NCBI GenBank assembly: GCA_963827165.1
Contig: CAWGZR010000010.1
Coordinates: 256,001 to 320,000, forward strand
DNA length: 64,000 nt
Source: Candidatus Bathyarchaeota archaeon
GTDB taxonomy: Archaea > Thermoproteota > Bathyarchaeia > Bathyarchaeales > Bathycorpusculaceae
Direction of reading: 5' to 3'
This document shows, one piece after another, positions 1-64,000 of this stretch. Positions within the stretch are counted from its first letter, which is position 1, and the number at the start of each line of letters is the position of its first letter. A model generated the notes under the pieces. That model did not search any database. It was not told the DNA's origin and saw only the letters and a list, made by a program, of their open reading frames with translations. A program made the position numbers and the translations under genes.

Positions 1-472
1 CGTGTGGCTTGTTCGATGTTCGCGGCGGTTTGGCTTACATCTTCCAAGTTTGCGCCTTCAACAATGATGTCGTCAGGTTCAATTTTGATTTTGGCGTCTC
101 CCAGAATTTTTATTCTGCGTTCTCTTCGTTCGCCGGTGAAGTTTTCGATTAGAATTTCTTTGCCTTGAACTTTCACTGAGATTGGAAAGTGCGAGAAGAC
201 GATTTTGAGCTTGTATGGTAGCCTTTTGTTACGCCTATTATCATGTTGTTGATATGTGAGTATATTGTTCCTACAAGGGCAGCTTCCTTTTTGCGTGGCC
301 ATTTCGCCCAAACGCGAATAGTTTTGCCTTCGCCTTCTATAGCGATTGTAGCAAAGGAGAAGTCACGTGTTAAGGATCCTTTTTCGCCTTTGAAGCTGAT
401 TTTTTTGCCGTCCATTTTGACGTCTACGTTATCGGGAACTTGAATGGTTTTGGATATTTCTGGAAGCCGCAT
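1..472 (-). CDS. rpl6: 50S ribosomal protein uL6 (3' end runs off the window; apparent 1-nt deletion near 217)
   Basis: N-terminal ORF MRLPEISKTIQVPDNV...KGEKGSLTRDF; after GGCTAC a shifted frame continues YKLKIVFSHFPISVKV...ENFTGE...QTAANIEQAT, the uL6 C-terminal half. Confidence 0.95.
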
Positions 473-483
473 AAATTACACCT

Positions 484-866
484 CTAGTAAACGAAGGCTA
501 AAAGCCTTCCTCCAAGATTCTTTTCTTCTGCATCCTTGTGGGCTATTACGCCTTTGGAAGTGGAAACAACCATTATTCCAACATCTCTGGATGGCAAATA
601 CTTCTTTTCCCAATCTTCAAATTCGCCTACTTTGGCGGGGTACGTGGCTTGATTGGTCCACATTTGTTTATTCTGCCAAGTAGTTGAACCTTGAATTTTC
701 CTGAGCGTCCATCGTCTATAAATTCAAATTCGCCTATGTAGCCGTTAAGCTGCATTATGCGGAGGACTCTTCCCAGAAGTTTAGAAGCAGGGCTAATTAT
801 GCATTCGCGCTTGTTCCGCATCTCGTTGTTTATGATGGTTATCAAACCATTGGTTAAAGTATCCAT
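484..866 (-). CDS. rps8: 30S ribosomal protein uS8 (apparent 1-nt deletion near 641)
   Basis: [15 protein letters not shown]...[29 protein letters not shown]; shifted frame continues [21 protein letters not shown]...GGRLLAFVY*; span 383 nt = 384-1. Confidence 0.95.
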
Positions 867-878
867 ACTTTTTAGCTC

Positions 879-1043
879 CTACTCATATTTTTTGAAACCA
901 AGTTTCGGGGCTGCTTCCCTGAAACAGTGCCTACATAAATATAAATTGTACCGTCGAATAACGGGTCCATACGAACCGCATCTAACGCAGGGTCTTGAAC
1001 CTTTGCCGTATTTTCGCACTTTCTTAATTTGCTGCTTTCCCAT
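879..1043 (-). CDS. rps14: 30S ribosomal protein uS14 (zinc-binding), not in ORF track
   Basis: Hand translation [54 protein letters not shown]; lies between rpl5 and rps8. Confidence 0.97.
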
Positions 1044-1060
1044 ACATTCATCCTCTGTTC

Positions 1061-1599
1061 CTAAACAATTTCTACTCCTAACGTTTGTCTGATGAAAACG
1101 ACCGATTCCTCAGGTGTCAGCATATGTTTGCGCCGACAGGTTGCTTTTGTTTTCTCCGAATCTTTACCCTTTGACCAGGACGATTAACCGTCACACATAT
1201 GTCCATACCGAAGATTCCAATTTCAGGGTCATATTTCGCGCCTGGGATCTCAATGTGTTCTTTCAGGCCAAAGGCAAAGTTACCTCGCAGGTCGAAGGCT
1301 GTTTTAGCGACCTTATTATCCACGACAGGTAAGACTTTTTTTAGGAAATCAATTGCCTCTTGCTTGCGCAGTGTTACGACGACAGCAATTGATTCGCCCT
1401 CGCGTATGCCAAAGTCCCTAATGGTTTTCTTAGCTTTTTTCTTGACTGGAGTATGGCCAGTGATTTCTTTGAGCACTTTGTTGGCTTTTTCTAGGGGTTC
1501 ACCTGATTTGCCAACGTTAAGGTTAACCACGACTTTTTCGATACGCGGCATAAGCATCGGATGCTGTTCCCAATTTTTAGTTATTGCTTCATCAGACAA
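1061..1599 (-). CDS. rpl5: 50S ribosomal protein uL5 (apparent 1-nt deletion near 1128)
   Basis: PRIEKVVVN...[28 protein letters not shown]; shifted frame ends [21 protein letters not shown]; span 539 nt = 540-1. Confidence 0.95.
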
Positions 1600-2356
1600 C
1601 TGGTGTTTCCTCCACTACTCTAATGAGGGGTTCAGTTTCGCCTATGGAGAAGATAAAGTCTAAGATCGTTTGATATCTAACGCCTTTCGCGTCTTCAATC
1701 ACCACTAGCGCCTGTCGCCTCTTTTTTGCTTCAGTCTTTTCTATTTCAACGATTTTGCCGCTTTTACCGATGTTTTTTCCTCCGGTAATCACAGCCAAGT
1801 TTCCTTCCTTGGTTTTCAACGTGGATGCAACGAGTTTGTCTGCGTAACTGAACTTTAAAATGTCAAATGTTTCGTAAGTGACTTCCACGGGATTTTTGAT
1901 GTCTGCAACCTTCACAAGCATGTTTGACCCATCATGCAACGCGATTTGCACGCCCTTGTTAAGGGTTGTTTTGCCTTCGACGCGCAGCAGTTTGAAATTT
2001 GCTTCTTCTTTGCTGATTGGGTTTAAAACAAGCCCTTTGTGAGATGGCATTACCCGATAGTACTTGTCGGCAGAAGGCATTGAGATAACATCCATCAAAC
2101 CTACTGGGAAATCGTCTTTCCTTCGGATTTTTCCGTCAACCAATACTTTGCCTTCGGAAAGTATCATTTTGGATTCTTTTCGTGTTTGTGCAACGCCTAG
2201 AATGTCCCTTAAGACAAGAGTTAAAGGCAAACATTTCTCAAGTGAATGTGAACCCGATGAGGGCTTCAGTATCCACGGCAATTCTTTCCTATGAATTGGC
2301 CAGAATCTTGGAGCTGGCTTACGTTTCAATCTTGCAGTTTTTCCTTTTTTGCCCAA
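1592..2356 (-). CDS. rps4e: 30S ribosomal protein eS4
   Basis: TTG start giving MGKKGKTARLKRKPAPRFWPIHRK...VDGKIRRKDDFPVGLMDVI; operon position. Confidence 0.96.
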   Translation of the reverse strand: MGKKGKTARLKRKPAPRFWPIHRKELPWILKPSSGSHSLEKCLPLTLVLRDILGVAQTRKESKMILSEGKVLVDGKIRRKDDFPVGLMDVISMPSADKYYRVMPSHKGLVLNPISKEEANFKLLRVEGKTTLNKGVQIALHDGSNMLVKVADIKNPVEVTYETFDILKFSYADKLVASTLKTKEGNLAVITGGKNIGKSGKIVEIEKTEAKKRRQALVVIEDAKGVRYQTILDFIFSIGETEPLIRVVEETPVV

Positions 2357-2357
2357 A

Positions 2358-3204
2358 TTATTGTCCTCCTTCAGTGGCTTTACTCTTAACACGGGGTTTA
2401 TTCGTCGTTTCCTTAGCCGACGCTTTTTTTGCGGGTGCTTCTTTTGGCTTAGCGAGTTTCTTCGCTGCCGCCTTCGCCTGTGCTGCTTTCTTAGCAGGCG
2501 CTTTCTCTTCAACTGCTCGAGCAGATTCTTCCTCTTCAGCTACCAGTTCCTCTGGAACCTCTTTAGCCGCGGTTTTCCTTAGCAGCTTTTGCCTCAGGCT
2601 TTTTTGCTCGTGTTTTCTTTGCCGCCTGAGCTTCTTCGGGTGCTTCCTCAACTTCCGCAATTTTTGCGGCGGGAGCTTCTTCGTTTACAACTTCAGGTGC
2701 AACTTCTTCGACGGGCATTGCTTCTTCAGGTTTTTCTTGTTCAACTTCCCTGACTTCTTCCGCTGGTTTCGTACGAGCTTCTTTGGTTTCCTTTGGTGCG
2801 GCTTTCGGCTTTTCTTCTTTAACAGGCTTTTCTATTGCTTTCTTTCGTGCAAGAATATCTTTGCGCCATTTGTCGTCTAAGTTGAGGTTTCTTATCTGGA
2901 TTTTTGATGGGTGAATCGGAAGGAAAATGTTTGTTCCATCGACTTTTTCTCGTGTTAATCCTTCCATGTAAATGCGATATTCTTTTAGGGCGACGCGTGA
3001 AACTTTACCTTCGAAACCTTTGTTGTCGCCGCGCATGATGCGGACAGTATCGCCTTTTCTGACTGGTAGAGTCTTAACGCCTCTTGAAGAGGCAAGTTCA
3101 CTGGAAAGCGGAGCTGACATAAGCTTGTGGCGAATGTGGGCTGGAGCGTTAAAGAGCCTTTTTCGTTGTTTGCCAGGATTTTTTACACGTTTTGTCTTTT
3201 GCAT
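2358..3204 (-). CDS. rpl24: 50S ribosomal protein uL24 with long E/A/K/P-rich C-terminal tail (apparent 1-nt insertion near 2575)
   Basis: PGKQRKRLFNAPAHIRHKLMSAPLS...VRKGDTVRIMRG; the low-complexity tail continues in a shifted frame to ...KSKATEGGQ*, right before rps4e. Confidence 0.9.
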
Positions 3205-3215
3205 AATCTTGACAC

Positions 3216-3656
3216 CTATACTATGATGCTGGAGGCACTTGCAATTCTTGGCCATCTTTCAGCTGCCTCTCGAGCTACTGGACCTCTTATTTCTGAACCT
3301 TTCATTTCGCCTTCTGGCGTGATGATTACTGCCGCGTTATCTTCAAATTGTATCCAGACACCGTCCACGCGTCTGAAACATTTTCTTTGGCGGACGATTA
3401 CTGCCTGGAAGATCTTTTTACGCATGTCCGGTGACCCTTGCCTGACGGACACTGTGACTTTGTCGCCGACTGTTGCTGATGGGTAACGTCTAAGTCTTCC
3501 TTTGTAACCCATTGCTTGGATTAAGCGTAATACGCGTGCACCTGTGTTGTCGGCGCAACGCAGTTCTGAACCTGAAAGTAGACCTCGACTAATTTTGTTT
3601 CCGTGTGAAAGCATTCCTTTTGCGACAAGGGCTCTCTGTTTCGCTTTCGCCGCCAT
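3216..3656 (-). CDS. rpl14: 50S ribosomal protein uL14
   Basis: CADNTGA...FEDNAAVIITPEGEMKGSEIRGPVAREAAERWPRIAS. Confidence 0.98.
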   Translation of the reverse strand: MAAKAKQRALVAKGMLSHGNKISRGLLSGSELRCADNTGARVLRLIQAMGYKGRLRRYPSATVGDKVTVSVRQGSPDMRKKIFQAVIVRQRKCFRRVDGVWIQFEDNAAVIITPEGEMKGSEIRGPVAREAAERWPRIASASSIIV

Positions 3657-3657
3657 T

Positions 3658-3984
3658 TTACTTTTCCTCTCCTAGTTTTTCAACAACCACAAACGACACC
3701 GTTTTGCTTATTGGCCGGCACTCAGCGATTCTTACCCGATCGCCTTCTTTGACGTCGATACAGGGTGGATTGTGAGATGGGATGTGACCGTGCCTTCGCT
3801 CGTACCTTTGGAATTTAGAAGTGAACTGCAAGAATTCCCTATCCACTATTACTGTTTTATCCATTTTTGCCGTGTCAACTACACCGTCAAGTACACGTCC
3901 TCTTATCGCAAGGGTTCCGTGGAATGGACAGTTTCGGTCGTCACATGTTTTTTTAGGTTGCTTAAAAGACATTGACATTACCAT
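3658..3984 (-). CDS. rps17: 30S ribosomal protein uS17
   Basis: CDDRNCPFHG...KMDKTVIV...AECRPISKTVSFVV. Confidence 0.98.
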   Translation of the reverse strand: MVMSMSFKQPKKTCDDRNCPFHGTLAIRGRVLDGVVDTAKMDKTVIVDREFLQFTSKFQRYERRHGHIPSHNPPCIDVKEGDRVRIAECRPISKTVSFVVVEKLGEEK

Positions 3985-4259
3985 AACCTCTTAATGCTTT
4001 TCTTGAGTCGATCCTCTGTTCTACCAACCAAAAGTTTACCGTCAATCTGCACAACTGTGCCATCGTCAAAATTGAAGTCAAAGATGGCGGATTCCTTGAT
4101 TACGCTTCGGCTCAGACCTTCACCTAGGAAAGTGAAAGTGTTTCTTGTTTCCTCAATTATTTTGCCACCAACGCCAACGTAATCTAGATGTGGACTTTTT
4201 GCGACTTTACCTTTAACACCGATGAATTCGTAGCTGATAATTTCCGGAGTCACTTTCAT
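3978..4259 (-). CDS. rnp1: Ribonuclease P protein component 1 (Rpp29/Pop4)
   Basis: EFIG...GKIIEETRNTF...DGKLLVGRTEDRLKK; canonical position between rpl29 and rps17. Confidence 0.93.
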   Translation of the reverse strand: MKVTPEIISYEFIGVKGKVAKSPHLDYVGVGGKIIEETRNTFTFLGEGLSRSVIKESAIFDFNFDDGTVVQIDGKLLVGRTEDRLKKSIKRLW

Positions 4260-4570
4260 TGAGCCGCAGTCTCCTCAACTTTCTTAGCCTTCGGCTTTTT
4301 CTCAGGTTTTGGGGGCGTCTCAGCTTTCTTCTTGGGCTGTGCCTCTTCTTTCTCAGCGCTCTTGCGGATGCCAAGTTTAACTTCATTTTCAACGGTAAGA
4401 ATTTGAGCGATTGTTTTCCGAATTTCTCTTACTCGTGTTGGATTCTCAACGGCGCCGCCTGCTTTAACCATGGTTCTGATGCGGGCGAGTTCTGCACGTA
4501 AGTCGATAAGTTTCTTGCCTCTATCTTCAGAAGTCATGCCTTGGATTTCTTTTAGTCGAATTATCGCCAT
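4256..4570 (-). CDS. rpl29: 50S ribosomal protein uL29 with K/E-rich tail
   Basis: LRAELARIRT...ENPTRVREIRKTIAQILTVENE. Confidence 0.96.
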   Translation of the reverse strand: MAIIRLKEIQGMTSEDRGKKLIDLRAELARIRTMVKAGGAVENPTRVREIRKTIAQILTVENEVKLGIRKSAEKEEAQPKKKAETPPKPEKKPKAKKVEETAAQ

Positions 4571-5322
4571 TACTCTTTTGCCTCCTCACCTTTCGGTTCA
4601 TCCTGAACCTCTTTTGCCTGGACCGTTGGCTCTTCCGCTGCCTCTGCTTCCTGCTCTGTCTTAACTGCAGTTTGAGTCTCTGCTGGTGGCGCTTGCTCTG
4701 AAATCATTACGGCTTCTTCGGGAGGCGCTGCATCCAAAATCTTAATTCTGTCAGGGAAATATGCGTCTGGAGGCATGATTTTCACTCTGACGCCGATAAT
4801 ACCTGGTTTAAGTTGAACATGAGCTTCAGCTTTTTTCATAGCTACAAGCGCCGGTTCACCGCAACGTGGGAAATAACCAGCACGGAACTTTTCGAAGCGT
4901 GCCCGTTCGGTTGTGAGTTTACCGCTTATGACTATTTCAGCGCCGAGGGCACCTGCCTCCATAACCTGATTGAGCGCCCAAAAACCAGCACGCCTAAAAT
5001 GAACACCACGTTGAAGCGCTGAAGCAACACGTGAGGCAATAACATAGGCGTTAAATTCTGGAACCTCAATTTCAGAAACTGAAATTTGAGGGTTTGTTAC
5101 TTTGAAGTTTTGTTCCAGCGAAGAAGCAAGGTCTTTTATTGTTTCTCCACCTCTGCCGATGACTAAGCCTGGACGCATCGCATAGATAACCACGTGGGTT
5201 CCAAGCGGGGTTTTAGAAATGTTAACTCCACCATATCCGGCTCGGTCAAGTTTTTTCTGTAAAAACTCATCAATTTCTGTTTTCTTGATTGATTCCGTTA
5301 TGAAACGTTTGACAATACTCAT
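4570..5322 (-). CDS. rps3: 30S ribosomal protein uS3
   Basis: KH domain PGLVIGRGGETIK; GAEIVISGKL; GIIGVRVKIM; acidic tail. Confidence 0.98.
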   Translation of the reverse strand: MSIVKRFITESIKKTEIDEFLQKKLDRAGYGGVNISKTPLGTHVVIYAMRPGLVIGRGGETIKDLASSLEQNFKVTNPQISVSEIEVPEFNAYVIASRVASALQRGVHFRRAGFWALNQVMEAGALGAEIVISGKLTTERARFEKFRAGYFPRCGEPALVAMKKAEAHVQLKPGIIGVRVKIMPPDAYFPDRIKILDAAPPEEAVMISEQAPPAETQTAVKTEQEAEAAEEPTVQAKEVQDEPKGEEAKE

Positions 5323-5802
5323 TTACTTTTCTCCTGAGGTCGGTTTTTCATCGAGCACAATTTCGACATGTGTTGTTGTGTCAAATTTCGGCGAAGACGT
5401 TCCTTGTGCTCTCGGCTTAAACCGTTTAAGTTTGATGCCTTGATACGCTGCCGCGTGGATTATGCGTAGGCGGTCAACATCTAAACTTTTGTTTTCAGCG
5501 TTCGCCTGAGCAGACTGCAAAATATTAAGGATTACTCCGCAGGCCTTAATGGGATATCTTCCCGAGAAACTGTTCACTTGTCCATGTCTGTGAGGCAATT
5601 TCTTGTTGTATCGCATATAGGGAATTGATCTCTTTTTAGCTTGAACATCCCGCAAATACTGTTTCGCATCGTTTAGCATCATGCCTTTGATAGCGTGGCA
5701 AACCTCACGCGAGGCTTTATGGGATACTTTAAGTTCTCTGCCGCTTGCTTTCGCTGTTTTTTCTTCATTTAACTCGATTACTGAGTATCCCCATTTTGGC
5801 AT
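5323..5802 (-). CDS. rpl22: 50S ribosomal protein uL22
   Basis: VSHKASREVCHAIKGM...GRYPIKA...PRAQG...HVEIVL. Confidence 0.98.
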   Translation of the reverse strand: MPKWGYSVIELNEEKTAKASGRELKVSHKASREVCHAIKGMMLNDAKQYLRDVQAKKRSIPYMRYNKKLPHRHGQVNSFSGRYPIKACGVILNILQSAQANAENKSLDVDRLRIIHAAAYQGIKLKRFKPRAQGTSSPKFDTTTHVEIVLDEKPTSGEK

Positions 5803-6297
5803 TTTTACAACTCCGATGCGCATTCAAACACGTAAAAGCAATTTATATGGCTTTCCGTATCAAAACAAAAGTTTCGACTGTGTCGACTACTTAAGTTAGC
5901 CCTTGAACGAGGGCAGGTTCGTTCCTGTGAGGTGTACAAAACTGGATTACGTTTTCGCCTTTTATAGTTTACCTAAAAAAATCTATTACTACTATATAGT
6001 CGAGTTTTTAATGCGCCGAGACTTTTGCATACCTTTTTCTCCAGATGAGAAGAGAAGTTGTGGGGGTAATTATTCCAAATCCTCCCGCCTATCGCGCCTT
6101 GCGCTCAGATGTTTTAAGCACTCTCAAAGGGTTCAATACAAGATTCATCGAAGCAATAGGCTGTAACGCCGTTAAAGGATTCAAATCCTATTCTTCGCCG
6201 ATCTTGCTTTGATTTTTGCAAAATGTTCCATACTGCTAAAACGTTTATGTTCACCTTAGGGGTATTTGCTATTGTAACTAACTGGGAGTAAAATTAA

Positions 6298-7365
6298 ATG
6301 GCTAGCAAAGAAGAAAAAATTACCATGCTGCATGGAGCAGGTGGCACAGTCATGCACAACTTGGTCAAGAACTACATTGTGAAATACTTCGGAGGCTTAA
6401 CCAATGATGCTGAAGTCCCGCTAGAAGCCATGGATGATGCGGCGGTAATAGGCGACATCGTTTTTAAAAGCGATTCTCACGCGGTTAAACCTATATTTTT
6501 CCCAGGCGGTGACATCGGGCGTTTATCCGTTTCAGGCACCGTTAACGACATTTCAGCAATGGGTGCGATGCCTTACGCTTTAGCGTGCGGCTTCATTTTG
6601 GAGGAAGGTTTGCCGCTGGCGGACTTGGAGCGGATTCTGGTAAGCATGCGTGACACATGCATTGAAGTTGGCGTCGGCATAGTTACGGGTGATACCAAAG
6701 TCGTAGAAAAGGGCGCGTTAGGCGGCTTAGTCATGAATCTATCAGGCATAGGCAAACGAACCCCGGCCTTAGACAGTAACCTAGGCGTGGCGAACCAATA
6801 TCGCAAAGTTGCCAGCCGTTGGACTCTGGACTCTAACGTTGTGGAAGGCGACAAAATCATCCTCACAGGCACAATCGGAGACCACGGAATAGCAGTGCTT
6901 TCCGCTCAGCAGGGACTCAAGTTCGGCAGCGAAATAAAATCCGACGTAAGACCATTAAATCGCATGCTTCAGCATTTGTTTGGACAAATAGGGGGGGTTA
7001 TTTCAGTAAAAGATCCCACTCGTGGCGGTTTAGCTGACGCGCTTAATGAGTGGGCGGAGAAATCCCACGTGGGAATATTGATCCAGGAAGGGAAGGTTCC
7101 TATCCGCGAGGATGTTCAGGCGGCATGCGACATGCTTGGCTTGGACCCGCTGGAAGTTGGGAACGAGGGTAAATACATAATCGGAGTGGTCAAAGAGAAA
7201 GCGCAGGAAGCCTTAGAGTTTTTGAAGCAGACGGAAGAGGGGAAGAACGCACAAATAATCGGGGAAGCGACAAGCCAATTCAAGGGCGTAGCGATGCAAA
7301 CTGAGGTCGGCGGTAAAAGAATTATCGCAAGACCAATTGGCGACCCTGTGCCAAGAATTTGCTAA
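6298..7365 (+). CDS. hypE: [NiFe]-hydrogenase maturation carbamoyl dehydratase HypE
   Basis: HGAGG, PIFFPGGDIGRLSVSGTVND, DPTRGG, C-terminal PRIC. Confidence 0.97.
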   Translation: MASKEEKITMLHGAGGTVMHNLVKNYIVKYFGGLTNDAEVPLEAMDDAAVIGDIVFKSDSHAVKPIFFPGGDIGRLSVSGTVNDISAMGAMPYALACGFILEEGLPLADLERILVSMRDTCIEVGVGIVTGDTKVVEKGALGGLVMNLSGIGKRTPALDSNLGVANQYRKVASRWTLDSNVVEGDKIILTGTIGDHGIAVLSAQQGLKFGSEIKSDVRPLNRMLQHLFGQIGGVISVKDPTRGGLADALNEWAEKSHVGILIQEGKVPIREDVQAACDMLGLDPLEVGNEGKYIIGVVKEKAQEALEFLKQTEEGKNAQIIGEATSQFKGVAMQTEVGGKRIIARPIGDPVPRIC

Positions 7366-8450
7366 TTTTGGACCGCTACGTTTTTTGCCCAGACTCTGCA
7401 GGTGCCTTCGCTGCTGACCATGCATGCGCCGACGGGTTTCTCGGGCGTGCAGGCTTTCAGAAATAAGGAGCAACCATCAGGTTTGATTCTCCCGATAATG
7501 ACAAGGTGGCATTGGCATCCTGTGATTATATCTTTCCCTGTCTCGACATGAACATCATATTTCTTTCGAGCGTCCAGTTCAGCGAGTGACTCTCGGATTT
7601 CGAGAGCGGAGTTTTCCAAGTTTCCAATGCCGCGCCAGTTGCCGCTTGTAACCTTGAACGCTTCGTTCATAAGTGCTATGGCTTTGGGATTACCTTGTGG
7701 TTTGACCACGCGTGGATATTCATTCTCAAGCCTTGCAGTTCCCTCAGCCTTCTGCTTCACGACCATATAGATAGCCATCAAGACATCAAGGGGTTCGAAG
7801 CCCGCCACAACCGTTGGCATGTGATAGTCTCGAGGGAAAGGCTCATATGGTTTGAGGCCGATGATTGCGCTGACGTGTCCTGGCGCTATAAAACCATTAA
7901 TCTGAAGATCACCTATTCCAAGCAAAAGCTCCATGGCGGGCGGAATCAAACGGTGAGAAACAAGGAAGCTTAGGTTCTTGGGCGGGTTATTAAGCGCTTC
8001 GACCGCAGTTGATGGAGCTGTAGTTTCGAAACCTACAGCGAAAAAAACGAATTGCTTGTTGGGTTCCCGCTCGGCCATTTCAATCGCATCAGAGGCGGCG
8101 TAGACGATTCGGACGTCGGCGCCGACCGCTTTAGCTTCCAAAAGGGACACTTCGCTACCAGGAACCCGCAAAACGTCTCCGAAACATGTGACCACAACCC
8201 CTTTCTTTGCCAGTTGCACCGCTTCATCGATTTCAGCCGCAGGCACAATGCAAACAGGGCATCCGGGACCTGCGATAACTTCGACCCCGTCAGGTAAGAG
8301 GCTGCGCAACCCGAAATGCGTAATTGTCCACTCGTGCGTGCCACAGACATGGCATATTTTGGTTTTTCCAGCTTTAGGCGCCAGGCTTTTAATTTTCGCA
8401 GCAATGCTTTGAGCTAACTGGGGGTTCCGGAACCTTAGGTTTTCAGCCAT
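7362..8450 (-). CDS. hypD: Hydrogenase maturation protein HypD
   Basis: CGTHE, GPGCPVC, GFETT, PGHVS, CMVSSEGTC motifs. Confidence 0.98.
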   Translation of the reverse strand: MAENLRFRNPQLAQSIAAKIKSLAPKAGKTKICHVCGTHEWTITHFGLRSLLPDGVEVIAGPGCPVCIVPAAEIDEAVQLAKKGVVVTCFGDVLRVPGSEVSLLEAKAVGADVRIVYAASDAIEMAEREPNKQFVFFAVGFETTAPSTAVEALNNPPKNLSFLVSHRLIPPAMELLLGIGDLQINGFIAPGHVSAIIGLKPYEPFPRDYHMPTVVAGFEPLDVLMAIYMVVKQKAEGTARLENEYPRVVKPQGNPKAIALMNEAFKVTSGNWRGIGNLENSALEIRESLAELDARKKYDVHVETGKDIITGCQCHLVIIGRIKPDGCSLFLKACTPEKPVGACMVSSEGTCRVWAKNVAVQN

Positions 8451-8474
8451 GCTGACCCTTCAAAATTACCTGTC

Positions 8475-8696
8475 CTATTGGCCTGCTTCAAGGATGCTGT
8501 TCCACAGGCTGATGGTTTCTTTGGCGTCTTCTTCTTCGATTATTTGTATAGCGTAACCTGCGTGGACCAACACGTAGTCACCGACTTTGGCTTCGACGAG
8601 CGACACGTTAACCTCCCTTAGGACGCCTTGGCCAAAATCCACGTTGGCTTTATCGCCTTGAAGGTTCATAACTTTAGCGGGAATGGCTAAACACAT
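8475..8696 (-). CDS. hypC: Hydrogenase chaperone HypC
   Basis: MCLAIPAKV...VGDYVLVHAGYAI. Confidence 0.98.
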   Translation of the reverse strand: MCLAIPAKVMNLQGDKANVDFGQGVLREVNVSLVEAKVGDYVLVHAGYAIQIIEEEDAKETISLWNSILEAGQ

Positions 8697-8744
8697 AACT
8701 ATCAATAAATAAAACGTTTGAAACGGCGATAAAAACAGATTGGT

Positions 8745-11024
8745 CTAAAAGCGTGAAAAGCCGCCTACGACAGCCTGACCAAAAGAAATCCCTCCATCAC
8801 CTGCTGGAACAGCCTCATGAACCAGAAAACGAAATCCAGCAGCCTCAACCGTTTTACGCATGACCTTAGCGAGAATCTGGTTACACGCAGCGCCGCCTGA
8901 AAAACCAATGCTCTTAACACCTAAAGCCATGGCTTTTTCAACCGCCAGTGAGCCCAGACCTCTTCCAAGGTAAGCGTGTGCTGAGTAAGCTAAGTCGCCA
9001 GAGGAGAATTCGGCTTTGTTTTCAAAAATCAGCCGTAACAGGGAGGACGTTTCCAAGATCTCACCTTCAATGGCGGATTTCAACTTCAGGACATCTTTGC
9101 AACCGATTGCAGCGGATTCAAGTTTCATGGCAGGTTCACCCTCGTAGCTTCTCTCGTAACAGATCCCTAAAACGCCTGCAACCGCGTCCAAAACTCTGCC
9201 GCAACTTGTCGTTTCAATTCCAGAGTTTTTCCCGAGTTGTGTGAGGATAAGGTTGACTTCGGTTTCGCCGAAAGGCAAATGCGCACTGTTCTCTCGCAGC
9301 CAAGGCTCAACTTTGACGTGAGCTTTTGCCAGAATTCCAGCGGCAATCCTTAGCGGATAACGACTCGCGATGTCCCCGCCAAGCAGCGGCTGAGGCTCTA
9401 AATGCCCAAGACGCTTAAACTTTGACGATTCGCGCGTGCAAAACAGGATTTCTCCTCCCCATGCGCCTCCGTCTGAGCCGTAGCCGTACCCATCACAGAC
9501 AACGTTGACAGCTTCCTCCAAGTTGTGCTCAGCCATTAAGGCGGCAGCGTGCGCATGATGATGTTGAACCTGGACGAGCGGCGCTCCATCTGCCTCCGCC
9601 ATCTCTTTCGCGAGAGCGGTTGTGGTGAATTTTGGATGCAAATCGCAAACGACGGCTTCGGCGTGGCAGTTAGTGAGGGTGTAGAGGTGGTTTGCTGCTT
9701 GCTGCAGAAAGCTACGCGTTTCCACGTTTTCGACGTCGCCAATGTGTTGGCTGATGAAGGCTTTGTCGTCTTGAAGGACGCAGGCTGTGTTGTTGAGTTC
9801 ACCTCCTAAACCCACGACGCATCGTTTAGCCTTCGCTTTGAGCTTTATGGGTGCGGGAGCGTATCCGCGGCTTCGGCGGATGAACACTTGGCGATTGCCA
9901 TGGACGCGCATTACAGAGTCGTCGCATCTATGGGCGATTCTTCGGTTGTGAAACAAAAAATAATCGACCGTAGCACTCAACGTCTTGATTGCGTGGTCGT
10001 TATCGAAAACGATGGGTTGATTGGGCGGATTAGCGCTGGTCATCACAAAGGCGAGGTCATCCACCTTGTCGAAGAGCATGTAATGCAAGCCTGTGTAGGG
10101 CAGCATGACGCCGACGTTATGAAGGTTAGGCGCAGTCAGCGACGAAAGGTTGTATCCAACGCTTTTGTTCAGCAGCACAATAGGCCTCATCGGCGACTGC
10201 AACAACTCCTGCTCCTTCGAACCCACTTCGGCGAAGGATTTAGCTGCCTCCAAACTTTTGGTCATTACAGCAAATGGTTTCTCCCGCCTGAGCTTCGTTG
10301 CTCGAAGAGCCCGCAACGGCTTATCCAACATCACTGAACATGCAATGTGGAAACCGCCATACCCTTTTATCGCCAAAATATTGCCTTCCGAAAGAAGCCG
10401 CCCCGCCTCACGCACGGGGTCTTTGACTTCTACTGGTTCGCCGTCGCGTCCTGTCAAGTAGGCTTTGGGTCCGCAGGATGGGCAAGCAACAGTTTGCGCG
10501 TGAAATCGCCTGTTCTCTGGGTCCTCGTACTCGCTTTGGCAGAAACCGCACAAGGGGAACTCTCGCATGGTGGTATTTTCGCGGTCGTAGGGCAACCGCT
10601 CAATTATGGTAAAGCGCGGCCCGCAGTTGGTGCAAGTGATAAAGAAGTATTCGTAGCGGGGGTTTTTGGGGTCGCGCAGCTCGATGAGGCATTCGTTGCA
10701 GATTGCGATGTCAGGCGGGATGACCGAACCTAAAAGATTCGCCTCATTCGAACTCTTCCAAATGGTAAATTCGGTGAACTGGTTTTCGCCTGGAAGCTTG
10801 ATGGATTTGATGCTGTCAATCTGCGCTATCGGCGGCTTCTTCTCTGTTAAATCCCGCGTGAAATTTTTGATGTTTTGCCCGTCACCCTCCAAGAGGATTT
10901 CAACTCCCGCGTCTCCTCGATTGCGGACGTACCCTGCCAAACCGTTCTGTACTGCTATTCGGAAGACGAAGGGGCGGAAACCAACGCCTTGAACGATACC
11001 CGTGACGTTTAATTTAACTCTCAA
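8745..11024 (-). CDS. hypF: Carbamoyltransferase HypF
   Basis: GIVQGVGFRPF acylphosphatase domain, two CxxC-x18-CxxC fingers, HHHAH, PAGDGGISFGQ. Confidence 0.98.
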   Translation of the reverse strand: MRVKLNVTGIVQGVGFRPFVFRIAVQNGLAGYVRNRGDAGVEILLEGDGQNIKNFTRDLTEKKPPIAQIDSIKSIKLPGENQFTEFTIWKSSNEANLLGSVIPPDIAICNECLIELRDPKNPRYEYFFITCTNCGPRFTIIERLPYDRENTTMREFPLCGFCQSEYEDPENRRFHAQTVACPSCGPKAYLTGRDGEPVEVKDPVREAGRLLSEGNILAIKGYGGFHIACSVMLDKPLRALRATKLRREKPFAVMTKSLEAAKSFAEVGSKEQELLQSPMRPIVLLNKSVGYNLSSLTAPNLHNVGVMLPYTGLHYMLFDKVDDLAFVMTSANPPNQPIVFDNDHAIKTLSATVDYFLFHNRRIAHRCDDSVMRVHGNRQVFIRRSRGYAPAPIKLKAKAKRCVVGLGGELNNTACVLQDDKAFISQHIGDVENVETRSFLQQAANHLYTLTNCHAEAVVCDLHPKFTTTALAKEMAEADGAPLVQVQHHHAHAAALMAEHNLEEAVNVVCDGYGYGSDGGAWGGEILFCTRESSKFKRLGHLEPQPLLGGDIASRYPLRIAAGILAKAHVKVEPWLRENSAHLPFGETEVNLILTQLGKNSGIETTSCGRVLDAVAGVLGICYERSYEGEPAMKLESAAIGCKDVLKLKSAIEGEILETSSLLRLIFENKAEFSSGDLAYSAHAYLGRGLGSLAVEKAMALGVKSIGFSGGAACNQILAKVMRKTVEAAGFRFLVHEAVPAGDGGISFGQAVVGGFSRF

Positions 11025-11047
11025 AATTAAGCCATCTTCTAAAGTTG

Positions 11048-11152
11048 CTACTGGGTTTTGGCTCTGTTAACGGCGTCTTCCCTTGCAAGCTTTTCAGCCT
11101 CAATTCTCAGTCTTAATGTTCTGTCGCTTTCGTCGATTACTTCGTCATGCAT
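11048..11152 (-). CDS. Possible small protein (34 aa) upstream of hypF
   Basis: MHDEVIDESDRTLRLRIEAEKLAREDAVNRAKTQ*, preceded by GGGGAT; fills the gap before hypF. Confidence 0.4.
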   Translation of the reverse strand: MHDEVIDESDRTLRLRIEAEKLAREDAVNRAKTQ

Positions 11153-11203
11153 GATAATCCCCAATAATATTGTAAAACTTTGAATTAAGAATTACCTAAA
11201 AAT

Positions 11204-12844
11204 CTAAATTTGGCCTTTTCTTTCATTAAGCAGCAGCCGCTTTAAAACTTTGCCTGCTGAGCTAACCGGTAAATCCGTTCTGAACTCGACCTCTCGGATC
11301 GCTTTATAGGGTGCTACCTTATCGTTAACGAAGGCTTTGATTTCCTCAGCCGAAACAACTGCACCTCCATTAAGCACAACATAAGCCTTTGGGACTTCTC
11401 CAGCGAGAGGGTCAGGTTTGCCAACTACTGCGCACAGTTTGACCGCTGGGTACTTGCAGAGAATATCCTCAAGTTCCTTTGGGTAAACACTAAAACCACC
11501 GTATTTTATGAGGTCTTTTTTGCGATCAGTAATGTAAAAGTAACCATCTTTATCCATGTGTGCTATGTCCCCTGTGAGAAGCCACCCATCATGCAGAACC
11601 AAAGAGGTCTCCTCAAGGCTGTGCCAGTAACCCTTCATGACCTGTGGTCCCTTCACCGCAAGCTCGCCCGTCTCGCCTACACCAAGAGTTTTTGCGCCTG
11701 TGCCTAAATCCACTATTCGTGCATCTGTATCTGGTAGGGGCAAACCGATAGAACCGACTTTCACCATTTTCATGGTGCTGTCTATGGGATTGCAGTGGGT
11801 AACTGGTGATGCTTCTGTTAAACCGTAGCCTTCAGCTAAAAATCCTCCTGTGACTTGCATGAATCGTTTTTGGGTTTGCGGTGGCAACGGTGAAGCGCCC
11901 GAAATGCAAACACGAATCGATGTTAAGTCATATTTACCAAGCTCTGGGTTAGCTAAAAGTGCCTGGTACATGGTGGGAACACCGCAGAAAATTGTAATCC
12001 TGTTTTTTTGAAGGGCTTCCAAGGCTTTGGCCTGATCGAACTTTGGCATCAAAACCATTTTTGCCGCCAAACTGATGGGTACAGTCATACTGGTTGTCAT
12101 GCCGTAAATATGGAAAAGCGGCAGCGCAGTTAGGAAGGTTTCTTGAGCTGCCCTACCCCTTATCCAAGCGCCGAAAGCGAGTGCATTAGAGAGGAGGTTG
12201 GTATGTGTTAGCATGGCGCCTTTAGCTGTTCCAGTTGTGCCACCGGTGTATTGCAGGACGGCCAAGTCCTCGTTTGGGTTCAATTTTACGTTTGGAGCGT
12301 AAGCTGATTCTTTTTCTAATAAAGCTTGAAAAGCTAAAGTGTTTGGAACGTCAAGGGGACGCGTTTTTTTGTAGCAATACTCGTCTTGGCCTGTTACTAT
12401 TATGTTTTTTAGCTTGGTTTTTTGCTTAATTTTCGCTATGCTTGGATAAAGAGAATCCAGCACAATAATAGTTTGTGATCCTGAATCATTCAATTGGTAC
12501 TCAACTTCGCGCTGTCGATACATGGGGTTTATGGCTGTTACAACCGCGCCAGCTCCAAGCACACCAAAATAGGCCACCAGGAACTGAGGAACATTAGGCA
12601 AAAAAATTGCAACACGATCACCTTTTTTCACCCCTAACTTAACAAGAGATTGGGCAAACTGGTTTGAGAGCGTTTCCAAATTGCCATAAGTGATTTCTCG
12701 CTCGCCATAAATTATGGAGGTTTTTAGCGGAAAATCATTGGCGCTTTTGTGAAGGATTTCTTGGAGAGGAACCTGTGGAAGTTCGAGGTGCTTTGGCACT
12801 TGAGCAGGCCACGAATTAAACCAGGGGGTATTTTTTTGGGGCAA
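11204..12844 (-). CDS. Long-chain fatty acid-CoA ligase (FadD-like)
   Basis: YTGGTTGTAKG, EGYGLTEASP, GWLLTGD, GKVLKR adenylation motifs. Confidence 0.93.
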   Translation of the reverse strand: MPQKNTPWFNSWPAQVPKHLELPQVPLQEILHKSANDFPLKTSIIYGEREITYGNLETLSNQFAQSLVKLGVKKGDRVAIFLPNVPQFLVAYFGVLGAGAVVTAINPMYRQREVEYQLNDSGSQTIIVLDSLYPSIAKIKQKTKLKNIIVTGQDEYCYKKTRPLDVPNTLAFQALLEKESAYAPNVKLNPNEDLAVLQYTGGTTGTAKGAMLTHTNLLSNALAFGAWIRGRAAQETFLTALPLFHIYGMTTSMTVPISLAAKMVLMPKFDQAKALEALQKNRITIFCGVPTMYQALLANPELGKYDLTSIRVCISGASPLPPQTQKRFMQVTGGFLAEGYGLTEASPVTHCNPIDSTMKMVKVGSIGLPLPDTDARIVDLGTGAKTLGVGETGELAVKGPQVMKGYWHSLEETSLVLHDGWLLTGDIAHMDKDGYFYITDRKKDLIKYGGFSVYPKELEDILCKYPAVKLCAVVGKPDPLAGEVPKAYVVLNGGAVVSAEEIKAFVNDKVAPYKAIREVEFRTDLPVSSAGKVLKRLLLNERKGQI

Positions 12845-12883
12845 GACACGTCGCGTTACATTATGAGCTATTAGGTTAAAACC

Positions 12884-13252
12884 TTACTCTAACTGGGGTC
12901 TCTTATTCTTAGAATAGTCGGTTATGCCAAGTCTGTTGCCGTAGGGATCTTCGAATTCAACCGCCAAGCCCGTGTGAATCTCGAAAGGTTCGGAGAGAAA
13001 CTTTAAGCCTTTGGCGCCGAGCCGCTTATACTCTTCTTGCACGTTGTCAACCACGAACCAGATCGTTGGCTTTGCGGCTGAGAACTTGCAGGTGTCTTTG
13101 AGAATGATTGCAGGTTCGTTCTCGCCGACTTTGAATGCGACCATTCCCATGTCTGAAAAATCAAATTTGAGGCGTAACCCCAAAACGCCTTGGTAGAACG
13201 CCTTACCTTTCTCCAAGTCGCCGCTTGGCAAGAAAAAGTTATCATAATCCAT
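12884..13252 (-). CDS. VOC/glyoxalase family protein
   Basis: FYQGVLGL...FVVDNVQEEY...FEDPYGNRLG. Confidence 0.88.
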   Translation of the reverse strand: MDYDNFFLPSGDLEKGKAFYQGVLGLRLKFDFSDMGMVAFKVGENEPAIILKDTCKFSAAKPTIWFVVDNVQEEYKRLGAKGLKFLSEPFEIHTGLAVEFEDPYGNRLGITDYSKNKRPQLE

Positions 13253-13324
13253 CCGTTTGTCACTTCGAATTCAGTGTGTCGCATGAACCTAATAACACTT
13301 CACAAAAGGCAGTATCTTGGCGTT

Positions 13325-14005
13325 TCAAATGCGGGAGGGCTCGGTTTTTTTATAGAAAAGCAGCGCGGGCAATGAGGCAACAATTACGAAGGCAGAGTTG
13401 AAGATGTATGCGCTTGATTGGATGGCTGAATTGCTATTCTGGATCATTGGAATCACGATAGGTGATGAGGGGAACCATCCTGGCGCAAAGAATTGTGGGT
13501 ATCCGATGTAAACCCAGAGCAGGTAGATTATGCCGCTTGCGATGGTGGTTAAGACGAAGTACCTGTTGAGTGTCATGTATTTGTAGGATATGAAGGGCAG
13601 GCTTATCATCATAAGTGTCCAGTAGAGAGGGTAAGTTGTTGCTGAAGTATTGAAGTTGAAGTTCAAAGTGAACAAGGTTTGTGCAACTGCTGTGGGTGTC
13701 CTAGCTTGTGCATAGCCGAAATGGTACAGTCCTTGTTGCAGCCAGATTCCAGCGGCAACACACGCCACCGCCACAAGGTACCTCTCATAGCCAACGCCTT
13801 GGCGCCTTAGAAAAAACTCCGCGAGGACGAACGCAAACCCATAAATTACAACCGAACTTGTGAGTACAGCCGCTGATGAGGTGCTCTCCCCTGCGAAAAC
13901 AAATCCTCTTCCCCGCCAAACCAGCAAAGCCGCAATCACACATAGGCAGATTACCTCAAACCAGTTCCGCTTAAACCAGCCAACGGCATTTTCAAAAGCC
14001 AGCAA
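13325..14005 (-). CDS. Hypothetical multi-pass membrane protein
   Basis: 226-aa ORF with about six hydrophobic segments. Confidence 0.7.
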   Translation of the reverse strand: MLAFENAVGWFKRNWFEVICLCVIAALLVWRGRGFVFAGESTSSAAVLTSSVVIYGFAFVLAEFFLRRQGVGYERYLVAVACVAAGIWLQQGLYHFGYAQARTPTAVAQTLFTLNFNFNTSATTYPLYWTLMMISLPFISYKYMTLNRYFVLTTIASGIIYLLWVYIGYPQFFAPGWFPSSPIVIPMIQNSNSAIQSSAYIFNSAFVIVASLPALLFYKKTEPSRI

Positions 14006-14199
14006 AACGACTCCTCAGAAGAACCTTCCCATTTATCGCTACAATGTTAGTTTGGGTACGGTTGGTTTAAAATTTTTGGTTTCTTGAAATCCTACATGGA
14101 AAAATATTCATTAAAAGAAGGCAAAAAAGCTCCGGACAAGTAAAACCCTTTTGAAGTTGTCAAGGTTTAATTAATTAGAAAATTGTGTTGTTAACTGGC

Positions 14200-14379
14200 T
14201 TATTTTTGCTTTTTCGTTTCTTGATCAATGAGCTGTGATAGACGGTAGGTGACGTAAGCTGAAAAGCTTCGGATGCCTTTCTTGATGATGTATTCTTCTT
14301 TGACTTTAAGCCACTCGCTAAAAAAGTAATCATAGACTTCCGCCTTTACAGTGATGCTTTTGTAGCCTTTTTTCGGCGT
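14200..14379 (-). CDS. Small ribbon-helix-helix-like DNA-binding protein with non-canonical start (ACG or ATA)
   Basis: (T)PKKGYKSITVKAEVYDYFFSEWLKVKEEYIIKKGIRSFSAYVTYRLSQLIDQETKKQK*; GAGGGA upstream; missed by the ORF track. Confidence 0.65.
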   Translation of the reverse strand, partial: TPKKGYKSITVKAEVYDYFFSEWLKVKEEYIIKKGIRSFSAYVTYRLSQLIDQETKKQK

Positions 14380-14548
14380 TATGGTTCCCTCTTAAGTTAG
14401 TTAGCGAACGTACATTTATTTAAGGTTTCACGATATTTGGTTCTATCTAATGGCTGTATATCACGAGATTAGATGTTCAGTCAGAGGGTAACACCGTTAA
14501 TTATATATTCCACGTACGGTAAAGTACGAAAAGGAGTTCTGGTAGTTT

Positions 14549-14695
14549 TTGCCACGAAAAGGGTACAAATGCTTAACCGTTTCAGACAAAGTTCACGAAG
14601 ACATTAAAAACAGAGCCAAAGAAAGCAAACGCAATATGCGAGAATACGTTGAATACTTGCTTGCTAAAGAGAAAGTTGCAAAGGATGGAAAATAA
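14549..14695 (+). CDS. Small ribbon-helix-helix-like protein
   Basis: TTG start, MPRKGYKCLTVSDKVHEDIKNRAKESKRNMREYVEYLLAKEKVAKDGK*; AAGGAG upstream. Confidence 0.7.
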   Translation: MPRKGYKCLTVSDKVHEDIKNRAKESKRNMREYVEYLLAKEKVAKDGK

Positions 14696-14697
14696 AT

Positions 14698-14871
14698 CTG
14701 ACCATCAAGGTTCTTCAATTCAACGATCGCGTCGCAGAAGTACAATTTATCTGCGATCGCTGTGGCAAACTGGTAACATCCAGAGTAATAAAGCGGGAAG
14801 AAGCTGAAGCGGAAAGAAACACAAAGACCATGTGCTACCAATGCAGTCTTACCCAACACAAAAAGAAATAG
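14698..14871 (+). CDS. Small zinc-finger protein (CxxC...CxxC), CTG start inferred
   Basis: TIKVLQFNDRVAEVQFICDRCGKLVTSRVIKREEAEAERNTKTMCYQCSLTQHKKK*, starting 2 nt after the RHH stop. Confidence 0.55.
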   Translation: MTIKVLQFNDRVAEVQFICDRCGKLVTSRVIKREEAEAERNTKTMCYQCSLTQHKKK

Positions 14872-15074
14872 ACGCCGATTTTTAAGACAAAAGAAGCCAT
14901 CCGCCACTAAAAACCATGTGCGCAGATTAGTCGAAAATCTTGGACTTACCAATTTTCTTCTTAGTCCAGAAACCTATACAAGAATCCTTAAAACATCAGT
15001 GCTTCCAAATGCAATCAGCTTCAACAGTTTTGACGCTCACCAAAGTCCGAATTATTAGACTTTTTTTCAACGGT

Positions 15075-15212
15075 TGGTGCCGGGGGCGCGATTCGAGCAC
15101 GCGACTTCTGGCAAAGAGCGCTTAGCCCCTTTTGACTCCAGATTTCTCATATGGGTACTGCGTGTATCCAAATTATGAGTCTGGCGCCCTGGCCAGGCTA
15201 GGCTACCCCGGC
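15075..15212 (-). tRNA. tRNA-Met(CAT), elongator type, with two introns (37/38 at 15144-15173 and 45/46 at 15106-15135) and encoded CCA
   Basis: Acceptor stem GCCGGGG/CCCCGGC, anticodon arm CCAGA-CTCATAA-TCTGG; both 30-nt inserts have BHB-type junctions; mature length 78 nt. Confidence 0.92.
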
Positions 15213-15414
15213 ACACAATTCGCCGCCGTTTCCGTTGGCTGAATCCATTTAGTTTATTTTCCATCATTTAAACTTTTAAGCCCAGCAATAGCCAATTGCT
15301 TTGAGTCGACAAGGCACCGCGAAAAACCGATGGGGGCACCACGGTCATTTTTGCGGGTTTATTTGCATAAAACTTATTGGAGCGGAAAACGATGGGCTTA
15401 GCGTGGAGATGTGT

Positions 15415-16011
15415 ATGTCTTCGGAAAGTGACGATGAAAATCCTGAGTGGATCAAGCGCAAACGGGCGAAGGATCCTTTCTTTGGGGATATTGATGACAT
15501 GTTCCGTGAAATGGAAAAAATGATGGATGAGAAATTGAAGAACTTCACGGATAACGTGCCGAAGGAATATGTGAAGGAACGCAAGTTGCCTGACGGAAGC
15601 ACGGTCAAGGATTTCGGACCGTTCGTTTATGGTTACAGCATGAAGATAGGTCCCAACGGGAAGCCTGAAATCCAAGAGTTTGGGAACATCAAGAAAGGGC
15701 TCAAAGGGGCGCCGCAGGTTAAAGAGGAACGCGAACCCCTCGTTGATATCGTTGACGCAGACGGCGAAATCCACGTAGTTGTCGAGTTGCCGGGCGTGGA
15801 GAAAACCGACATTAAACTGCACGGCACTGAAGAGTCATTGACGATTTCCGTAGATACGCCACAATACAAGTATTACAAGGATGTTGAGTTGCCAGCAAAA
15901 GTGCGGGTTAAAGAGGCAAGGTCAACATACAAAAACGGAGTCTTAGAAGTCGTTGTGCCTAAGGCTGAAACAGAAGGCAAGCCGAAGGGAGAGCCCATCG
16001 GCATCGGCTAA
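15415..16011 (+). CDS. hsp20: Archaeal small heat shock protein Hsp20
   Basis: FGPFVYGYSMKIGPNGKP...EPLVDI...ELPGVEK...YKNGVLEV, C-terminal IGI. Confidence 0.93.
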   Translation: MSSESDDENPEWIKRKRAKDPFFGDIDDMFREMEKMMDEKLKNFTDNVPKEYVKERKLPDGSTVKDFGPFVYGYSMKIGPNGKPEIQEFGNIKKGLKGAPQVKEEREPLVDIVDADGEIHVVVELPGVEKTDIKLHGTEESLTISVDTPQYKYYKDVELPAKVRVKEARSTYKNGVLEVVVPKAETEGKPKGEPIGIG

Positions 16012-16048
16012 AAACCAAAATTAGATCCGATTAATCTTTCAGTGTTGC

Positions 16049-16468
16049 ATGCAAATAATGGGTGAAAACCAAGAATTAGACTCGTTAAACACTATCTGCC
16101 GTGAAGCAAAGGTAGCCGGCAAACTGTCAGGTACTGACTTGACTGAGCTCTATGAGCTTTTCGGGTCACGATTCACAAAAGCTCTTGACGCCTTAAAAGA
16201 GGGCAGAGTCAAAAAATACACGTTTAAGCCCAGTTGCAGGGTTGTTTGGATAGTTGTGGGCAGAGAACGAGACTACCTTATCATGCCTGAAGCTGAATTC
16301 TGCACTTGTGACGACTTTTACTTTCGAGTGCTTGACAAAAAAGTCCATATGTGCTATCACCTTCTAACTCAAAAGATCGCGCAGAACCTATGTTGGTTCG
16401 AAACAATCGATGCAGAGGACGACACCTACGAAATGCTGATGAACGAGTGGAAAAAAGCGACACCTTAA
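16049..16468 (+). CDS. SWIM zinc-finger protein
   Basis: FCTCDDF...CYHLL (CxC...CxH). Confidence 0.8.
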   Translation: MQIMGENQELDSLNTICREAKVAGKLSGTDLTELYELFGSRFTKALDALKEGRVKKYTFKPSCRVVWIVVGRERDYLIMPEAEFCTCDDFYFRVLDKKVHMCYHLLTQKIAQNLCWFETIDAEDDTYEMLMNEWKKATP

Positions 16469-16512
16469 ATATTTAGATGCTACAAGAATATGCAATTGCA
16501 GGGAGAATCCAT

Positions 16513-16635
16513 ATGAATTTAGGCGCATACTTCGTAACCTTAGAGTACGTCGCGATGAGTGGAATTTTCATAGCGTTAGTCCTAATATTCCTCTACGCAT
16601 ACTACGGCAAAGATGAGGAAGAAGAAATAGATTAA
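16513..16635 (+). CDS. Small single-pass membrane protein (40 aa)
   Basis: MNLGAYFVTLEYVAMSGIFIALVLIFLYAYYGKDEEEEID*; GGGAGA upstream. Confidence 0.55.
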   Translation: MNLGAYFVTLEYVAMSGIFIALVLIFLYAYYGKDEEEEID

Positions 16636-16661
16636 AACTTCCCTGCACACTTTAGCCGAAA

Positions 16662-16946
16662 TTAACCTCGTCTTTTATTCATCACTAAAAACAAAACTAC
16701 GCTTAACGCCGCAAGAATTATCCCGATTATTATCAACAGCCCCGCGTTTGGACCAGAACCAAAAACAATCGGGAACGGACCGATAAAAACAACTACCCCA
16801 ACACTAGATGAACTGCTGAAAACCAAGGAAACAACAAACAAAACCACGACGCCGACAAAAACCAATGCGATGCCCAATATGAGGAGCCAAAGGAGCCTGC
16901 TTGAAACAACGATGCCGCCGTCTTCAGATTCATGTTCATCCGCCAA
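16662..16946 (-). CDS. DUF131/TIGR00304-type membrane protein
   Basis: GVVVFIGPFPIVFGS motif between TM helices. Confidence 0.8.
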   Translation of the reverse strand: MADEHESEDGGIVVSSRLLWLLILGIALVFVGVVVLFVVSLVFSSSSSVGVVVFIGPFPIVFGSGPNAGLLIIIGIILAALSVVLFLVMNKRRG

Positions 16947-16953
16947 ACCATTT

Positions 16954-17220
16954 TCACCTCAACAAAAAGTAAAACACAACCATCGCGACAATCACGGCGA
17001 TAACAAGTGCTAAAGCCAGCACCAAAATCGTTTTGACGGATTTTTTGTCTGTTCCGAAGATTATCGGTATAGGCCCTATCATGATTACACCAGCGGCTTT
17101 CACTTTACCCTGGTTTTTGTCTCCGCCGCGGGTCGAAGCAGCGATGATTACGGCTAAGATAACTACGATTCCGATAAGGATTAAAGCGACGCCGACCGCG
17201 TAGAAAACCGCTAGATTCAA
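16954..17220 (-). CDS. DUF131/TIGR00304-type membrane protein (tandem paralog)
   Basis: GVIMIGPIPIIFGTD motif. Confidence 0.85.
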   Translation of the reverse strand: MNLAVFYAVGVALILIGIVVILAVIIAASTRGGDKNQGKVKAAGVIMIGPIPIIFGTDKKSVKTILVLALALVIAVIVAMVVFYFLLR

Positions 17221-17650
17221 CCTTTTTCCTCCAGCAGCCTCACGTTAGTTGAGTCAGCGTTTTTAATAAACATGGACAACCGAATCCCATGAACCCAAGA
17301 AACCGCAAACTAAAAACTGTTAATCCACCTCGAAAAAAACGAACCGAAATAACCATGCCTGAGCAAGCTGCGAATTTGAAAGATCTCATCAAATCAGGTA
17401 TCAATGGGTGCTTACCTGATTTTTCAGCGGCACCCTGTATTTTGTTTTGTAAAGCGCACATTGCTTTAATTCCCGATGTACCATCGACCTCGGCTGGAAG
17501 AGGACCTATTCTTTGCAGCAGGAAAAGCTCAACAAAATAACGACTACAGGCTGGGTGTGGTGGGCTTCTGGTTTCTTTGCTCTTCTCCGAAATAGTTAAA
17601 TGGGGAGAGTTCAAGTATAGAAGAGATAACGGAATCATGAGGATTACACC

Positions 17651-17878
17651 ATGAGCGAAATGACCACCGAAATCCTTGAACAGAACCTCGGCAAAGTTGT
17701 ATTGGTACGGCTTAAAGGCGGAAAAAGCCTACGGGGAAGACTGAAGGGTTTCGACCAGCACTTAAACCTTGTTTTAGAAGAAACAGAAGACACAACAGTA
17801 GTTGAAAACCAAAAGAAACTGGGACTAATCATCGTCCGAGGAGACAACGTAGTCCTAATATCGCCGCCGCCCAGGTGA
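17651..17878 (+). CDS. Sm-like archaeal protein (SmAP1/Lsm)
   Basis: GRLKGFDQHLNLVL...IIVRGDNVVLISP; directly upstream of rpl37e. Confidence 0.96.
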   Translation: MSEMTTEILEQNLGKVVLVRLKGGKSLRGRLKGFDQHLNLVLEETEDTTVVENQKKLGLIIVRGDNVVLISPPPR

Positions 17879-17883
17879 CCTAA

Positions 17884-18072
17884 ATGGGAAAAGGCACTCC
17901 ATCAATGGGCAAGCGCCAAGGCAAAACTGTCCATATAAAATGCCGACGCTGCGGAAGACGAGCATACCACGTACGCCACAAACGATGCGCGGCATGCGGT
18001 TTTGGCGAAACCACAAAAATGAGACACTACACTTGGATGCGCAAGACTCTTCAAAGAGTAAGAGTCGTTTAA
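17884..18072 (+). CDS. rpl37e: 50S ribosomal protein eL37
   Basis: [11 protein letters not shown]...[13 protein letters not shown]...CAACGFG. Confidence 0.98.
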
Positions 18073-18203
18073 ACCGTCGACAAGAAACAGTTTTTTATTT
18101 TCAAAACAACATATTTTTAGAGACAAAATTACTGTAGCGGAAGCTTCAGTTTTTGAAAAAAACAAATAGGCTGTAAGAAAAATAAAATGATAAGGGCGCC
18201 TGC

Positions 18204-18854
18204 TTAGCTTGGCGAGTTGTAGTAGCCCTTGTCCACCTTAACAAAGATCAATGGACCTTTGCTCTGCGACATCTCGCGGGCTTTCCGAAGTGCCTCGTTA
18301 ACGATGGTGAACACTTGCTCGCGTTCGTTCAGTTCTTGCACGCGTTTTTCACCGAGCTCCATCTTGAGCAGGTTCTCAGACAATATTTCGGTGCCACAGA
18401 TTTCCCCGTTCTTAAGTAGGGTTGTTATGATGATTTCTTGAAGCTCCTGCTTGTGATCAATCCGTTTCCATAGCGGCTCGGCACTGGTGAGAGTCTTGGA
18501 AATCTTGTTCCATCGAGTGGCGTTCTGGTCGCCTATCAGCAACTTAACGCGTTCCTTCCATTTCTTAAACCAAATCCCAATCCAAACAGTCAAGAACGCT
18601 TCTAACTCTGAGGAATCCTCCTTGAAAACTGCCTCCAACCGTTCTACCAACTCACATTGGCTAGCCTCTCTTCCAATCAGATCCCAATGAAACTTCAGGA
18701 AATTTGTAAAGTCCTGGCAAGCCACTTGCAATACTTTGCGGTCAGACCCCATAATGTCAAGAGCTGGATCCGCATCCTTCAATTTCTCCCCTATCATCAA
18801 TTCAACAAAGTTCATTCTGATTCCCGCTCCAAAGCCCTCTCCAATTAAGACCAT
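18204..18854 (-). CDS. Hypothetical protein
   Basis: 216-aa ORF with helical composition and no recognised motif. Confidence 0.7.
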   Translation of the reverse strand: MVLIGEGFGAGIRMNFVELMIGEKLKDADPALDIMGSDRKVLQVACQDFTNFLKFHWDLIGREASQCELVERLEAVFKEDSSELEAFLTVWIGIWFKKWKERVKLLIGDQNATRWNKISKTLTSAEPLWKRIDHKQELQEIIITTLLKNGEICGTEILSENLLKMELGEKRVQELNEREQVFTIVNEALRKAREMSQSKGPLIFVKVDKGYYNSPS

Positions 18855-18948
18855 AGATCAAGGTTTCTGATAAACCTTATTTTTTCTATCAAATATAAAG
18901 GGCTAAGATGGTTTCAGACAATATTTCGAATTTCGATATATCGCAGAA

Positions 18949-19605
18949 TCATCCGATGAAATTCGGAAGCGCGGTCACATCGTCTAAAATTAAATCTGGC
19001 TCTTCCCTCTCAAGTTCTTCACATTGGAAAAGTCCCGATAAAACAGCAACGGTCCGCGCTCCAGCTGCTTTTCCGGCACGCACATCATTAACAGAGTCGC
19101 CCGCAATCACGCAGTCAGCAATGTTAACGCCTAAAGTCTTGACGCAACTAAGCAACGCTTCAGGTGAAGGTTTAGGCTTGAACGCGTCCAAAGCGGTTAC
19201 GACATAGGTAAAGTACTTTGATATACCGAAAAACTCCAGTTCGTCCAGGATAGATTGCTTTGGAACGTACCGCATAGTTATCAAGGCGAGCTTCTTTTTT
19301 TCTGCCAAAGCCTCTAGTGCAGACTTAACATTGGGAATAAGTTTGGTTTTGTGTTGAGTAATTGAGTAGTAGGTTTTCAAGTATGCGCTTAGGAACTTTT
19401 TGCTTTCACCATATGTGATGTCGTTTATTGACAAACCCTGTTCAAGTCTTCGGGGGATTTCCAAAGCAGTTACATTGGGTACAGGAGGTTGACCGATGGC
19501 TTCAAACGATACTCGTGCCGCTTCCACGTAGGCTTCGGTAGAGTCAACTATGGTGCCATCCAAATCCAAGAAAACACATTTTGCCTTGAAACCATTTTCA
19601 AGCAT
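18949..19605 (-). CDS. HAD-superfamily hydrolase (phosphoglycolate phosphatase-like)
   Basis: FLDLDGTIVDS, KPKPSP, GDSVNDV. Confidence 0.92.
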   Translation of the reverse strand: MLENGFKAKCVFLDLDGTIVDSTEAYVEAARVSFEAIGQPPVPNVTALEIPRRLEQGLSINDITYGESKKFLSAYLKTYYSITQHKTKLIPNVKSALEALAEKKKLALITMRYVPKQSILDELEFFGISKYFTYVVTALDAFKPKPSPEALLSCVKTLGVNIADCVIAGDSVNDVRAGKAAGARTVAVLSGLFQCEELEREEPDLILDDVTALPNFIG

Positions 19606-19740
19606 TTCTCTCTCGCTCCAACTGTGCTCTATATTTCTTAAACGTTTCCTACAAATCGCAATAAAACTAAGTTCTCGACATGATTTCTGCATCGCCCCAT
19701 ATCTGAAAGAAAGGAGGAAGAAAAGAGACTCTTTTTATCT

Positions 19741-21186
19741 TTATGCAGCGGATGGACGTCGTGTTTCTTTTCCCCTTATGTATGAGAGTATTCCTGCGAA
19801 TGCCAATATGGCAACGGACGCGTAAAAAGCGTGGTCTATTCCGGATATGAATGCTTGGCTTACCCCGCCAGATAGGCTTGTTGTTCCGATAAACACTTCG
19901 AAAGCAACATAGCGGGGAATCGAAGCAGAGGCAACAGAGATTGATAAAACGTAGCTGCCGACTAACCCGATGTTCTGGACAGTTCTCAGCAAACCCGATA
20001 TACTCCCGTATGATCCGGCCCGTGCATTAGCCATAACTGCGCTGTTGTTGGCCGGGAAAAACATGGATGTTCCTAGACCTGATACTGCTGAAGCGAAAAG
20101 CACGATGTAAAGCGGGGTCATCGTACCCATGGTCAAATAAATCAGCACTGCGACTGCCAAGAAGAATATTCCCATTGTAGCGATTTCTCTGGACCCGTAC
20201 TTGTCCGAAAGCCTACCCATTATTGGACCCAAAAAGCTGCCTGCTACGTATCCTGGAACCAGAAGCAGCGAGGCATTGAGCGGAGTGAGCGCCCTTATTC
20301 CCTGCAAATACATAATTACAAGAAATATCACAGAGAAGTAGCCGACACTGGTGAAAAACGCCGCCAAGATGGCGTTTCGAAGAACTCTGATTCTTAGGGC
20401 CTGAAAATCAATTAAAGGATTCACAAGCCTGCGGTCGTAAAGTGCGAATACGGGTATCAAAGCCGCTCCAATCACCGACAAAACGAAATTTAACTTGCTT
20501 AGACCCTCAGCTGCGAAATTGACCAAGCCGTAGGACAACAAGACCAGTGCTGTGGCGAGTAGCCCCATTCCAACAAGGTCTAGTTTGGCATTTGTTTTCT
20601 CTGAATCCTTTAGGTATTTTAGCCCTACAATAACTGCGATTATGCCTATTGGGATGTTTATGAAGAAAATGTATTGCCAGCTGATGAAGCTGGTTATGAT
20701 TCCGCCCAGTACAATGCCAAGCAATGCTCCTGCCGTGAAGCCCAGGGAATTGTAGCCGTATGCTCTGCCGCGTCTTTCTCTAGGAAAGTAATCAGCTATT
20801 ATGGCGCCGCTGGTGGCTTGCAGGATAGCTCCTCCCGCCGCTTGCACCACTCTGAATGCTATAAGCAGGTATATGTGAGTGGACAGACCGCATAGGGCTG
20901 AGCCGACCGTGAAAATTACAAAGCCTAAATTGAATATTTTGCTTCTGCCATAGATATCTCCGATTCTGCCCATTTGCGTAGTCGCGACGGCTAAGACCAG
21001 AAGATAAGCCAGAATGATCCAAAGTGACGTGGCAAGGTTTGAGTGTAAGCTGTCGTTTATTGTGGGAAAAGCCAAAAGAACAATGGTGCTGTCCAAAGCT
21101 CCCATCAATGTTCCCAGCATAACGATGCCTAAAACTATGCTGCTATGCCTGGGTAAGACTTCAACCGGTTTACTCGGGTTCTGCAT
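19741..21186 (-). CDS. MFS transporter (DHA2/EmrB-like)
   Basis: GRIGDIYGRSK motif A and LDSTIV; multiple TM helices. Confidence 0.92.
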   Translation of the reverse strand: MQNPSKPVEVLPRHSSIVLGIVMLGTLMGALDSTIVLLAFPTINDSLHSNLATSLWIILAYLLVLAVATTQMGRIGDIYGRSKIFNLGFVIFTVGSALCGLSTHIYLLIAFRVVQAAGGAILQATSGAIIADYFPRERRGRAYGYNSLGFTAGALLGIVLGGIITSFISWQYIFFINIPIGIIAVIVGLKYLKDSEKTNAKLDLVGMGLLATALVLLSYGLVNFAAEGLSKLNFVLSVIGAALIPVFALYDRRLVNPLIDFQALRIRVLRNAILAAFFTSVGYFSVIFLVIMYLQGIRALTPLNASLLLVPGYVAGSFLGPIMGRLSDKYGSREIATMGIFFLAVAVLIYLTMGTMTPLYIVLFASAVSGLGTSMFFPANNSAVMANARAGSYGSISGLLRTVQNIGLVGSYVLSISVASASIPRYVAFEVFIGTTSLSGGVSQAFISGIDHAFYASVAILAFAGILSYIRGKETRRPSAA

Positions 21187-21415
21187 TCCAGTGCCTCTTT
21201 TCGATAGCTCTAAAACCTGTTTCTTCCTCAATTACTGACTAAGCGTCAATTTATAAATCTGGCGCAGTCGGAGAAATTGAGCGAGCAGACACATAATTGT
21301 AGGGTAGGCTGAAGATGCCTTCGTTGATGGTTAATGTACAAAAACAGTCTAGATAAGTAATTATAATTCAAAGAACCCTATTTTCAGAACGAATCTGCTC
21401 TTGCTAGTGTTTCAA

Positions 21416-21886
21416 ATGCCTGAGAAAACCGCTTCTCCAACCGACATCTTCAGTTTAATGTCAGAAGAGAGCCCTGAGCAGGCGAAAAAGAAGCAGCGAC
21501 ATGAACTTCTGGAACCAACAGGTGTAAAAGACCTTTTCGCCGAAGGCAGGATAGACATAAACAATTTCACCTGCGTCGGAGTTCAATGTAAACTTTGCAT
21601 CAAAGCCTGCCCAACCAACGCTTTATACTGGACAAACGGCAAGGTAGCGGTGATAGATGATTTATGCGTTCACTGCGGCGCCTGTGTGCTAAACTGTATG
21701 GTTGACGACTGCATAAAAATTGAGCGGAAAAGAGAAGACGGTACAAAAGAATGTTTCAGTAAACCAAAAGACGTTGTTGCGCTAACTGATAAACTGAATT
21801 CCAAGAGACGCTTAGGAAGGGTGAAGACGATCTTCCCGACCGCTGAAGATTATCGGCACAGGTACCTCGATAAACCTGAGCTGTGA
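21416..21886 (+). CDS. 2[4Fe-4S] ferredoxin-domain protein
   Basis: CVGVQCKLCIKACP and CVHCGACVLNC. Confidence 0.85.
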   Translation: MPEKTASPTDIFSLMSEESPEQAKKKQRHELLEPTGVKDLFAEGRIDINNFTCVGVQCKLCIKACPTNALYWTNGKVAVIDDLCVHCGACVLNCMVDDCIKIERKREDGTKECFSKPKDVVALTDKLNSKRRLGRVKTIFPTAEDYRHRYLDKPEL

Positions 21887-21933
21887 TTTCAAAGTTGCTT
21901 CGGGAAACGAACTATAATTCTTAATCAGCAATG

Positions 21934-23100
21934 TCATCCAAGGGAAGCTTGCAGATGTTTTATTGAAACTGTCGTTCCGCTACGAGTCGATAACTCGATT
22001 TTTTCTCCGAAGCCTCTCTTTGCATAAGCGTTTTCTAGGAGCAATTCGTCGCCTGCTTTCAAGGCTTCAAGCGCGTCTGCATGTTGGCGCCAAGCTGTAA
22101 CCCGAACGGTGCCCGACTCGTCTTTCAGGTCAAAAACGATTAATTTCACGCTTTCACCTTTGCCGGTGGTTACTTGCTTGTTTTGGGGAGCCGACGCTAC
22201 GATGCCTTGAACGTTAACGGTTTGGTTTTCCATTAATTTATCGATTTTCGTCAGCAACTGCTGGGCTGTTTGAACATCGATGTATGTGTATGAGTCCACG
22301 TGAACTTCAAAGCCGCCGTTTTGAGTTTCTTTCACTCGGGCATTTAGAAGGAGCAAACGCGAATTGACTTTTAGGGTTTCTATTTCGACCGTTTTCTCGT
22401 TCCAAACCACGGTTACGACTTGTCCTGAATCGTCAGCAAGAGTAACCCTCATCACTTTTCCGTCAACGTCGCCGCTTCGAGGAAACGTCGTTAAACCTGA
22501 AACAGCTTTTACCGTGCCTGCAAGATGAACCGTGCCTGATATACATGTCAAAGAACCTATTTTTGTGGCGAACTTCTCAGCAGCTGGGTAAATACTGGTT
22601 TTTTCTGTGGGGTCAACTTCAATTTTGCTTTTGCCGCCCATATGCAACTCCACTTTTCCGAAGCGGTCTTCCTTGGTGTATCCGTGCATGAGCTTGACGT
22701 CTTGTCCAACATCGAGTTCGCCGCATTCAACTATGCTTGCTTTGTCATTCCAGAGCATAACCCGAATGATTCCTTCTTTGTCTGCAAGCATTAAAGTCGC
22801 GTATTTGCCTGGTTTTTCTCCTTCGAAAGTGCGAACTGGGTAGACTGCGACTAAGCGACCCTCCACCGTAACATCGTTTAAGCCTGCGAATAATTGGCCA
22901 GTGGATAAGGTTCCGCTGTTGCTGATGCCGTTTTGCTGCACTTCAACCCCATACTTTGCGGCGATGAGCCTAAGAAGCGTCTCGTCACCAAATAAACCGC
23001 CGCTCCTCGACCGCTCATCTTTTAGCCTATCAAGAACTTGCTCTTGGGTAACCTCAGGGTTCTGGGCGAGAATTTTCTGAATGATGTCAATAGCACTCAT
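21934..23100 (-). CDS. rpa: Replication protein A-type multi-OB-fold ssDNA-binding protein
   Basis: Three OB repeats: LADKEGIIRVMLWND, LADDSGQVVTVVWNE, LKDESGTVRVTAWR. Confidence 0.88.
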   Translation of the reverse strand: MSAIDIIQKILAQNPEVTQEQVLDRLKDERSRSGGLFGDETLLRLIAAKYGVEVQQNGISNSGTLSTGQLFAGLNDVTVEGRLVAVYPVRTFEGEKPGKYATLMLADKEGIIRVMLWNDKASIVECGELDVGQDVKLMHGYTKEDRFGKVELHMGGKSKIEVDPTEKTSIYPAAEKFATKIGSLTCISGTVHLAGTVKAVSGLTTFPRSGDVDGKVMRVTLADDSGQVVTVVWNEKTVEIETLKVNSRLLLLNARVKETQNGGFEVHVDSYTYIDVQTAQQLLTKIDKLMENQTVNVQGIVASAPQNKQVTTGKGESVKLIVFDLKDESGTVRVTAWRQHADALEALKAGDELLLENAYAKRGFGEKIELSTRSGTTVSIKHLQASLG

Positions 23101-23327
23101 GTTGCGCCGACACGAATACAATTCGGATGCTTTTAATTTTTTTGCATTTCTCGTCTCCTTCCTCGGCATGAAGTTGTGACGAGTTAAATCTCAAAAGAAA
23201 TCTGCTTTTGCGGTCGGATTTGGGTTATTTTTTTGGTTTAGGCTCAGGTTTGAGTTTAGGCAAGGTCACTGGATGAAGATAACAAGAAAACTGAGAAAGG
23301 CGGAAACGGGAAGTTTGATCGTTTTTC

Positions 23328-23906
23328 CTAAGAGGCGTGTTGTTCGATGAATTTGCCTAAGTCAAGAATTGTCAAATCGCCCTTACAGATAGTGCAGAAC
23401 CTTGGAATTTGAGTTGCCTTCGCCCCGATCTTAAGCTGCGTCCCACAATGCGGGCAATAATAAGTCAGCGTTTGCCCCGTCTTAGCCAGATTTTTGACTA
23501 GATCTCCAGCAGCTACATTTGGCTTAGGCATTTTTCTCCTTGCTGCTTCCGCTTCTTCTTCCATACCCCATTTGTCGTACCCAGAGGCTGCCTCCTCAAA
23601 TTTTCCCTGCGACTCAAGCTTCTTGATTTCCGCAACCGCAACATCTTTGTCATTGGAGAAGTCGCCGCATTTTTCAGCCTCAACAAAATACAGAGTGTAA
23701 CCAACCGTCACCGGCTTTAGCTTTTTGCCCCGTTTTTTGCAGGTTTCCTCGGTGAAGTAGCTGCATTCCTCACAGCTGCGAAGACCCTTATACTCCTTCT
23801 CAACTTTCCAGTAGCAATCCGCACAGTAAGATCGTTCTTCGCCGCCGATTTTCGCGGTCGGCATATTGCCCTTAGATTCTTTGCTGCAACCGTAACATTT
23901 AGCCAT
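23328..23906 (-). CDS. Cys-rich multi-zinc-ribbon hypothetical protein
   Basis: CYGC, CADC, CEEC, CPHC and CTIC pairs. Confidence 0.75.
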   Translation of the reverse strand: MAKCYGCSKESKGNMPTAKIGGEERSYCADCYWKVEKEYKGLRSCEECSYFTEETCKKRGKKLKPVTVGYTLYFVEAEKCGDFSNDKDVAVAEIKKLESQGKFEEAASGYDKWGMEEEAEAARRKMPKPNVAAGDLVKNLAKTGQTLTYYCPHCGTQLKIGAKATQIPRFCTICKGDLTILDLGKFIEQHAS

Positions 23907-24057
23907 GTCTTAAGACCTCAATTCCAAGTTTGTTTTCTGGAACTGATTAATTGCAATTAAAGGTTGAGGTGTAATATAAAAAAGCGACGCAACACTTGCC
24001 CGGCAGATTTGGGGCAAAGTTAAATCTAAGCTTGATAAATACGGTAAGAGAAACAAC

Positions 24058-24564
24058 ATGACCATCAAACAACGAAGATATCCCCTGAAAAACAAAGAGG
24101 CAAAACAGGTCCTATCCGAAGCTTCAACTAACCTCAAACTTGACCTCGAAACACTTTTCGGCAGCAAAGCCACGGTGGAAGTCGTCGAATCCGAAGTCGG
24201 CCAAATATACCTTATCGAAGGAAAACCCATACTCTTCAAAGCTGACGGCAAAATCTTTCCAACCCTACACTTCACCGAGTACATCGTTGGCGCACCCAAA
24301 ATTGTCGTGGACATGGGCGCTGTACCATACGTCTGCAAGGGCGCAACAGTGATGGCTCCGGGCATAGTGCGAATTGAAGGAGAGTTCAGCAAAGACAACC
24401 TTGTCGTTGTTATAGATATTAAACATGGGAAAGCTTTGGGGCTTGGCGAAGCACTGATGAACGCGGAAACGGCTCGGCAAACAAAGAAAGGCCCAATAGT
24501 TAAAACTCTGCATTTTGTGAGCGACAAGATCTGGGATGCGACAAAGACCTTATTGGAATCGTAA
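24058..24564 (+). CDS. PUA-domain RNA-binding protein (DUF1947, MCT-1-like)
   Basis: VVDMGAVPYVCKGATVMAPGIV...HFVSDKIW. Confidence 0.92.
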   Translation: MTIKQRRYPLKNKEAKQVLSEASTNLKLDLETLFGSKATVEVVESEVGQIYLIEGKPILFKADGKIFPTLHFTEYIVGAPKIVVDMGAVPYVCKGATVMAPGIVRIEGEFSKDNLVVVIDIKHGKALGLGEALMNAETARQTKKGPIVKTLHFVSDKIWDATKTLLES

Positions 24565-24584
24565 ATTAAGCGGATTTCGTAGCT

Positions 24585-25448
24585 CTATTCCTCGAGTACA
24601 CCAATTAAATTCTCGATGTCTTTGATCCAAGTGTTTATTGATTCTATGTTTTCATCTTGGTTTCGTGATACTTTCTGCATTCCGCTCAGTTGGTCAAGCT
24701 GGTGCTTGTAGTATCCAGCCAACAAGTTCAATGGCTTTATGAATTGCGCTGTTGGTTCATGTCTTTCTATTTTATTGCCTAAACTGCTAAGCGCCATGGT
24801 CATTTCTTCCACGGTCATGTCAGCGTTTTTCTTGAAATCTTGAAGTACCCACTGCTTGAAGACTATATTGCGTTTTCTCCAGCCAGTGGATTGCTCAGTG
24901 AAGGTTTTGAGCACGGCTTGATAAAGCGGCATGACAGGTTCTGTTTCAGGCGTGGACATTTTAGGCGAAACAATGGAGCTTTTTTCCACCGCCAAAGAGT
25001 CATAATGCGTCTCGTCGAAAGTTAGAGTCAAACTAACGCAAGCCCTAAGTGGGGTACCTAACGCAATCCATAGGTTACTCATCTCAACCACAGAAAGTGA
25101 ATCCATTTTTACCCTGAAACCCCTAATGCTGTCATCATCTGAACTAGCAATCGTCGATGCTTGAAAAAATACATGAATTATTTTTTCGAGCAATGAATGA
25201 GCGTCTTTATCATTTGCACTTAGTGGTGTAACAAGGTAGTGCAATGCAAAAACTGGTTCAACTGTTATGTTATAGAGAAAAATCGATAATTTTCCCAGTC
25301 CATGTGTGCCTACAGTTTTCGGAGACGAAAACGAAATCTGCTCGTGGCTTAAGACCAAATTTTTTGAGGCGGACTCTTTTTCTACGCCTTTCCAGACAAG
25401 ATTCGACAGCACCTCGTCGGCATAAGAGATGAAGGCCTTTTGAGACAT
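24585..25448 (-). CDS. DUF4255/Pvc16-N-like domain protein with a C-terminal helical domain
   Basis: LSIFLYNI...LHYLVTP...HSLLEKII...MSNLWIALGTPLRACV matches my recollection of the DUF4255 pattern. Confidence 0.7.
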   Translation of the reverse strand: MSQKAFISYADEVLSNLVWKGVEKESASKNLVLSHEQISFSSPKTVGTHGLGKLSIFLYNITVEPVFALHYLVTPLSANDKDAHSLLEKIIHVFFQASTIASSDDDSIRGFRVKMDSLSVVEMSNLWIALGTPLRACVSLTLTFDETHYDSLAVEKSSIVSPKMSTPETEPVMPLYQAVLKTFTEQSTGWRKRNIVFKQWVLQDFKKNADMTVEEMTMALSSLGNKIERHEPTAQFIKPLNLLAGYYKHQLDQLSGMQKVSRNQDENIESINTWIKDIENLIGVLEE

Positions 25449-25584
25449 AAATATCGATTAACTACGTTGTCAGGTTCCTAAAAAGAGTTTGTAGCCAAAA
25501 TTCTTTTCGATTTAACGAAGATTCTGCTTAAATAAGAACTTTGAAAGTAAGAAATGAAACCCGGGCTATAGATTGCTAATGTTT

Positions 25585-27283
<1,699 letters not shown>

Positions 27284-27454
27284 TCAGACCTAACTGAGCA
27301 ATTAGTCAGGTCCACATACGTGTCCCCGCAACTGGAGGCCAACACCATCATCCCTGCAAGGCAATCGCCGTTTCGGTACGGGTTGAGCCGCCGCCATGTG
27401 AAAATTGCGGGGCTAGCAATTATAGCTGAATTCTTACAGAAGCGCCCTTATCCG

Positions 27455-27461
27455 ATATAAA
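27455..27461 (-). promoter_or_regulatory. Probable TATA box of the 16S transcription unit
   Basis: TTTATAT on the minus strand after an A-rich BRE-like stretch, upstream of the structured leader. Confidence 0.55.
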
Positions 27462-27976
27462 CATTTCTTTAACATTGAAATAAACATTATCACGTTGAGC
27501 CTGAGCCGTTTTGCTGTGCTAAATTCAAAGATTCCCGTTAACCTTATGCGCCAGCGTAATGGAAAAAAGGGAAGAAACATATGCTTTCTAAGGTTTGAGT
27601 TACCAGCCTTTGCTACCGCTGCTTTTCATGTGGACTTCGGACTGGTGTTTGTCGTATTCTTCCCGTGTTTTGAAGGTTTTATTGTCTTGGACGAAGATGA
27701 ATTTGCCGTCTATTCTTCAGGATCAATTAGGTCTTTATTATTTCTGCTTTGCAGTTGCTGCCGCCCAATCGAGTTATGTTTGTTTTAACGTGGTCATGAA
27801 CCCTTGCATCAGTAACACGTATTACTAAATCTTGAACTCGGCAATACGTCCCTTTTAGGGTTACATTCCGCAGTTTTTAGGCAAGCTGTCACCGATAAAA
27901 ATCAGTGTACGGAACAATAGTCAAGTTTGTCAGTTTAGCGTTAAAAACGATTTATTAAATAAGAGGAAAAAAGGCT

Positions 27977-28213
27977 TTAGCTCTTTTCTTTCTCATAGAT
28001 TTTATGCCTATCCATTGTTTCTTTGGTAGCCCTGGTTTTTCCTAAACTACCGTTGTGTGCACTCAAGACAAATTTCAAAGTATTTTCCTTAAAAAACTCT
28101 CTAAATTGGTTTCCGCATTGGGTACACTTGTACATTTTAATATGGAATTGGCCAAATTTCCATTCCTTATCAGGTTCTTTCACGTGGGCGGTTCAATTCG
28201 GACATTTCGGCAT
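27977..28213 (-). pseudogene. Cren7-like zinc-ribbon protein with an in-frame TGA at a Cys position
   Basis: MPKCPN*TAHVKEPDKEWKFGQFHIKMYKCTQCGNQFREFF...; TGA at 28193-28195. Confidence 0.6.
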
Positions 28214-28356
28214 AAATTTTCAACCTATCAAATCAAAGGGCAAAATAACTATATATACCAATTCAGACGCAGATTTCCTAACCAAATTTTTCGTCTCTTA
28301 GAAAGAAACTAATTCAAATCCAAATGGGGGAACTCAATTTTAGAGAATAAGTCGTT

Positions 28357-28557
28357 TTATCCTCTGTTTGGAGCAAGCTTGAATTGGCGTCTTTGTTTTT
28401 TTCCGCGAGGGGTGCGTGACCCTGATGGTTTTTCATTTTGCTTCGTACTTACTTTTTTGTTCTTCTCACCACTGTATCTATTCACATCTTTTTCGTGAGA
28501 AGAGGGTGGCTGCTTCGTCTCTTGCTCAATATTTTTAATATTTTCTTTTTCACTCAT
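28357..28557 (-). CDS. Small basic hypothetical protein
   Basis: 66-aa ATG ORF preceded by GGAGTGA. Confidence 0.5.
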   Translation of the reverse strand: MSEKENIKNIEQETKQPPSSHEKDVNRYSGEKNKKVSTKQNEKPSGSRTPRGKKQRRQFKLAPNRG

Positions 28558-28571
28558 TATCTTTCACTCCA

Positions 28572-28898
28572 CTATTCGGGTTTTAATTCTCTGTCTTCAC
28601 TGTAGTCTCTGTCCTCGTGGACTTCCTCTTCAGCTTCGTCTTCTTTTTCTTCTTCCGACTCGATTGCTTCTTCGCCTTCAGCCGCTGCCTTGTCTTCTGC
28701 TTCGCCTTTTGGCGGATAAGCCTTGTCTAACCAAACTTCAAACTGCCTTCTGCTGTCAGAGACAGAAAAAGTCCACTCACACAATCCACTAATGACTTTG
28801 CTAACGTCAATGTCGCGTTCGTCAGCTAAACGTTTCAAATACTCTTCCCAATTTGCAGGCAAAGACACGGAAAAACTACCCATAAAAAATATCTCCAC
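28572..28898 (-). CDS. RHH-like protein with acidic tail
   Basis: SFSVSLPANWEEYLKRLADERDIDVSKVISGL pattern followed by an E-rich tail. Confidence 0.6.
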   Translation of the reverse strand: MEIFFMGSFSVSLPANWEEYLKRLADERDIDVSKVISGLCEWTFSVSDSRRQFEVWLDKAYPPKGEAEDKAAAEGEEAIESEEEKEDEAEEEVHEDRDYSEDRELKPE

Positions 28899-28966
28899 TA
28901 CCTTGTTAGTGCCAAGTTATATTTAAACTTCAAAACCCTGAAATTTGCGGCCTATAATGGATGTGT

Positions 28967-29119
28967 CTATCTTTGCTCTTTCAGTAATTGTAATCTCTTA
29001 GCAACTTCTTTGGAGATTTTTTCTAAACCCTGTGCTAAGTCTTCACGATCGACTTCGTCTAATGGGTAATATTTCCCTTCTTTGTCGATGAACACAAGTT
29101 CCAATTTTCCGTTTACCAT
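28967..29119 (-). CDS. Small hypothetical protein
   Basis: MVNGKLELVFIDKEGKYYPLDEVDREDLAQGLEKISKEVAKRLQLLKEQR*. Confidence 0.5.
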   Translation of the reverse strand: MVNGKLELVFIDKEGKYYPLDEVDREDLAQGLEKISKEVAKRLQLLKEQR

Positions 29120-29639
29120 AATTTTCGCCTTTTCGATTAAATTCTTATTGTGTTCGCGATTCGCTTAAACTTTTCTTGTTTCAGTTAGAAGCGGCGCTGC
29201 AATCTCGATGCCCGGAATGATGGACATTTTTGCCACAGAATAAATTTGGATTATGCAGCTGTTCGCCTTATAGGGTTCCATTGGCACTGCTGGCAGCAGC
29301 TCAAGCTAATATCGAGGAAAGAAAGAACCATAAACCGTTTCACTATCCTATTGATTCTGAAAAATGTGGTTATTTGCAGCGTATTATTTGTTTGTTCCGT
29401 GGTGGCTCCATTTGCCATTGCAGCAGACGTTGTAGTCGCAGGTTACGCATGAATCTTTTACCCCGAGCTCGCAAACATCATTGATTTCATCGTCGTTCAT
29501 TTTCGAATCTCCAGTATCAATGTAATCATGAGTAGTAATATAAGTGGAATTTCTAAACTTCGAATATATCGGGAAACGTAATACCCTTGCCGAGCTGAGT
29601 TGGGTTTAATCTTTGGGGAGGTCTTCCTCTTTAGCGTTT

Positions 29640-29815
29640 GAAAGAGTGCTTTCTTTCAGGCGAAACCTTCCGCGCCCAGGATACTCAAACATATCACACT
29701 GAGCATCAGGATGACTTTCTTTCCTGTTGTAAACGCCTTTATCGATTAACATGATCAATAGATCAAGGCACCTTTGCGTAAGCCTAATAGTTATGGGTTC
29801 ACGCTTCTTATTATT
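29640..29815 (-). pseudogene. Degenerate CopG/RHH regulator gene
   Basis: KKREPITIRLTQRCLDLLIMLIDKGVYNRK-like reading with no start codon and an apparent frameshift. Confidence 0.4.
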
Positions 29816-29951
29816 TTGACACTTTTAAAGTCGCTATTCACGCCCTCTTTTGCCCAATTTCAATTCGGGAGCAATGGCGCATAAGGTCAGGTTAGATAAA
29901 CAGCCCCCATTTGTCGGCCAAAAGATCAAGCTCAGAATGTGTGAAAACCAA

Positions 29952-30572
29952 TTAAGACAAAATTCGCTTTCCTATAAGCACGCGGAAACCGCTTCCCCTA
30001 GCAAGAACCTCGACATTACCGAAAGTCTCTTCGAAAGCAGCGGGCAAAGTTTTAGAGCCGATTTTGGAGCGAATAACCATCTGGAAGGTCCCTCTATCAG
30101 CCAACACACAGGGGGCACCTGTGATAATTGCTTTAACCGTATCCATACCTGCACTGACAGGCGGATTAGATAAAACGCAGCTGAAAACTTGGTCTTTCAC
30201 AGGCTCATAAAATTTCCCATGGTGCACTTCGGCGTTGAAGGTTTTGTTTTTTTCTATGTTTTTCCTTGCCAAGCGGACAGCCCGTATGTTCACGTCTGTC
30301 ATAACCACATGCAGCTTCGGGTTAAGCTTTGCACCAACAATTCCGACTGCCCCGTAACCGCAGCCGATGTCGAGGACACAGCCTTCCTTGGGCAGCATCA
30401 TCGATTCAATAAGCAGTCTTGTGCCTAAGTCAATGCGTCGCTTCGAAAAAACGCTCGAAGCGGTTAAAAACTCGAAGTTTCTGCCGCAAAGACAGGTTCG
30501 AACCAGCCCGAGGCGTTCCTCAGATTTGGGTGCGCCACTGAAATAATGATCCGTATCATTTTTCAGGTTCAT
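29952..30572 (-). CDS. Class I SAM methyltransferase (RsmC/MJ0882-like)
   Basis: HYFS...SVFSKRRIDLGT, VLDIGCGYG, SNPP. Confidence 0.92.
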   Translation of the reverse strand: MNLKNDTDHYFSGAPKSEERLGLVRTCLCGRNFEFLTASSVFSKRRIDLGTRLLIESMMLPKEGCVLDIGCGYGAVGIVGAKLNPKLHVVMTDVNIRAVRLARKNIEKNKTFNAEVHHGKFYEPVKDQVFSCVLSNPPVSAGMDTVKAIITGAPCVLADRGTFQMVIRSKIGSKTLPAAFEETFGNVEVLARGSGFRVLIGKRILS

Positions 30573-31578
30573 GTTTCGACCCTGTCTTCCAAACCTTTGG
30601 GTAAGTACCTCGCTCCATCAAAACACGTTCCAACCCTACCACCGCGCCATGCTTCAAATCCAAAATCTCCTCGCTTGACAAAAGTGATTTGCCCAATGCC
30701 ACAGCTTCACCTTTCAAAGTGAAAACCGCCAAAATCGAACCTTTCCTGATTCCCGCCTCAACCTGTAACACTCCAGGAGCTGTCAAATTTGCGCCGTGAC
30801 ACAGAGCGTCTACAGCTGAGTCGCGAACAACGACTTTAGGCAACAGAGAAAGCGCCTCCTCCATGGGAACGATAAACTTGTGCAGAATCGCTCCATCCTT
30901 TTTGCTTTCCCACTCGCCAAACCAGTAAGCCACATCATGCAAAGTCACCGTGGAAGTGCTGTTCTCAGTGAATGGTCCCGATCGAGTTCGGCGCAACTCC
31001 TGCATGTGTGCGCCTACGCCGAGGATTTCACCGATGTCAAAGCACAATTTTCGTATGTAAGTTCCGGCTTCGCATCCGACGAGAAAGAGAACATTGCGCC
31101 CGTCAGTTTCTAAGTAGTCGATGTAGTAGATACGCCTAGTACGAAGCTGCCGTTTAACTGAAGATCGTAGTGGCGGACGCTGATAAATCTCATCTTCGAA
31201 CTCGCCCAGAACCCGTTTGATATCTGGTTCCGCTGCGTTACCGTGAAGCTTCATAACGCAGACGTATTCTTTGCCGCTGTAGAGAAATGCCTGAACAACC
31301 TTCGTTGCATCCTCCAAGGTAATGGGTAACACCCCGGTTACTTTGGGGTCAAGGGTCCCTCCGTGCCCGATGTTGCTTACCTTCATGATTCTTTTTACCC
31401 ATGCTGCAACTTCATGGCTTGTAGGACCTGCGGGTTTGTCAAGGTTGATCGTGCCATATTTGAGGTATTCTTCGGCGGGTCTTTGCGAGGGTTGATGCCC
31501 ATATTTTGGGTTGGTGCTATCCTGTGCCTTGGTTAATAGTTCCCGTTTAATCTCCCATGGCGGCGTTGTTCTAGGCAT
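30556..31578 (-). CDS. cbf5: Pseudouridine synthase Cbf5
   Basis: LDKPAGPTSHEV, GHGGTLDPKVTGVL, GTYIR, PUA domain. Confidence 0.97.
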   Translation of the reverse strand: MPRTTPPWEIKRELLTKAQDSTNPKYGHQPSQRPAEEYLKYGTINLDKPAGPTSHEVAAWVKRIMKVSNIGHGGTLDPKVTGVLPITLEDATKVVQAFLYSGKEYVCVMKLHGNAAEPDIKRVLGEFEDEIYQRPPLRSSVKRQLRTRRIYYIDYLETDGRNVLFLVGCEAGTYIRKLCFDIGEILGVGAHMQELRRTRSGPFTENSTSTVTLHDVAYWFGEWESKKDGAILHKFIVPMEEALSLLPKVVVRDSAVDALCHGANLTAPGVLQVEAGIRKGSILAVFTLKGEAVALGKSLLSSEEILDLKHGAVVGLERVLMERGTYPKVWKTGSKHEPEK

Positions 31579-31635
31579 AAAGTGTTCAATCCTAAACTGT
31601 TGATAAGAAAAAGAAACGAGATATTAAAGCTTAAA

Positions 31636-31914
31636 CTATTCAACCTTAACGGTCTGCGTCATTTCCTGAAGTTTGCCTGCAGCCTCTAAAACCTGGGCAA
31701 CCTCGTCGTCAGACGCGCCACGTTTTACCTCTATTTTTTCTTGCAGGGGCATTACATGGTTGATGTTTACGCGTCGCCGCTTGACGCCGGTGACTTTTTT
31801 TGGTCCTGTAACCAGAACGAAGCTTTTATCCATGACATCGATAACGACGCATTTTTTGCCGTTTTCCCGACCGGCTTGCTTTACGCATATTCTTCCAACT
31901 TCTATAGCGGGCAT
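31636..31914 (-). CDS. rpl14e: 50S ribosomal protein eL14
   Basis: [26 protein letters not shown]...[11 protein letters not shown]. Confidence 0.97.
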
Positions 31915-32435
31915 CCTTAAGTCATCTCCTTGTGAAACAAACATACCGCATTCGGCAGATATAAGCGTAACATAAAATTCGTGTTTTTGAGCTATTTCCG
32001 AAGAACTATGGGTAACATATCCTCTCTGTGTTTTGGTTTATTGTGTTTGGGCGCAGAGATACCCGATAGAGGTAGAAGCGTCTGTGGAAAGAGCAGACTT
32101 TGAAGGAATTGCAAAAGTAACGTTACTAGTCAAGGAAAATGAGATCGAATTTAACTGAGGCAGTTAAAATGATGAAGTGCCAGTTGAGTCAAAACCCCAC
32201 TTTACACCATACGCCTCCTCTTTCAATGTTACTTTGACGTTATCTCAGCAACATTGGACTTTTCCAAGGGCGAATTGATGCCCAGTAGAGCGTGTTCCCC
32301 AACTGGCAAAATATACATTCACAACGATAGAATATAACATTATGTTGTCACCTAAAAGCTACAAAAAGAAAAGACACCAGCTAACATGCATGCAAAAAAC
32401 TTAAACAAGACAATGTTGACTGTATCGATACTGGT

Positions 32436-32561
32436 GCCGGGGTATCCGAGCCAGGTCTAAATAGGTGGCCAGATAAAGAAAATTTACACCTAAGATATGG
32501 AGGAGGACTTAAGATCCTCTGGCTAAGGCCTTCGTGGGTTCAAGTCCCACCCCCGGCACCA
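32436..32561 (+). tRNA. tRNA-Leu(TAA) with a 38-nt D-arm intron (32461-32498) and encoded CCA
   Basis: GCCGGGG...GAGGA-CTTAAGA-TCCTC, long variable arm, GTGGG-TTCAAGT-CCCAC; BHB-type junction GTCT/AGAT with 3-nt bulges and intron helix TAGGTG/CACCTA. Confidence 0.92.
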
Positions 32562-32681
32562 CTATGTTGAAAACCACTGGGGGTTTGTCCAGGCACAGGC
32601 GCGCAATAGACATGATTTCACCCAATTTTGCGACCATAAGAGTAAAGCCTGAGCTTAGATACTTAGTTAAGAGGGGTAATT

Positions 32682-33155
32682 TTATTTGCTGATTAGTACA
32701 GCGCATTTTGCTTGGTGGGCAACCCGCTCGCTCGTACTGCCAAGAAATAGCTCTTTGATTTTGCTATCTCCCCTGTGACCAATGACTATTAGGTCAAATT
32801 CTTCGTTTTTTGCTGTTTCAACTATCTGTAATGACGCGTCTCCTTCTTTTAGTTCTGAGGTGATTTTTAGAGTAGGCTTTAGCTTAGTTGCTCTTTCGAT
32901 TGCAATAGACAAAATTTTCTCATGCACTTTTTTAAATTCATTAATAATCGAGTTATAGCCCATTGTCTCTTGAGGCGGTCCAGACGCTTGAGACTGCTGA
33001 AACATGCTAAAGTTATATTCAAACTCTGGTGGCAACTGAAAAACGTTCAATATTAAAACAGATGCAGAAAACTTATCGGCTATTTCAAGAGCTCTATCTA
33101 AAGCCTTTTCCGAGTTTTCAGAACCATCCACACCGACTAAAATTTTTGTTATCAA
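32682..33155 (-). CDS. Universal stress protein (UspA family)
   Basis: KILVGVDGSENS...DLIVIGHRG...LGSTSERVAHQAKCAVL. Confidence 0.95.
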   Translation of the reverse strand: MITKILVGVDGSENSEKALDRALEIADKFSASVLILNVFQLPPEFEYNFSMFQQSQASGPPQETMGYNSIINEFKKVHEKILSIAIERATKLKPTLKITSELKEGDASLQIVETAKNEEFDLIVIGHRGDSKIKELFLGSTSERVAHQAKCAVLISK

Positions 33156-33401
33156 AATTAAATCCTTCTAAGCTTAATTTATGCGATTTAAGTTCATAGA
33201 CTTTTCGTGTGTGCGAGTTGACCATAATTTTAGAGATTACTCTTCAGTTTCTTACCCAAAAAGGAAATTAGTCAAAAAAAAAAATAAGGGCGGCTTCTGA
33301 CCGTTGGGTTTCCATAGAAAGCCGTTTGGTTCTAAATTTAAAATAGTGTTGCAGGTTGATTCTGGGGAATCCCATAGAATAAGGCATGGGGCAACGTTTT
33401 A

Positions 33402-34280
33402 GTGCCTAAACCGCGCACACTACACTTGATCATCGTGCAGACACCCAAGTACCACATCTATATCGAGTATAGTGAGCCTGACAAGTCCGGCTTTCGCTTC
33501 AACGTTTCCCACGTAGAACTAATAGGAAAAATCCAAGAACCTTTCGCCAACTGCGAACCTTTCTGGTTTATGGGACGTCTCCTCAACCCAATCAAAGTTG
33601 CCAAAATCGTTATCTTTTGGTCCTACCTAACAGCTGACCAGCTGCATTTACCTAACAATGAAAGTCTCATAGCAGCTAAAGACAAAAAATACCTCATCGA
33701 CAACCTCCTCAAAGGAAAAGTTAAAGGCGTTTACCTATGCACCGAGGAATTTGTGGCCGTGACCCAAAAAAAATCGGCCCTATCCCCACAAGCTCAACCG
33801 GTAGTCTTCACTCCAAATGGCATACCACGGCGAATTGTCGTTGTTTCTGGAACAGATGAAATAATGAAGCAAACCATCACTGGAGCTTTGAGAAAACTCG
33901 GCCTCGCCGCCTTAATTATGAGTGAAGAACCCGGCCAAGGCAAAAAAATCGTCGACCGCTTCGCAGACTACACCGATGTGGACTTTGCTTTGGTGTTGCT
34001 TTCGCCTGACATTTACGTTTACCCTAAGGGAGAAGAAGCGACGAAACGCGAACGAATCCCAAAGCAAGATGTGACTTTAATGTTTGGCTTCCTATTAGGG
34101 AAACTTGGAAAGGATAAAGTACTTGCCTTCTATAGGGAAAGCCCAAACTTCGCCATTCCAATAGATTTCGAAGGCGTCAAATTCACAGCCCTAGACGACC
34201 GCGATAGTTGGAAACTTACCCTCATACGAGAACTCACCAACTGCGGCTATACGGTTGATGCTGAGAGACTTTTAAGGTAA
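33402..34280 (+). CDS. Protein with a C-terminal TIR-like nucleotide-binding domain (CAP12/Pycsar TIR-like, degenerate)
   Basis: IVVVSGTDE...SEEPGQGKKIVDRF...FALVLLSPD...QDVTLMFGFLLGKLG...IPIDFEGV...WKLTLIREL. Confidence 0.8.
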   Translation: MPKPRTLHLIIVQTPKYHIYIEYSEPDKSGFRFNVSHVELIGKIQEPFANCEPFWFMGRLLNPIKVAKIVIFWSYLTADQLHLPNNESLIAAKDKKYLIDNLLKGKVKGVYLCTEEFVAVTQKKSALSPQAQPVVFTPNGIPRRIVVVSGTDEIMKQTITGALRKLGLAALIMSEEPGQGKKIVDRFADYTDVDFALVLLSPDIYVYPKGEEATKRERIPKQDVTLMFGFLLGKLGKDKVLAFYRESPNFAIPIDFEGVKFTALDDRDSWKLTLIRELTNCGYTVDAERLLR

Positions 34281-34337
34281 GATCGCAAATACTACAGAAC
34301 TATATATCAGCGCAAATCTAACAAAAAACAGCAAAGC

Positions 34338-34417
34338 GCGGTTATAATATAGTTCGGCAGGATGTCAGCTTCAACTTCCCCAAGCTGAGTACTTTGTTCA
34401 AGTCCCACCTATCGCCA
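34338..34417 (+). pseudogene. Degenerate tRNA-Gly(CCC)-like relic
   Basis: GCGGTTATAATATAGTTCGGCAGGATG-TCAGC-TT(caactt)CCCCAA-GCTGA...TTCAAGTCCC...ATCGCCA; anticodon stem intact, T and acceptor stems broken. Confidence 0.5.
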
Positions 34418-34603
34418 AAAAAAACTTCTCTAATCGGGGGATTAGAAAATGTTAGATCTGAGTTAGTATTAGTATTTTGTTGGAGAGTAAATCCCTATAG
34501 TTCTACCCAACCACACTGATATGCCACGTACCGATCTGAACTCAAATAATTCTTCTTTCTAAGCCTGAAGCTGAAACGAGACAGCTGCACGTTACATATT
34601 CAC

Positions 34604-34858
34604 CTAAAACTGGTATTCGTTTATGGATTTCAGGATCAATTGTATGAGGATATCTTCTTTTAATCGTTGGCCTGTGACTCTTTTATGCTCAATTAAATGT
34701 GCTTGTATTGCTTTGTCCATTTCAACTAAATCTGGAACAATTAAAATGTGGGTTCCGCATGAGCACTTGATAACGGGCATTCCCTCGGTTTCTTTAGAGT
34801 AGGCAAAAGGATTCACTATCTCGGTTTTATGTTGATTGTTAGTTTTCAATTTTATCAC
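34604..34858 (-). CDS. Small putative Zn-binding protein (CxCG...HxxxH), paralog of 62637-62885
   Basis: MPVIKCSCGTHILIVPDLVEMDKAIQAHLIEHK. Confidence 0.7.
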   Translation of the reverse strand: MIKLKTNNQHKTEIVNPFAYSKETEGMPVIKCSCGTHILIVPDLVEMDKAIQAHLIEHKRVTGQRLKEDILIQLILKSINEYQF

Positions 34859-35276
34859 CCTAAGGTTAGGAACAAATATTCTGTATTCAGACTGAAGTCA
34901 TCACCTAAGATAACATTTTTTGAAAAGGCCAATTAACCTGTTTAGCAGGGTAGACTTCGCAAGTTTGTGAAGCCAACTTAACAAATCTTGTCACGCGTGC
35001 TTCCCAAACAAGCTTAAATGTTATCTGTTGATTGAGTATCAGACGGTTAATGGTTCGCTCATGATTTATCCTTCTCCACGCTCATGAAAGAAGTTTTGAA
35101 CCCTTAACCTACCCCCTTTAGATTTCTGAAAATAACCAAATTGGGACCAACAATCAAAGCTGACACTGTTTTCGGTTTGGAGAACACTTGACCAGAGGAT
35201 TTACCTTTGACTCTGAGCGGTTAATGTTTAAAAGGTGCTACTAAATTGTTTTAGCAGCTACTTTGCGGTTGATTTG

Positions 35277-37874
35277 ATGGCGGATAACCAAGAGTTTCTG
35301 TCTTTGCCTGCTGACGATGTTTTAGCTAAGCTAAAGACGACTCAGTCTGGGCTGTCCTCGCAGGAAGTTCAAAGCCGCCTAGCAACCTATGGACCGAACG
35401 AGCTAGCCGAGAAGCAGAAACGCACGGGCCTCGTTGAAATCCTATACCACCTCCGAAACCCACTTGTCCTAATCCTGATTATTGCAGCTCTGATCTCTGG
35501 GGTTGTGGCGCATGACGTAAGCACCGCCGCCATAATCATCTTCATCGTTATGCTCAGCATATCCTTGGATGTATATCAAGAATCCAAGGCGGAAAACGCT
35601 GCTGAAGCGCTTAAAGAAAGAGTAACAACAAAAGCAACTGTTCTAAGAGACGGCACTAAACAGGAAGTGAAGGTTGCCGACGTTGTACCAGGAGATATAG
35701 TTTACCTAATCGCGGGGGACCTTGTTCCCGCAGATTGTCGATTAATAAGCGCCAAAGATTTGAATCTTAATCAGTCGGCTTTGACGGGTGAAGCGTTTCC
35801 AGTTGAAAAGAACGCCGCTCCACTTTCAACCGTTACTTCTGAGCTTACGGGCTGGAACAACTACGTTTTTTTGGGAACCTCAGTGGTTAGCGGAACTGGA
35901 ACAGCCGTTGTGGTTCAGACCGGAAGCCTAACCGAGTACGGTGGAATCGCTAAGGAGCTTGTGTCTAAAGCGCCTGAGACCGAGTTTGAGAAAGGACTAA
36001 GGCGATTCGGAGCCTTAATGACTGAGGTAACGCTTTTTTTGGTTGTTTTCGTGTTTTTCGTGAACGCGTTTTTCTATTCGGGTTCGCGCAGTATTTTGGA
36101 TTCTTTGCTTTTCGCTGTAGCCCTCGCAGTGGGGTTGACACCGGAGCTTTTGCCCATGATAATGTCGATTAACCTTTCCAGAGGCGCCGTGGCCATGTCT
36201 CAAAAAGGTGTTATTGTGAAACGGCTGGCGTCGATTCAAAACTTCGGCAACATGGATGTTTTATGCACGGACAAAACAGGCACGCTTACAGAAAACAAAC
36301 TCACATTAAATGCTTATGAGGATTTAGATGGGAAACAAGCTGAAAAAGTCCTAACGTACGGTTATTTCAACTGTGTATTTGAAGCAGGAATAAAAAGTTC
36401 TTTGGACGACGCCGTGCTCCAGTACAAGCAGTTTGACGTGTCGGGCATTAGCAAAATTGATGAAATACCGTTTGACTTTATTCGTAGGCGAGTTTCAGTA
36501 GTGGTCGAGTACCAGGGACAGAGATTTGTGATTTCAAAAGGGGCTCCCGAAGAAATCCTGAAGATCTGTGCCTACTGTGAAACTAATGAAGTCCTCACCG
36601 ACTTGGCAAATGTATGCCAAAGCCAGTTTGAGCAAAGATACAATGACCTCAGCGCCAAAGGATACAGGGTTTTAGCCGTCGCATACAAGAAAGTAGCTGC
36701 CGACAAAACACACTACACAATCACCGACGAAACCGACATGGTCTTTGTGGGTTTCCTCTCCTTCCTCGACCCGCCTAAAGAAAGCGCTAAGGAATCGATC
36801 GGTTTGCTGGCCCGAGATGGCGTGGAACTCAAAATAGTTACTGGAGATAACGAGTTAGTCACGAAAACAACTTGCGAACAATTGGGCTTCACCATTAAAG
36901 GAATCGTTCTAGGAAACCAAATTGCTCAACTACCCGACGATGCATTGGCGCGGGTTGTAGAGGACAACAACATTTTTGCCCGTGTGAATCCCGCCCAAAA
37001 AGACAGGGTCATCAAGGCTCTTCGTTCGAACGGGCACGTGGTGGGATATATGGGCGACGGCATCAACGACGCTCCATCCCTGAAAACAGCGGATGTAGGC
37101 ATCTCGGTGGAGAACGCCGTCGACGTTGCAAAAGAATCTGCTGACCTAATTTTGTTGCGACCCGACCTAACCGTGCTTGACCAGGGAGTTTTGGAAGGCC
37201 GCAAAACCTTCGGCAACACCATGAAATACATTATGATGGGTGTCAGCTCGAACTTTGGCACAATGTTCAGCGTCGCTGGAGCCTCTCTGTTTCTGAGTTT
37301 CCTACCCATGACGGCTATACAGATTCTATTAAACAATCTTCTCTATGACCTTTCCGAAGCTACAATACCCACAGACAACGTGGATGAAGAGTACATTGAG
37401 AAACCCAAGCGACTCGACATCTCATACATACGGAGGTTCATGGTGATCATGGGCCCAGTAAGCTCCATTTTCGACTTCGTAACCTTCTTTTTGCTGCTGG
37501 TAGTGTTCAAAGCTGCAGTTCCTGCGTTCCAAACCGCATGGTTCATCGAGTCTCTTGCAACACAAACATTTGTGGTTTTTGTGCTAAGAACCAGAAAGTC
37601 ACCATTTTATAAGAGCAAACCCGGCAAGTATCTGGTGATTAGCAGCTTATCCGTAATCGCCGTCGCTTTCATCATTCCATACACGCCTCTTAGCCAACTA
37701 TTCGGGTTCACGCCGCCTCCTACCATGTTCTACCTCGCCCTAATAGGACTAATAGCGGGCTACGTAATCCTTGTTGAAGGCGTCAAAAAATGGTTCATCA
37801 AACGCTACTCATACCTACTCGAACAAAGCTACGTTACAAAAAAAGTGAAGCCCAAAAGACAATCAGTAAGTTAA
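35277..37874 (+). CDS. mgtA: Magnesium-translocating P-type ATPase
   Basis: TGEA, LTPELLP, DVLCTDKTGTLT, IPFDFIRRR, GDGINDAP, SSNFG, NNLLYD, IPTDNVD. Confidence 0.95.
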   Translation: MADNQEFLSLPADDVLAKLKTTQSGLSSQEVQSRLATYGPNELAEKQKRTGLVEILYHLRNPLVLILIIAALISGVVAHDVSTAAIIIFIVMLSISLDVYQESKAENAAEALKERVTTKATVLRDGTKQEVKVADVVPGDIVYLIAGDLVPADCRLISAKDLNLNQSALTGEAFPVEKNAAPLSTVTSELTGWNNYVFLGTSVVSGTGTAVVVQTGSLTEYGGIAKELVSKAPETEFEKGLRRFGALMTEVTLFLVVFVFFVNAFFYSGSRSILDSLLFAVALAVGLTPELLPMIMSINLSRGAVAMSQKGVIVKRLASIQNFGNMDVLCTDKTGTLTENKLTLNAYEDLDGKQAEKVLTYGYFNCVFEAGIKSSLDDAVLQYKQFDVSGISKIDEIPFDFIRRRVSVVVEYQGQRFVISKGAPEEILKICAYCETNEVLTDLANVCQSQFEQRYNDLSAKGYRVLAVAYKKVAADKTHYTITDETDMVFVGFLSFLDPPKESAKESIGLLARDGVELKIVTGDNELVTKTTCEQLGFTIKGIVLGNQIAQLPDDALARVVEDNNIFARVNPAQKDRVIKALRSNGHVVGYMGDGINDAPSLKTADVGISVENAVDVAKESADLILLRPDLTVLDQGVLEGRKTFGNTMKYIMMGVSSNFGTMFSVAGASLFLSFLPMTAIQILLNNLLYDLSEATIPTDNVDEEYIEKPKRLDISYIRRFMVIMGPVSSIFDFVTFFLLLVVFKAAVPAFQTAWFIESLATQTFVVFVLRTRKSPFYKSKPGKYLVISSLSVIAVAFIIPYTPLSQLFGFTPPPTMFYLALIGLIAGYVILVEGVKKWFIKRYSYLLEQSYVTKKVKPKRQSVS

Positions 37875-38171
37875 CTTCGACCTTTTCCAAGTTTTTCAGA
37901 GAAGAAAGGTTTCCTCGTGACTCCAAAAGAAATTTTTTGAGAAAAGCTAAATCAAATTTCTGCTTTACATACGTACGTATAAATTGAAAATTTTAAAACA
38001 GATTTACGTTTTTTTAGGACCAAAAAAATGAAATTTAAGAGCAAAATTCTTTACAAATCCTCAGGAGTTTTTGTGGTTGTGTCGACATACGCACATATCT
38101 TTTTATGATCTGCTCAAATTAAATAAACAAACTGCCTAACATGGTGATAAATTATCGAAAAGTGTTTTCTA

Positions 38172-38297
38172 ATGGTTGAATGCCCTAACTGCGGTAGCAA
38201 GGTCAATGCGCCAGAAAAGAAAATAGAAAACCACGTTTTCTGTTTAGCAATTTACAGTTGTCCCAAATGCGGAAACCGTTTTAAAGTGTCATGTTAA
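38172..38297 (+). CDS. Small Cren7-like zinc-ribbon protein (41 aa)
   Basis: MVECPNCGSKVNAPEKKIENHVFCLAIYSCPKCGNRFKVSC*; not in ORF track. Confidence 0.6.
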   Translation: MVECPNCGSKVNAPEKKIENHVFCLAIYSCPKCGNRFKVSC

Positions 38298-38409
38298 TTT
38301 TTTTTGAGCCATTTTTTGGAGTATGCTAAAACCCAGTTGGCGACTCAGCACTTGTAGTATCATGTTGAAACAACATCGACTTATATCGTTTTATTTCATA
38401 CTTAGTTAT

Positions 38410-38545
38410 CAGTGATGAAGGAATAACTAAGGGCCAACTTGTTGAGCGGGTCTGGCAGCTAAAGGCTTGATGAGGCGTCAGGCGTCCACCACTTTTCCGC
38501 CGCATCGAGGTTAGCGCACGGCTAAATCCGCTTAACCGCAATTTT
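38410..38545 (+). ncRNA. Candidate C/D-box-like sRNA(s)
   Basis: TTATAT at 38381, GTGATGA at 38412, TGTTGA, TTGATGA at 38467; D boxes present only as CTAA variants. Confidence 0.3.
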
Positions 38546-38714
38546 TCCCCGAGAAGCCAATATCTAATCTTAAAAAGTAAATAGGTTCAACGTTCGAATC
38601 AAAAACAACCCAAAACAAGCTGTTTGAGCTCTCAACGAACTCATTTTTATACCAAAAGCCACCGCAAAAATGGCGGTAAAGCAAATAAGATTAAAAAAGA
38701 AATGTTTGTTGGGT

Positions 38715-39197
38715 TTAAGCTAAGTAGACGGTTACGTTTCCATCTTTGTCTTTGGCTGCGCGCACTTTGATTTTTCTCGGAGGCTTCTCGATGCCTCTAT
38801 TCCAGATTCTTTCATTGAGTTCTTGGCTTATGATGAGCTGAGGCAACTCTTCTTCTTCCTCTTCTTCAGAAACCTTCATTTCCAGTTTCATGTGTTTGGT
38901 GACGAAAATCTTTATCAGCTGCATGGCTCGTGATGCACGTTTGTTCGGCGGCCTAACCAATGCCCTGCCCAAGGGAATCGTATAGGTTTTCTCTTCAACG
39001 ATTTCTTCCTCTTCCTTCTTTTTGCGTTCGGGTTTGGCTTCTTCTTCCGCGGCAATTGCTTCTTCGGGCTTTGCTTCAGCAGTGGGTTCCGCCACTATTT
39101 CTTCTGGGACTTGTTCCTCAACGGTTTCTTCAACTTGTGCCGGCAGCTCTTCTTCTTGAGCAACTGTCTGCTGCTTTTCTTTGTCTTCAACAACCAT
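38715..39197 (-). CDS. rpl31e: 50S ribosomal protein eL31 with acidic N-terminal extension
   Basis: YTIPL...KRASRAM...LNERIWNRGIEKPPRKIKV. Confidence 0.95.
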   Translation of the reverse strand: MVVEDKEKQQTVAQEEELPAQVEETVEEQVPEEIVAEPTAEAKPEEAIAAEEEAKPERKKKEEEEIVEEKTYTIPLGRALVRPPNKRASRAMQLIKIFVTKHMKLEMKVSEEEEEEELPQLIISQELNERIWNRGIEKPPRKIKVRAAKDKDGNVTVYLA

Positions 39198-39212
39198 ATA
39201 TTCTTACGTCTC

Positions 39213-39371
39213 CTATGCTCTTATTTTTCTTGTTCGCCAATTTCGCCTTTGCTTAGGGTTATTCCTGACTTTGCCGTCAGTTCGGGCAATTACCCATGTT
39301 GGAACGGACGATGCCATTTTGCCAGCTTTGGCTAGCCGAAGTTTTTTGGCTGTTGGTTTAACTCTCGCCAT
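39213..39371 (-). CDS. rpl39e: 50S ribosomal protein eL39 (not in ORF track)
   Basis: [52 protein letters not shown]. Confidence 0.96.
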
Positions 39372-39375
39372 ACTT

Positions 39376-39705
39376 TCATATCCTTCTAATTGTTGGTTCT
39401 CGCTTCCGTGATTGAAGCTGAATTAATATCTGCTTTAGCTGATCGTCGGACAGTGGAATCGGCAGTTTACCCGTTTGCGCCATCTGAATCAGCTGCAATT
39501 CAATTTGCTCCGCAAACTCCTGCTTTACCATTTTGAGGTTGTTGAGCCTTTGTTGAGCCTCAGGAGCCAATATTTTTCTAAGCAGCGCTTGTTTCTGAGA
39601 TTCTATAGATGCTTCTTCTTGGGATTGTCTTTGCTCGTCACTTACCCGACGCTGCATAGACGATAACTTTCGTCTTCGGATTTGGTCAAGCTCTTCATCC
39701 GACAT
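39376..39705 (-). CDS. PDCD5-like DNA-binding protein
   Basis: [10 protein letters not shown]...[17 protein letters not shown]...[12 protein letters not shown]. Confidence 0.93.
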
Positions 39706-39710
39706 TGCTC

Positions 39711-40175
39711 TTATTCGCCTTGATACTTCTTGAGCCCGGGGATAGTCTTAACTACTTCCTTATGCAGGTCTCCAGCGACTTCTTGAAGAAGCTTGCGACC
39801 CTTAGGGGTCATACGTCTACCCTGCGGCTTAGTGGTCTGAACCAAACCGGCAGTTTCAAGCTGCTGCAAAATCTTGCGGATGTTGCTTCCACCGGCTTTG
39901 GTAGCGTGTGACTTTTTGACGCCGTTGTTTTTTCTTCCGCCATAATCAGCCCGCAACTTCTCCAGACCGATTGGACCGTGAACATAAACTTTGCGAAGCA
40001 CAGATGCACTTCTCACGTACCACCAGTTTGGATTCTGCGGCTGCTTTTCAACGTGTGTGCCTGTTTTAGCGAAGGCTGCCCATGGAAGCGGCTGGACTTC
40101 GTCAACGTTTTCTCTAAGATACTTCGCTAAACGATCGATAAATTTCGAAGATGGAACATCGTGAGGAGTAGTCAA
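39711..40175 (-). CDS. rps19e: 30S ribosomal protein eS19
   Basis: WAAFAKTG...NWWYVRSASVLRKVY...YGGRK...IRKILQQLE. Confidence 0.97.
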   Translation of the reverse strand: MTTPHDVPSSKFIDRLAKYLRENVDEVQPLPWAAFAKTGTHVEKQPQNPNWWYVRSASVLRKVYVHGPIGLEKLRADYGGRKNNGVKKSHATKAGGSNIRKILQQLETAGLVQTTKPQGRRMTPKGRKLLQEVAGDLHKEVVKTIPGLKKYQGE

Positions 40176-40309
40176 GATTACTCTAATCCTTTGTTTTTCC
40201 TTGCAGTAAAACAATGAAGCCAAATATAAATATTATCGGGTCGATTAACCGAGAATATAAGCTCTATAACCAAAAAATAGAAGCTACGCCTTATAAAGGT
40301 CAACAAGAG

Positions 40310-40495
40310 GGTAAAAATCTGGAATACCGCAAATACTTCAATACTTCAAAAGCCAGCGTTGATAAATCAGCTTTAGACCTGGGGCAATATTGCGACTGGA
40401 TAGGCAAGCCTCCGCAGACTTAATTGATGAATACATTGCAGCAAGAACAGACTTTGCGAAACTCCAAGATTGACGCAGAGAAACAGAAAATACAA
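40310..40495 (+). pseudogene. Possible remnant of a tyrosine integrase N-terminal domain
   Basis: ...ALDLGQYCDWIGKPP / ADLIDEYIAAR... joined across a frameshift, then a stop. Confidence 0.3.
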
Positions 40496-40813
40496 TTTTG
40501 AGATTTTCTTTTCCTATTTAGGTTTTTGGATTTGAAAATCAAAGTCCACGTTTGCAAGAAATGATTTGATGATTATTTTTTGGTTCTGAGCTTCTTTGTT
40601 TGGATTCATCTGGAAATTCCGAGTTAGTCTTTGGAAAAAAGAGGTATGGAGTAAGTAAGTCGGTGGATAAAGACGTTCTACCCATATTTTCTTGGTTTCA
40701 GACCAGTGCGTTTTAAGGCGCAAATTTGAATGAAAACAGGGTGTTTATTTACAGAATTATTCAGCAAAGTGTTATTAGCTCTGTACGTCCAATGAGCGAG
40801 TTGGGGGAAGCAA

Positions 40814-41023
40814 GTGAATAGAGAAGAGTCAATTTCTCTTTTGAAAGAATTAGGTGCTAATCAGCTTGTCAGCCCTATTTTTGTCAGTATTGAACATAGA
40901 TTCCCTGATATTTACCTATTGAAAATAAAAGGAGATTATGACCTTCCAGCAGTGAAGCTATTTCTTAAGAACAAATTCTCAGTGGAAGAAAACAAAGACT
41001 ACATTGTTATTTCTGAGCTGTAA
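40814..41023 (+). CDS. Small hypothetical protein
   Basis: 69-aa ORF with GGGG upstream. Confidence 0.55.
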   Translation: MNREESISLLKELGANQLVSPIFVSIEHRFPDIYLLKIKGDYDLPAVKLFLKNKFSVEENKDYIVISEL

Positions 41024-41284
41024 GACTACTTTTTACAAATGGTCAATGAAAATTGGTTCGCTCGCAGAATTTTTCTTTACTTTAGTTGGAACATCGTTTA
41101 GCGTCAAAACTATCGGAACAACGCCACTATCCAGATTTTCCATTCTATATTTTGGTTGAGTTTTCATTTTGCCACTTCTCCGTGTTTCATGCGGCTAAGA
41201 CAACTAACAATTGCAGCGGTCTTTTGAAAAGACAATCAGTAATAGTAAGATATAAGATTTGCGTTGTTTCACCGCGAGTAAAAG

Positions 41285-41694
41285 CTAAACTTGGCGTCCA
41301 AACCTTTTCTTCATGCATTCTTCACAAAAACTGTTCTTGAATTTTCTTTTTCCCATGGGTTGAAAGAGTTGTCCGCACCTGCCACAGTTATTTGGCTAAC
41401 TACTTTGGGCTCAAGCAGTTTGAGCCTTCTCTCAATTTCAGCCTTAACATCCGAATCAACCTCCCCCCTCCCTAGCATTTTTCAACAAAGCTTTAGCTTG
41501 TTCCAAGCTTCCGTCTCCGAATAGTTTAAGGAAGGCACTAGCTGTTTTCCCTTTCAGAATTGAGAAGGCAGCATACAAACAAAATTCTGAGGATACCTCT
41601 TTGATTTGCTTAGGTCAACAACAGGGAAGCGGAAGTTTTTTCGCCCGTTATTGTCATCTGTGTAATCTACGAAAACTCGCAGACTGATGCTCAA
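41285..41694 (-). pseudogene. Frameshifted gene for a protein with a C-terminal zinc finger
   Basis: Fragments VVDLSKSKRYPQNFVCMLP / SAFLKLFGDGSLEQAKALL / KAEIERRLKLLEP / CGRCGQLF...FCEECMKKRFG across frames. Confidence 0.55.
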
Positions 41695-41859
41695 ATTAGT
41701 TAATCTTTGAACGGAGAAACATGACTAAGTTATATTGTGATTGCTTAAGAGTCAATAACGTTGGATAGACCAGTATTTTCTCATGATATTCTTTAAAATC
41801 ACAGCGTTTATTGTCTACGCCGGGTTCATACAAAAACTTAAAGGTGAATTCAAGCTCAT

Positions 41860-42345
41860 ATGCTTGAGGGCACAATCCTGAACCTGATTGAGAAAACGAA
41901 TCTGAAAACAATCGACCCTGAATTGTTAAAGATAACAAAACTTTCCACAGAAGAAGACATCTTTTTTGTTGAACTACCGTTAGATAGAATCCCACAGGAA
42001 GAGTGGAGGGAACTCTTTGAAAAAGAATTGAAAAAAACTGCTCTACCATTAGCCATAACAGAAAAATCGAATGATTCTTCCCTGATAGGTAAACCTAACT
42101 ATGCAAACAGTTTGCAAGGGGACACAATTTCAATTATCACTCATCCAAGAAAACTTCAAGAAGACATTGAATTAGTTATGCAGTTGATAAAAACGGTCAA
42201 TAATAGAGTTGATCAATTTAATAAAGAAGTTAATGAGCAAAACAACAAAGAAAAATTAAAAACCAAAAATGACAAAGAAATTATAAGTGAAATGCGCGAA
42301 TCTCTTAGGAAAAATCCACCAACGCAGCCGCTTGATAGAACTTAG
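41860..42345 (+). CDS. Hypothetical protein with a coiled-coil C-terminus
   Basis: 161-aa AT-rich ORF. Confidence 0.6.
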   Translation: MLEGTILNLIEKTNLKTIDPELLKITKLSTEEDIFFVELPLDRIPQEEWRELFEKELKKTALPLAITEKSNDSSLIGKPNYANSLQGDTISIITHPRKLQEDIELVMQLIKTVNNRVDQFNKEVNEQNNKEKLKTKNDKEIISEMRESLRKNPPTQPLDRT

Positions 42346-42430
42346 AGAGAATGTTATCTTTTTATGTAAATAACTGAAAAGGTAAGTGATTTCATTTTTT
42401 CACTAAACGATTTAGTTTTGGTATTGGCAC

Positions 42431-42910
42431 TTACTGGGGTTCAATCCACGATATATCATGTCCACCTTGCAAATAATCGTGTCTCCACACGATTTCTGCA
42501 ACAGAAAAAACCCAAGTGCATTGTCCATCAGCATCCGCATGATGTATCAGTTGCATAGTTTCATCAATGCGTACAACAGGCATTATGTGCCAACCCTGAC
42601 CGTTACCTATAGATAACGAAATCAGGCAAGGTTTTTGCTCTTCTAAAAGGGATTTGACCCGGTTCACTTTCTCTATTCCTGTGGCGAAACTTTCCACTTT
42701 AATATTAATTGTAGGATAAACGCTTCTAATCTTGGCTGAAACAGAGTCAAAACTATTACCTTGACCAAGGTCAAAATCCTCCTGAAAGGTCCCAAGATTC
42801 ACTCCTTGAATCTTCAAATATCGAATCAGCCACTCATAGCCCGTTGGAACACAACCAGATTCATGACGTTGCGGAACTAAAGTTTTGCTCCAGTCCAATA
42901 ATTCTGTCAT
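42431..42910 (-). CDS. Papain-fold (C39-like) peptidase-like protein
   Basis: N-terminal Q-x4-GC and later WH in a beta-strand context. Confidence 0.55.
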   Translation of the reverse strand: MTELLDWSKTLVPQRHESGCVPTGYEWLIRYLKIQGVNLGTFQEDFDLGQGNSFDSVSAKIRSVYPTINIKVESFATGIEKVNRVKSLLEEQKPCLISLSIGNGQGWHIMPVVRIDETMQLIHHADADGQCTWVFSVAEIVWRHDYLQGGHDISWIEPQ

Positions 42911-43183
42911 TTGTCAACAGGATAGTATGACAACAATAACCGCTTAAGAATGTTGACTCAGATTCTGAAAAAATCCGTGGAAACATAAACCTCCATCGCA
43001 GATGTCCTAACTAACTCGGAAAGAATCCCTGCACCCCCGAGTGCCATGAGAGAAGACAGCCATAAGCGAAACAGGTTACTCGTCGTGGGTAATTTCAGAT
43101 AACGGATGGTAAACCGGCTCTTCGTTCTGATGAACTTTGAGCCCCCTTCAGAAAGACAAGCAAGCTGGCTAGTCAAAGGCGTC

Positions 43184-43450
43184 CTAACGTACGGATACCT
43201 TCGCTTTAAGCACAAAAACCCGCAGATTAATCCTTGACGGGCAAACAAAAGTGCAGTTTCCGCAGCCCACACATAGGTCAACCCGCAGTTTCCGGAGCGT
43301 TTCTTTCTTGTTTTTTTCGAAAGCCTCTTTGATTAAAACTGGGCTCAGGTTATGCGGGCAACTGCGCATGCAGACGCCGCAGCGGATGCAAGCCACCGAC
43401 TTGTCTTCCTGTGACTTAGCAGGATTCTCAAGCGTTTGAGAGGTACCCAT
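43184..43450 (-). CDS. Stand-alone RnfC-like 2[4Fe-4S] domain protein
   Basis: CIRCGVCMRSCPHNLSP...CVGCGNCTFVCPSRINL. Confidence 0.75.
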   Translation of the reverse strand: MGTSQTLENPAKSQEDKSVACIRCGVCMRSCPHNLSPVLIKEAFEKNKKETLRKLRVDLCVGCGNCTFVCPSRINLRVFVLKAKVSVR

Positions 43451-43660
43451 ATGTATCCCTTTATTAAAAAGCTGATTCGCAAAAGACAATTATATAGGTT
43501 TTTGATAAACTAAAATTTAGCAGAAAAACCGCAAAAGAGCAGGAAAAGAGAGTTCTTGCCCCCAAAAAATCAGGCCAGCAATGTGCCAAGCGATCTATCC
43601 TTTAGAAACGCTTATTACCCTTCGCCTGCGATGTTTATTCGTAGATTCTGAAGGCTTTTT

Positions 43661-44707
43661 ATGGCTTCTGAGAAAACCCGTCCACTCTATTCTAGTGATT
43701 TCCAGTCTTACTGCGGCAACGCCAAGAAACTGGTAGATTCGGAACTTCAAGCGCTGCTGCCAGTAGTTGCGGAGTTGAAGCTGCGGAAACAAATCGAGTA
43801 CGCCTTGCAGACCAGTGGGAAACGGCTTCGACCCACTTTGGTTCTTCTTTGTGGAGAAAGCGTTGGGGGCAATAGGGAGCGGCTTCGCAAGTTGGCTTTG
43901 GCGTTTGAGTTGCTGCATTTGGCGACGCTTGTCCACGATGACGTTTTGGACGAGGATTTGTTTCGCAGAAATTCTCTTTCGGTTTATGCGAAATGGAGCA
44001 TTAAAGACGCGATTTTGGTGGGTGACGTTTTGGCTTCGCTTTCGCTGTCTCTATGCAAGGGCTACAAGCGGGAAATCCTTAACGTGATGATAGACACGTG
44101 CATGCAGCTGTCCGACGGTGAGTACAGCGATGTTGAGTTGGCTGGAACGGGCTTAAGCGAGGATGATTATTTTGGCAAAATCAAAAAGAAATGTGCGTCG
44201 CTTTTCAGTGCAGCCTGCGAATGCGGAGGCCTTGCAGCCGATGGCTCATCTAACGTGACGGGTGCTTTGAGACTTTTCGGCGAAAACTATGGGATCGCTT
44301 ACCAGATACGGGACGACGTCTTGGATGCGGAGGAATGGGGAAACGACCTTCAACCCGACATAAACAAGTTCCGAGCAACACTTCCAATAATCCACGCCTA
44401 TCAAACCGCAAACCCAGAGAAACAGGTGCGTTTCAGAAGGCTACTTGCCGCAAATACAGCAGAAAACTTGAGCGTTTTCCTGAGGGAAGTTCAGGTTTAT
44501 TTCGAAAAAGGTTCTTTAGATTACTGCACAGGCAGAGTAGATGATTTTGTTGATAGCGCAGTTGCATGTTTGGCGCCTATTAGAGAGAGCAGACTGAAAG
44601 GTTATCTAAAAGAGATGGCAGAGGGGCTTAGAATCAAAGGTCCCGAAGTGAGCGTCGAAAAAGTTCTCTCAGAAACCCCTCGCAGACCGGTTTCGCCAAT
44701 TTACTGA
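43661..44707 (+). CDS. Polyprenyl diphosphate synthase (long-chain type)
   Basis: GKRLRP, ATLVHDDVLD (small Ala five residues before the first DDxxD), QIRDDVLD. Confidence 0.92.
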   Translation: MASEKTRPLYSSDFQSYCGNAKKLVDSELQALLPVVAELKLRKQIEYALQTSGKRLRPTLVLLCGESVGGNRERLRKLALAFELLHLATLVHDDVLDEDLFRRNSLSVYAKWSIKDAILVGDVLASLSLSLCKGYKREILNVMIDTCMQLSDGEYSDVELAGTGLSEDDYFGKIKKKCASLFSAACECGGLAADGSSNVTGALRLFGENYGIAYQIRDDVLDAEEWGNDLQPDINKFRATLPIIHAYQTANPEKQVRFRRLLAANTAENLSVFLREVQVYFEKGSLDYCTGRVDDFVDSAVACLAPIRESRLKGYLKEMAEGLRIKGPEVSVEKVLSETPRRPVSPIY

Positions 44708-44761
44708 GCAATGGGTAGTGATTCATAGTTCTTAATTCCGTTTTGCTAAGGACGTGAAAGT

Positions 44762-46255
44762 TTGACTGGGAAGTTGCAGCTAGCCGGCGAAGTTTTTTGG
44801 GATGAGGCGTCTCTCAAAGCTTACTCGGGGGATATGAGTCATTACTCAGTTAAGCCCCGGATGGTTGCTGTCCCGGCAAACGAAAACGACATAGACAAAC
44901 TGATTGTCTACGCAAAAGAAGAGTCCATCCCCATAACTCCGCGTGGCGCAGGCTCGAACCAGTCAGGCTCCGCCGTCGGCCCAGGCATAATCGTTTTGTT
45001 CTCAAAAATGAACGCAGCCATTAAGAGGGACGGTCGAAGAGTACGCGTGCAGTCTGGGATGATTCACCAAGTTTTGGATCAGCATTTGGCTTTGGATGGA
45101 CTTCGAATTCCGTATGACCCGACCTCACGTGGGTTTTGCACTATAGGCGGCAATGTCGCGACTAAAGCAAGCGGGCTTAGAAGCCTCAAGTATGGTACAG
45201 TTGATTCGGCAATTAGAAACCTGCGTTTCTTCGACATCGCCCACGGGTTAATCGACACTTCCAAAGGCTTACCAGAAAACTTGGAAGAAGCAATCGTAGA
45301 TTTGAAAAAAAGGCTTACCAACGACAAAGACGCGATGGAAATCTTGAAAGTGCGATGCAACCTCAAATCCAGCAGCGGCTACAACCTGAGAAGCCTCATA
45401 GAATACGAGCAACCAAGCGAAGTCGTCACTCATCTTCTTGCGGGTTCGGTTGGCACGCTAGGCGTTTTCAGTGAAGTGGAGTTGGAGGCAGTTCCAATCC
45501 CCAAAAGCGTCAGCCTTTATGTTGTCTTTTTCCGTTCCCTCTTAGCAGCAACTGAAGAGGTCCTAAAAATAGTGGCTTTCAAACCATCAGCCCTTGAACT
45601 CATGGACGCTTATGGCGTTGATTTGCTCAGGGTAACAAACGAAGTCGATGTTCCGCTTGACTGCAAAGCGGTTCTGCTTGTGGAATTCGACTCTGACTTA
45701 GACAGCGCAAGCGAGCTGATGGCGGGTTATTTGAAGGAGAAATCAAGAGAGTTCTCAGTCGAAAATGATGTGAAAAAACAAGCCACTCTTTGGAGGGTCA
45801 GGGAGTCGATGCTGCTTTGGATTATGAATTCGCTTGAAACACCGCAAAAAAGGTTTCCACCCTTCGCCGACGACATCGCGGTACCTTTGGAGAAACTGCC
45901 GAGTTTCGTTGACGCCGTTCAGCAGACGTTGGCAAGCTCTGGGACGATTGCGGTCATTTATGGGCATGCGGGCGAGGGAAATCTGCACATACGACCAATG
46001 ATAGGAGTCGAAAACTGGAAAGAAAACCTCAGAAACCTCTCCAACCTAATCTTCGAGACTGCATTGAATATAGGAGGCACCATAACGGCTGAACATGGGC
46101 TTGGAAGAAATAGATCCCGATATCTCCGTGAAGAATGGGGTGACAAACTTTACAACTACTTTTTGGAAGTCAAGAACATTTTTGATCCCGCTGATCTTCT
46201 AAACCCAGGCGTTGTTTTCACGTCGGATGATTTAACAGAAAACCTTCTGCCTTAG
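44762..46255 (+). CDS. FAD-linked oxidoreductase (GlcD/D-lactate dehydrogenase family)
   Basis: PRGAGSNQSG, TIGGNVAT, HAGEGNLH, EHGLG, FDPADLLNPG. Confidence 0.9.
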   Translation: MTGKLQLAGEVFWDEASLKAYSGDMSHYSVKPRMVAVPANENDIDKLIVYAKEESIPITPRGAGSNQSGSAVGPGIIVLFSKMNAAIKRDGRRVRVQSGMIHQVLDQHLALDGLRIPYDPTSRGFCTIGGNVATKASGLRSLKYGTVDSAIRNLRFFDIAHGLIDTSKGLPENLEEAIVDLKKRLTNDKDAMEILKVRCNLKSSSGYNLRSLIEYEQPSEVVTHLLAGSVGTLGVFSEVELEAVPIPKSVSLYVVFFRSLLAATEEVLKIVAFKPSALELMDAYGVDLLRVTNEVDVPLDCKAVLLVEFDSDLDSASELMAGYLKEKSREFSVENDVKKQATLWRVRESMLLWIMNSLETPQKRFPPFADDIAVPLEKLPSFVDAVQQTLASSGTIAVIYGHAGEGNLHIRPMIGVENWKENLRNLSNLIFETALNIGGTITAEHGLGRNRSRYLREEWGDKLYNYFLEVKNIFDPADLLNPGVVFTSDDLTENLLP

Positions 46256-46443
46256 CATGCAAGCAAACGCCGTGTTTGTAGTGTGGCAGCTACAACAAAC
46301 TCTTTTATTCGCAGGAAAACTCATTTTTCAAAGGGTATTCTTATGCATTTTTTAGAGGTAGGATATTATCAAAGTTCCAAAAAAACGCATTCCTTTTTGT
46401 TTGGAAAAATTCGAAAGTTTAAATCAGGATGTGCTGACTGAAA

Positions 46444-47664
46444 ATGGAAACTCAAACAACGTCTCAGCCTGCCGCTAAGGATACTGGTTTACGTGGAATC
46501 CTTATCGCCGACACGGCTATATCACTTATCGATGGCGCAAAAGGCGAGCTTTCTTATCGTGGATTCGACATCCACGACTTAGCATCTTACTCAACCAGCG
46601 AAGAAGTTGCGTACCTTCTTCTTTACGGCAACCTGCCATCCACATCACAAGCAGAGGAATTCTCCAAGATGCTTGCTGCGGAGAGAAAACTGCCGCCCAG
46701 CACAATTGAAGTTCTAAAAAAGATTCCCAATGCAACTACGCCGATGGATGTTTTGCAAGCGACTGTGGCATTGCTGGCGGAATCTGACTCTGAAAAACGC
46801 ATCGACTCCAAAGAAGCCAACCTTAAACGCGCCGCACGACTCACATCTTTAATACCTACGATTGTAGCGTTTTGGGAAAGAATTAGAAAGAACCAACCAC
46901 TAGTCGAGCCAGACCCGAAACTTGCCAGAGCAGCAAATTTCCTTTACATGCTTACGGGCGAGGTGCCCGATCTAGAGACTGCGAAGGATTTTGACACTTG
47001 CCTTGTACTGCAGGCTGAACATTCCTTTAACGCCTCCACCTTCGCCGCAAGAGTTGTCGCTTCTACTCGGGCGCACATGTACGCCGCTGTTAGCGCCGCG
47101 GTTGGGTCGCTTTCAGGAGAATTGCATGGAGGCGCGAACATGCAAGTTATGCGGAACCTTATGGAAATCGGCGAACCAGCTAAAGTTGACGCTTGGGTTA
47201 AATCCAAGTTTGACAATCATGAACGAGTCATGGGCATGGGACACGCCGTTTACAAAGCGCTGGATCCCAGAGCGGATTTGCTTAGTCACATATCTGAAAA
47301 GCTTGCCAGGCGAACAGGCGAGCCAAAATGGTACTTGATGACTAAAGAGATTGAGCTCGCCACCCAACGTGAGTACCGTGAGCGCAAAGGCGGCGAAATA
47401 TACCCGAACGTTGACCTTTACAGCGCCAGCGTTTACCACATGCTCGGCATCCCCGACGACCTCTTCACACCCATCTTCGCCATATCTAGAATTCCAGGTT
47501 GGGCAGCCCACATCATCGAAGAAAAGTTTCCCGCGCCCCCAATCAAACCTGAACTTTACCGTCCATCCGCCCAGTACCAAGGAAACTATTGCGGAGTCAT
47601 TGGCTGCAAATACGTACCTATGGGTAATCGGACAGCGCCAAGTCAACAACAAACAAAGAGTTAA
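46444..47664 (+). CDS. gltA: Citrate synthase or 2-methylcitrate synthase
   Basis: GLRG, YRG, EHSFNASTF, LHGGAN, GMGHAVY, PNVD, SRIPGW. Confidence 0.93.
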   Translation: METQTTSQPAAKDTGLRGILIADTAISLIDGAKGELSYRGFDIHDLASYSTSEEVAYLLLYGNLPSTSQAEEFSKMLAAERKLPPSTIEVLKKIPNATTPMDVLQATVALLAESDSEKRIDSKEANLKRAARLTSLIPTIVAFWERIRKNQPLVEPDPKLARAANFLYMLTGEVPDLETAKDFDTCLVLQAEHSFNASTFAARVVASTRAHMYAAVSAAVGSLSGELHGGANMQVMRNLMEIGEPAKVDAWVKSKFDNHERVMGMGHAVYKALDPRADLLSHISEKLARRTGEPKWYLMTKEIELATQREYRERKGGEIYPNVDLYSASVYHMLGIPDDLFTPIFAISRIPGWAAHIIEEKFPAPPIKPELYRPSAQYQGNYCGVIGCKYVPMGNRTAPSQQQTKS

Positions 47665-47709
47665 CAACCAAAAAGGGCTGAAAAATAAGAAACTACGGGG
47701 CTTTGATTA

Positions 47710-48444
47710 TTAGGTTGAACTTCTGGTTTTCGGTCGCAATTCCTCAAAGATTCTTTTTCTTACTTCCAAAATGCGCTTGGTTACCTGAATAGATTTGGGG
47801 CAGACGAGTGTGCACCTGTAATATGTTTTGCAGCCAAATGCACCGTGCGGCTGATCCATAATTGCAAGGCGATCAAGCATATCTTTTACGCGGCTGTCAA
47901 AGATGTATCTGTGTGCGCGAACGATGGCGGCTGGACCCACATAGGCAGGGTCTTCTTTTTGGCTGACTGGGCAAGCGGAGACGCAACAAGCGCACATTAT
48001 GCATTTTATGTCGTCATCAAACAATGACCGCTGCTCAATCGTCTGCTGATGCTCTTTTCCTTCTTCAACCATAGTCAAGCTTATGCCGTCGGATGGATGA
48101 ACGGATTTTTCTTTCGCAAAGAATTCATCCAGTTCTACAACTAAATCCTTTACGACGGGGAAGACGCTCAGAGGCTCAATTAGAATTTCTTTGTCGGCTG
48201 GGTAGTCTTTCACCAGTTTCTGGCAGGCCAAAGCTGAAACCCCGTTGATGGTCATGCCATCAGAGCCGCAGATGCCGTGGGCGCAACTCATTCGGTAGGC
48301 TAAGCTGCCATCTTGTTCCCATCTGACCTTGTTGAGGCAGTCAAGCAGTCTATCAGTGGATTTGGCGTCGACGACGAATTTGTCGTAGCGAGGTTCCTTG
48401 TCAACTTTAGGGTCGAAACGGAAGATTTTCAATTTGACGTTCAT
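47710..48444 (-). CDS. sdhB: Succinate dehydrogenase/fumarate reductase Fe-S subunit
   Basis: SCAHGICGSD, CIMCACCVSACP, CKTYYRCTLVCP. Confidence 0.95.
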   Translation of the reverse strand: MNVKLKIFRFDPKVDKEPRYDKFVVDAKSTDRLLDCLNKVRWEQDGSLAYRMSCAHGICGSDGMTINGVSALACQKLVKDYPADKEILIEPLSVFPVVKDLVVELDEFFAKEKSVHPSDGISLTMVEEGKEHQQTIEQRSLFDDDIKCIMCACCVSACPVSQKEDPAYVGPAAIVRAHRYIFDSRVKDMLDRLAIMDQPHGAFGCKTYYRCTLVCPKSIQVTKRILEVRKRIFEELRPKTRSST

Positions 48445-48445
48445 G

Positions 48446-50170
48446 CTAGTACTTCCTCGCTTTAGGTTCAAAACGGGTAATAACCACGGGTTTGTATCTT
48501 GCCTCAAGCCCGCTGGCAGAGGAAAAAGCCATGGTGTGTTTTAGCCAGGCTCCGTCGTTACGACTTGGAAAATCGTTGCGGTAATGGGCACCGCGGCTTT
48601 CCTGTCTCTGCAACGCGGAGTAGACAATAACTTCAGAAAGCTTCAACATATTAGTTAACTCCAATGCGCCTTCGAGCTCAAAGTTGAAACGTTTGCCACT
48701 ATAGCTTAACCCAACATGTGCCATCCTGCCTTGAAGCTCGCGAATTTTACCCTGCGCCTGCTCCAAACCCACCTTGTCACGGAAAACGCTGCATAACTGG
48801 GTCATGGTTCTCTGCATTTCTGCACGAATTATTGCCACACGTTCCTTTCCAGCTGAAGCCAACAGCGAATCGATTTTTGAAGAAACCATTTTCTCGGCGG
48901 CTGCGTCGAGCGGGACTTGCTGGTTCCCGGAAACATAATTCACGATATGTAAGCCTGCTCTTTTTCCGAAGACCACCAGATCAACCAGCGAGTTTGTCCC
49001 AAGCCTGTTTGCTCCATGAACGCTTACACAGGCACATTCGCCCGCTGCATACAAGCTAGGCACAATAATGGATTTCTCATCTGCAAGTACGCGCGCCTGG
49101 GCGTCGGTAGGCACGCCGCCCATCATATAGTGGCATGTTGGCGCAACGGGAATCAATGATTCACTTGCGTCTATGCCGAGGTAATTCTTAACAAATGACG
49201 TGACTTCCGAAAGTTTTTCCTGCAACTGGTCCTTTCCTAGGTGCGTTAAATCCAAGTAAACATAGTCCGACCCATCTACGCCTCTGCCCTGGGCAACCTC
49301 AGTTAAAATTGCTCTGGAAATTATGTCTCTGGGCGCCAAGTCCTTGAGCGTGGGAGCGTAACGCTCCATAAACCGTTCACCCTTGCCGTTCCGCAACACG
49401 CCGCCTTCAGCCCTTGCCGCCTCGCTGACCAATATGCCTAATCCATGTATGCCTGTTGGGTGAAACTGGACGAACTCCATATCTTCAAGAGGAACTCCGG
49501 CGTCAAAAGCCAAAGAGAAACCATCTCCTGTGGCAGCGAAAGACATCGAAGTCGTTTGGAAGATTCTACCGCAGCCGCCGGAAGCAAGCAAAACCGCTTT
49601 CGCATGGAAAACCATCGGCTCACCCGTCGCTAACTCGTACCCAGAAACGCCGCAGATTTGTCCCTCAGATTTTAAGAGCGACGTGACGAAGACTTCATTG
49701 AATATTTTTACGCCTCGAACCATGCAGTGATCGTAGAGGGTATCCATTATTACCCGTCCCGTCCTATCAGAGGCGTAGCAAGCCCGTTTGACAGGGGCTT
49801 CGCCAAAATTTTTCGTGTGACCGCCGAACCGTCTCTGCTCAATCGTTCCTTTATCATTGCGGCTGAAAGGGACGCCAAGATGTTCCAACTCAATCACGCG
49901 TTCCGGTGCCTCCCGAGCCAAAATTTCAGCTATATCCTGATCTGCCAAATAGTCGCTGCCCTTCACCGTGTCGAACATGTGCCATTCCCAGCGGTCTTCC
50001 TCCTCGTTTCCAAGAGCCGCCGCGATCCCCCCCTGGGCAGAGCCGCTGTGACTGCGGGAAGCGTACACCTTGCTGATTACAGCGATGTTGCACGTTTCAG
50101 AAGCAGTTAAGGCAGCAGTTAACCCCGCGATGCCTCCGCCAACGATTACGACGTCAAACTCGTGAATCAT
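48446..50170 (-). CDS. sdhA: Succinate dehydrogenase/fumarate reductase flavoprotein
   Basis: [10 protein letters not shown] (covalent-FAD His), [29 protein letters not shown]. Confidence 0.96.
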
Positions 50171-51453
50171 GTTTTTCCAGCCTTTTCATCGAGAACTAGG
50201 ATTTCCCTGCCAATATCTTCAAGGGAATCGCAGCAGGTCATAGCCATTGCCATGCGCAAATCGCTCTTAACGTAGTTGAGGTACATTGCTACGGCTTCGG
50301 GTCCGCCTGCAAGGCTCATCCACGCAAGCGGTCTGCCTATCAAAGCTACATCCGCGCCTAACGCCAGGATTTTCAAAACGTCAAAACCTGTTCTCACCGC
50401 GCCATCAGCCATAATTGTAATTTTTCTTTTGAACTCGTCCACGATTTCGGGAAGGACTTCTGCTACGCCTTTTCCGCAGTCCATTACTCGGCCTCCGTGA
50501 TTGCTGACGTCTAGCGCTTTTGCACCCGAATCGACAACTTTGCCCGCATCCTCTGCATTCATGATTCCCTTGTAGATTACGGGTTTTTCTGTAGAATCGA
50601 CCAGTTCTTTGAGATCGCCCTCGCTTTTGCGGTAAAGCGGCTTGCCCCTCAGCGCCCAATTAGTGGAGCCGTATCCGTCCAAATCAACCCCGATAGCCAC
50701 GACGTCGGCTTGTTCACACCGCTTAAACAGGGTCAAAAGACGATCTTGAGATTGAGGCTTGAAAACAGGAATGCCCCAACCGCCGAGTCGGCCGATAACA
50801 TCTATGCCCGGATGGTCTGGCGCGTCGACTGTGTTGCCGCTTAACCCGACGGTACCTGCTAGCTTAGCGCCTTCAACCATGCCACGCTGGAATTCCTCCT
50901 CGCTCAAGGCGCCATTCATACTAATCAATGTCCCGCTGAAACTTGACGCCAAAACGGGTAAAACAATTTTGTTTCCCAGAAAATTTGTTTCAAAGTTTGG
51001 CTCGAGATGGTCTTTGATGACACGCATTTTCAGCTTATATCGGGATAGGGCTTGGAAGTTTGCGGTCCATGTTTTGCCTTGCCCAGCGCCACCGAACCCG
51101 ATTGGTTTGCCGTACTTCATGCCCTGGCAGAGTCTGTCAGGGTCTCCGTCACACACCTTGTTTACAGCACAGATTCTTGAAAGCTGCTTTCTGGCGATGT
51201 CTCGGTAGTACGTGATGTCTTTTGAGGGTTTTTCATTGGGCGGTGGGAAGTTTCTTTCGTAATTTGCCCTTACTTGAACATATTGTTGTTCGCTGATTTC
51301 TTTGAGGTTCCCTTTCCAATGACCGCAGACAGGGCAGCGCCAAGCGTTTGAAATTTCCGCAAGGTTCGAACCCGGCGGCAACTCCGCTCCTACGTCGCCT
51401 TTTTCCACGTCAAACGTAAAGCTACGGCAAAACCCACACACAAACTTCAACAA
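50167..51453 (-). CDS. FMN alpha-hydroxy-acid dehydrogenase with an N-terminal rubredoxin-like domain
   Basis: CGFC...WRCPVCG; [30 protein letters not shown]. Confidence 0.9.
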
Positions 51454-51772
51454 TAAACACCGAGTACAATTTGTCCCTTGAGGCGCTGAAACCTAACCAA
51501 ATCCAAGTTTACCGTTTCTAAAAAACTTTTGCAACTCGGTGATAGGAGCCGCTGTTGGCTCGCTATTAATTCTTTTCGCGCGAAGCAGATCAAATGATAA
51601 ATGCTTCACCTACTACCACCAAGCATCCGAGCAACGTAAGAAACAAATACAAAAAGTCCCATTCGTCTATTATGAAAACTTGGAAACTTCAACCTTGGAA
51701 AACACTTAAATCGCAGCCTAAAACCCATTCTTAATGATAGTATTTTGCAGCATTTGAAATGAAGGTTTGTTT

Positions 51773-52609
51773 ATGAGTCAGAAAGATTTTGCTTTTGATT
51801 TTATAAAAATTGATTTGCCCCCTGCAAGGCCAAGAAACGCGGGGATAATTGAGTTCAGAGGACCATACTACAACTCTGTGAGTTACGGTTTTTTGAAGGA
51901 TTTGCTTGATGACTGGGCTTTCTACGTGGACGGGTTCAAGTTTGCGGGCGGCTCAATGCGGCTGCTTCCAAGGGCAAGGGTGCGCCAAATAATAGCGGCA
52001 TGCCACGACTACCGGCTTTACGTGTCTACAGGCGGCTTTGTTGAAAGAGTAATTGTTCAGGGACACGAAGCCGTCGACAGTTATTTGGATGAATGCAAGC
52101 AGCTGGGGTTTGACGTTGTCGAGGTGTCGAGCGGGCTTGCACCTATCCCGTTGGAGGATAAACTTGCGATCATGCGCCAGGTGCAAAAAAGGGGCATGAA
52201 ACCCAAACCCGAAGTTACAATGATGGTTGGAGCAGGCGCAGGCACCCATGTCGCCGGATACGAAGCGGATATGAAGCTTCGAAGCTTCGACGAGTTCTCT
52301 GAAGAAGTGTCAACCCATCTCAAGGCAGGCGCAGAGATGATAATGATTGAATCCGAAGGATTGACTGAGGATTTGCCGCCTGAAGAGTGGAAAACCGACG
52401 TCATCAAAAAAATCATCGACAAGTTCGGGCTGAAAAACCTGATGTTCGAAGCAGCAGACCCCCCAGTTTTCAAGTGGTATCTCAAAAACTTCGGAAAAGA
52501 AGTCAATTTATTTATCGATTACTCGCAAATCGTCGAGTTTACCGCTTGGAAAACCAAGCTTTGGGGTGACCCTGAAATCTGGCGAGGGAAAGACGTAAAG
52601 TACCGGTAA
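51773..52609 (+). CDS. Phosphosulfolactate synthase-like (ComA/Hsa32 family) TIM barrel
   Basis: EFRGPYY, DGFKFAGGS, GFDVVEVSSG, KPEV, IMIESEG, FEAADP, VNLF. Confidence 0.85.
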   Translation: MSQKDFAFDFIKIDLPPARPRNAGIIEFRGPYYNSVSYGFLKDLLDDWAFYVDGFKFAGGSMRLLPRARVRQIIAACHDYRLYVSTGGFVERVIVQGHEAVDSYLDECKQLGFDVVEVSSGLAPIPLEDKLAIMRQVQKRGMKPKPEVTMMVGAGAGTHVAGYEADMKLRSFDEFSEEVSTHLKAGAEMIMIESEGLTEDLPPEEWKTDVIKKIIDKFGLKNLMFEAADPPVFKWYLKNFGKEVNLFIDYSQIVEFTAWKTKLWGDPEIWRGKDVKYR

Positions 52610-52691
52610 AAACAAAAATGATTTAAGAAGAAATCAAAAAACTTCGGCTTCTCCGATATCGAGCATTATTTTTTGGTTTGATTTTTTCTAT

Positions 52692-53519
52692 TTAGCTTGG
52701 GCTTTTGCTCACTTCTATGTTGGTCTGTGCGCCTGTGATTGATGTTTTCTGGGTATCGGTGGCTGTGATTGTTTGGAAACCTGGTGAACTTAAAATAACA
52801 CTTGTGAAGGTGTGAGTTCCTTTGTCGGTTGCTTGGAACGTGTAATCCTTAGGCAACTGGGCTTGATTGTCAGTAGAAGTTATTTTGACCGTGCCGGCAT
52901 AGGAAGTTACTGGCTTTCCATTTGCATTTTTCGCTGCAACCGTAAATGAGCCAGCGGTGCCTGGGGATGTTAGGTTCGGGAAGCCTGAAACGTAGAGGTT
53001 TGTGGCCGTTGAGGTCGTTACTGCGGAGCTGGTAGATGAAGTTGAGAATAGGGTTGACGCTAATTCATCTAGTTTTTCGTTGAATTTTTTGGCTGAGAAT
53101 CCCGCAAGGAATCCTATTGCGCAGTAGAGGAGCACCCCTTTTGTGTAATCGACTTGAGAAACTGAACCCAACGTCAAGAGTCCGCCTACGACTAAGAAGT
53201 AAGCAAGGATGCCTAGTACAAATCCGGTGACGGGGTGATAGAGGTACCACCATCGCCATTTAGGGTCAAAATCGTCTTCACTGGTGTGGTATATGAATCC
53301 CCGTATGCCGTAGAAAACTCCGCCTAATCCACCAGCGACTCCGACATACAAGACCGTTTTTAACAAAACGTCGTTTATGTGCTCAAAATAAGTTGCAGCG
53401 GCGATAGCTATCAGCACAAATAGGGCAGCTAAAAGATAAAATCCGACTATATTTTTTGCTCTTTGAACTTCTTCGTTCTTATCCGCGTCGGTTTGAGGCT
53501 TTGTAGGTTTTTCAGTCAT
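52692..53519 (-). CDS. Four-TM membrane protein with a C-terminal Ig-like beta-sandwich
   Basis: WWYLYHPVTG...GFLAGFS, S/T-rich linker, then FTVAAKNANG...GTVKITSTD. Confidence 0.7.
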   Translation of the reverse strand: MTEKPTKPQTDADKNEEVQRAKNIVGFYLLAALFVLIAIAAATYFEHINDVLLKTVLYVGVAGGLGGVFYGIRGFIYHTSEDDFDPKWRWWYLYHPVTGFVLGILAYFLVVGGLLTLGSVSQVDYTKGVLLYCAIGFLAGFSAKKFNEKLDELASTLFSTSSTSSAVTTSTATNLYVSGFPNLTSPGTAGSFTVAAKNANGKPVTSYAGTVKITSTDNQAQLPKDYTFQATDKGTHTFTSVILSSPGFQTITATDTQKTSITGAQTNIEVSKSPS

Positions 53520-53722
53520 TTCATTTCACCTTCCCTGTCTGTTACGCGAAGATGGGTTGATGCTGCTTATTGCGGGGCATATACCAAGTTTGAAAACAAT
53601 GAGAGCCAAATCCATTAGAAATTGAGTTAAGCGTACCAGGCAAGGGTTTGGTCGATAATCTAGTCAACTCTAAACACTCTATTAAAATTTCTGTATCAGA
53701 ATTCTCGCGACACAACAGTTAA

Positions 53723-55090
53723 CTAGTCAGCAAGATTCAGGTTTTCCGTCAACATCCGAACCTCAATATTTTCCAAATGGATCACCGCATTCATAATTTT
53801 CTTTTTCCTATCCTCATCAATGAACCCAGAAACCAGCGACGAAAACTTTTCCATCGCACTTCCCATGCTCATCGGCCGGGTTAAGAATCCTTCATAGTCA
53901 TCAACAGTTTTTGTAACGGTTTTCCCGTTCCTCAAGTGAATCGTTATTTCGCATGGCACGGCGTTTGGAAATCTGCCACTCAACTCAGCTGAAGGGGTTA
54001 CCTTAACCCTTTTTAGAAGAGCCTGCACGTCGCCTGCCGCTATTCTTCGGGGCAGGTACTGTTCCGGGGTGACTTTGCCATCTATTAAGGCGGCTGAAAG
54101 GATGTATGGGAGACTGTGGTCGGCGTCTTCTTTGGTTTTGACATGTTTCTTTTCGCCTTCTTCTCCACCGCCTATTATGTTGTATGCAACGTCAAAAATT
54201 TTCACGCAAATTGAATCCACATTTTCTGCCCTGACCCCCTCCGACTCCGTCTGCCTCAGTAGCAGCATGCAGTCTATTGCTGATTGGGAATGAATCTCAG
54301 CGTTGTACTTTTTGAGTATCGTGCGGTTTACTATCTCAAGGTTCTCTTTTTGCCAGTTGATTTCGAAGTGTCCAGCAATCGAGTCCATGAACCCTTTGTT
54401 GCCTTCGAAAACTTCCAGCGGACCAGTAATTCCCTCTTTAGCCAGAAAAGCAGCGTGCAAAGCACAGGAAGACATGAACGGGTATGCGAGGCCTTTCCAG
54501 TTGGAGAGTTTCCCGGTTCGTGTTACCCGAAGGGCGTTGAGTGATGTGCCGCTGATAGCGACGGCGTTGGCTGTTCGGGCAGCATCGAGTCCCAGCGCTT
54601 TGGACACGCCAGCCGCTACGGCGTAGGTCCCTTGGGTTACATGGTCAAAACCACGGTCTCTCACGGGCGCCACCTCGCTTAAACGGCACTGAACCTGATA
54701 TGCCACAGCCAAAGCAACCAGAAAATCCTTCCCTGACAAATCACCGTACTCTGAAGCTGCAAGCACAGAAGCAAGGTTATCGCTTGGGTGGCATGTTTCG
54801 CCTTTGGATAGGAAACTATCGTTAAAATCCAGGTACCTGACAAGGGCACCGTTGATGAATGCGGCTCGATCGGGCGCGGTTTTACCCCCGCCTATCAAAG
54901 TGCAGAGGGATGACCCGCCGAATTCACTTTCAACTTTACGAATTGACTTCACGGGCGGACTGTCTAATGCTCCTATTGCGCAGCCTAACGCGTCAAGAAC
55001 CCTAATTTTTAACTGCTCAACAGCTTGGTTTGACAAGTCTCTAAAGGCGGTTGCATGAACGAAGTCTGCAAGCTCCTCAACACAAGTCAT
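53723..55090 (-). CDS. prpD: MmgE/PrpD family (2-methylcitrate dehydratase-like)
   Basis: NGALVRYLDFNDS...CHPSDN, GFDHVT, LSNWKG, ADHSLPY. Confidence 0.92.
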   Translation of the reverse strand: MTCVEELADFVHATAFRDLSNQAVEQLKIRVLDALGCAIGALDSPPVKSIRKVESEFGGSSLCTLIGGGKTAPDRAAFINGALVRYLDFNDSFLSKGETCHPSDNLASVLAASEYGDLSGKDFLVALAVAYQVQCRLSEVAPVRDRGFDHVTQGTYAVAAGVSKALGLDAARTANAVAISGTSLNALRVTRTGKLSNWKGLAYPFMSSCALHAAFLAKEGITGPLEVFEGNKGFMDSIAGHFEINWQKENLEIVNRTILKKYNAEIHSQSAIDCMLLLRQTESEGVRAENVDSICVKIFDVAYNIIGGGEEGEKKHVKTKEDADHSLPYILSAALIDGKVTPEQYLPRRIAAGDVQALLKRVKVTPSAELSGRFPNAVPCEITIHLRNGKTVTKTVDDYEGFLTRPMSMGSAMEKFSSLVSGFIDEDRKKKIMNAVIHLENIEVRMLTENLNLAD

Positions 55091-55209
55091 CAACAACGAA
55101 TCTCCCTGTACCCGTCAAATAGGTTAAGCCCCATGAAGCAATAAGACTTGCCCTCCAAGGCATGTTGCGTGAGCTGAAAAATTCTTATTCCGCTTCTACA
55201 ACCTAACTA

Positions 55210-56373
55210 GTGATTGCCTTGAATTTAATTGAGAACGAAGCTAAGCAGGTGTTCTTCAAGTATGGTATTCCGATTCCAAAAGGAACACTAATCGCCAACC
55301 CAAAGCAAATAGCAGCTGCAACACAAAACATGAAGCCGCCCTACATGGTTAAAGCCCAAATTTCCTCGGGTGGAAGGGGAAAAGCTGGAGGAATCATACC
55401 TGTTACATCTGCAGGTGAAGCGGAAGAAGCCGCAAAGAAACTTTTTGGGACACAGATAAAAAATCTGCCAGTTAAGCAGGTGCTAGTCGAGGAAAAACTT
55501 TCGGTAAAAAAAGAATTGTACTTGGGAATAACGGTTGACCGATCTAACCGCGGCTACTTTGCTTTGGCTTCCGCGGTTGGCGGGGTGGAAATCGAAGAAG
55601 TAGCCGAAAAAACACCCGGCGCAATTTTCAGAAGCAAAGTTGATTCCCAGTTGGGCATGCGCTCTTTTCATGCATTAATCATTGCGAAGTATCTTGGCTA
55701 TGGCGGCAGCCAACTTCTGGAGGTGTCGGCTATCATCCAAAAGCTTTATCGGGCATGTGTCGAAAGTGACGCTGAAATAGCAGAGATTAATCCTTTGGTG
55801 GAAACGGAGACGGGAAATTTTGTGGCGGCTGACGCCCGCATGGTAATAGACGATAATGCGTTGTTTAGGCATCCTGAATTTGCTGCGGAGAGCGCTCGGA
55901 CGCTTTCAGCTCAAGAGGTTTTGGCTCAAAAAAACAATTTGGCTTACGTTAAGCTTGACGGCAATATAGGTGTAGTAGGCAATGGCGCGGGGTTGGTTAT
56001 GGCGACGCTTGATTTGTTGACGTTTTTTGGAGGCAAACCTGCCAATTTCCTGGATGTTGGCGGCGGGGCAAACATGGAAGCAATCAAATCGGCTTTGGAA
56101 ATCGTCCTCACCGACCTACAGACTAAAGCTGTTTTGGTCAACGTTCTTGGCGGCATAACGCGCTGCGACGAGGTTGCAAGGGGCATTGTGGAAGCTGTCA
56201 AAGATGTCGGGGCAGGGAAGCCTTTGGCTGTTAGGCTTGTTGGCACAAACCAGCGGGAAGGACAAAAAATCCTCGCTGATGCGGGAATAAGCGTTTTGGA
56301 TAGTATGGAGGAAGCGGCAAAACAGGCGGTTAAGTTTGCGGCGGAGGGAAGTGGGAATGGGAATTTTGGTTGA
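55210..56373 (+). CDS. sucC: Succinyl-CoA synthetase beta subunit
   Basis: KAQ...GGRGKAGG, EINPL, DDNALFRH, GNGAGLVMATLD, ANFLDVGGG. Confidence 0.97.
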   Translation: MIALNLIENEAKQVFFKYGIPIPKGTLIANPKQIAAATQNMKPPYMVKAQISSGGRGKAGGIIPVTSAGEAEEAAKKLFGTQIKNLPVKQVLVEEKLSVKKELYLGITVDRSNRGYFALASAVGGVEIEEVAEKTPGAIFRSKVDSQLGMRSFHALIIAKYLGYGGSQLLEVSAIIQKLYRACVESDAEIAEINPLVETETGNFVAADARMVIDDNALFRHPEFAAESARTLSAQEVLAQKNNLAYVKLDGNIGVVGNGAGLVMATLDLLTFFGGKPANFLDVGGGANMEAIKSALEIVLTDLQTKAVLVNVLGGITRCDEVARGIVEAVKDVGAGKPLAVRLVGTNQREGQKILADAGISVLDSMEEAAKQAVKFAAEGSGNGNFG

Positions 56374-57226
56374 TTCGGGCACTAAAGCGATTGTTCAAGG
56401 GATCACTGGTAAGCAGGGCAGCTACCAGACCAAACTTATGGTTGATTACGGAACAAAAATTGTGGCGGGAGTCGTTCCTGGCAAGGGCGGATCGACCGTC
56501 AACGGCATGCCAGTTTTCGACACTGTACGCGAAACTGTGGACACTTATTCGCCAGATGCCTCAATAATTTTTGTGCCGGCGCCAATTGCGCAAGACGCGG
56601 TTTTAGAAGCTATTGCCAACGAAATCAAAACAGTCGTTATAATCACCGAACATATACCGATAAGAGATGTCGTAAACTTCATGGGTTATGCGGCGCAGAT
56701 GCGAGTTTCCATCATCGGTCCAAATACGCCTGGAATTATTACGCCCGGAGAATGTAAACTTGGAATAATGCCAGCTGAAGTTTTTACGCCGGGTAGCGTT
56801 GGATTGGCATCAAGAAGCGGAACACTCACCTATGAAATAGCTGCTGGACTGACGGCTAAAGGTTTGGGGCAGTCGACCTGCTTGGGCGTCGGCGGCGACC
56901 CCGTTGTAGGCTTAAACTTTATCGAAGCGTTGGAGCTCTTCAAGTCTGATTCACAGACAAAAGCGGTGGTTTTGATAGGTGAAATCGGCGGCAATATGGA
57001 AGAGCAAACGGCACAGTATATAACTCAAACACATTATCCTAAGCCGGTCGTCGCATATGTGGCAGGACGTTATGTACCTGAAGGTAAAAGGATGGGGCAC
57101 GCAGGTGCCATAATAACGGGTAAGCAAGGAACTGCTCAAAGCAAGATTGATGCGTTTTCAAAAGCCGGCGTCAGGGTTGCTGAGAAGCCAAGCGATGTTT
57201 CTGCTTTATTGGCTGATTTAACCTGA
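56357..57226 (+). CDS. sucD: Succinyl-CoA synthetase alpha subunit
   Basis: VQGITG, IGPNTPG, SRSGTLTYE, GEIGG, RMGHAGA. Confidence 0.97.
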   Translation: MGILVDSGTKAIVQGITGKQGSYQTKLMVDYGTKIVAGVVPGKGGSTVNGMPVFDTVRETVDTYSPDASIIFVPAPIAQDAVLEAIANEIKTVVIITEHIPIRDVVNFMGYAAQMRVSIIGPNTPGIITPGECKLGIMPAEVFTPGSVGLASRSGTLTYEIAAGLTAKGLGQSTCLGVGGDPVVGLNFIEALELFKSDSQTKAVVLIGEIGGNMEEQTAQYITQTHYPKPVVAYVAGRYVPEGKRMGHAGAIITGKQGTAQSKIDAFSKAGVRVAEKPSDVSALLADLT

Positions 57227-57365
57227 GCGCCAACTGGCAAGTTGTCAATATCTGTTCAGTTGAGTTCAAGCGCCAATTCGGATTCCAAAAGATTTATCTT
57301 TAAACCTAAACAGACTATTAGTTAATTGCCAAGTCCTGAGCAGTTTTTTGCGCGAGCCGTTTTAT

Positions 57366-58325
57366 ATGAGCCAAAATAACACTAGAAAAATCAGTCCTGA
57401 AGATCTAAAGCTGTTCGATGGGTCAAACGGGAGACCTCTTTATCTTGTTTTCAAGGGCAAAGTCTACGATTTATCGACAAGCCAACTTTGGCTTGAAGGC
57501 AAACACATGGGCATGCACACCCGAACCGACGACTTAGCCGAAGCGATAAAAACCGCGCCTCACGGCGAAGACAACGTTTTCAGATTTCCCGTTATTGGCG
57601 AATTGTTAGAACCCACCCTTCAAGCTCCTGCAGCAGCCCCGATGATGGAGAAACCCTTGGAAGCGAAGGTTCAGCCATCGCCTGTTCCAGCTCAGCCAGC
57701 GAGGATGGAGAGGCGCACTTTTCTCAAGCTGGCGGCCGCGGCGGGTGGAGCAATCACGATTGCGGCTTTGTTGTCTACCCTAAAAGCAGGAACTTTCGTT
57801 CCGCCTCCAAGCTCAACTGCAGAGTGGCCAGTCGTCACTGTCACAAACATAAGCAAACTTTCAAACCTCACACCAGTCGTCTTCTACTACCCCTTAACAA
57901 GCACCCCTAACTATCTTGTCAAATTAGGAGTTGCAGCCACGGGCGGCATTGGGCCAGAAAAGGACATTGTGGCTTTCAGCGCAATTTGCCAGCATTTAGG
58001 ATGCGAATATGGCTTCGTACCTCCGGGAGGCTCACCGCCCTGCAACGCAGCTTACAAGGCTTCAATGCCTATGGGCTACTGCTGCTGTCACGGCTCTCAA
58101 TACGATTTCATCCATGGCGCAAAAGTAATCGGCGGTCCCGCTCCCCGACCAGTGCCCATGGTTCAATTGCAGCTAAACTCATCCACGGGGGACATAAGCG
58201 CGGTTGGGATGCAGGCACCTACGATTTTTGGGCATGGCCCGCCTGGAACCACTGATCCCGCGTCGGTTATGCAGTATGATTTGCAGGGTGGAGATTTGGT
58301 GACGCAATCCACAGTTTTGGGATGA
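57366..58325 (+). CDS. Cytochrome b5-like domain / Rieske [2Fe-2S] fusion with an internal twin-arginine anchor
   Basis: N-terminal FDGSNGRPLYLVFKGKVYDL...W..GKH...H...APHG; MERRTFLK plus TM helix at 57705; CQHLGC and CCCHGSQYD. Confidence 0.92.
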   Translation: MSQNNTRKISPEDLKLFDGSNGRPLYLVFKGKVYDLSTSQLWLEGKHMGMHTRTDDLAEAIKTAPHGEDNVFRFPVIGELLEPTLQAPAAAPMMEKPLEAKVQPSPVPAQPARMERRTFLKLAAAAGGAITIAALLSTLKAGTFVPPPSSTAEWPVVTVTNISKLSNLTPVVFYYPLTSTPNYLVKLGVAATGGIGPEKDIVAFSAICQHLGCEYGFVPPGGSPPCNAAYKASMPMGYCCCHGSQYDFIHGAKVIGGPAPRPVPMVQLQLNSSTGDISAVGMQAPTIFGHGPPGTTDPASVMQYDLQGGDLVTQSTVLG

Positions 58326-59857
58326 GAGATATGGGCGAAGAAACTGAGAAGAAGACGGCTTATGACAGGCTTGTCGACTGGTTTGACGTGAAATTCGGTT
58401 TTGCCAAGACACCGCTTAAGCCGATTCCAGATTTCACGATGAACCCGATTTACTGGCTTGGTTTACTCTTGGCGGTGACTTTCGGGTTGCAGGCCCTAAC
58501 AGGAATATTTATGCTTCTCTACTACGTCCCCACACCCGCCCAAGCATACTCTTCAACAGCATCCATCATCAGCTCTGTGCCTCTTGGCTCACTCGTCGAA
58601 ACCTTTCACCTATACACCGCCTATGCCATGATTCTTTTGACGTTTCTTCATTTAGTTCGCAACTTTTTCGGCAGCGCGCATAAAGGAAACAGGGACTTGA
58701 TGTGGCTTGTCGGAATCGTATTGGCCACGGTGGTAATCGGCTTCGGCGTGACAGGCTACCTTTTACCGTGGACAGTGATTTCCAAATCTGCAAGCGACGT
58801 CGCCATCGGATTCCTCAACTTCTTCCCCGTTGGCATAGCGAACCTTGGAAAATTCGTGGCAGTAGGCTCAGGAAGCGACGCCTCGGAATTAACGACTTTT
58901 CTACATATCCACACCGTTTTTCTTCCGTTGGCGCTGATTGCGCTTTTGGGATTGAAGATTTACATGTACGAAGTGCATGGCCCAATCTACGTGTCAGCAT
59001 ATGGGAAACCTGGAAAAGGCAAATACTATAGTTGGTTCCCAAAAATCTTCCTCTACTTCGTCATGCTTGCAGCTGCGTATGTTGCGATTTTGCTGGCGGC
59101 AGCGTCTCTTTTCCCTCTATCTTTAGCCCCCGCGTATTCAGCCGCAACCGCAGGCGCATACGTAGTGCAGCCCGATTGGTACCTGCTTTGGGTTTATCAA
59201 CTATTGAAAATCCAGCTTTTCGAAGGCTCCGCAGCAGCTTACGTGATAGCCGCGTTGATTGCTTTCGGAGTGATTCTTTTCCTCATGCCTTTTTACGATA
59301 GGAGCAAACGAAGAAACCTCAGCCAACGACCAGTTTACTCCACCATTGGTGCTGTTCTGATAATTGAGCTTATCACTTTGACTATATGGGGATACTTAAC
59401 ACCTGGGCAAATAATTCCAGACTATCAAGCACTCGCAGTTTTAGGCGGAGCAGCCGTGGTAACCATCGCCGCCGTCTGGGCGGTTTATCGGCTTAGACGA
59501 AAAACAAACATGGCAACAGTGATACCTGTGCAAACGAAAACCAACTCTTCCGCCGCCAACATATCCATAGCAAGCCAGTCCTTTGCAGTGCAAGCCTCCG
59601 ACGAGATGGCTCGGACAAAGAAGGAGCAAATCAAACGCGCCGGCGAAAGCCTGTTTAGCCCATTCACCGCTGTCTTCGCGGTTTTCTTGGCGGTTGCTTC
59701 GGTTTCTTTGGCATCAGCCGTAAACATGCTGCCCACCATTTCAGCGAATGCATCTTTTTTCACCTTAGCTTTAATGGCTTTCGCAGTTTCGTCTTTTTTC
59801 ATGATTCGAATGCTTCGAAAGTTTGTTTTAGCGTATGAAGGAGCGGTGGCCAAATGA
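58322..59857 (+). CDS. Cytochrome b of a Rieske/cytochrome b complex (fused form, extra C-terminal TM helices)
   Basis: TGIFMLLYYVP, H-x13-H in helix B, TGYLLPW, PDWY Qo motif, PFYD. Confidence 0.93.
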   Translation: MRDMGEETEKKTAYDRLVDWFDVKFGFAKTPLKPIPDFTMNPIYWLGLLLAVTFGLQALTGIFMLLYYVPTPAQAYSSTASIISSVPLGSLVETFHLYTAYAMILLTFLHLVRNFFGSAHKGNRDLMWLVGIVLATVVIGFGVTGYLLPWTVISKSASDVAIGFLNFFPVGIANLGKFVAVGSGSDASELTTFLHIHTVFLPLALIALLGLKIYMYEVHGPIYVSAYGKPGKGKYYSWFPKIFLYFVMLAAAYVAILLAAASLFPLSLAPAYSAATAGAYVVQPDWYLLWVYQLLKIQLFEGSAAAYVIAALIAFGVILFLMPFYDRSKRRNLSQRPVYSTIGAVLIIELITLTIWGYLTPGQIIPDYQALAVLGGAAVVTIAAVWAVYRLRRKTNMATVIPVQTKTNSSAANISIASQSFAVQASDEMARTKKEQIKRAGESLFSPFTAVFAVFLAVASVSLASAVNMLPTISANASFFTLALMAFAVSSFFMIRMLRKFVLAYEGAVAK

Positions 59858-60510
59858 TGAAGAGCGACTTTGATTCCTTACGGGTTACTACGTATTTCCT
59901 TTTGGCTTTTCTAGTCGTGGTCGGAGTTTCTATTTGGCTTCTGAATCTGATAAGCCAGCAAAGAGTCTTCGGTTTCTTGATGAGCGCCGAATTCGTCGCG
60001 TTCGCTATGCTCGTCTACCTTTACTACATGGAGGACCCAGCAGTCGCTAAGAAACTGTTGACCTCAGGGTTTGTTGCCATAGGAATTCTTGTTATTTTAT
60101 CTGGTGCCGTATTAGCCGGAGTCGGTACCCCTGTGGCGCTGCCTAAGCCCAACGTTTCGATGACCCTCTATGCTGGGGAGGTTTCTCCTACGTTGTTTGG
60201 GTTCGGGAACAGCGCAACCGCCATAACTTCGCCGGGTCCAATCCTTAACTTCACGGTGGGCGATGTCGTGAACATGACGATTTTTAACGCGGGAACAATG
60301 CCGCATAACTGGGCGATAGTCGACTCCGACAGCACTTCAGGCAAAGTTTTGTTCGGCGCAAAAATCGACAGCGGCTTAGTTCCTATACCTGTCAATGAAA
60401 CAGCATCGGTTGCTTTCAGAGTCACCAAAGCAGGGGACTACTTCTACATTTGTCAAGTTCCAGGGCACGTCCAGCTTGGCATGTGGGGAAGCGTGGTAGT
60501 GAATCCGTGA
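59854..60510 (+). CDS. Membrane-anchored type-1 blue copper protein (cupredoxin, sulfocyanin/rusticyanin-like)
   Basis: Three TM helices, then PHNW and YICQVPGHVQLGM (H, C, H, M ligands). Confidence 0.9.
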   Translation: MMKSDFDSLRVTTYFLLAFLVVVGVSIWLLNLISQQRVFGFLMSAEFVAFAMLVYLYYMEDPAVAKKLLTSGFVAIGILVILSGAVLAGVGTPVALPKPNVSMTLYAGEVSPTLFGFGNSATAITSPGPILNFTVGDVVNMTIFNAGTMPHNWAIVDSDSTSGKVLFGAKIDSGLVPIPVNETASVAFRVTKAGDYFYICQVPGHVQLGMWGSVVVNP

Positions 60511-61283
60511 TACGCAAAAACGCAGAAGAACTCTTCGTTTCATTTATGTTTTTGTTTGCAAGTTTACTCACGGGTCTAATGAGCTTCTTGGCATTTGGCT
60601 TTGTAATTGCAAAGCAAAAAGCCGAAAGAAAAAGGGAACCCCAAAAAGCTGTTGGTTTTCTTGCAGACAAGAATAGAGCGCTGAATTTTTACAGAATATT
60701 TTCTGTAGCCTACGACACTTTGAATCCGTCCCTGTACACCGTTGCCATGCGAAGCGAAATGGTAAATCAAATCGGAAACGGCGCGAACCTGCGAGTGCTT
60801 GACGTTGGATGCGGAACAGGCTACACGACCTCAGGAGTTTTGAGGCGAGGAGACATTGCGGAAGTGGTTGGGTTGGATATGAACCCTGTGCAGCTTAAAA
60901 GAGCCGTCAAGAACCTGCGCTTCGAAATGGACAGGGCTTCGATTTCAAGAGGCGACGCGGACAACCTGCCGTTTGAAGACGGCACTTTTGACGCCGTAAT
61001 TTCGGTCGGCGCCATCGAGTATTTTCCTGACCCCGAAAGAACAATAAAGGAGCTTTCAAGAGTCGCAAAGCCCGGTGGAACCGTTATTGTTGGTGGTCCC
61101 GAAGCAGGATGGTTCAGCAAGCTTGCGTTAAACAAGGTTTTTTATACGCCTTCTGCACAAGAAATGGAGACTTTTTTTCGCAAAGCTGACCTCGCCAATG
61201 TGAAATCGCGCTTGACAGGGATGAAAACTTTTTTCGCAACAAACAGATATGTTGTTTTTGCCGTTGGAAAGAAACCAGCATAG
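60507..61283 (+). CDS. Quinone C-methyltransferase, VTE3-like/UbiE-MenG superfamily, with an N-terminal TM helix
   Basis: FYRIFSVAYDTLNP...MR, VLDVGCGTGYTT, GDADNLPF, GAIEYFPDP; GTG start overlaps the cupredoxin stop. Confidence 0.85.
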   Translation: MIRKNAEELFVSFMFLFASLLTGLMSFLAFGFVIAKQKAERKREPQKAVGFLADKNRALNFYRIFSVAYDTLNPSLYTVAMRSEMVNQIGNGANLRVLDVGCGTGYTTSGVLRRGDIAEVVGLDMNPVQLKRAVKNLRFEMDRASISRGDADNLPFEDGTFDAVISVGAIEYFPDPERTIKELSRVAKPGGTVIVGGPEAGWFSKLALNKVFYTPSAQEMETFFRKADLANVKSRLTGMKTFFATNRYVVFAVGKKPA

Positions 61284-61300
61284 ACACAAAAAAAATTGGT

Positions 61301-62332
61301 TTAAGCTCTTTTCCGCGAGGCGAGTAGAGCCCAGGCTACAGGGGCATATGCGGCTGCTAGCAATGACAATATGAAAGCAAGTTGCAACATGTTAGCCGCA
61401 TTTAAGAAGCCTGCAATTGCGTACCCTGCGATTAAGCCGAAGCTGGTGACGCTATGTGCAAGTATCATGTCAAGGTTGGCTGGAGCCATCAGCCGTGGAT
61501 TGTCCTTGTGAGCCCGAACGACAGAGATGGAGTGAATAACAAGCGGGATGGATAGCAAAGCGGCAAGCGTGTAGAGCGGTATGAATCTGAGCAAAGCGGA
61601 AACGGCGATTACAGCGTATGTGCATATCCAACTTGCTATGTACAGTTTGACTCCAGCGTCTTTACCATATCTTGCGACAAGCGTAAGTTTCCCAGCCGCT
61701 CTATCCTCCAAAATATCAGGAATCTCATTAATCACAATCATAGAGAACAACATTATCCCCAGAGGTAACGTCGCCAAAAACGCCTGCAACGTCACCGTTT
61801 GCGCCTCAACATAAAAAGCGCCTAAACCGATAACTGACCCAAAATTCACTAACATCACAATCTCGCCTAGTCCGTGGTGACCAAAACTAATGGGCGGAGC
61901 CGTGTAGAACACGGCGCAGAACACGCCCAATAACCCGAAGGCCAAGATAGGCAAACCTCGGGTTAAGGTAAGATAGAACCCGGCGGCCAAAGTTATCAGG
62001 TAGCAGAGCGTAAAAGCCTTAAACATACTTTTAGGCGCTAAAAGCCCACTGCTAAGAGTAGCGCTACCGCCGGAATATGGGTTCTTCTCGCCCGGCGCAA
62101 GCTTGTCAACGCTGTGCTTGTAATCGTAGTAGTCGTCGGTCATGTTTAAGGCGATATGATTGATTATGATAGCGACTAGCACGAGAAGAAAGTAAAACGG
62201 AATAAAACCTCTGTTAGTTGCCCAACTGACTAAACCCCCAAGGACCGCGGGGAAGATGCTTGGAGGCACAAAATGGTAGCGGAAGGCTTGCCACCACACT
62301 TTTGCTTTACTTGCTTTTAACGTACTAGTCAT
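61301..62332 (-). CDS. menA: UbiA-family prenyltransferase, MenA-like
   Basis: NMTDDYYDYKHSVD, YTAPP, GLGE, NEIPDILEDRAAGKLTL. Confidence 0.85.
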   Translation of the reverse strand: MTSTLKASKAKVWWQAFRYHFVPPSIFPAVLGGLVSWATNRGFIPFYFLLVLVAIIINHIALNMTDDYYDYKHSVDKLAPGEKNPYSGGSATLSSGLLAPKSMFKAFTLCYLITLAAGFYLTLTRGLPILAFGLLGVFCAVFYTAPPISFGHHGLGEIVMLVNFGSVIGLGAFYVEAQTVTLQAFLATLPLGIMLFSMIVINEIPDILEDRAAGKLTLVARYGKDAGVKLYIASWICTYAVIAVSALLRFIPLYTLAALLSIPLVIHSISVVRAHKDNPRLMAPANLDMILAHSVTSFGLIAGYAIAGFLNAANMLQLAFILSLLAAAYAPVAWALLASRKRA

Positions 62333-62636
62333 ATTGGTTCATCCAAATTTTGAGTGAGCTGAATAGGGGTTGAGAATAAAGAAATCAACCGATAAGATGT
62401 GAATTCGTGCGATTAAGGATAGCATACGCCAAAACGCTTGGCTCTTGCAATTCAATTATAAAAAACGGCGAATTAAAACTTACCTAAAGACGCTGCAAAC
62501 CCAAGACTTTCCTTGAACAAATTCTTTCCAATGTTGTTGCTTTAAGCCTACCACAATTATTTATAAAAAATCAATGACACATATATGAATATAGTATCCG
62601 AAGATTCTGGATAACAATCTTTCGGGAGCACTATTA

Positions 62637-62885
62637 ATGAGGAAAATTCAAAGTTCAAATTTTAAAGTCACCAGAGAAGTCAGTGGAAACCAAAAACCAA
62701 AATTGCGCACAAGTATGCCGATTGTTGAGTGCACTTGCGGAGAAAAAATCCTAGTGGTCCCCGACGTAGCTGCCATGGAGAGAGCAATAAAGAATCATAA
62801 AGCTAAACACAAAAGCGTTAATGAGCAACATCTAACTGAAAAAATTCTAAAAGCTGTCAGCAAGCAAATGCTCCAGCAAGCTTAG
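62637..62885 (+). CDS. Small putative Zn-binding protein (CxCG...HxxxH), paralog of 34604-34858
   Basis: MPIVECTCGEKILVVPDVAAMERAIKNHKAKHK. Confidence 0.7.
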   Translation: MRKIQSSNFKVTREVSGNQKPKLRTSMPIVECTCGEKILVVPDVAAMERAIKNHKAKHKSVNEQHLTEKILKAVSKQMLQQA

Positions 62886-62993
62886 CCGCCATTCTCGCCA
62901 CAGCCGACTAGAATATCCTTCAGAGCTTAAGAATCAATTTTGAGTATACTCGCAGAAAAAAAGCGAAAAAAACTGACTTGTTTCTGTCAAAAC

Positions 62994-63332
62994 TTACTTT
63001 CCCGATGTCAATGCAACGCCGCCCAAGGTAATCAGAAAGCCACCGATAAGAACAGCCATGTCAAAGGCCATCAAAGTCCCGGTAGCGATCATAACGAAAA
63101 ATCCGATCAGCATGGGTATCATCCCGTACATTCTTTGGTCTTTCTTTTCACCCGTGAGATACGCTTTTCTGCCAAACCAAATTGTCAAGATAGCGAATAC
63201 AACTCCGAGAACACCGACTGCTACATTTCCATAGGCGAAGTAAACTATGCCGGAGAGGAATATGACGATTGCTCCTAGTAAGGCAATGATGTAGCCCCAT
63301 CTTGGTCGCTTGCTGTTAACTCTTAAAGGCAC
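62994..63332 (-). CDS. Small four-TM membrane protein
   Basis: Four hydrophobic helices. Confidence 0.65.
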   Translation of the reverse strand: MPLRVNSKRPRWGYIIALLGAIVIFLSGIVYFAYGNVAVGVLGVVFAILTIWFGRKAYLTGEKKDQRMYGMIPMLIGFFVMIATGTLMAFDMAVLIGGFLITLGGVALTSGK

Positions 63333-63443
63333 TTGGGAAGTGGTAGAATTAGGTAGTTGACTAATTGTTTTGGTTTTAATTTTCTCTCTTCCAATCGTAT
63401 TAGCGCTTGATTCGTTGATAAAACTTTGGATAAAAAATAGGCG

Positions 63444-63746
63444 CTACTTAGTGGGTTCTTCTGGTTGGTGTTTTCTGAAAAGAATGAACACGTGTCCCCT
63501 GACTTCAACCAAGCCAGATCCAGTTTGCTCTGCCGCTTTAGTAGCTATGCTCTGAGCTGTGTTTTCACCTTGCAAGGCAGCGGGTAAAATTTTGACCTTC
63601 ACCATCTTGTTTTTCTTCAGTTGCTTCTCAACCTCGCCTGCGCACTGCGGCGTTAAACCTTCCTTGCCCACCCAGATAGTTGGGTTTTCATCTTTCAGTA
63701 CGTGCCTAACGTGGCGCTTCATTCGTGTCTTTATTTTGGTGCTCAA
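63444..63746 (-). CDS. yhbY: YhbY/CRM-domain RNA-binding protein
   Basis: PTIWVGKEGLT...MVKVKIL...VEVRGHVFILFR. Confidence 0.93.
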   Translation of the reverse strand: MSTKIKTRMKRHVRHVLKDENPTIWVGKEGLTPQCAGEVEKQLKKNKMVKVKILPAALQGENTAQSIATKAAEQTGSGLVEVRGHVFILFRKHQPEEPTK

Positions 63747-64000
63747 ATTGTTCTTGCTCCATTCTTTTTCTAAGCATAATGCGTGTTTGGTTACCGCAGT
63801 TTAAACATGTTATTACAACATGAGGCTCCCTTTTCTGCTTTACTCTAACCCTACAATTACTTCCCCCAACAAGCAACGAGTTGCATTTTTTGCATGTTTG
63901 CCTCCGAAAATCAACGGGTAAACGCATTCTCGCCGCCATAGCAATCCTTCGAGCAGACTTCACATACCTCATGGCCATTCCTGGATCACTTCCATAAGCA
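63706..64000 (-). CDS. rnp4: Ribonuclease P protein component 4 (Rpp21), 5' end outside the window
   Basis: RYVKSARRIA...CKKCNSLL...RVRV...VVITCLNCG. Confidence 0.93.
   Translation of the reverse strand, partial: AYGSDPGMAMRYVKSARRIAMAARMRLPVDFRRQTCKKCNSLLVGGSNCRVRVKQKREPHVVITCLNCGNQTRIMLRKRMEQEQFEHQNKDTNEAPR

Follow-up and report, generated by a model that had tools for sequence, protein, structure and literature searches.

In the Sulfolobales and haloarchaea, a Rieske/cytochrome b pair and a membrane-bound copper protein make up the quinol-oxidising part of oxidase supercomplexes, as described in PMC4122944. Amongst the Bathyarchaeia, respiratory potential is already known for some peat-dwelling members: those of the order Houtuarculales have been reported to carry an aa3 oxidase, nirK, nosZ and SQR (PMC11619403), and one peat MAG to have the potential for oxygen respiration (PMC12296737). 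A first-pass annotation of the DNA analysed here, which held that Bathyarchaeia mostly do without a quinone/bc chain, was in the light of these reports partly outdated.

The window, a 64,000-nucleotide stretch of a Bathyarchaeota contig, contains a block of respiratory and organic-acid genes between yhbY and rps19e. We put at roughly 70% the probability that this interval represents an island of metabolic genes, modular and long resident in a peat and soil Bathyarchaeia clade, situated at an insertion point between these two genes.

Layout of the interval

Pfam searches confirmed that rnp4-yhbY and rps19e-PDCD5-rpl39e-rpl31e lie in the same orientation about 23 kb apart, and comparison of the DNA with that of relatives resolved the interval into three layers, namely a ferredoxin gene on the rps19e side, a 19.9-kb island and a 2.9-kb low-GC insert.

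63706-63978, minus strand: rnp4 (RNase P Rpr2/Rpp21; Pfam PF04032, E 3.5e-16), upstream border
63444-63746, minus strand: yhbY (CRS1/YhbY domain; Pfam PF01985, E 8.9e-17), upstream border
62994-63332, minus strand: candidate small gene of 112 aa, three hydrophobic segments by hydropathy
~43521-63469: metabolic island proper, gene-dense, 19.9 kb, delimited by DNA comparison with relatives
43184-43489, minus strand: 2x[4Fe-4S] ferredoxin resembling the RnfC C-terminus (Pfam Fer4 families)
40241-43156, no strand assigned: low-GC orphan insert, 2.9 kb, GC ~0.38, in this genome only
39711-40223, minus strand: rps19e (S19e; Pfam), downstream border
39376-39705, minus strand: PDCD5-like gene (Pfam), downstream border
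39213-39371, minus strand: rpl39e (L39e; Pfam), downstream border
38715-39197, minus strand: rpl31e (L31e; Pfam), downstream border

The ferredoxin is an old neighbour of rps19e that lies outside the island, and its homologues were found upstream of rps19e, mostly adjoining it, in 15 loci. The orphan insert was missing at the exact spot in L001, L002, L003, L004, L005 and L007, and its two longest ORFs had a GC of 0.34-0.41 and a GC3 of 0.33-0.35. It returned no Pfam, PHROGs or Rfam match, and the only trace of a homologue in 80 loci was a single 56-aa tblastx match. Whether the 112-aa ORF is a real gene is uncertain; it sits within a 1.1-kb stretch that is missing from L016, L018 and L019, and it had neither a Pfam or PHROGs match nor a tblastn match in the loci.

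The yhbY-rps19e site in relatives

The comparison set comprised the best 80 of 162 S19e-encoding stretches, with S19e identities of 74-98%; as their flanks of at most 10 kb are shorter than the island, the latter was compared in parts. Nearly all of these loci were labelled as Bathyarchaeota or Bathyarchaeia MAGs from peat and soil, and the public cluster of the window's Rieske protein is labelled 'Candidatus Bathyarchaeia archaeon' at NCBI, which bears out the host assignment first proposed. The DNA at 38715-40223, from rpl31e to rps19e, was 84-87% identical to that of L001-L008, whilst rnp4 had homologous DNA in L005 and L007.

In 43 of the 80 loci yhbY was visible upstream of rps19e, at distances of 19-7082 bp, and in 27 of these 43 the gap was below 1 kb. 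DNA comparison identified L005, which retains the ferredoxin, as a clean empty site. The contiguous arrangement that the first reading had taken as usual is thus common among relatives, and against the ancestral order the island is inserted DNA. In other relatives the same gap carries different cargo: a PIN protein, a hemerythrin, a flavodiiron-like protein, an IS accompanied by a DNA methylase, and a terminase accompanied by a methylase/Mrr protein. Of 19 more distant loci with neither yhbY nor an island gene within 10 kb, 15 were sampled, and the upstream neighbours in these were unrelated. In the Bathyarchaeia, the space between yhbY and rps19e is a hot spot, generally prone to breaks and insertions.

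Parts of the island were detected by tblastn and DNA comparison at the same site in 13 loci, in varied combinations, and all 13 fell within one 36-row clade of the ribosomal tree (SH-aLRT 97). Six of them (L016, L018, L019, L020, L037 and L011) held only genes for the MenA-like enzyme, methyltransferase, copper protein, cytochrome b, Rieske protein and polyprenyl synthase, and L007, L009 and L032 held sucDC with or without sdhAB. The window's gene order on the rps19e side was common to L001, L003 and L004, whilst L002 stops inside the polyprenyl synthase gene. In L019 the copy is decaying, with the Rieske protein cut down to its b5-like domain and the cupredoxin truncated and devoid of its Cys ligand.

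The bc/quinone module

The block is a composite, in which a TCA/dehydrogenase module is nested inside a bc/quinone module and the 2.9-kb insert was a later addition. Every gene family named in the first-pass annotation was recovered in the gap with Pfam and NCBIfam, but the names PrpD, ComA and MenA were weaker than first given, their scores lying under the cut-offs. A run of six co-directional genes (55210-61283, plus strand) begins with sucC and ends with the methyltransferase. The bc/quinone genes are as follows.

43661-44707, plus strand: trans-polyprenyl diphosphate synthase (PF00348, E 2.1e-54)
57348-58325, plus strand: Rieske iron-sulfur protein (PF00355 at residues 204-271)
58322-59857, plus strand: cytochrome b with fused N- and C-domains (PF00033, PF13631, PF00032)
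59854-60510, plus strand: cupredoxin, type-1 copper protein (PF00127, SoxE PF06525)
60450-61283, plus strand: class I SAM methyltransferase, UbiE/MenG-like (PF08241, PF01209)
61301-62332, minus strand: MenA-like polyprenyltransferase, UbiA superfamily (PF01040, E 4.8e-22)

The Rieske protein has CxHxGC and CCCHGS motifs that were invariant in 13/13 sequences, as were H53, H57, H72, R122 and R123, and an internal twin-arginine motif (TAT signal, residues 120-138) with a membrane helix. Its N-terminal domain is cytochrome b5-like (Pfam Cyt-b5 at residues 17-86, E 0.0099), with stronger matches in the homologues from L011 and L019 (E 4e-7 to 8e-7). The fusion of such a domain to a Rieske protein is an oddity in its own right, and the public Rieske cluster begins six residues downstream of the window's ORF start.

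Among NCBIfam models the cytochrome b matched SoxC best, at 192 bits (cut-off 740). H96, H110, H197 and K212 were invariant in 16/16 sequences, and K212 aligned opposite the second helix-D His of cytochrome b6. This invariant Lys at the position of the fourth heme ligand is a second oddity, and because the cytochrome b is without the fourth His ligand, the complex may not run a canonical Q cycle. Its Qo motif is PDWY, which accompanies menaquinol-oxidising complexes (PMC4122944). The cupredoxin has an N-terminal anchor of 3-4 helices, and the positions of its His, Cys, His and Met ligands were kept in 12 of 13 aligned copies.

The methyltransferase, with one N-terminal hydrophobic helix as a membrane anchor by hydropathy, scored 65 bits against MenG_MenH_UbiE of NCBIfam (cut-off 158); nothing in it was specific to VTE3, to which it had been likened. 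The MenA-like protein has about nine membrane helices, and all ten of its NCBIfam matches were models of DHNA polyprenyl/phytyl transferases or of related prenyltransferases, with a top score of 148.7 bits (cut-off 264) and 97.8 for TIGR00751 (cut-off 102.15). Copies 78-81% identical adjoin yhbY in L016, L018 and L019, and another, 79% identical, occurs in L037, where yhbY lies beyond the contig end. Chain length in polyprenyl synthases is tied to the residues ahead of the first DDxxD, and in the present enzyme the small residues Ala and Thr occupy positions -5/-4. Genes for naphthoquinone-ring synthesis, by either the men or the futalosine route, were absent from the window.

The TCA/dehydrogenase module

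44762-46255, plus strand: FAD-linked oxidase, GlcD / D-lactate dehydrogenase family (PF01565, PF02913)
46444-47664, plus strand: citrate / 2-methylcitrate synthase (PF00285, E 8.7e-125)
47710-48507, minus strand: sdhB (NF004616, 260 against a cut-off of 228)
48446-50170, minus strand: sdhA (TIGR01816, 768 against a cut-off of 727)
50167-51453, minus strand: rubredoxin (PF00301, residues 3-47) fused to an FMN-dependent 2-hydroxyacid dehydrogenase (PF01070)
51767-52609, plus strand: ComA-family protein, phosphosulfolactate synthase-like (PF02679, E 1.3e-61)
52692-53519, minus strand: membrane/Ig-like ORF of 275 aa, located among the module's genes (hydropathy; sub-threshold Pfam matches only)
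53723-55096, minus strand: MmgE/PrpD-family protein (PF03972, PF19305)
55210-56373, plus strand: sucC, succinyl-CoA ligase beta (NF001913, 444.7 against a cut-off of 370)
56336-57226, plus strand: sucD, succinyl-CoA ligase alpha (TIGR01019, 405 against a cut-off of 353)

The citrate synthase passed TIGR01800 (424.5, cut-off 421.3). The FAD-linked oxidase scored 223.8 against the GlcD model (cut-off 567.9), the MmgE/PrpD-family protein, whose gene was absent from L007 by DNA comparison, 165 bits against the PrpD equivalog (cut-off 950), and LldD-type models were under cut-off for the rubredoxin-FMN dehydrogenase, the gene of which shares 4 bases with the start of sdhA. The ComA equivalog identity was rejected for 51767-52609 (TIGR03849, 70.6 against 280). 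No SdhC or SdhD was found in the window, and the spaces flanking sdhAB are too short for extra genes. The 275-aa ORF, which has homologues ahead of sdhA in L007 and also in L003, is not an SdhC/D; it combines three hydrophobic helices with a linker rich in Thr/Ser and a C-terminus resembling Ig/filamin.

Age and origin of the island

A recent horizontal transfer, by which the whole block was dropped as one module between yhbY and rps19e from a respiring organism outside the Bathyarchaeia, would suit the contiguous ancestral order, the empty site of the close relative L005 and an SdhA that passes the cut-off of 'sdhA_forward', an equivalog model based largely on enzymes of bacteria and mitochondria. 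Island GC3 is also slightly above that of the other window genes (0.51 +/- 0.03 vs 0.476; Mann-Whitney p = 0.014), but this difference arises because the ribosomal genes have low GC3; the Hyp genes, ATPase, Cbf5 and MFS gene match the island. The varied subsets in 13 related loci argue against such a transfer, as do island-gene dS values of 0.3-1.7 between relatives, of the same order as or above those of rps19e (for L011-L020, cytochrome b 0.38 vs S19e 0.31), and borders at which no integrase, flanking repeat or tRNA was found. For each of SdhA, cytochrome b and the Rieske protein, the relatives form at least 120 clusters, of which the named ones are almost all Bathyarchaeia. We consider a recent transfer improbable, and an assembly or binning artefact, in which bacterial DNA was joined to an archaeal contig, barely credible. 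The latter could appeal to three bacterial names among these relatives, Acidoferrales or Limnocylindrales bacterium, but the two loci with matching labels, L025 (Candidatus Acidoferrum sp.) and L032 (Candidatus Limnocylindrales bacterium), carry archaeal rps19e, PDCD5, rpl31e, rnp4 and yhbY, so that the labels look like mis-binned archaeal contigs. Composition is uniform, and both junctions recur in independent assemblies (the rps19e side in L001-L004, yhbY-MenA in L016, L018 and L019); the borders, a point of concern at first, are not chimeric.

A long-resident, modular island is favoured instead, although it is an insertion, because its composition is host-like, 12 of its genes are under purifying selection (dN/dS 0.03-0.25) and the cytochrome b tree broadly tracks the ribosomal tree. 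Both were 'quick' trees, the ribosomal one from 435 columns. The cytochrome b sequences grouped as (window, P0002, P0006), with P0002 85% identical, and (L037, (L016, (L019, (L011, L018, L020)))). A point against this reading is that on the ribosomal tree the bc module requires at least five state changes (7 carriers, 40 non-carriers, 34 rows unknown). The idea of an acquired module is unsupported, because relatives carry these genes, the outcome that the first-pass annotation had itself named as counting against it.

From these comparisons, the ancestral order was presumably rnp4-yhbY-(ferredoxin)-rps19e. The bc/quinone module (MenA-like enzyme, methyltransferase, cupredoxin, cytochrome b, Rieske protein, polyprenyl synthase) would have entered beside yhbY, and in the window's sub-clade the TCA/dehydrogenase module would have become nested between the Rieske and polyprenyl synthase genes, with sucCD and sdhAB, then the PrpD-family, ComA-family, rubredoxin-FMN dehydrogenase, citrate synthase and FAD-oxidase genes. 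Many lineages appear to have later lost the modules or let them decay, and the orphan insert beside rps19e was probably the last gain, in this genome alone.

Function of the encoded chain

The island probably encodes a menaquinol-type segment leading from a Rieske/cytochrome b complex to a copper protein. The polyprenyl synthase, MenA-like transferase and methyltransferase would together finish a prenylated naphthoquinone, toward which the flavin dehydrogenases and SdhAB, the latter with no visible membrane anchor, may pass electrons. The Rieske/cytochrome b complex would oxidise the quinol at its PDWY Qo site and, as gene order and conserved ligands suggest, reduce the membrane-anchored copper protein outside the cell, which may in turn serve a terminal oxidase or reductase whose genes lie outside the window. 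Among the 65 window ORFs scanned, none matched a heme-copper or bd oxidase family, in agreement with the first reading; these family scans also returned no other terminal oxidase or reductase and no heme synthesis gene in the window, and an oxidase was found in 0 of 26 multi-helix ORFs scanned (of 66 candidates) in the relatives' loci. The interpretation first offered is partly supported: gene content fits a quinone/bc/copper-protein chain, but the window has no SdhC/D for the succinate-to-quinone step.

Instead of oxygen respiration, the island might support a metabolism that is anaerobic or balances redox, for example with SdhAB reducing fumarate from a low-potential quinone, with nitrite, N2O or acceptors outside the cell, peat organic matter among them, taking electrons from the bc/copper branch, or with that branch running in reverse. 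The waterlogged peat from which relatives are labelled and the lack of an oxidase in the window and the scanned loci are consistent with this, as are the PDWY motif and MenA-like enzyme, which point to a low-potential quinone (PMC4122944), the nirK and nosZ of other peat Bathyarchaeia (PMC11619403), and the argument in PMC12296737 that soil organic matter is a source of electron acceptors for peat microbes. Against it, the best fit of SdhA is to the succinate-oxidising equivalog (768 vs 520 bits for the quinol:fumarate reductase model), and the adjacent citrate synthase and SucCD hint at a cycle run oxidatively. The potentials of type-1 copper carriers are high, suited to oxygen, nitrite or N2O more than to organic acceptors. 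The aa3 oxidases belong to peat Bathyarchaeia of another order (PMC11619403) and also weigh on the side of oxygen. We regard an anaerobic role as conceivable but rather unlikely.

As to the island's place in the lineage, the differing position of L037 in the cytochrome b and ribosomal trees means that relatives may have exchanged the bc module by recombining within the conserved flanks, and the modules may have an older origin outside the class. Since parts of the block occur at this site in related species, it is an old, reshuffled trait of this lineage of Bathyarchaeia and not a fresh import.

Gene content of the yhbY-rps19e interval

Profile searches confirmed the arrangement described in the first-pass annotation, in that rnp4-yhbY and the rps19e-PDCD5-rpl39e-rpl31e cluster share the same orientation and lie approximately 23 kb apart (Pfam), and all of the gene families that it had named were recovered between yhbY and rps19e (Pfam, NCBIfam). 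The bordering genes are as follows.

39711-40223, minus strand: rps19e (Pfam), followed on the same strand by genes for a PDCD5-like protein, rpl39e and rpl31e
63444-63746, minus strand: yhbY (Pfam), approximately 23 kb upstream of rps19e and on the same strand
63706-63978, minus strand: rnp4 (Pfam)

The interval encodes a polyprenyl synthase, an FAD-linked oxidase, citrate synthase, SdhB, SdhA and a rubredoxin-FMN 2-hydroxyacid dehydrogenase fusion (Pfam, NCBIfam), along with ComA-family and PrpD-family proteins, SucC, SucD, a Rieske protein, a cytochrome b, a cupredoxin, a SAM methyltransferase and a MenA-like prenyltransferase. SdhA, SdhB, SucC, SucD and citrate synthase passed the curated NCBIfam cut-offs, whilst 'PrpD', 'ComA', the MenA-like protein and the methyltransferase scored below theirs and are hence family-level calls only.

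Relatives of the host organism

The S19e protein was utilized to find related loci, each retrieved with 10-kb flanks, and the best 80 of 162 confirmed stretches (74-98% identical; designated L001 to L080) were retained. Nearly all of these best 80 loci are titled as Candidatus Bathyarchaeota/Bathyarchaeia MAGs, and isolate names typical of peat sites (bog, fen, palsa, SPRUCE) are frequent among them; other titles, seen in a small number of loci, were Acidoferrum, Limnocylindrales, Methanocella, Crenarchaeota or Nitrososphaerota. Bathycorpusculum and 'Bathy6' MAGs were among them at 76-82% S19e identity, which places the window near the Bathy-6/Bathyarchaeales group.

Three loci titled Candidatus Acidoferrum sp. 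(L025), Limnocylindrales bacterium (L032) and Methanocella sp. (L039) nevertheless encode Bathyarchaeia-like rps19e, PDCD5 and rpl31e, with rnp4 and yhbY also present in L025 and L032. Given these archaeal genes, the bacterial titles seem to reflect misbinning, which would explain the bacterial names attached to some cytochrome b and Rieske homologues. The cluster containing the window's own Rieske protein is named 'Candidatus Bathyarchaeia archaeon' at NCBI.

The archaeal 16S rRNA gene at 25663-27155 (Rfam, 1483 bits) is isolated: neither 23S nor 5S was matched in the whole 64-kb window at Rfam gathering thresholds, and the rRNA genes seem to be unlinked here. A tRNA match spanning 135 bases at 15078-15212 (Rfam, 44 bits), not reported by ARAGORN, suggests a tRNA gene that contains an intron.

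A recurrent breakpoint upstream of rps19e

The junction was surveyed by tblastn of all window genes against the 80 loci. An upstream yhbY was found in 43 of the 80, at gaps of 19-7082 bp (27 below 1 kb, 10 below 300 bp), in keeping with the earlier statement that yhbY and rps19e are usually contiguous. Another 14 loci end before 10 kb upstream and are hence little informative, and 23 have the full 10 kb without yhbY; in four of the latter (L001, L003, L004 and L011) this space is filled by island genes. The other 19 loci lacking yhbY are more distant, and the 15 of these that were sampled have upstream neighbours unrelated to those of the window, including a histidine kinase, radical SAM enzymes, MtmB, a HepT/MNT pair, NuoE/F-like proteins and a NiFe hydrogenase. 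From this survey, contiguity of yhbY and rps19e is the usual arrangement, and gene order has been broken repeatedly at the upstream edge of rps19e.

Different cargo was found in the same gap of other relatives: L004 has an IS accompanied by genes for an AAA protein and a DNA methylase, L047 a terminase together with a methylase/Mrr protein, and L030, L036 and L040 a PIN protein. Oxygen-related cargo was also seen there, comprising a flavodiiron-like protein with an ODP beta-lactamase fold and a flavodoxin domain (L014, 8354-9583) and a hemerythrin (L049, 5984-6325). Six loci of one sub-clade (L017, L022, L023, L025, L027 and L028) carry in this gap a different, 184-aa cupredoxin, 43-56% identical to that of the island, which carries a signal peptide and whose C-terminus consists of PEFP, a hydrophobic helix and a basic tail, an arrangement that we take to resemble the archaeal PEF-CTERM sorting signal.

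A stretch downstream of rpl31e (32682-37874) likewise varies between relatives, and contains the following.

within 32682-37874: universal stress protein
33402-34280: protein with a CAP12/Pycsar-type TIR effector domain
35235-37874: P-type ATPase

The P-type ATPase is common to L004 and L007; L003 and L005 have no ATPase within 10 kb, and their DNA realigns with the window only from about 32.5 kb, continuing to cbf5. Also present in the window (6298-11024 and 24585-25448) are the NiFe-hydrogenase maturation genes hypE, hypD and hypF and an ORF whose product has an N-terminal Pvc16 domain; structural genes for a hydrogenase were not seen in the window.

Three layers of the inserted block

The locus L005, whose S19e is 94% identical to that of the window, represents an empty site, as its DNA aligns from yhbY (window position 63470) to a ferredoxin gene (43520-43178) and on to rps19e (40240). 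This delimits the island proper to approximately 43521-63469 and identifies the ferredoxin gene as an old neighbour of rps19e. Ferredoxin homologues lie upstream of rps19e in 15 loci, and the spacing between the two genes is about 45-70 bp in L001, L002, L003, L004, L005 and L007, compared with 2916 bp in the window (40241-43156).

This 2.9-kb insert has a GC content of about 0.38 and only two ORFs of more than 150 aa (GC3 0.33-0.35), with some 1.6 kb of it having no long ORF.

41860-42345, plus strand: orphan ORF, no family match
42431-42910, minus strand: orphan ORF, no family match

Searches of the insert returned no Pfam, PHROGs or Rfam match and no tRNA, and no copy was found in the 80 loci or elsewhere in the window. 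The search for flanking repeats, which covered the surroundings of this insert only, yielded just short, chance-level pairs. The low-GC stretch is probably a recent insertion.

The island itself was found to be modular. A bc module (genes for the MenA-like protein, methyltransferase, cupredoxin, cytochrome b, Rieske protein and polyprenyl synthase) occurs alone, as a block of approximately 6.5 kb, in L011, L016, L018, L019, L020 and L037, in some cases with genes missing or truncated. Of the TCA module (sucCD, sdhAB and dehydrogenase genes), L007, L009 and L032 carry sucDC, with or without a 275-aa ORF and sdhAB, whilst L001, L003 and L004 match the gene order of the window between rps19e and the ComA-family gene, or between rps19e and citrate synthase. 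In the window the Rieske and polyprenyl synthase genes, which adjoin one another in L016, are separated by the TCA/dehydrogenase segment (44762-57226). No integrase or transposase family was matched in the 40-64 kb region (Pfam), and no tRNA was found at the island borders, the match at 15078-15212 being the only one in the window.

Evolutionary history of the island

A ribosomal phylogeny was inferred by a quick search on S19e, PDCD5 and L31e (81 rows, 435 columns). The 13 island-bearing loci and the window were recovered in one 36-row clade (SH-aLRT 97), with the window in a 9-row clade (100) together with L001-L008. Two state changes were counted on this tree for the TCA module and at least five for the bc module, the latter from 7 carriers, 40 rows without the module in a fully seen gap and 34 rows of unknown state.

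In the cytochrome b phylogeny, which the first-pass annotation had called for, the window protein and two homologues (P0002, which is 85% identical to it, and P0006) were sister to a group with the branching order (L037, (L016, (L019, (L011, L018, L020)))). The topology agreed with the ribosomal tree inside the L016 group but disagreed for L037. Synonymous distances within the island are of the same order as those of rps19e (cytochrome b between L011 and L020, 0.38 vs 0.31), dN/dS ranged from 0.03 to 0.25 across 12 island genes, and the GC3 of the island (0.51 +/- 0.03) equals that of the Hyp, ATPase, Cbf5 and MFS genes of the same window. The bc module of L019 is decaying, with its Rieske gene cut to a 166-aa ORF for the b5-like domain and its cupredoxin truncated and having Tyr in place of the Cys ligand (5516-5950 and 7446-7946).

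Relatives of SdhA, cytochrome b and the Rieske protein formed at least 120 clusters each, down to 66%, 47% and 56% identity, respectively. Clusters with taxon names were almost all Bathyarchaeia, the three exceptions being named as Acidoferrales or Limnocylindrales bacterium. For the nearest cytochrome b representatives outside the family, the Atlas offered leads only, to Nitrososphaerota, Methanobacteriota and Thermoplasmatota clusters, at scores of 0.94-0.97.

We read the island as an old resident of the clade that has been lost repeatedly. The first-pass annotation had instead proposed an acquired module, and part of this proposal stands, since the block is inserted where a contiguous order is common among relatives. 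A single recent import from outside the clade is, however, disfavoured by the parts of the island that relatives carry, its host-like GC3 and the purifying selection on its genes. Given the discordant position of L037 and the minimum of five state changes, the bc module may also have been exchanged among relatives by recombination through the conserved flanks. Long residence with repeated loss remains our preferred reading, and we regard the block as a long-established respiratory/TCA island of modular build that is specific to this lineage, occupies a hot spot for insertions and encodes a bc-type complex of unusual form.

The Rieske protein, cytochrome b and cupredoxin

The genes sucC, sucD, Rieske, cytochrome b, cupredoxin and methyltransferase form a co-directional six-gene run, within which the Rieske and cytochrome b genes, and the cytochrome b and cupredoxin genes, overlap by 4 bases. 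The Rieske-cytochrome b-cupredoxin order was also found in L011, L016, L018, L020 and L037.

The cytochrome b (58322-59857) has fused N- and C-domains and retains H96, H110 and H197, but not the fourth His axial ligand. Its place is taken by K212, which is invariant in 16/16 family members and aligns with the second helix-D His (heme bH ligand) of cytochrome b6; another invariant His (H219) lies 7 residues past K212. Lys occupies this position in the 13 nearest representatives of 50%-identity clusters and His in more distant ones. The Qo motif is PDWY (residues 284-287), which has been tied to menaquinol and low-potential Rieske proteins (Kao and Hunte, PMC4122944).

The CQHLGC and CCCHGS boxes of the Rieske protein (57348-58325) are invariant in 13/13 sequences (PF00355, 22.5 vs a cut-off of 20.3). 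Residues 17-86 look like a heme/steroid-binding domain of the cytochrome b5 type and contain three invariant His (Pfam E-value of 0.0099, and 4e-7 to 8e-7 for the L011 and L019 copies); Cyt-b5 clusters retrieved for this N-terminal part in the Atlas, at 0.86, are a lead only. This domain is followed by an internal, invariant twin-arginine (RR) motif ahead of a membrane helix (residues 120-142). Because it precedes the motif and helix, the b5-like domain should, judging from the sequence, stay in the cytoplasm, and the C-terminal Rieske domain should face outward. Of the best 120 Rieske homologues, 116 are full length (300-363 aa) and the other four are of 206-272 aa. An AlphaFold2 model of the protein, built from a 13-row alignment, had a mean pLDDT of 49 and was too poor for a fold search.

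The cupredoxin (PF00127, 31.9 vs a cut-off of 21.2) has three to four membrane helices before its ligand domain, and the His, Cys, His and Met ligands (PHNW...YICQVPGHVQLGM) are kept in 12/13 copies, the L019 copy having lost the Cys.

Quinone, succinate and carbon enzymes

All 10 NCBIfam matches of the MenA-like protein were to MenA-type or related prenyltransferases and all fell below cut-off (148.7 vs 264; TIGR00751, 97.8 vs 102.15). The protein has the Asp-rich stretches NMTDDYYD and DILED, which may correspond to the two Asp-rich motifs of UbiA-fold MenA enzymes. No ring-forming enzyme (MenFDHCEB or the futalosine Mqn enzymes) was found among the 65 window ORFs scanned. In long-chain polyprenyl synthases, small residues occupy positions -4 and -5 before the first DDxxD; the synthase of the island (LHLATLVH-DDVLD) has Ala at -5 and Thr at -4, and a paralogue of 41-42% identity in L062 and L072 has the same two residues. 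Its best NCBIfam matches were to short-chain IdsA/GGPP models, all below cut-off.

SdhA and SdhB exceeded their respective cut-offs (TIGR01816, 768 vs 727; NF004616, 260.5 vs 228), and no SdhC/D or SdhE/F anchor family was matched in the window ORFs scanned. Spaces beside sdhAB are at most 46 bp, or the genes overlap, and intergenic spaces throughout the island do not exceed 312 bp except in the 1.1-kb stretch that separates yhbY from the MenA-like gene, leaving no room for a hidden sdhC/D. The 275-aa ORF was considered as SdhC/D and rejected on its hydropathy and on its Pfam matches, which were only sub-threshold and unrelated. A membrane anchor may be encoded elsewhere in the genome.

The gene for the rubredoxin-FMN 2-hydroxyacid dehydrogenase (50167-51453) precedes sdhAB (47710-50170) and shares 4 bases with the start of sdhA; the fusion protein and the anchorless SdhAB may constitute a soluble or unusually anchored dehydrogenase assembly. 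In flavocytochrome b2, a cytochrome b5 domain is fused to an FMN 2-hydroxyacid dehydrogenase. The island protein may be analogous, as it joins an FMN_dh catalytic domain to a small N-terminal one-electron carrier domain, although its carrier is a rubredoxin rather than a heme domain and its gene overlaps sdhA.

The PrpD-family protein has MmgE/PrpD family domains (Pfam); its assignment as PrpD of the 2-methylcitrate cycle was rejected on the scores against PrpD equivalogs (165 vs 950, 135 vs 575 and 110 vs 458; NCBIfam).

Proposed function and comparison with described systems

In the simplest reading, the MenA-like transferase and the polyprenyl synthase would furnish a prenylated naphthoquinone pool, with SdhAB and the two flavin dehydrogenases as putative electron inputs; the Rieske/cytochrome b complex would oxidise the quinol pool, and the copper protein would carry electrons to a terminal enzyme encoded elsewhere. 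What the sequences show directly is the motifs, the order of the genes, their conservation and the purifying selection on them; the type of quinone, the way in which electrons flow, their sources and the terminal acceptor are inferred. The first-pass annotation had noted no terminal oxidase or reductase in the window, and no oxidase family was matched in its 65 scanned ORFs; nor was one found in the 26 multi-helix ORFs scanned out of 66 such ORFs across the 80 loci.

The closest analogue so far described is the Rieske/cytochrome b/copper-protein portion of the supercomplexes that Sulfolobales and haloarchaea form with their oxidases (PMC4122944). The SoxM supercomplex of Sulfolobales comprises SoxF (Rieske), SoxG (cytochrome b) and SoxE (sulfocyanin), and the haloarchaeal counterpart has a membrane-bound copper protein (PMC4122944). 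As in SoxM, the Rieske gene of the island is followed by genes for cytochrome b and then for a type-1 copper protein that has a membrane anchor, c-type cytochromes being absent, and its PDWY motif is that described for SoxG (PMC4122944). The best NCBIfam matches of cytochrome b were to SoxC and of the Rieske protein to SoxL2 and the arsenite-oxidase small subunit, whilst the cupredoxin matched the SoxE Pfam model. Unlike SoxM, the island has no adjacent heme-copper oxidase subunits, its Rieske protein has an N-terminal cytochrome b5-like domain, and its cytochrome b has Lys for the fourth heme-ligand His. Scores far below equivalog cut-offs (SoxC, 192 vs 740) indicate that it is not a SoxM orthologue. 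The cytochrome b of Pyrobaculum is reported to have no second His ligand of heme bH (PMC4122944), and so departs from His at the same position. In the island protein this position holds an invariant Lys, and its being common to the 13 nearest representatives suggests a conserved role for Lys212, not a simple loss.

The earlier view of Bathyarchaeia as fermenters or acetogens fits published descriptions of Bathy-6/Bathycorpusculum-type MAGs, which are among the nearest relatives of the window: no known quinone pathway was found in Bathy-6 and Bathy-8 MAGs, whose terminal acceptor is given as unknown (PMC11697101), and Bathycorpusculum is presented as purely fermentative with acetogenic potential (PMC10684969). 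It does not extend to all peat Bathyarchaeia, as other reports give an aa3 oxidase, nirK, nosZ and SQR for the peat Houtuarculales clades ('Ca. Paludivitaceae') (PMC11619403) and respiratory potential for the FEN-987 MAG SPRUCE 533 (PMC12296737). The window belongs to the same class and habitat as these, but the available portions of their published accounts contain no Rieske/cytochrome b complex, quinone synthesis or yhbY-rps19e island; likewise, no description of such a complex, of a MenA-like gene or of this island in Bathyarchaeia was found in the portions of the literature available. The novelty lies in how the island is built and how it evolved, since respiratory potential has already been reported for some peat Bathyarchaeia and the proteins are already annotated in public MAGs.

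We consider it possible, at a probability of roughly one in four, that a family-level peat/soil clade of Bathyarchaeia near Bathy-6 respires via its own Rieske/cytochrome b complex, whose heme bH would either have Lys as a ligand or be missing and whose b5-like domain would offer a second, cytoplasmic electron port. In this reading the genes for the complex, for its quinone and copper carrier and for the TCA enzymes that feed it would move as one cassette, which has been gained, lost and perhaps swapped through the ribosomal flanks, switching its hosts between fermenting and respiring. With Lys substituted for His in cytochrome b and a b5-like domain fused to the Rieske protein, the complex departs from the textbook bc complex in two specific ways that are open to test, and the patchy, modular spread at one fixed site amounts to a natural experiment, with sister species that have or lack each module. 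If an island that occurs in many species and is under purifying selection indeed provides a quinone together with a bc-type complex, oxidative TCA enzymes and a carrier protein with copper, part of the class would be able to respire, and the modelling of the role of Bathyarchaeia in peat carbon turnover would change.

Follow-up and report, generated by a model that had tools for sequence, protein, structure and literature searches.

Rieske domains leave the cytoplasm folded through the Tat pathway, on an anchor that stays uncleaved, and the insertion of heme b is cytoplasmic. Archaeal Rieske proteins, represented by SoxF of Sulfolobus and by the unfused operons of Nitrososphaerota and Bathyarchaeia, combine a Rieske domain with an RR/KR-x-FLK anchor and are accompanied by a cytochrome b of the long form and by a third, small membrane subunit. 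The fusion gene described here resembles them in all of these respects; however, the unfused archaeal proteins start 10–40 residues before the Tat motif and carry no heme domain. According to the available part of one account, the Sulfolobus supercomplex uses a copper protein as acceptor (PMC4122944), which matches the acceptor that we propose for the fusion operon.

A Rieske subunit normally begins with its Tat anchor, and a preliminary description of this locus had treated that as established. This is indeed the usual form, but actinobacterial Rieske proteins are a known exception, with an internal Tat motif placed before the third helix (available parts of PMC3471235 and PMC5449189). Streptomyces QcrA (Sco2149, dual Sec/Tat) is like the fusion protein in having its twin-arginine motif away from the N-terminus. 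As far as the available texts describe QcrA, two Sec-inserted helices precede its motif, whereas in the fusion protein the motif follows a soluble cofactor-type domain and there is one hydrophobic segment. Membership in the QcrA type, which has three transmembrane helices, was rejected on the single hydrophobic segment and on a score of 36.6 bits for NF050121, the cut-off being 275.

The N-terminal part of the fusion protein resembles the stand-alone cytb5M proteins 6VZ6 of Methanococcoides burtonii and 6NZX of Hadesarchaea, with which it shares an ungapped alignment over residues 9–80, the axial histidine pair, a serine and a second histidine. Stand-alone cytb5M is a soluble protein of ~78 aa whose function is unknown, whereas the domain of the fusion is covalently tethered to a respiratory subunit. 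An additional redox cofactor on a cytochrome b core, facing the cytoplasm or the stroma, also has parallels. Heme cn of the b6f complex is such an extra n-side cofactor on cytochrome b. In the 'PDWF-FeS' clade, cytochrome b is fused to 4Fe-4S/MvhD or ferredoxin-flavin modules (PMC4122944, available part). Both additions lie in or on cytochrome b, and PDWF-FeS, in the part of that account available, comes without a Rieske protein, whereas here it is the Rieske subunit that would bear a tethered b-type heme. Fusions of cytb5M to DUF2231 have a similar order, with cytb5M at the N-terminus and then a membrane segment, but DUF2231 is polytopic and of unknown function, and these proteins neither have a Tat-exported Fe-S domain nor lie in a Rieske/cytochrome b operon.

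For the Bathy-6 subgroup, the available part of one report treats nothing of this kind beyond small, soluble Rieske proteins and a cytochrome b5 that is separate from them (PMC11697101), and the two cytb5M preprints (10.1101/2021.11.17.468889 and 10.1101/2021.11.30.470528) do not mention Rieske proteins. Searches of the literature on Rieske proteins, complex III or terminal oxidases of Bathyarchaeia, on Rieske-b5-Tat fusions and on DUF2231 found no heme domain on the N-terminus of a Rieske protein. The preliminary description did not know the architecture from characterised complexes, and the literature searched holds no description of it either. The heme domain-Rieske fusion is apparently undescribed so far; internal Tat motifs and redox modules on cytochrome b are already known.

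Architecture of the fusion gene

In the window (the whole 64-kb stretch of DNA that was analysed), reading and translation of the ORF gave a single frame from ATG 57366 to the stop codon at 58323-58325, encoding 319 aa. An alternative in-frame TTG at 57348 is a possible start; the starts of the homologues correspond to ATG 57366. The product has four parts, listed below with the evidence for each; pLDDT values are those of an AlphaFold2 model built on an alignment of 106 sequences (mean pLDDT 81.0, pTM 0.57).

57366..58325, + strand: whole gene, cytb5M-linker-Tat anchor-Rieske fusion (ORF and translation, full-length homologues, 19 of 20 fused loci uninterrupted)
57390..57605, + strand: residues 9–80, predicted cytb5M (MAPR-like cytochrome b5) heme domain (matches to PDB 6vz6 and 6nzx, ligand residues, pLDDT 72–88)
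57606..57704, + strand: residues 81–113, flexible Pro/Ala/Glu/Gln-rich linker (pLDDT <50, length variation, low identity)
57705..57788, + strand: residues 114–141, internal twin-arginine motif MERRTFLK and single transmembrane helix, predicted uncleaved signal-anchor (TIGR01409, invariant residues, model helix, hydropathy)
57813..58322, + strand: residues ~150–319, predicted extracytoplasmic Rieske [2Fe-2S] domain with boxes CQHLGC and CCCHGS (Pfam Rieske, similarity to SoxF and AioB, pLDDT >90)

Pfam and NCBIfam profiles returned a Rieske match above cut-off, a twin-arginine signal and a sub-threshold cytochrome b5 match. The nearest database protein is 99% identical and is labelled Candidatus Bathyarchaeia, and homologues carry the public names 'cytochrome b5 domain-containing', 'Rieske 2Fe-2S domain-containing' and 'arsenite oxidase small subunit'. 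The central claim of the preliminary description, that a single ORF combines a b5-like heme domain and a Rieske domain with a Tat signal-anchor between them, describes a real gene that has been kept across a clade. We consider this architecture, together with the predicted topology of heme domain inside and Rieske domain outside, to be very probable.

The N-terminal heme domain

Comparison with solved structures matched the N-terminal domain to 6vz6 (E 3.3e-15, residues 9-80) and 6nzx (E 2.4e-14, residues 7-80), two 78-aa 'cytochrome b5-domain' proteins that align to residues 9-80 without gaps. Both have been assigned to 'cytb5M', a prokaryotic MAPR-like class of cytochrome b5, and their structures contain a buried heme b with H42 and H61 as axial ligands and a hydrogen-bonded S34, while H46 and K68 also touch the heme (10.1101/2021.11.30.470528). 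In the ungapped alignment, H42, H61, S34, H46 and K68 correspond to H47, H66, S39, H51 and R73 of the fusion protein, a mapping that assumes an inferred one-residue offset between chain index and preprint numbering, consistent for the five residues. None of the five varies among the 106 full-length homologues. H47 and H66 are the predicted axial ligands, and the N-terminal domain of the fusion protein would accordingly be expected to bind heme b if the likeness to the solved proteins extends to function. With H51, these are the three histidines that residues 1-85 contain, and the term 'His-rich' in the preliminary description was an overstatement.

The same description had called the domain cytochrome b5-like. 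Similarity to a heme domain is borne out by 6vz6 and 6nzx, but classical cytochrome b5 is not: Pfam Cyt-b5 (PF00173) reached 16.4 bits on residues 11-80, below its cut-off of 23.7, and a precomputed PF00173 call is present in 19 of the 120 best-listed homologues. Judged by its sequence, the domain is of the cytb5M type (prokaryotic MAPR-like, bis-His) rather than a classical b5. Across the 106 sequences, mean identity to the window sequence is 64.6% for the heme domain, 30.7% for the linker, 75.7% for the anchor and 75.5% for the Rieske domain, a pattern indicating that selection acts on the heme and Rieske domains, with the linker excepted.

We also examined where else this domain is found. 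Residues 1-85 were searched against 1.84 billion representatives, which gave 1271 matches at E <=1e-3. The best 150 of these 1271 comprise 87 tandem arrays, 27 proteins with the domain at the N-terminus followed by an extension, 23 proteins of <=130 aa, 9 with the domain at the C-terminus and 4 with it in an internal position. A Pfam scan of 46 of the best 150 identified as partners a DUF2231 membrane protein (19/46), a response-regulator receiver (4/46), CopD (3/46) and a TPP-enzyme domain (2/46); one protein (P0170, 1/46) is a complete Rieske fusion. This tally portrays cytb5M as a reusable redox module, frequently on membrane proteins and frequently cytoplasmic. It is not always cytoplasmic, since P0172 combines it with fasciclin and Listeria-Bacteroides repeats, which are extracellular-type domains.

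Linker, internal Tat motif and predicted topology

The linker had been described as P/A-rich, and in the 106 sequences proline (21.8%) and alanine (14.7%) are indeed the commonest of the listed residues, with glutamate (10.5%) and glutamine (10.4%) also high. Its length varies between 25 and 34 aa among the 106 homologues, and residues 84-115 are disordered in the AlphaFold2 model (pLDDT <50).

MERRTFLK occupies residues 114-121, the codon of M114 being the ATG at 57705. NCBIfam TIGR01409 matched the motif with 21.4 bits, above its cut-off of 16.7, and Pfam TAT_signal gave 18.7 bits, below its cut-off of 22.7. The arginines R116 and R117 are present in every one of the 106 homologues; F119, K121 and, within the helix, G127 are invariant as well. 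Hydropathy analysis detected one hydrophobic segment only in the fusion protein, centred at residues 127-132, and the AlphaFold2 model has a single long helix, spanning residues 116-141. Residues 1-100 contain neither a signal peptide nor a hydrophobic stretch, their maximum 19-residue hydropathy being 0.77. The motif and transmembrane helix noted earlier at 57705 are therefore supported by TIGR01409, by the hydropathy peak and by the model helix; the elements of a Tat signal-anchor are present and invariant, but their position is internal.

Because residues 1-100 lack a signal peptide and the twin arginines lie on the N-side of the only helix, the heme domain is predicted to be cytoplasmic. 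The preliminary description had placed the heme domain in the cytoplasm and the [2Fe-2S] domain on the exported side, and with the invariant arginines, the single helix and residues 1-100 free of hydrophobic stretches the sequence prediction agrees. A topology with the heme domain inside and the Rieske domain outside is well supported as a prediction.

A short isoform starting at the internal ATG 57705 had also been suggested. Residue 114 is Met in 71 of the 106 homologues, Ile in 17, Leu in 16, and Val and Ala in 1 each; with Met in only 71/106, an isoform of this kind is not conserved across the homologues. In the set made up of the window and the 20 fused loci described below, Met occupies position 114 in 18 of 21. 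Furthermore, purine-rich bases (...GCGAGG) directly abut this ATG, which leaves no spacing for a ribosome-binding site. A promoter/terminator scan found fewer promoter-like sites than in shuffled sequences, with models that are bacterial-type and ill-suited to archaea.

The Rieske domain

Both Rieske boxes are complete, as had been noted from the sequence. Box I is C208-Q-H210-L-G-C213 and box II is C239-C-C241-H242-G-S (239-244); the box cysteines and H242 occur in all 106 homologues and H210 in 105, and Pfam Rieske scored 22.5 bits, above the cut-off of 20.3. The closest solved relatives by sequence are SoxF (1jm1, E 5.8e-21) and AioB, and in the fold comparison AioB reached a TM of 0.9, with SoxF matching too. 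An identity as the arsenite oxidase small subunit AioB was rejected: TIGR02694 gave 78.7 bits, less than its cut-off of 95.65, and the neighbouring gene encodes cytochrome b, with no molybdopterin oxidoreductase (AioA) partner. The fold likeness to AioB reflects the common Rieske fold. The C-x-H-x-G-C and C-x-C-H-G-S boxes, together with an adjoining co-oriented cytochrome b gene, are those of a bc-type Rieske protein.

Reality, distribution and origin of the fusion

Most of the best database matches to the fusion protein are full-length. Query coverage is at least 91% in 116 of the best 120 matches, with identity down to 55%, and the remaining four are 206-272 aa long. A scan of species-representative genomes yielded 418 relatives, of which the best 80 loci were kept. 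Among these best 80 of 418, 20 have the heme domain upstream of and joined to the Rieske domain, and 60 begin at the Tat motif. The fusion is a single uninterrupted ORF in 19 of the 20 species-level fused loci of Bathyarchaeia type, with varying linker length. In the exception, L019, a one-base frame change lies in the linker; this contig looks error-prone, because its sucC and UbiA genes are also frameshifted.

These observations bear on a trivial explanation, namely that a sequencing or assembly error fused two separate genes, or that translation starts at ATG 57705 only. The frameshift in L019 would fit it, as would a 206-aa database protein (P0106) that begins at MERR. Against it, 19 of the 20 loci, from independent assemblies, hold the frame through a linker of variable length, 116 of the best 120 matches are full-length, and the internal start has the poor conservation of Met114 (71/106) and the abutting GCGAGG already mentioned. 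The conservation data thus contradict two ORFs joined by error, which the preliminary description had named as a possible refutation; we give an artefact a negligible probability and regard it as excluded.

In a tree of the Rieske part with 53 rows (28 loci in which the motif filter picked no usable ORF were left out), the 21 fused rows are set apart from all others by a branch with support 99/91, and the fused clade lies nested among the unfused genes from Nitrososphaerota and other Bathyarchaeia. The tree shows a single origin of the fusion. The ESM Atlas likewise contains one cluster with the heme domain-Rieske architecture, with 60 members. The titles of the fused loci name Bathyarchaeia or Bathyarchaeota, except for one 'Limnocylindrales' bin (L009), which is placed inside the clade, and the isolate labels of the fused genomes refer to peat and soil assemblies. 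Sixteen short proteins are >55% identical to the heme domain; most of them look like frameshifted or truncated copies of the fusion (e.g., P0125, P0128, P0149 and P0161), and no convincing stand-alone close relative of the heme domain was found among those 16. At one sister locus without the fusion, L030, a free-standing gene for a 76-aa cytb5M lies ~1 kb downstream of the operon.

Operon and gene neighbourhood

The genes that follow the fusion in the window are:

58322..59857, + strand: cytochrome b of 511 aa, a SoxC-like long form whose Qo motif is PDWY (Pfam Cytochrome_B and Cytochrom_B_C; NCBIfam SoxC-like below cut-off)
59854..60510, + strand: membrane-anchored blue copper (cupredoxin) protein, 218 aa (Pfam Copper-bind E 1.8e-7, SoxE)
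60450..61283, + strand: SAM methyltransferase, UbiE/MenG-like (Pfam/NCBIfam, generic, below equivalog cut-offs)
61301..62332, - strand: UbiA-family prenyltransferase, MenA-like (in NCBIfam, 1,4-dihydroxy-2-naphthoate polyprenyltransferases rank best, none reaching its cut-off)

The start of the co-oriented cytochrome b gene overlaps the stop of the fusion gene (58322-58325), and cytochrome b follows the fusion in 20 of 20 fused loci. The blue copper gene, whose start overlaps the cytochrome b stop, is likewise present in all 20, and its product probably accepts electrons from the Rieske centre. The third gene of unfused relatives codes for no more than a ~90-aa membrane protein, which corresponds to the N-terminal portion of the copper protein, and across the 60 unfused loci the third subunit, where detected, has no cupredoxin domain. 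The fused clade would therefore have gained a carrier domain at either end, the heme on the inside and the cupredoxin on the outside.

Quinone-synthesis genes are frequent nearby: in the 21 loci (window included) we found the MenA-like gene in 16, the methyltransferase in 15 and a polyprenyl synthase in 12. Beyond these genes, no gene for a cytoplasmic partner, for instance a b5 reductase, is conserved in the neighbourhoods of the fused loci. PDWY accompanies complexes that use menaquinol, according to the available part of PMC4122944. Two loops of cytochrome b differ between the groups. The n-side D-E loop has a charge of +2 to +4 in 19 of 19 fused loci vs -2 to +2 in 24 unfused loci, and the H-I loop measures 43-54 aa in fused vs 24-32 aa in unfused loci; these differences are clade-specific and could reflect shared descent instead of docking. 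The 64-kb window is archaeal: it also holds genes for archaeal ribosomal proteins, RNase P subunits, hydrogenase maturation and the TCA cycle.

A proposed third electron port and its alternatives

Our leading interpretation, which we regard as evenly balanced between right and wrong, is that the gene, from a Bathyarchaeia lineage living in soil or peat, encodes the Rieske subunit of a menaquinol-type Rieske/cytochrome b complex to which an N-terminal bis-His heme b domain of ~80 residues has been added as a tethered third electron port. The heme domain would fold and take up its heme in the cytoplasm. The twin-arginine motif and the single helix would then act as an internal uncleaved Tat signal-anchor and export the folded [2Fe-2S] domain, leaving the heme domain on a flexible tether of ~30 residues at the cytoplasmic (n) face of cytochrome b. 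The heme could reach this face because those ~30 flexible residues connect it to a helix packing against cytochrome b, and it might carry electrons to or from the n-side (heme bH, or the quinone-reduction face), with a cytoplasmic partner at the other end. Outside, the Rieske centre would pass electrons to the blue copper domain, which in this clade is fused to the small third subunit. The basic D-E loop, the longer H-I loop and the stand-alone cytb5M gene of L030 fit docking of the heme domain and are weak leads. That the heme domain works as an electron port at all is put forward tentatively, with slightly less than even confidence. A bolder version appears rather improbable to us: a three-port complex in which, alongside the oxidation of quinol outside and the reduction of quinone inside, electrons also enter from a cytoplasmic donor, or leave to a cytoplasmic acceptor, through the heme domain and the n-side heme, and which would provide the first natural folded cofactor domain upstream of a working Tat signal-anchor. 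We know of no characterised precedent for a folded domain N-terminal to a Tat signal.

The heme domain could instead be a membrane-tethered b5 that serves cytoplasmic-face enzymes unrelated to cytochrome b, with the Rieske helix supplying merely an anchor and co-expression. Anchored b5 plays this part for desaturases and P450s in eukaryotes. On a linker that is long, disordered and of low conservation, such a domain would be free to roam, and cytb5M is widely reused (87 tandem arrays and 27 N-terminal domains with extension in the best 150). Nevertheless, the partner is always a Rieske subunit heading the same operon (20 of 20 loci), no candidate client enzyme is conserved in the neighbourhoods, and the anchor helix equals the Rieske domain in conservation (75.7% vs 75.5%), which is expected if it packs on cytochrome b; we therefore consider this role unlikely. 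It is less likely still that the domain is a heme-based sensor of the cytoplasmic redox state, O2 or NO that tunes the activity or assembly of the complex. The module does occur in signalling contexts, as the receiver domain in 4 of 46 scanned cytb5M proteins indicates, but there the sensing is more likely done by the receiver than by the heme domain. In addition, the buried heme of the solved relatives is six-coordinate bis-His (10.1101/2021.11.30.470528), a geometry typical of electron carriers, in which no coordination position is free to bind a gas.

Two further explanations concern the making of the protein. In one, the domain acts in biogenesis, either by delaying Tat export until the [2Fe-2S] cluster has been inserted or by passing heme to cytochrome b. 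Its position directly before the Tat motif would suit such a role, and so would the need of Rieske proteins for cofactor insertion before export, as stated in the available part of PMC3471235. The 60 unfused relatives, however, do without the domain, and the invariant bis-His set with its hydrogen-bonding residues points to a stable heme site, not a transient one, which leaves this role a slim chance. In the other, a signal peptidase would cut after the helix (~...STLKA/G) and release a soluble Rieske protein and a tail-anchored cytb5M. The small residue Ala after the hydrophobic stretch would permit this, and the product would look like a tail-anchored b5. The chance is slimmer again, as the helix is highly conserved with an invariant G127 and the gene lies in a Rieske/cytochrome b operon, where the helix anchors the subunit. 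Rieske anchors in characterised complexes are not known to be cleaved, a premise shared by the preliminary description, which also counts against cleavage.

Implications

The architecture of the fusion protein is secure, and its role in electron flow is what we infer from it. Few energy converters have been studied as thoroughly as Rieske/cytochrome b complexes, whose subunit plan is regarded as well mapped, and a conserved heme domain at the cytoplasmic end falls outside that plan. If the domain turned out to be only a co-anchored b5, the gene would be a modest domain-fusion curiosity. If electrons do pass between the heme and the n-side of cytochrome b, the clade would offer a natural and genetically simple system for electron input or output there. 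Such input or output at the n-side is still debated for cyclic electron flow through b6f, and the three-port reading, if true, would be a hard-wired respiratory counterpart of that debated stromal input. For Tat biology, the protein bears on how far from the N-terminus, and behind which cargo, a twin-arginine anchor can work. Bathyarchaeia are usually described as anaerobic; for the physiology of their soil and peat members, the locus means that a copper-linked respiratory module is present.

Heme-domain genes related to the fusion

Outside the 319-aa fusion itself, the MAPR-like cytochrome b5 (cytb5M) domain also occurs in genes at two relative loci:
Locus L017, 5765-6304: partial second copy of the fusion, 2 kb upstream of the intact one
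Locus L030, 11100-11330: stand-alone cytb5M gene encoding 76 aa, located downstream, at about 1 kb, of an operon with unfused Rieske, cytochrome b and small-subunit genes

In the partial copy, which stops after 179 aa, the heme domain and linker are accompanied by a degenerate 'METRELLK' motif and by hydrophobic stretches; this copy represents either a duplicate undergoing decay or a repeat created during assembly. The cytochrome b of L030 and the fused clade share the AYxPAY loop motif, and the arrangement at this locus may resemble the state that preceded the fusion. In database protein P0160 (224 aa), recovered by the heme-domain search, a heme domain and linker lead into a Tat-like 'IDRRTFLK' helix; the region C-terminal to this helix lacks Rieske boxes and gave no Pfam match. 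P0160 could be a cytb5M-Tat fusion of another type; alternatively, its record could be chimeric or contain a frameshift.

Third subunit of the complex

The cupredoxin domain of the third subunit (window 59854-60510) occurs only in the fusion clade. At the same gene position, unfused relatives encode a membrane protein of about 90 aa (e.g., L022, 10114-10386), which matches only residues ~1-90 of the window protein.

Probable assembly and binning errors among the loci

Locus L009 (DATHCJ010000061.1), labelled as Candidatus Limnocylindrales bacterium, has the same operon and a fusion gene that falls inside the Bathyarchaeia clade; this contig is probably archaeal and mis-binned. In several long-contig assemblies, genes that are conserved elsewhere are interrupted by single-base frame changes, which affect the fusion linker, sucC and UbiA:
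L019, 8001-8955: fusion gene, frame-broken in the linker
L005, L006 and L019: frame-broken UbiA genes

Errors of this type also appear to have produced some of the short database 'proteins' whose tails are scrambled (P0125, P0128).

Other genes of the window

The following window genes may bear on respiration, or may be mobile or defence elements:
50170-51453 (-): rubredoxin domain and FMN-dependent 2-hydroxy-acid (lactate-type) dehydrogenase in one fused protein
6298-11024: hydrogenase maturation genes, i.e., a HypE-like AIR synthase family protein, HypD and HypF
24588-25448 (-): Pvc16 N-terminal domain protein
33402-34277 (+): CAP12/Pycsar-type TIR effector domain protein

Pvc16 belongs to contractile-injection or phage-tail-like systems. 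In this archaeal genome, the last two genes may be part of mobile elements or serve in defence. The rubredoxin-dehydrogenase gene adjoins those for the flavoprotein and Fe-S subunits of succinate dehydrogenase. Because a b5 domain is joined to the same dehydrogenase type in yeast flavocytochrome b2, this protein is a conceivable cytoplasmic partner of the heme domain of the fusion, which we offer as a lead only. The presence of the hydrogenase maturation genes within the same 64-kb window as the copper-linked respiratory module hints at hydrogen use by a respiring Bathyarchaeia lineage.

Ligand position of the n-side heme

The n-side heme of cytochrome b6 is ligated by a histidine of the fourth helix, which is the His of LLLLHFLMIR in the alignment with the window cytochrome b (58322-59857). 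The aligned position in the latter is occupied by Lys212, with a histidine, H219, seven residues further on. K212 is invariant in fused and unfused systems alike (27 of 27 archaeal sequences). In a study on engineered heme b ligands, His-to-Lys replacement is reported to leave the heme low spin and to raise its potential (PMC4807273). If the lysine is the natural ligand in the archaeal cytochrome b, the potential of its n-side heme could be shifted.
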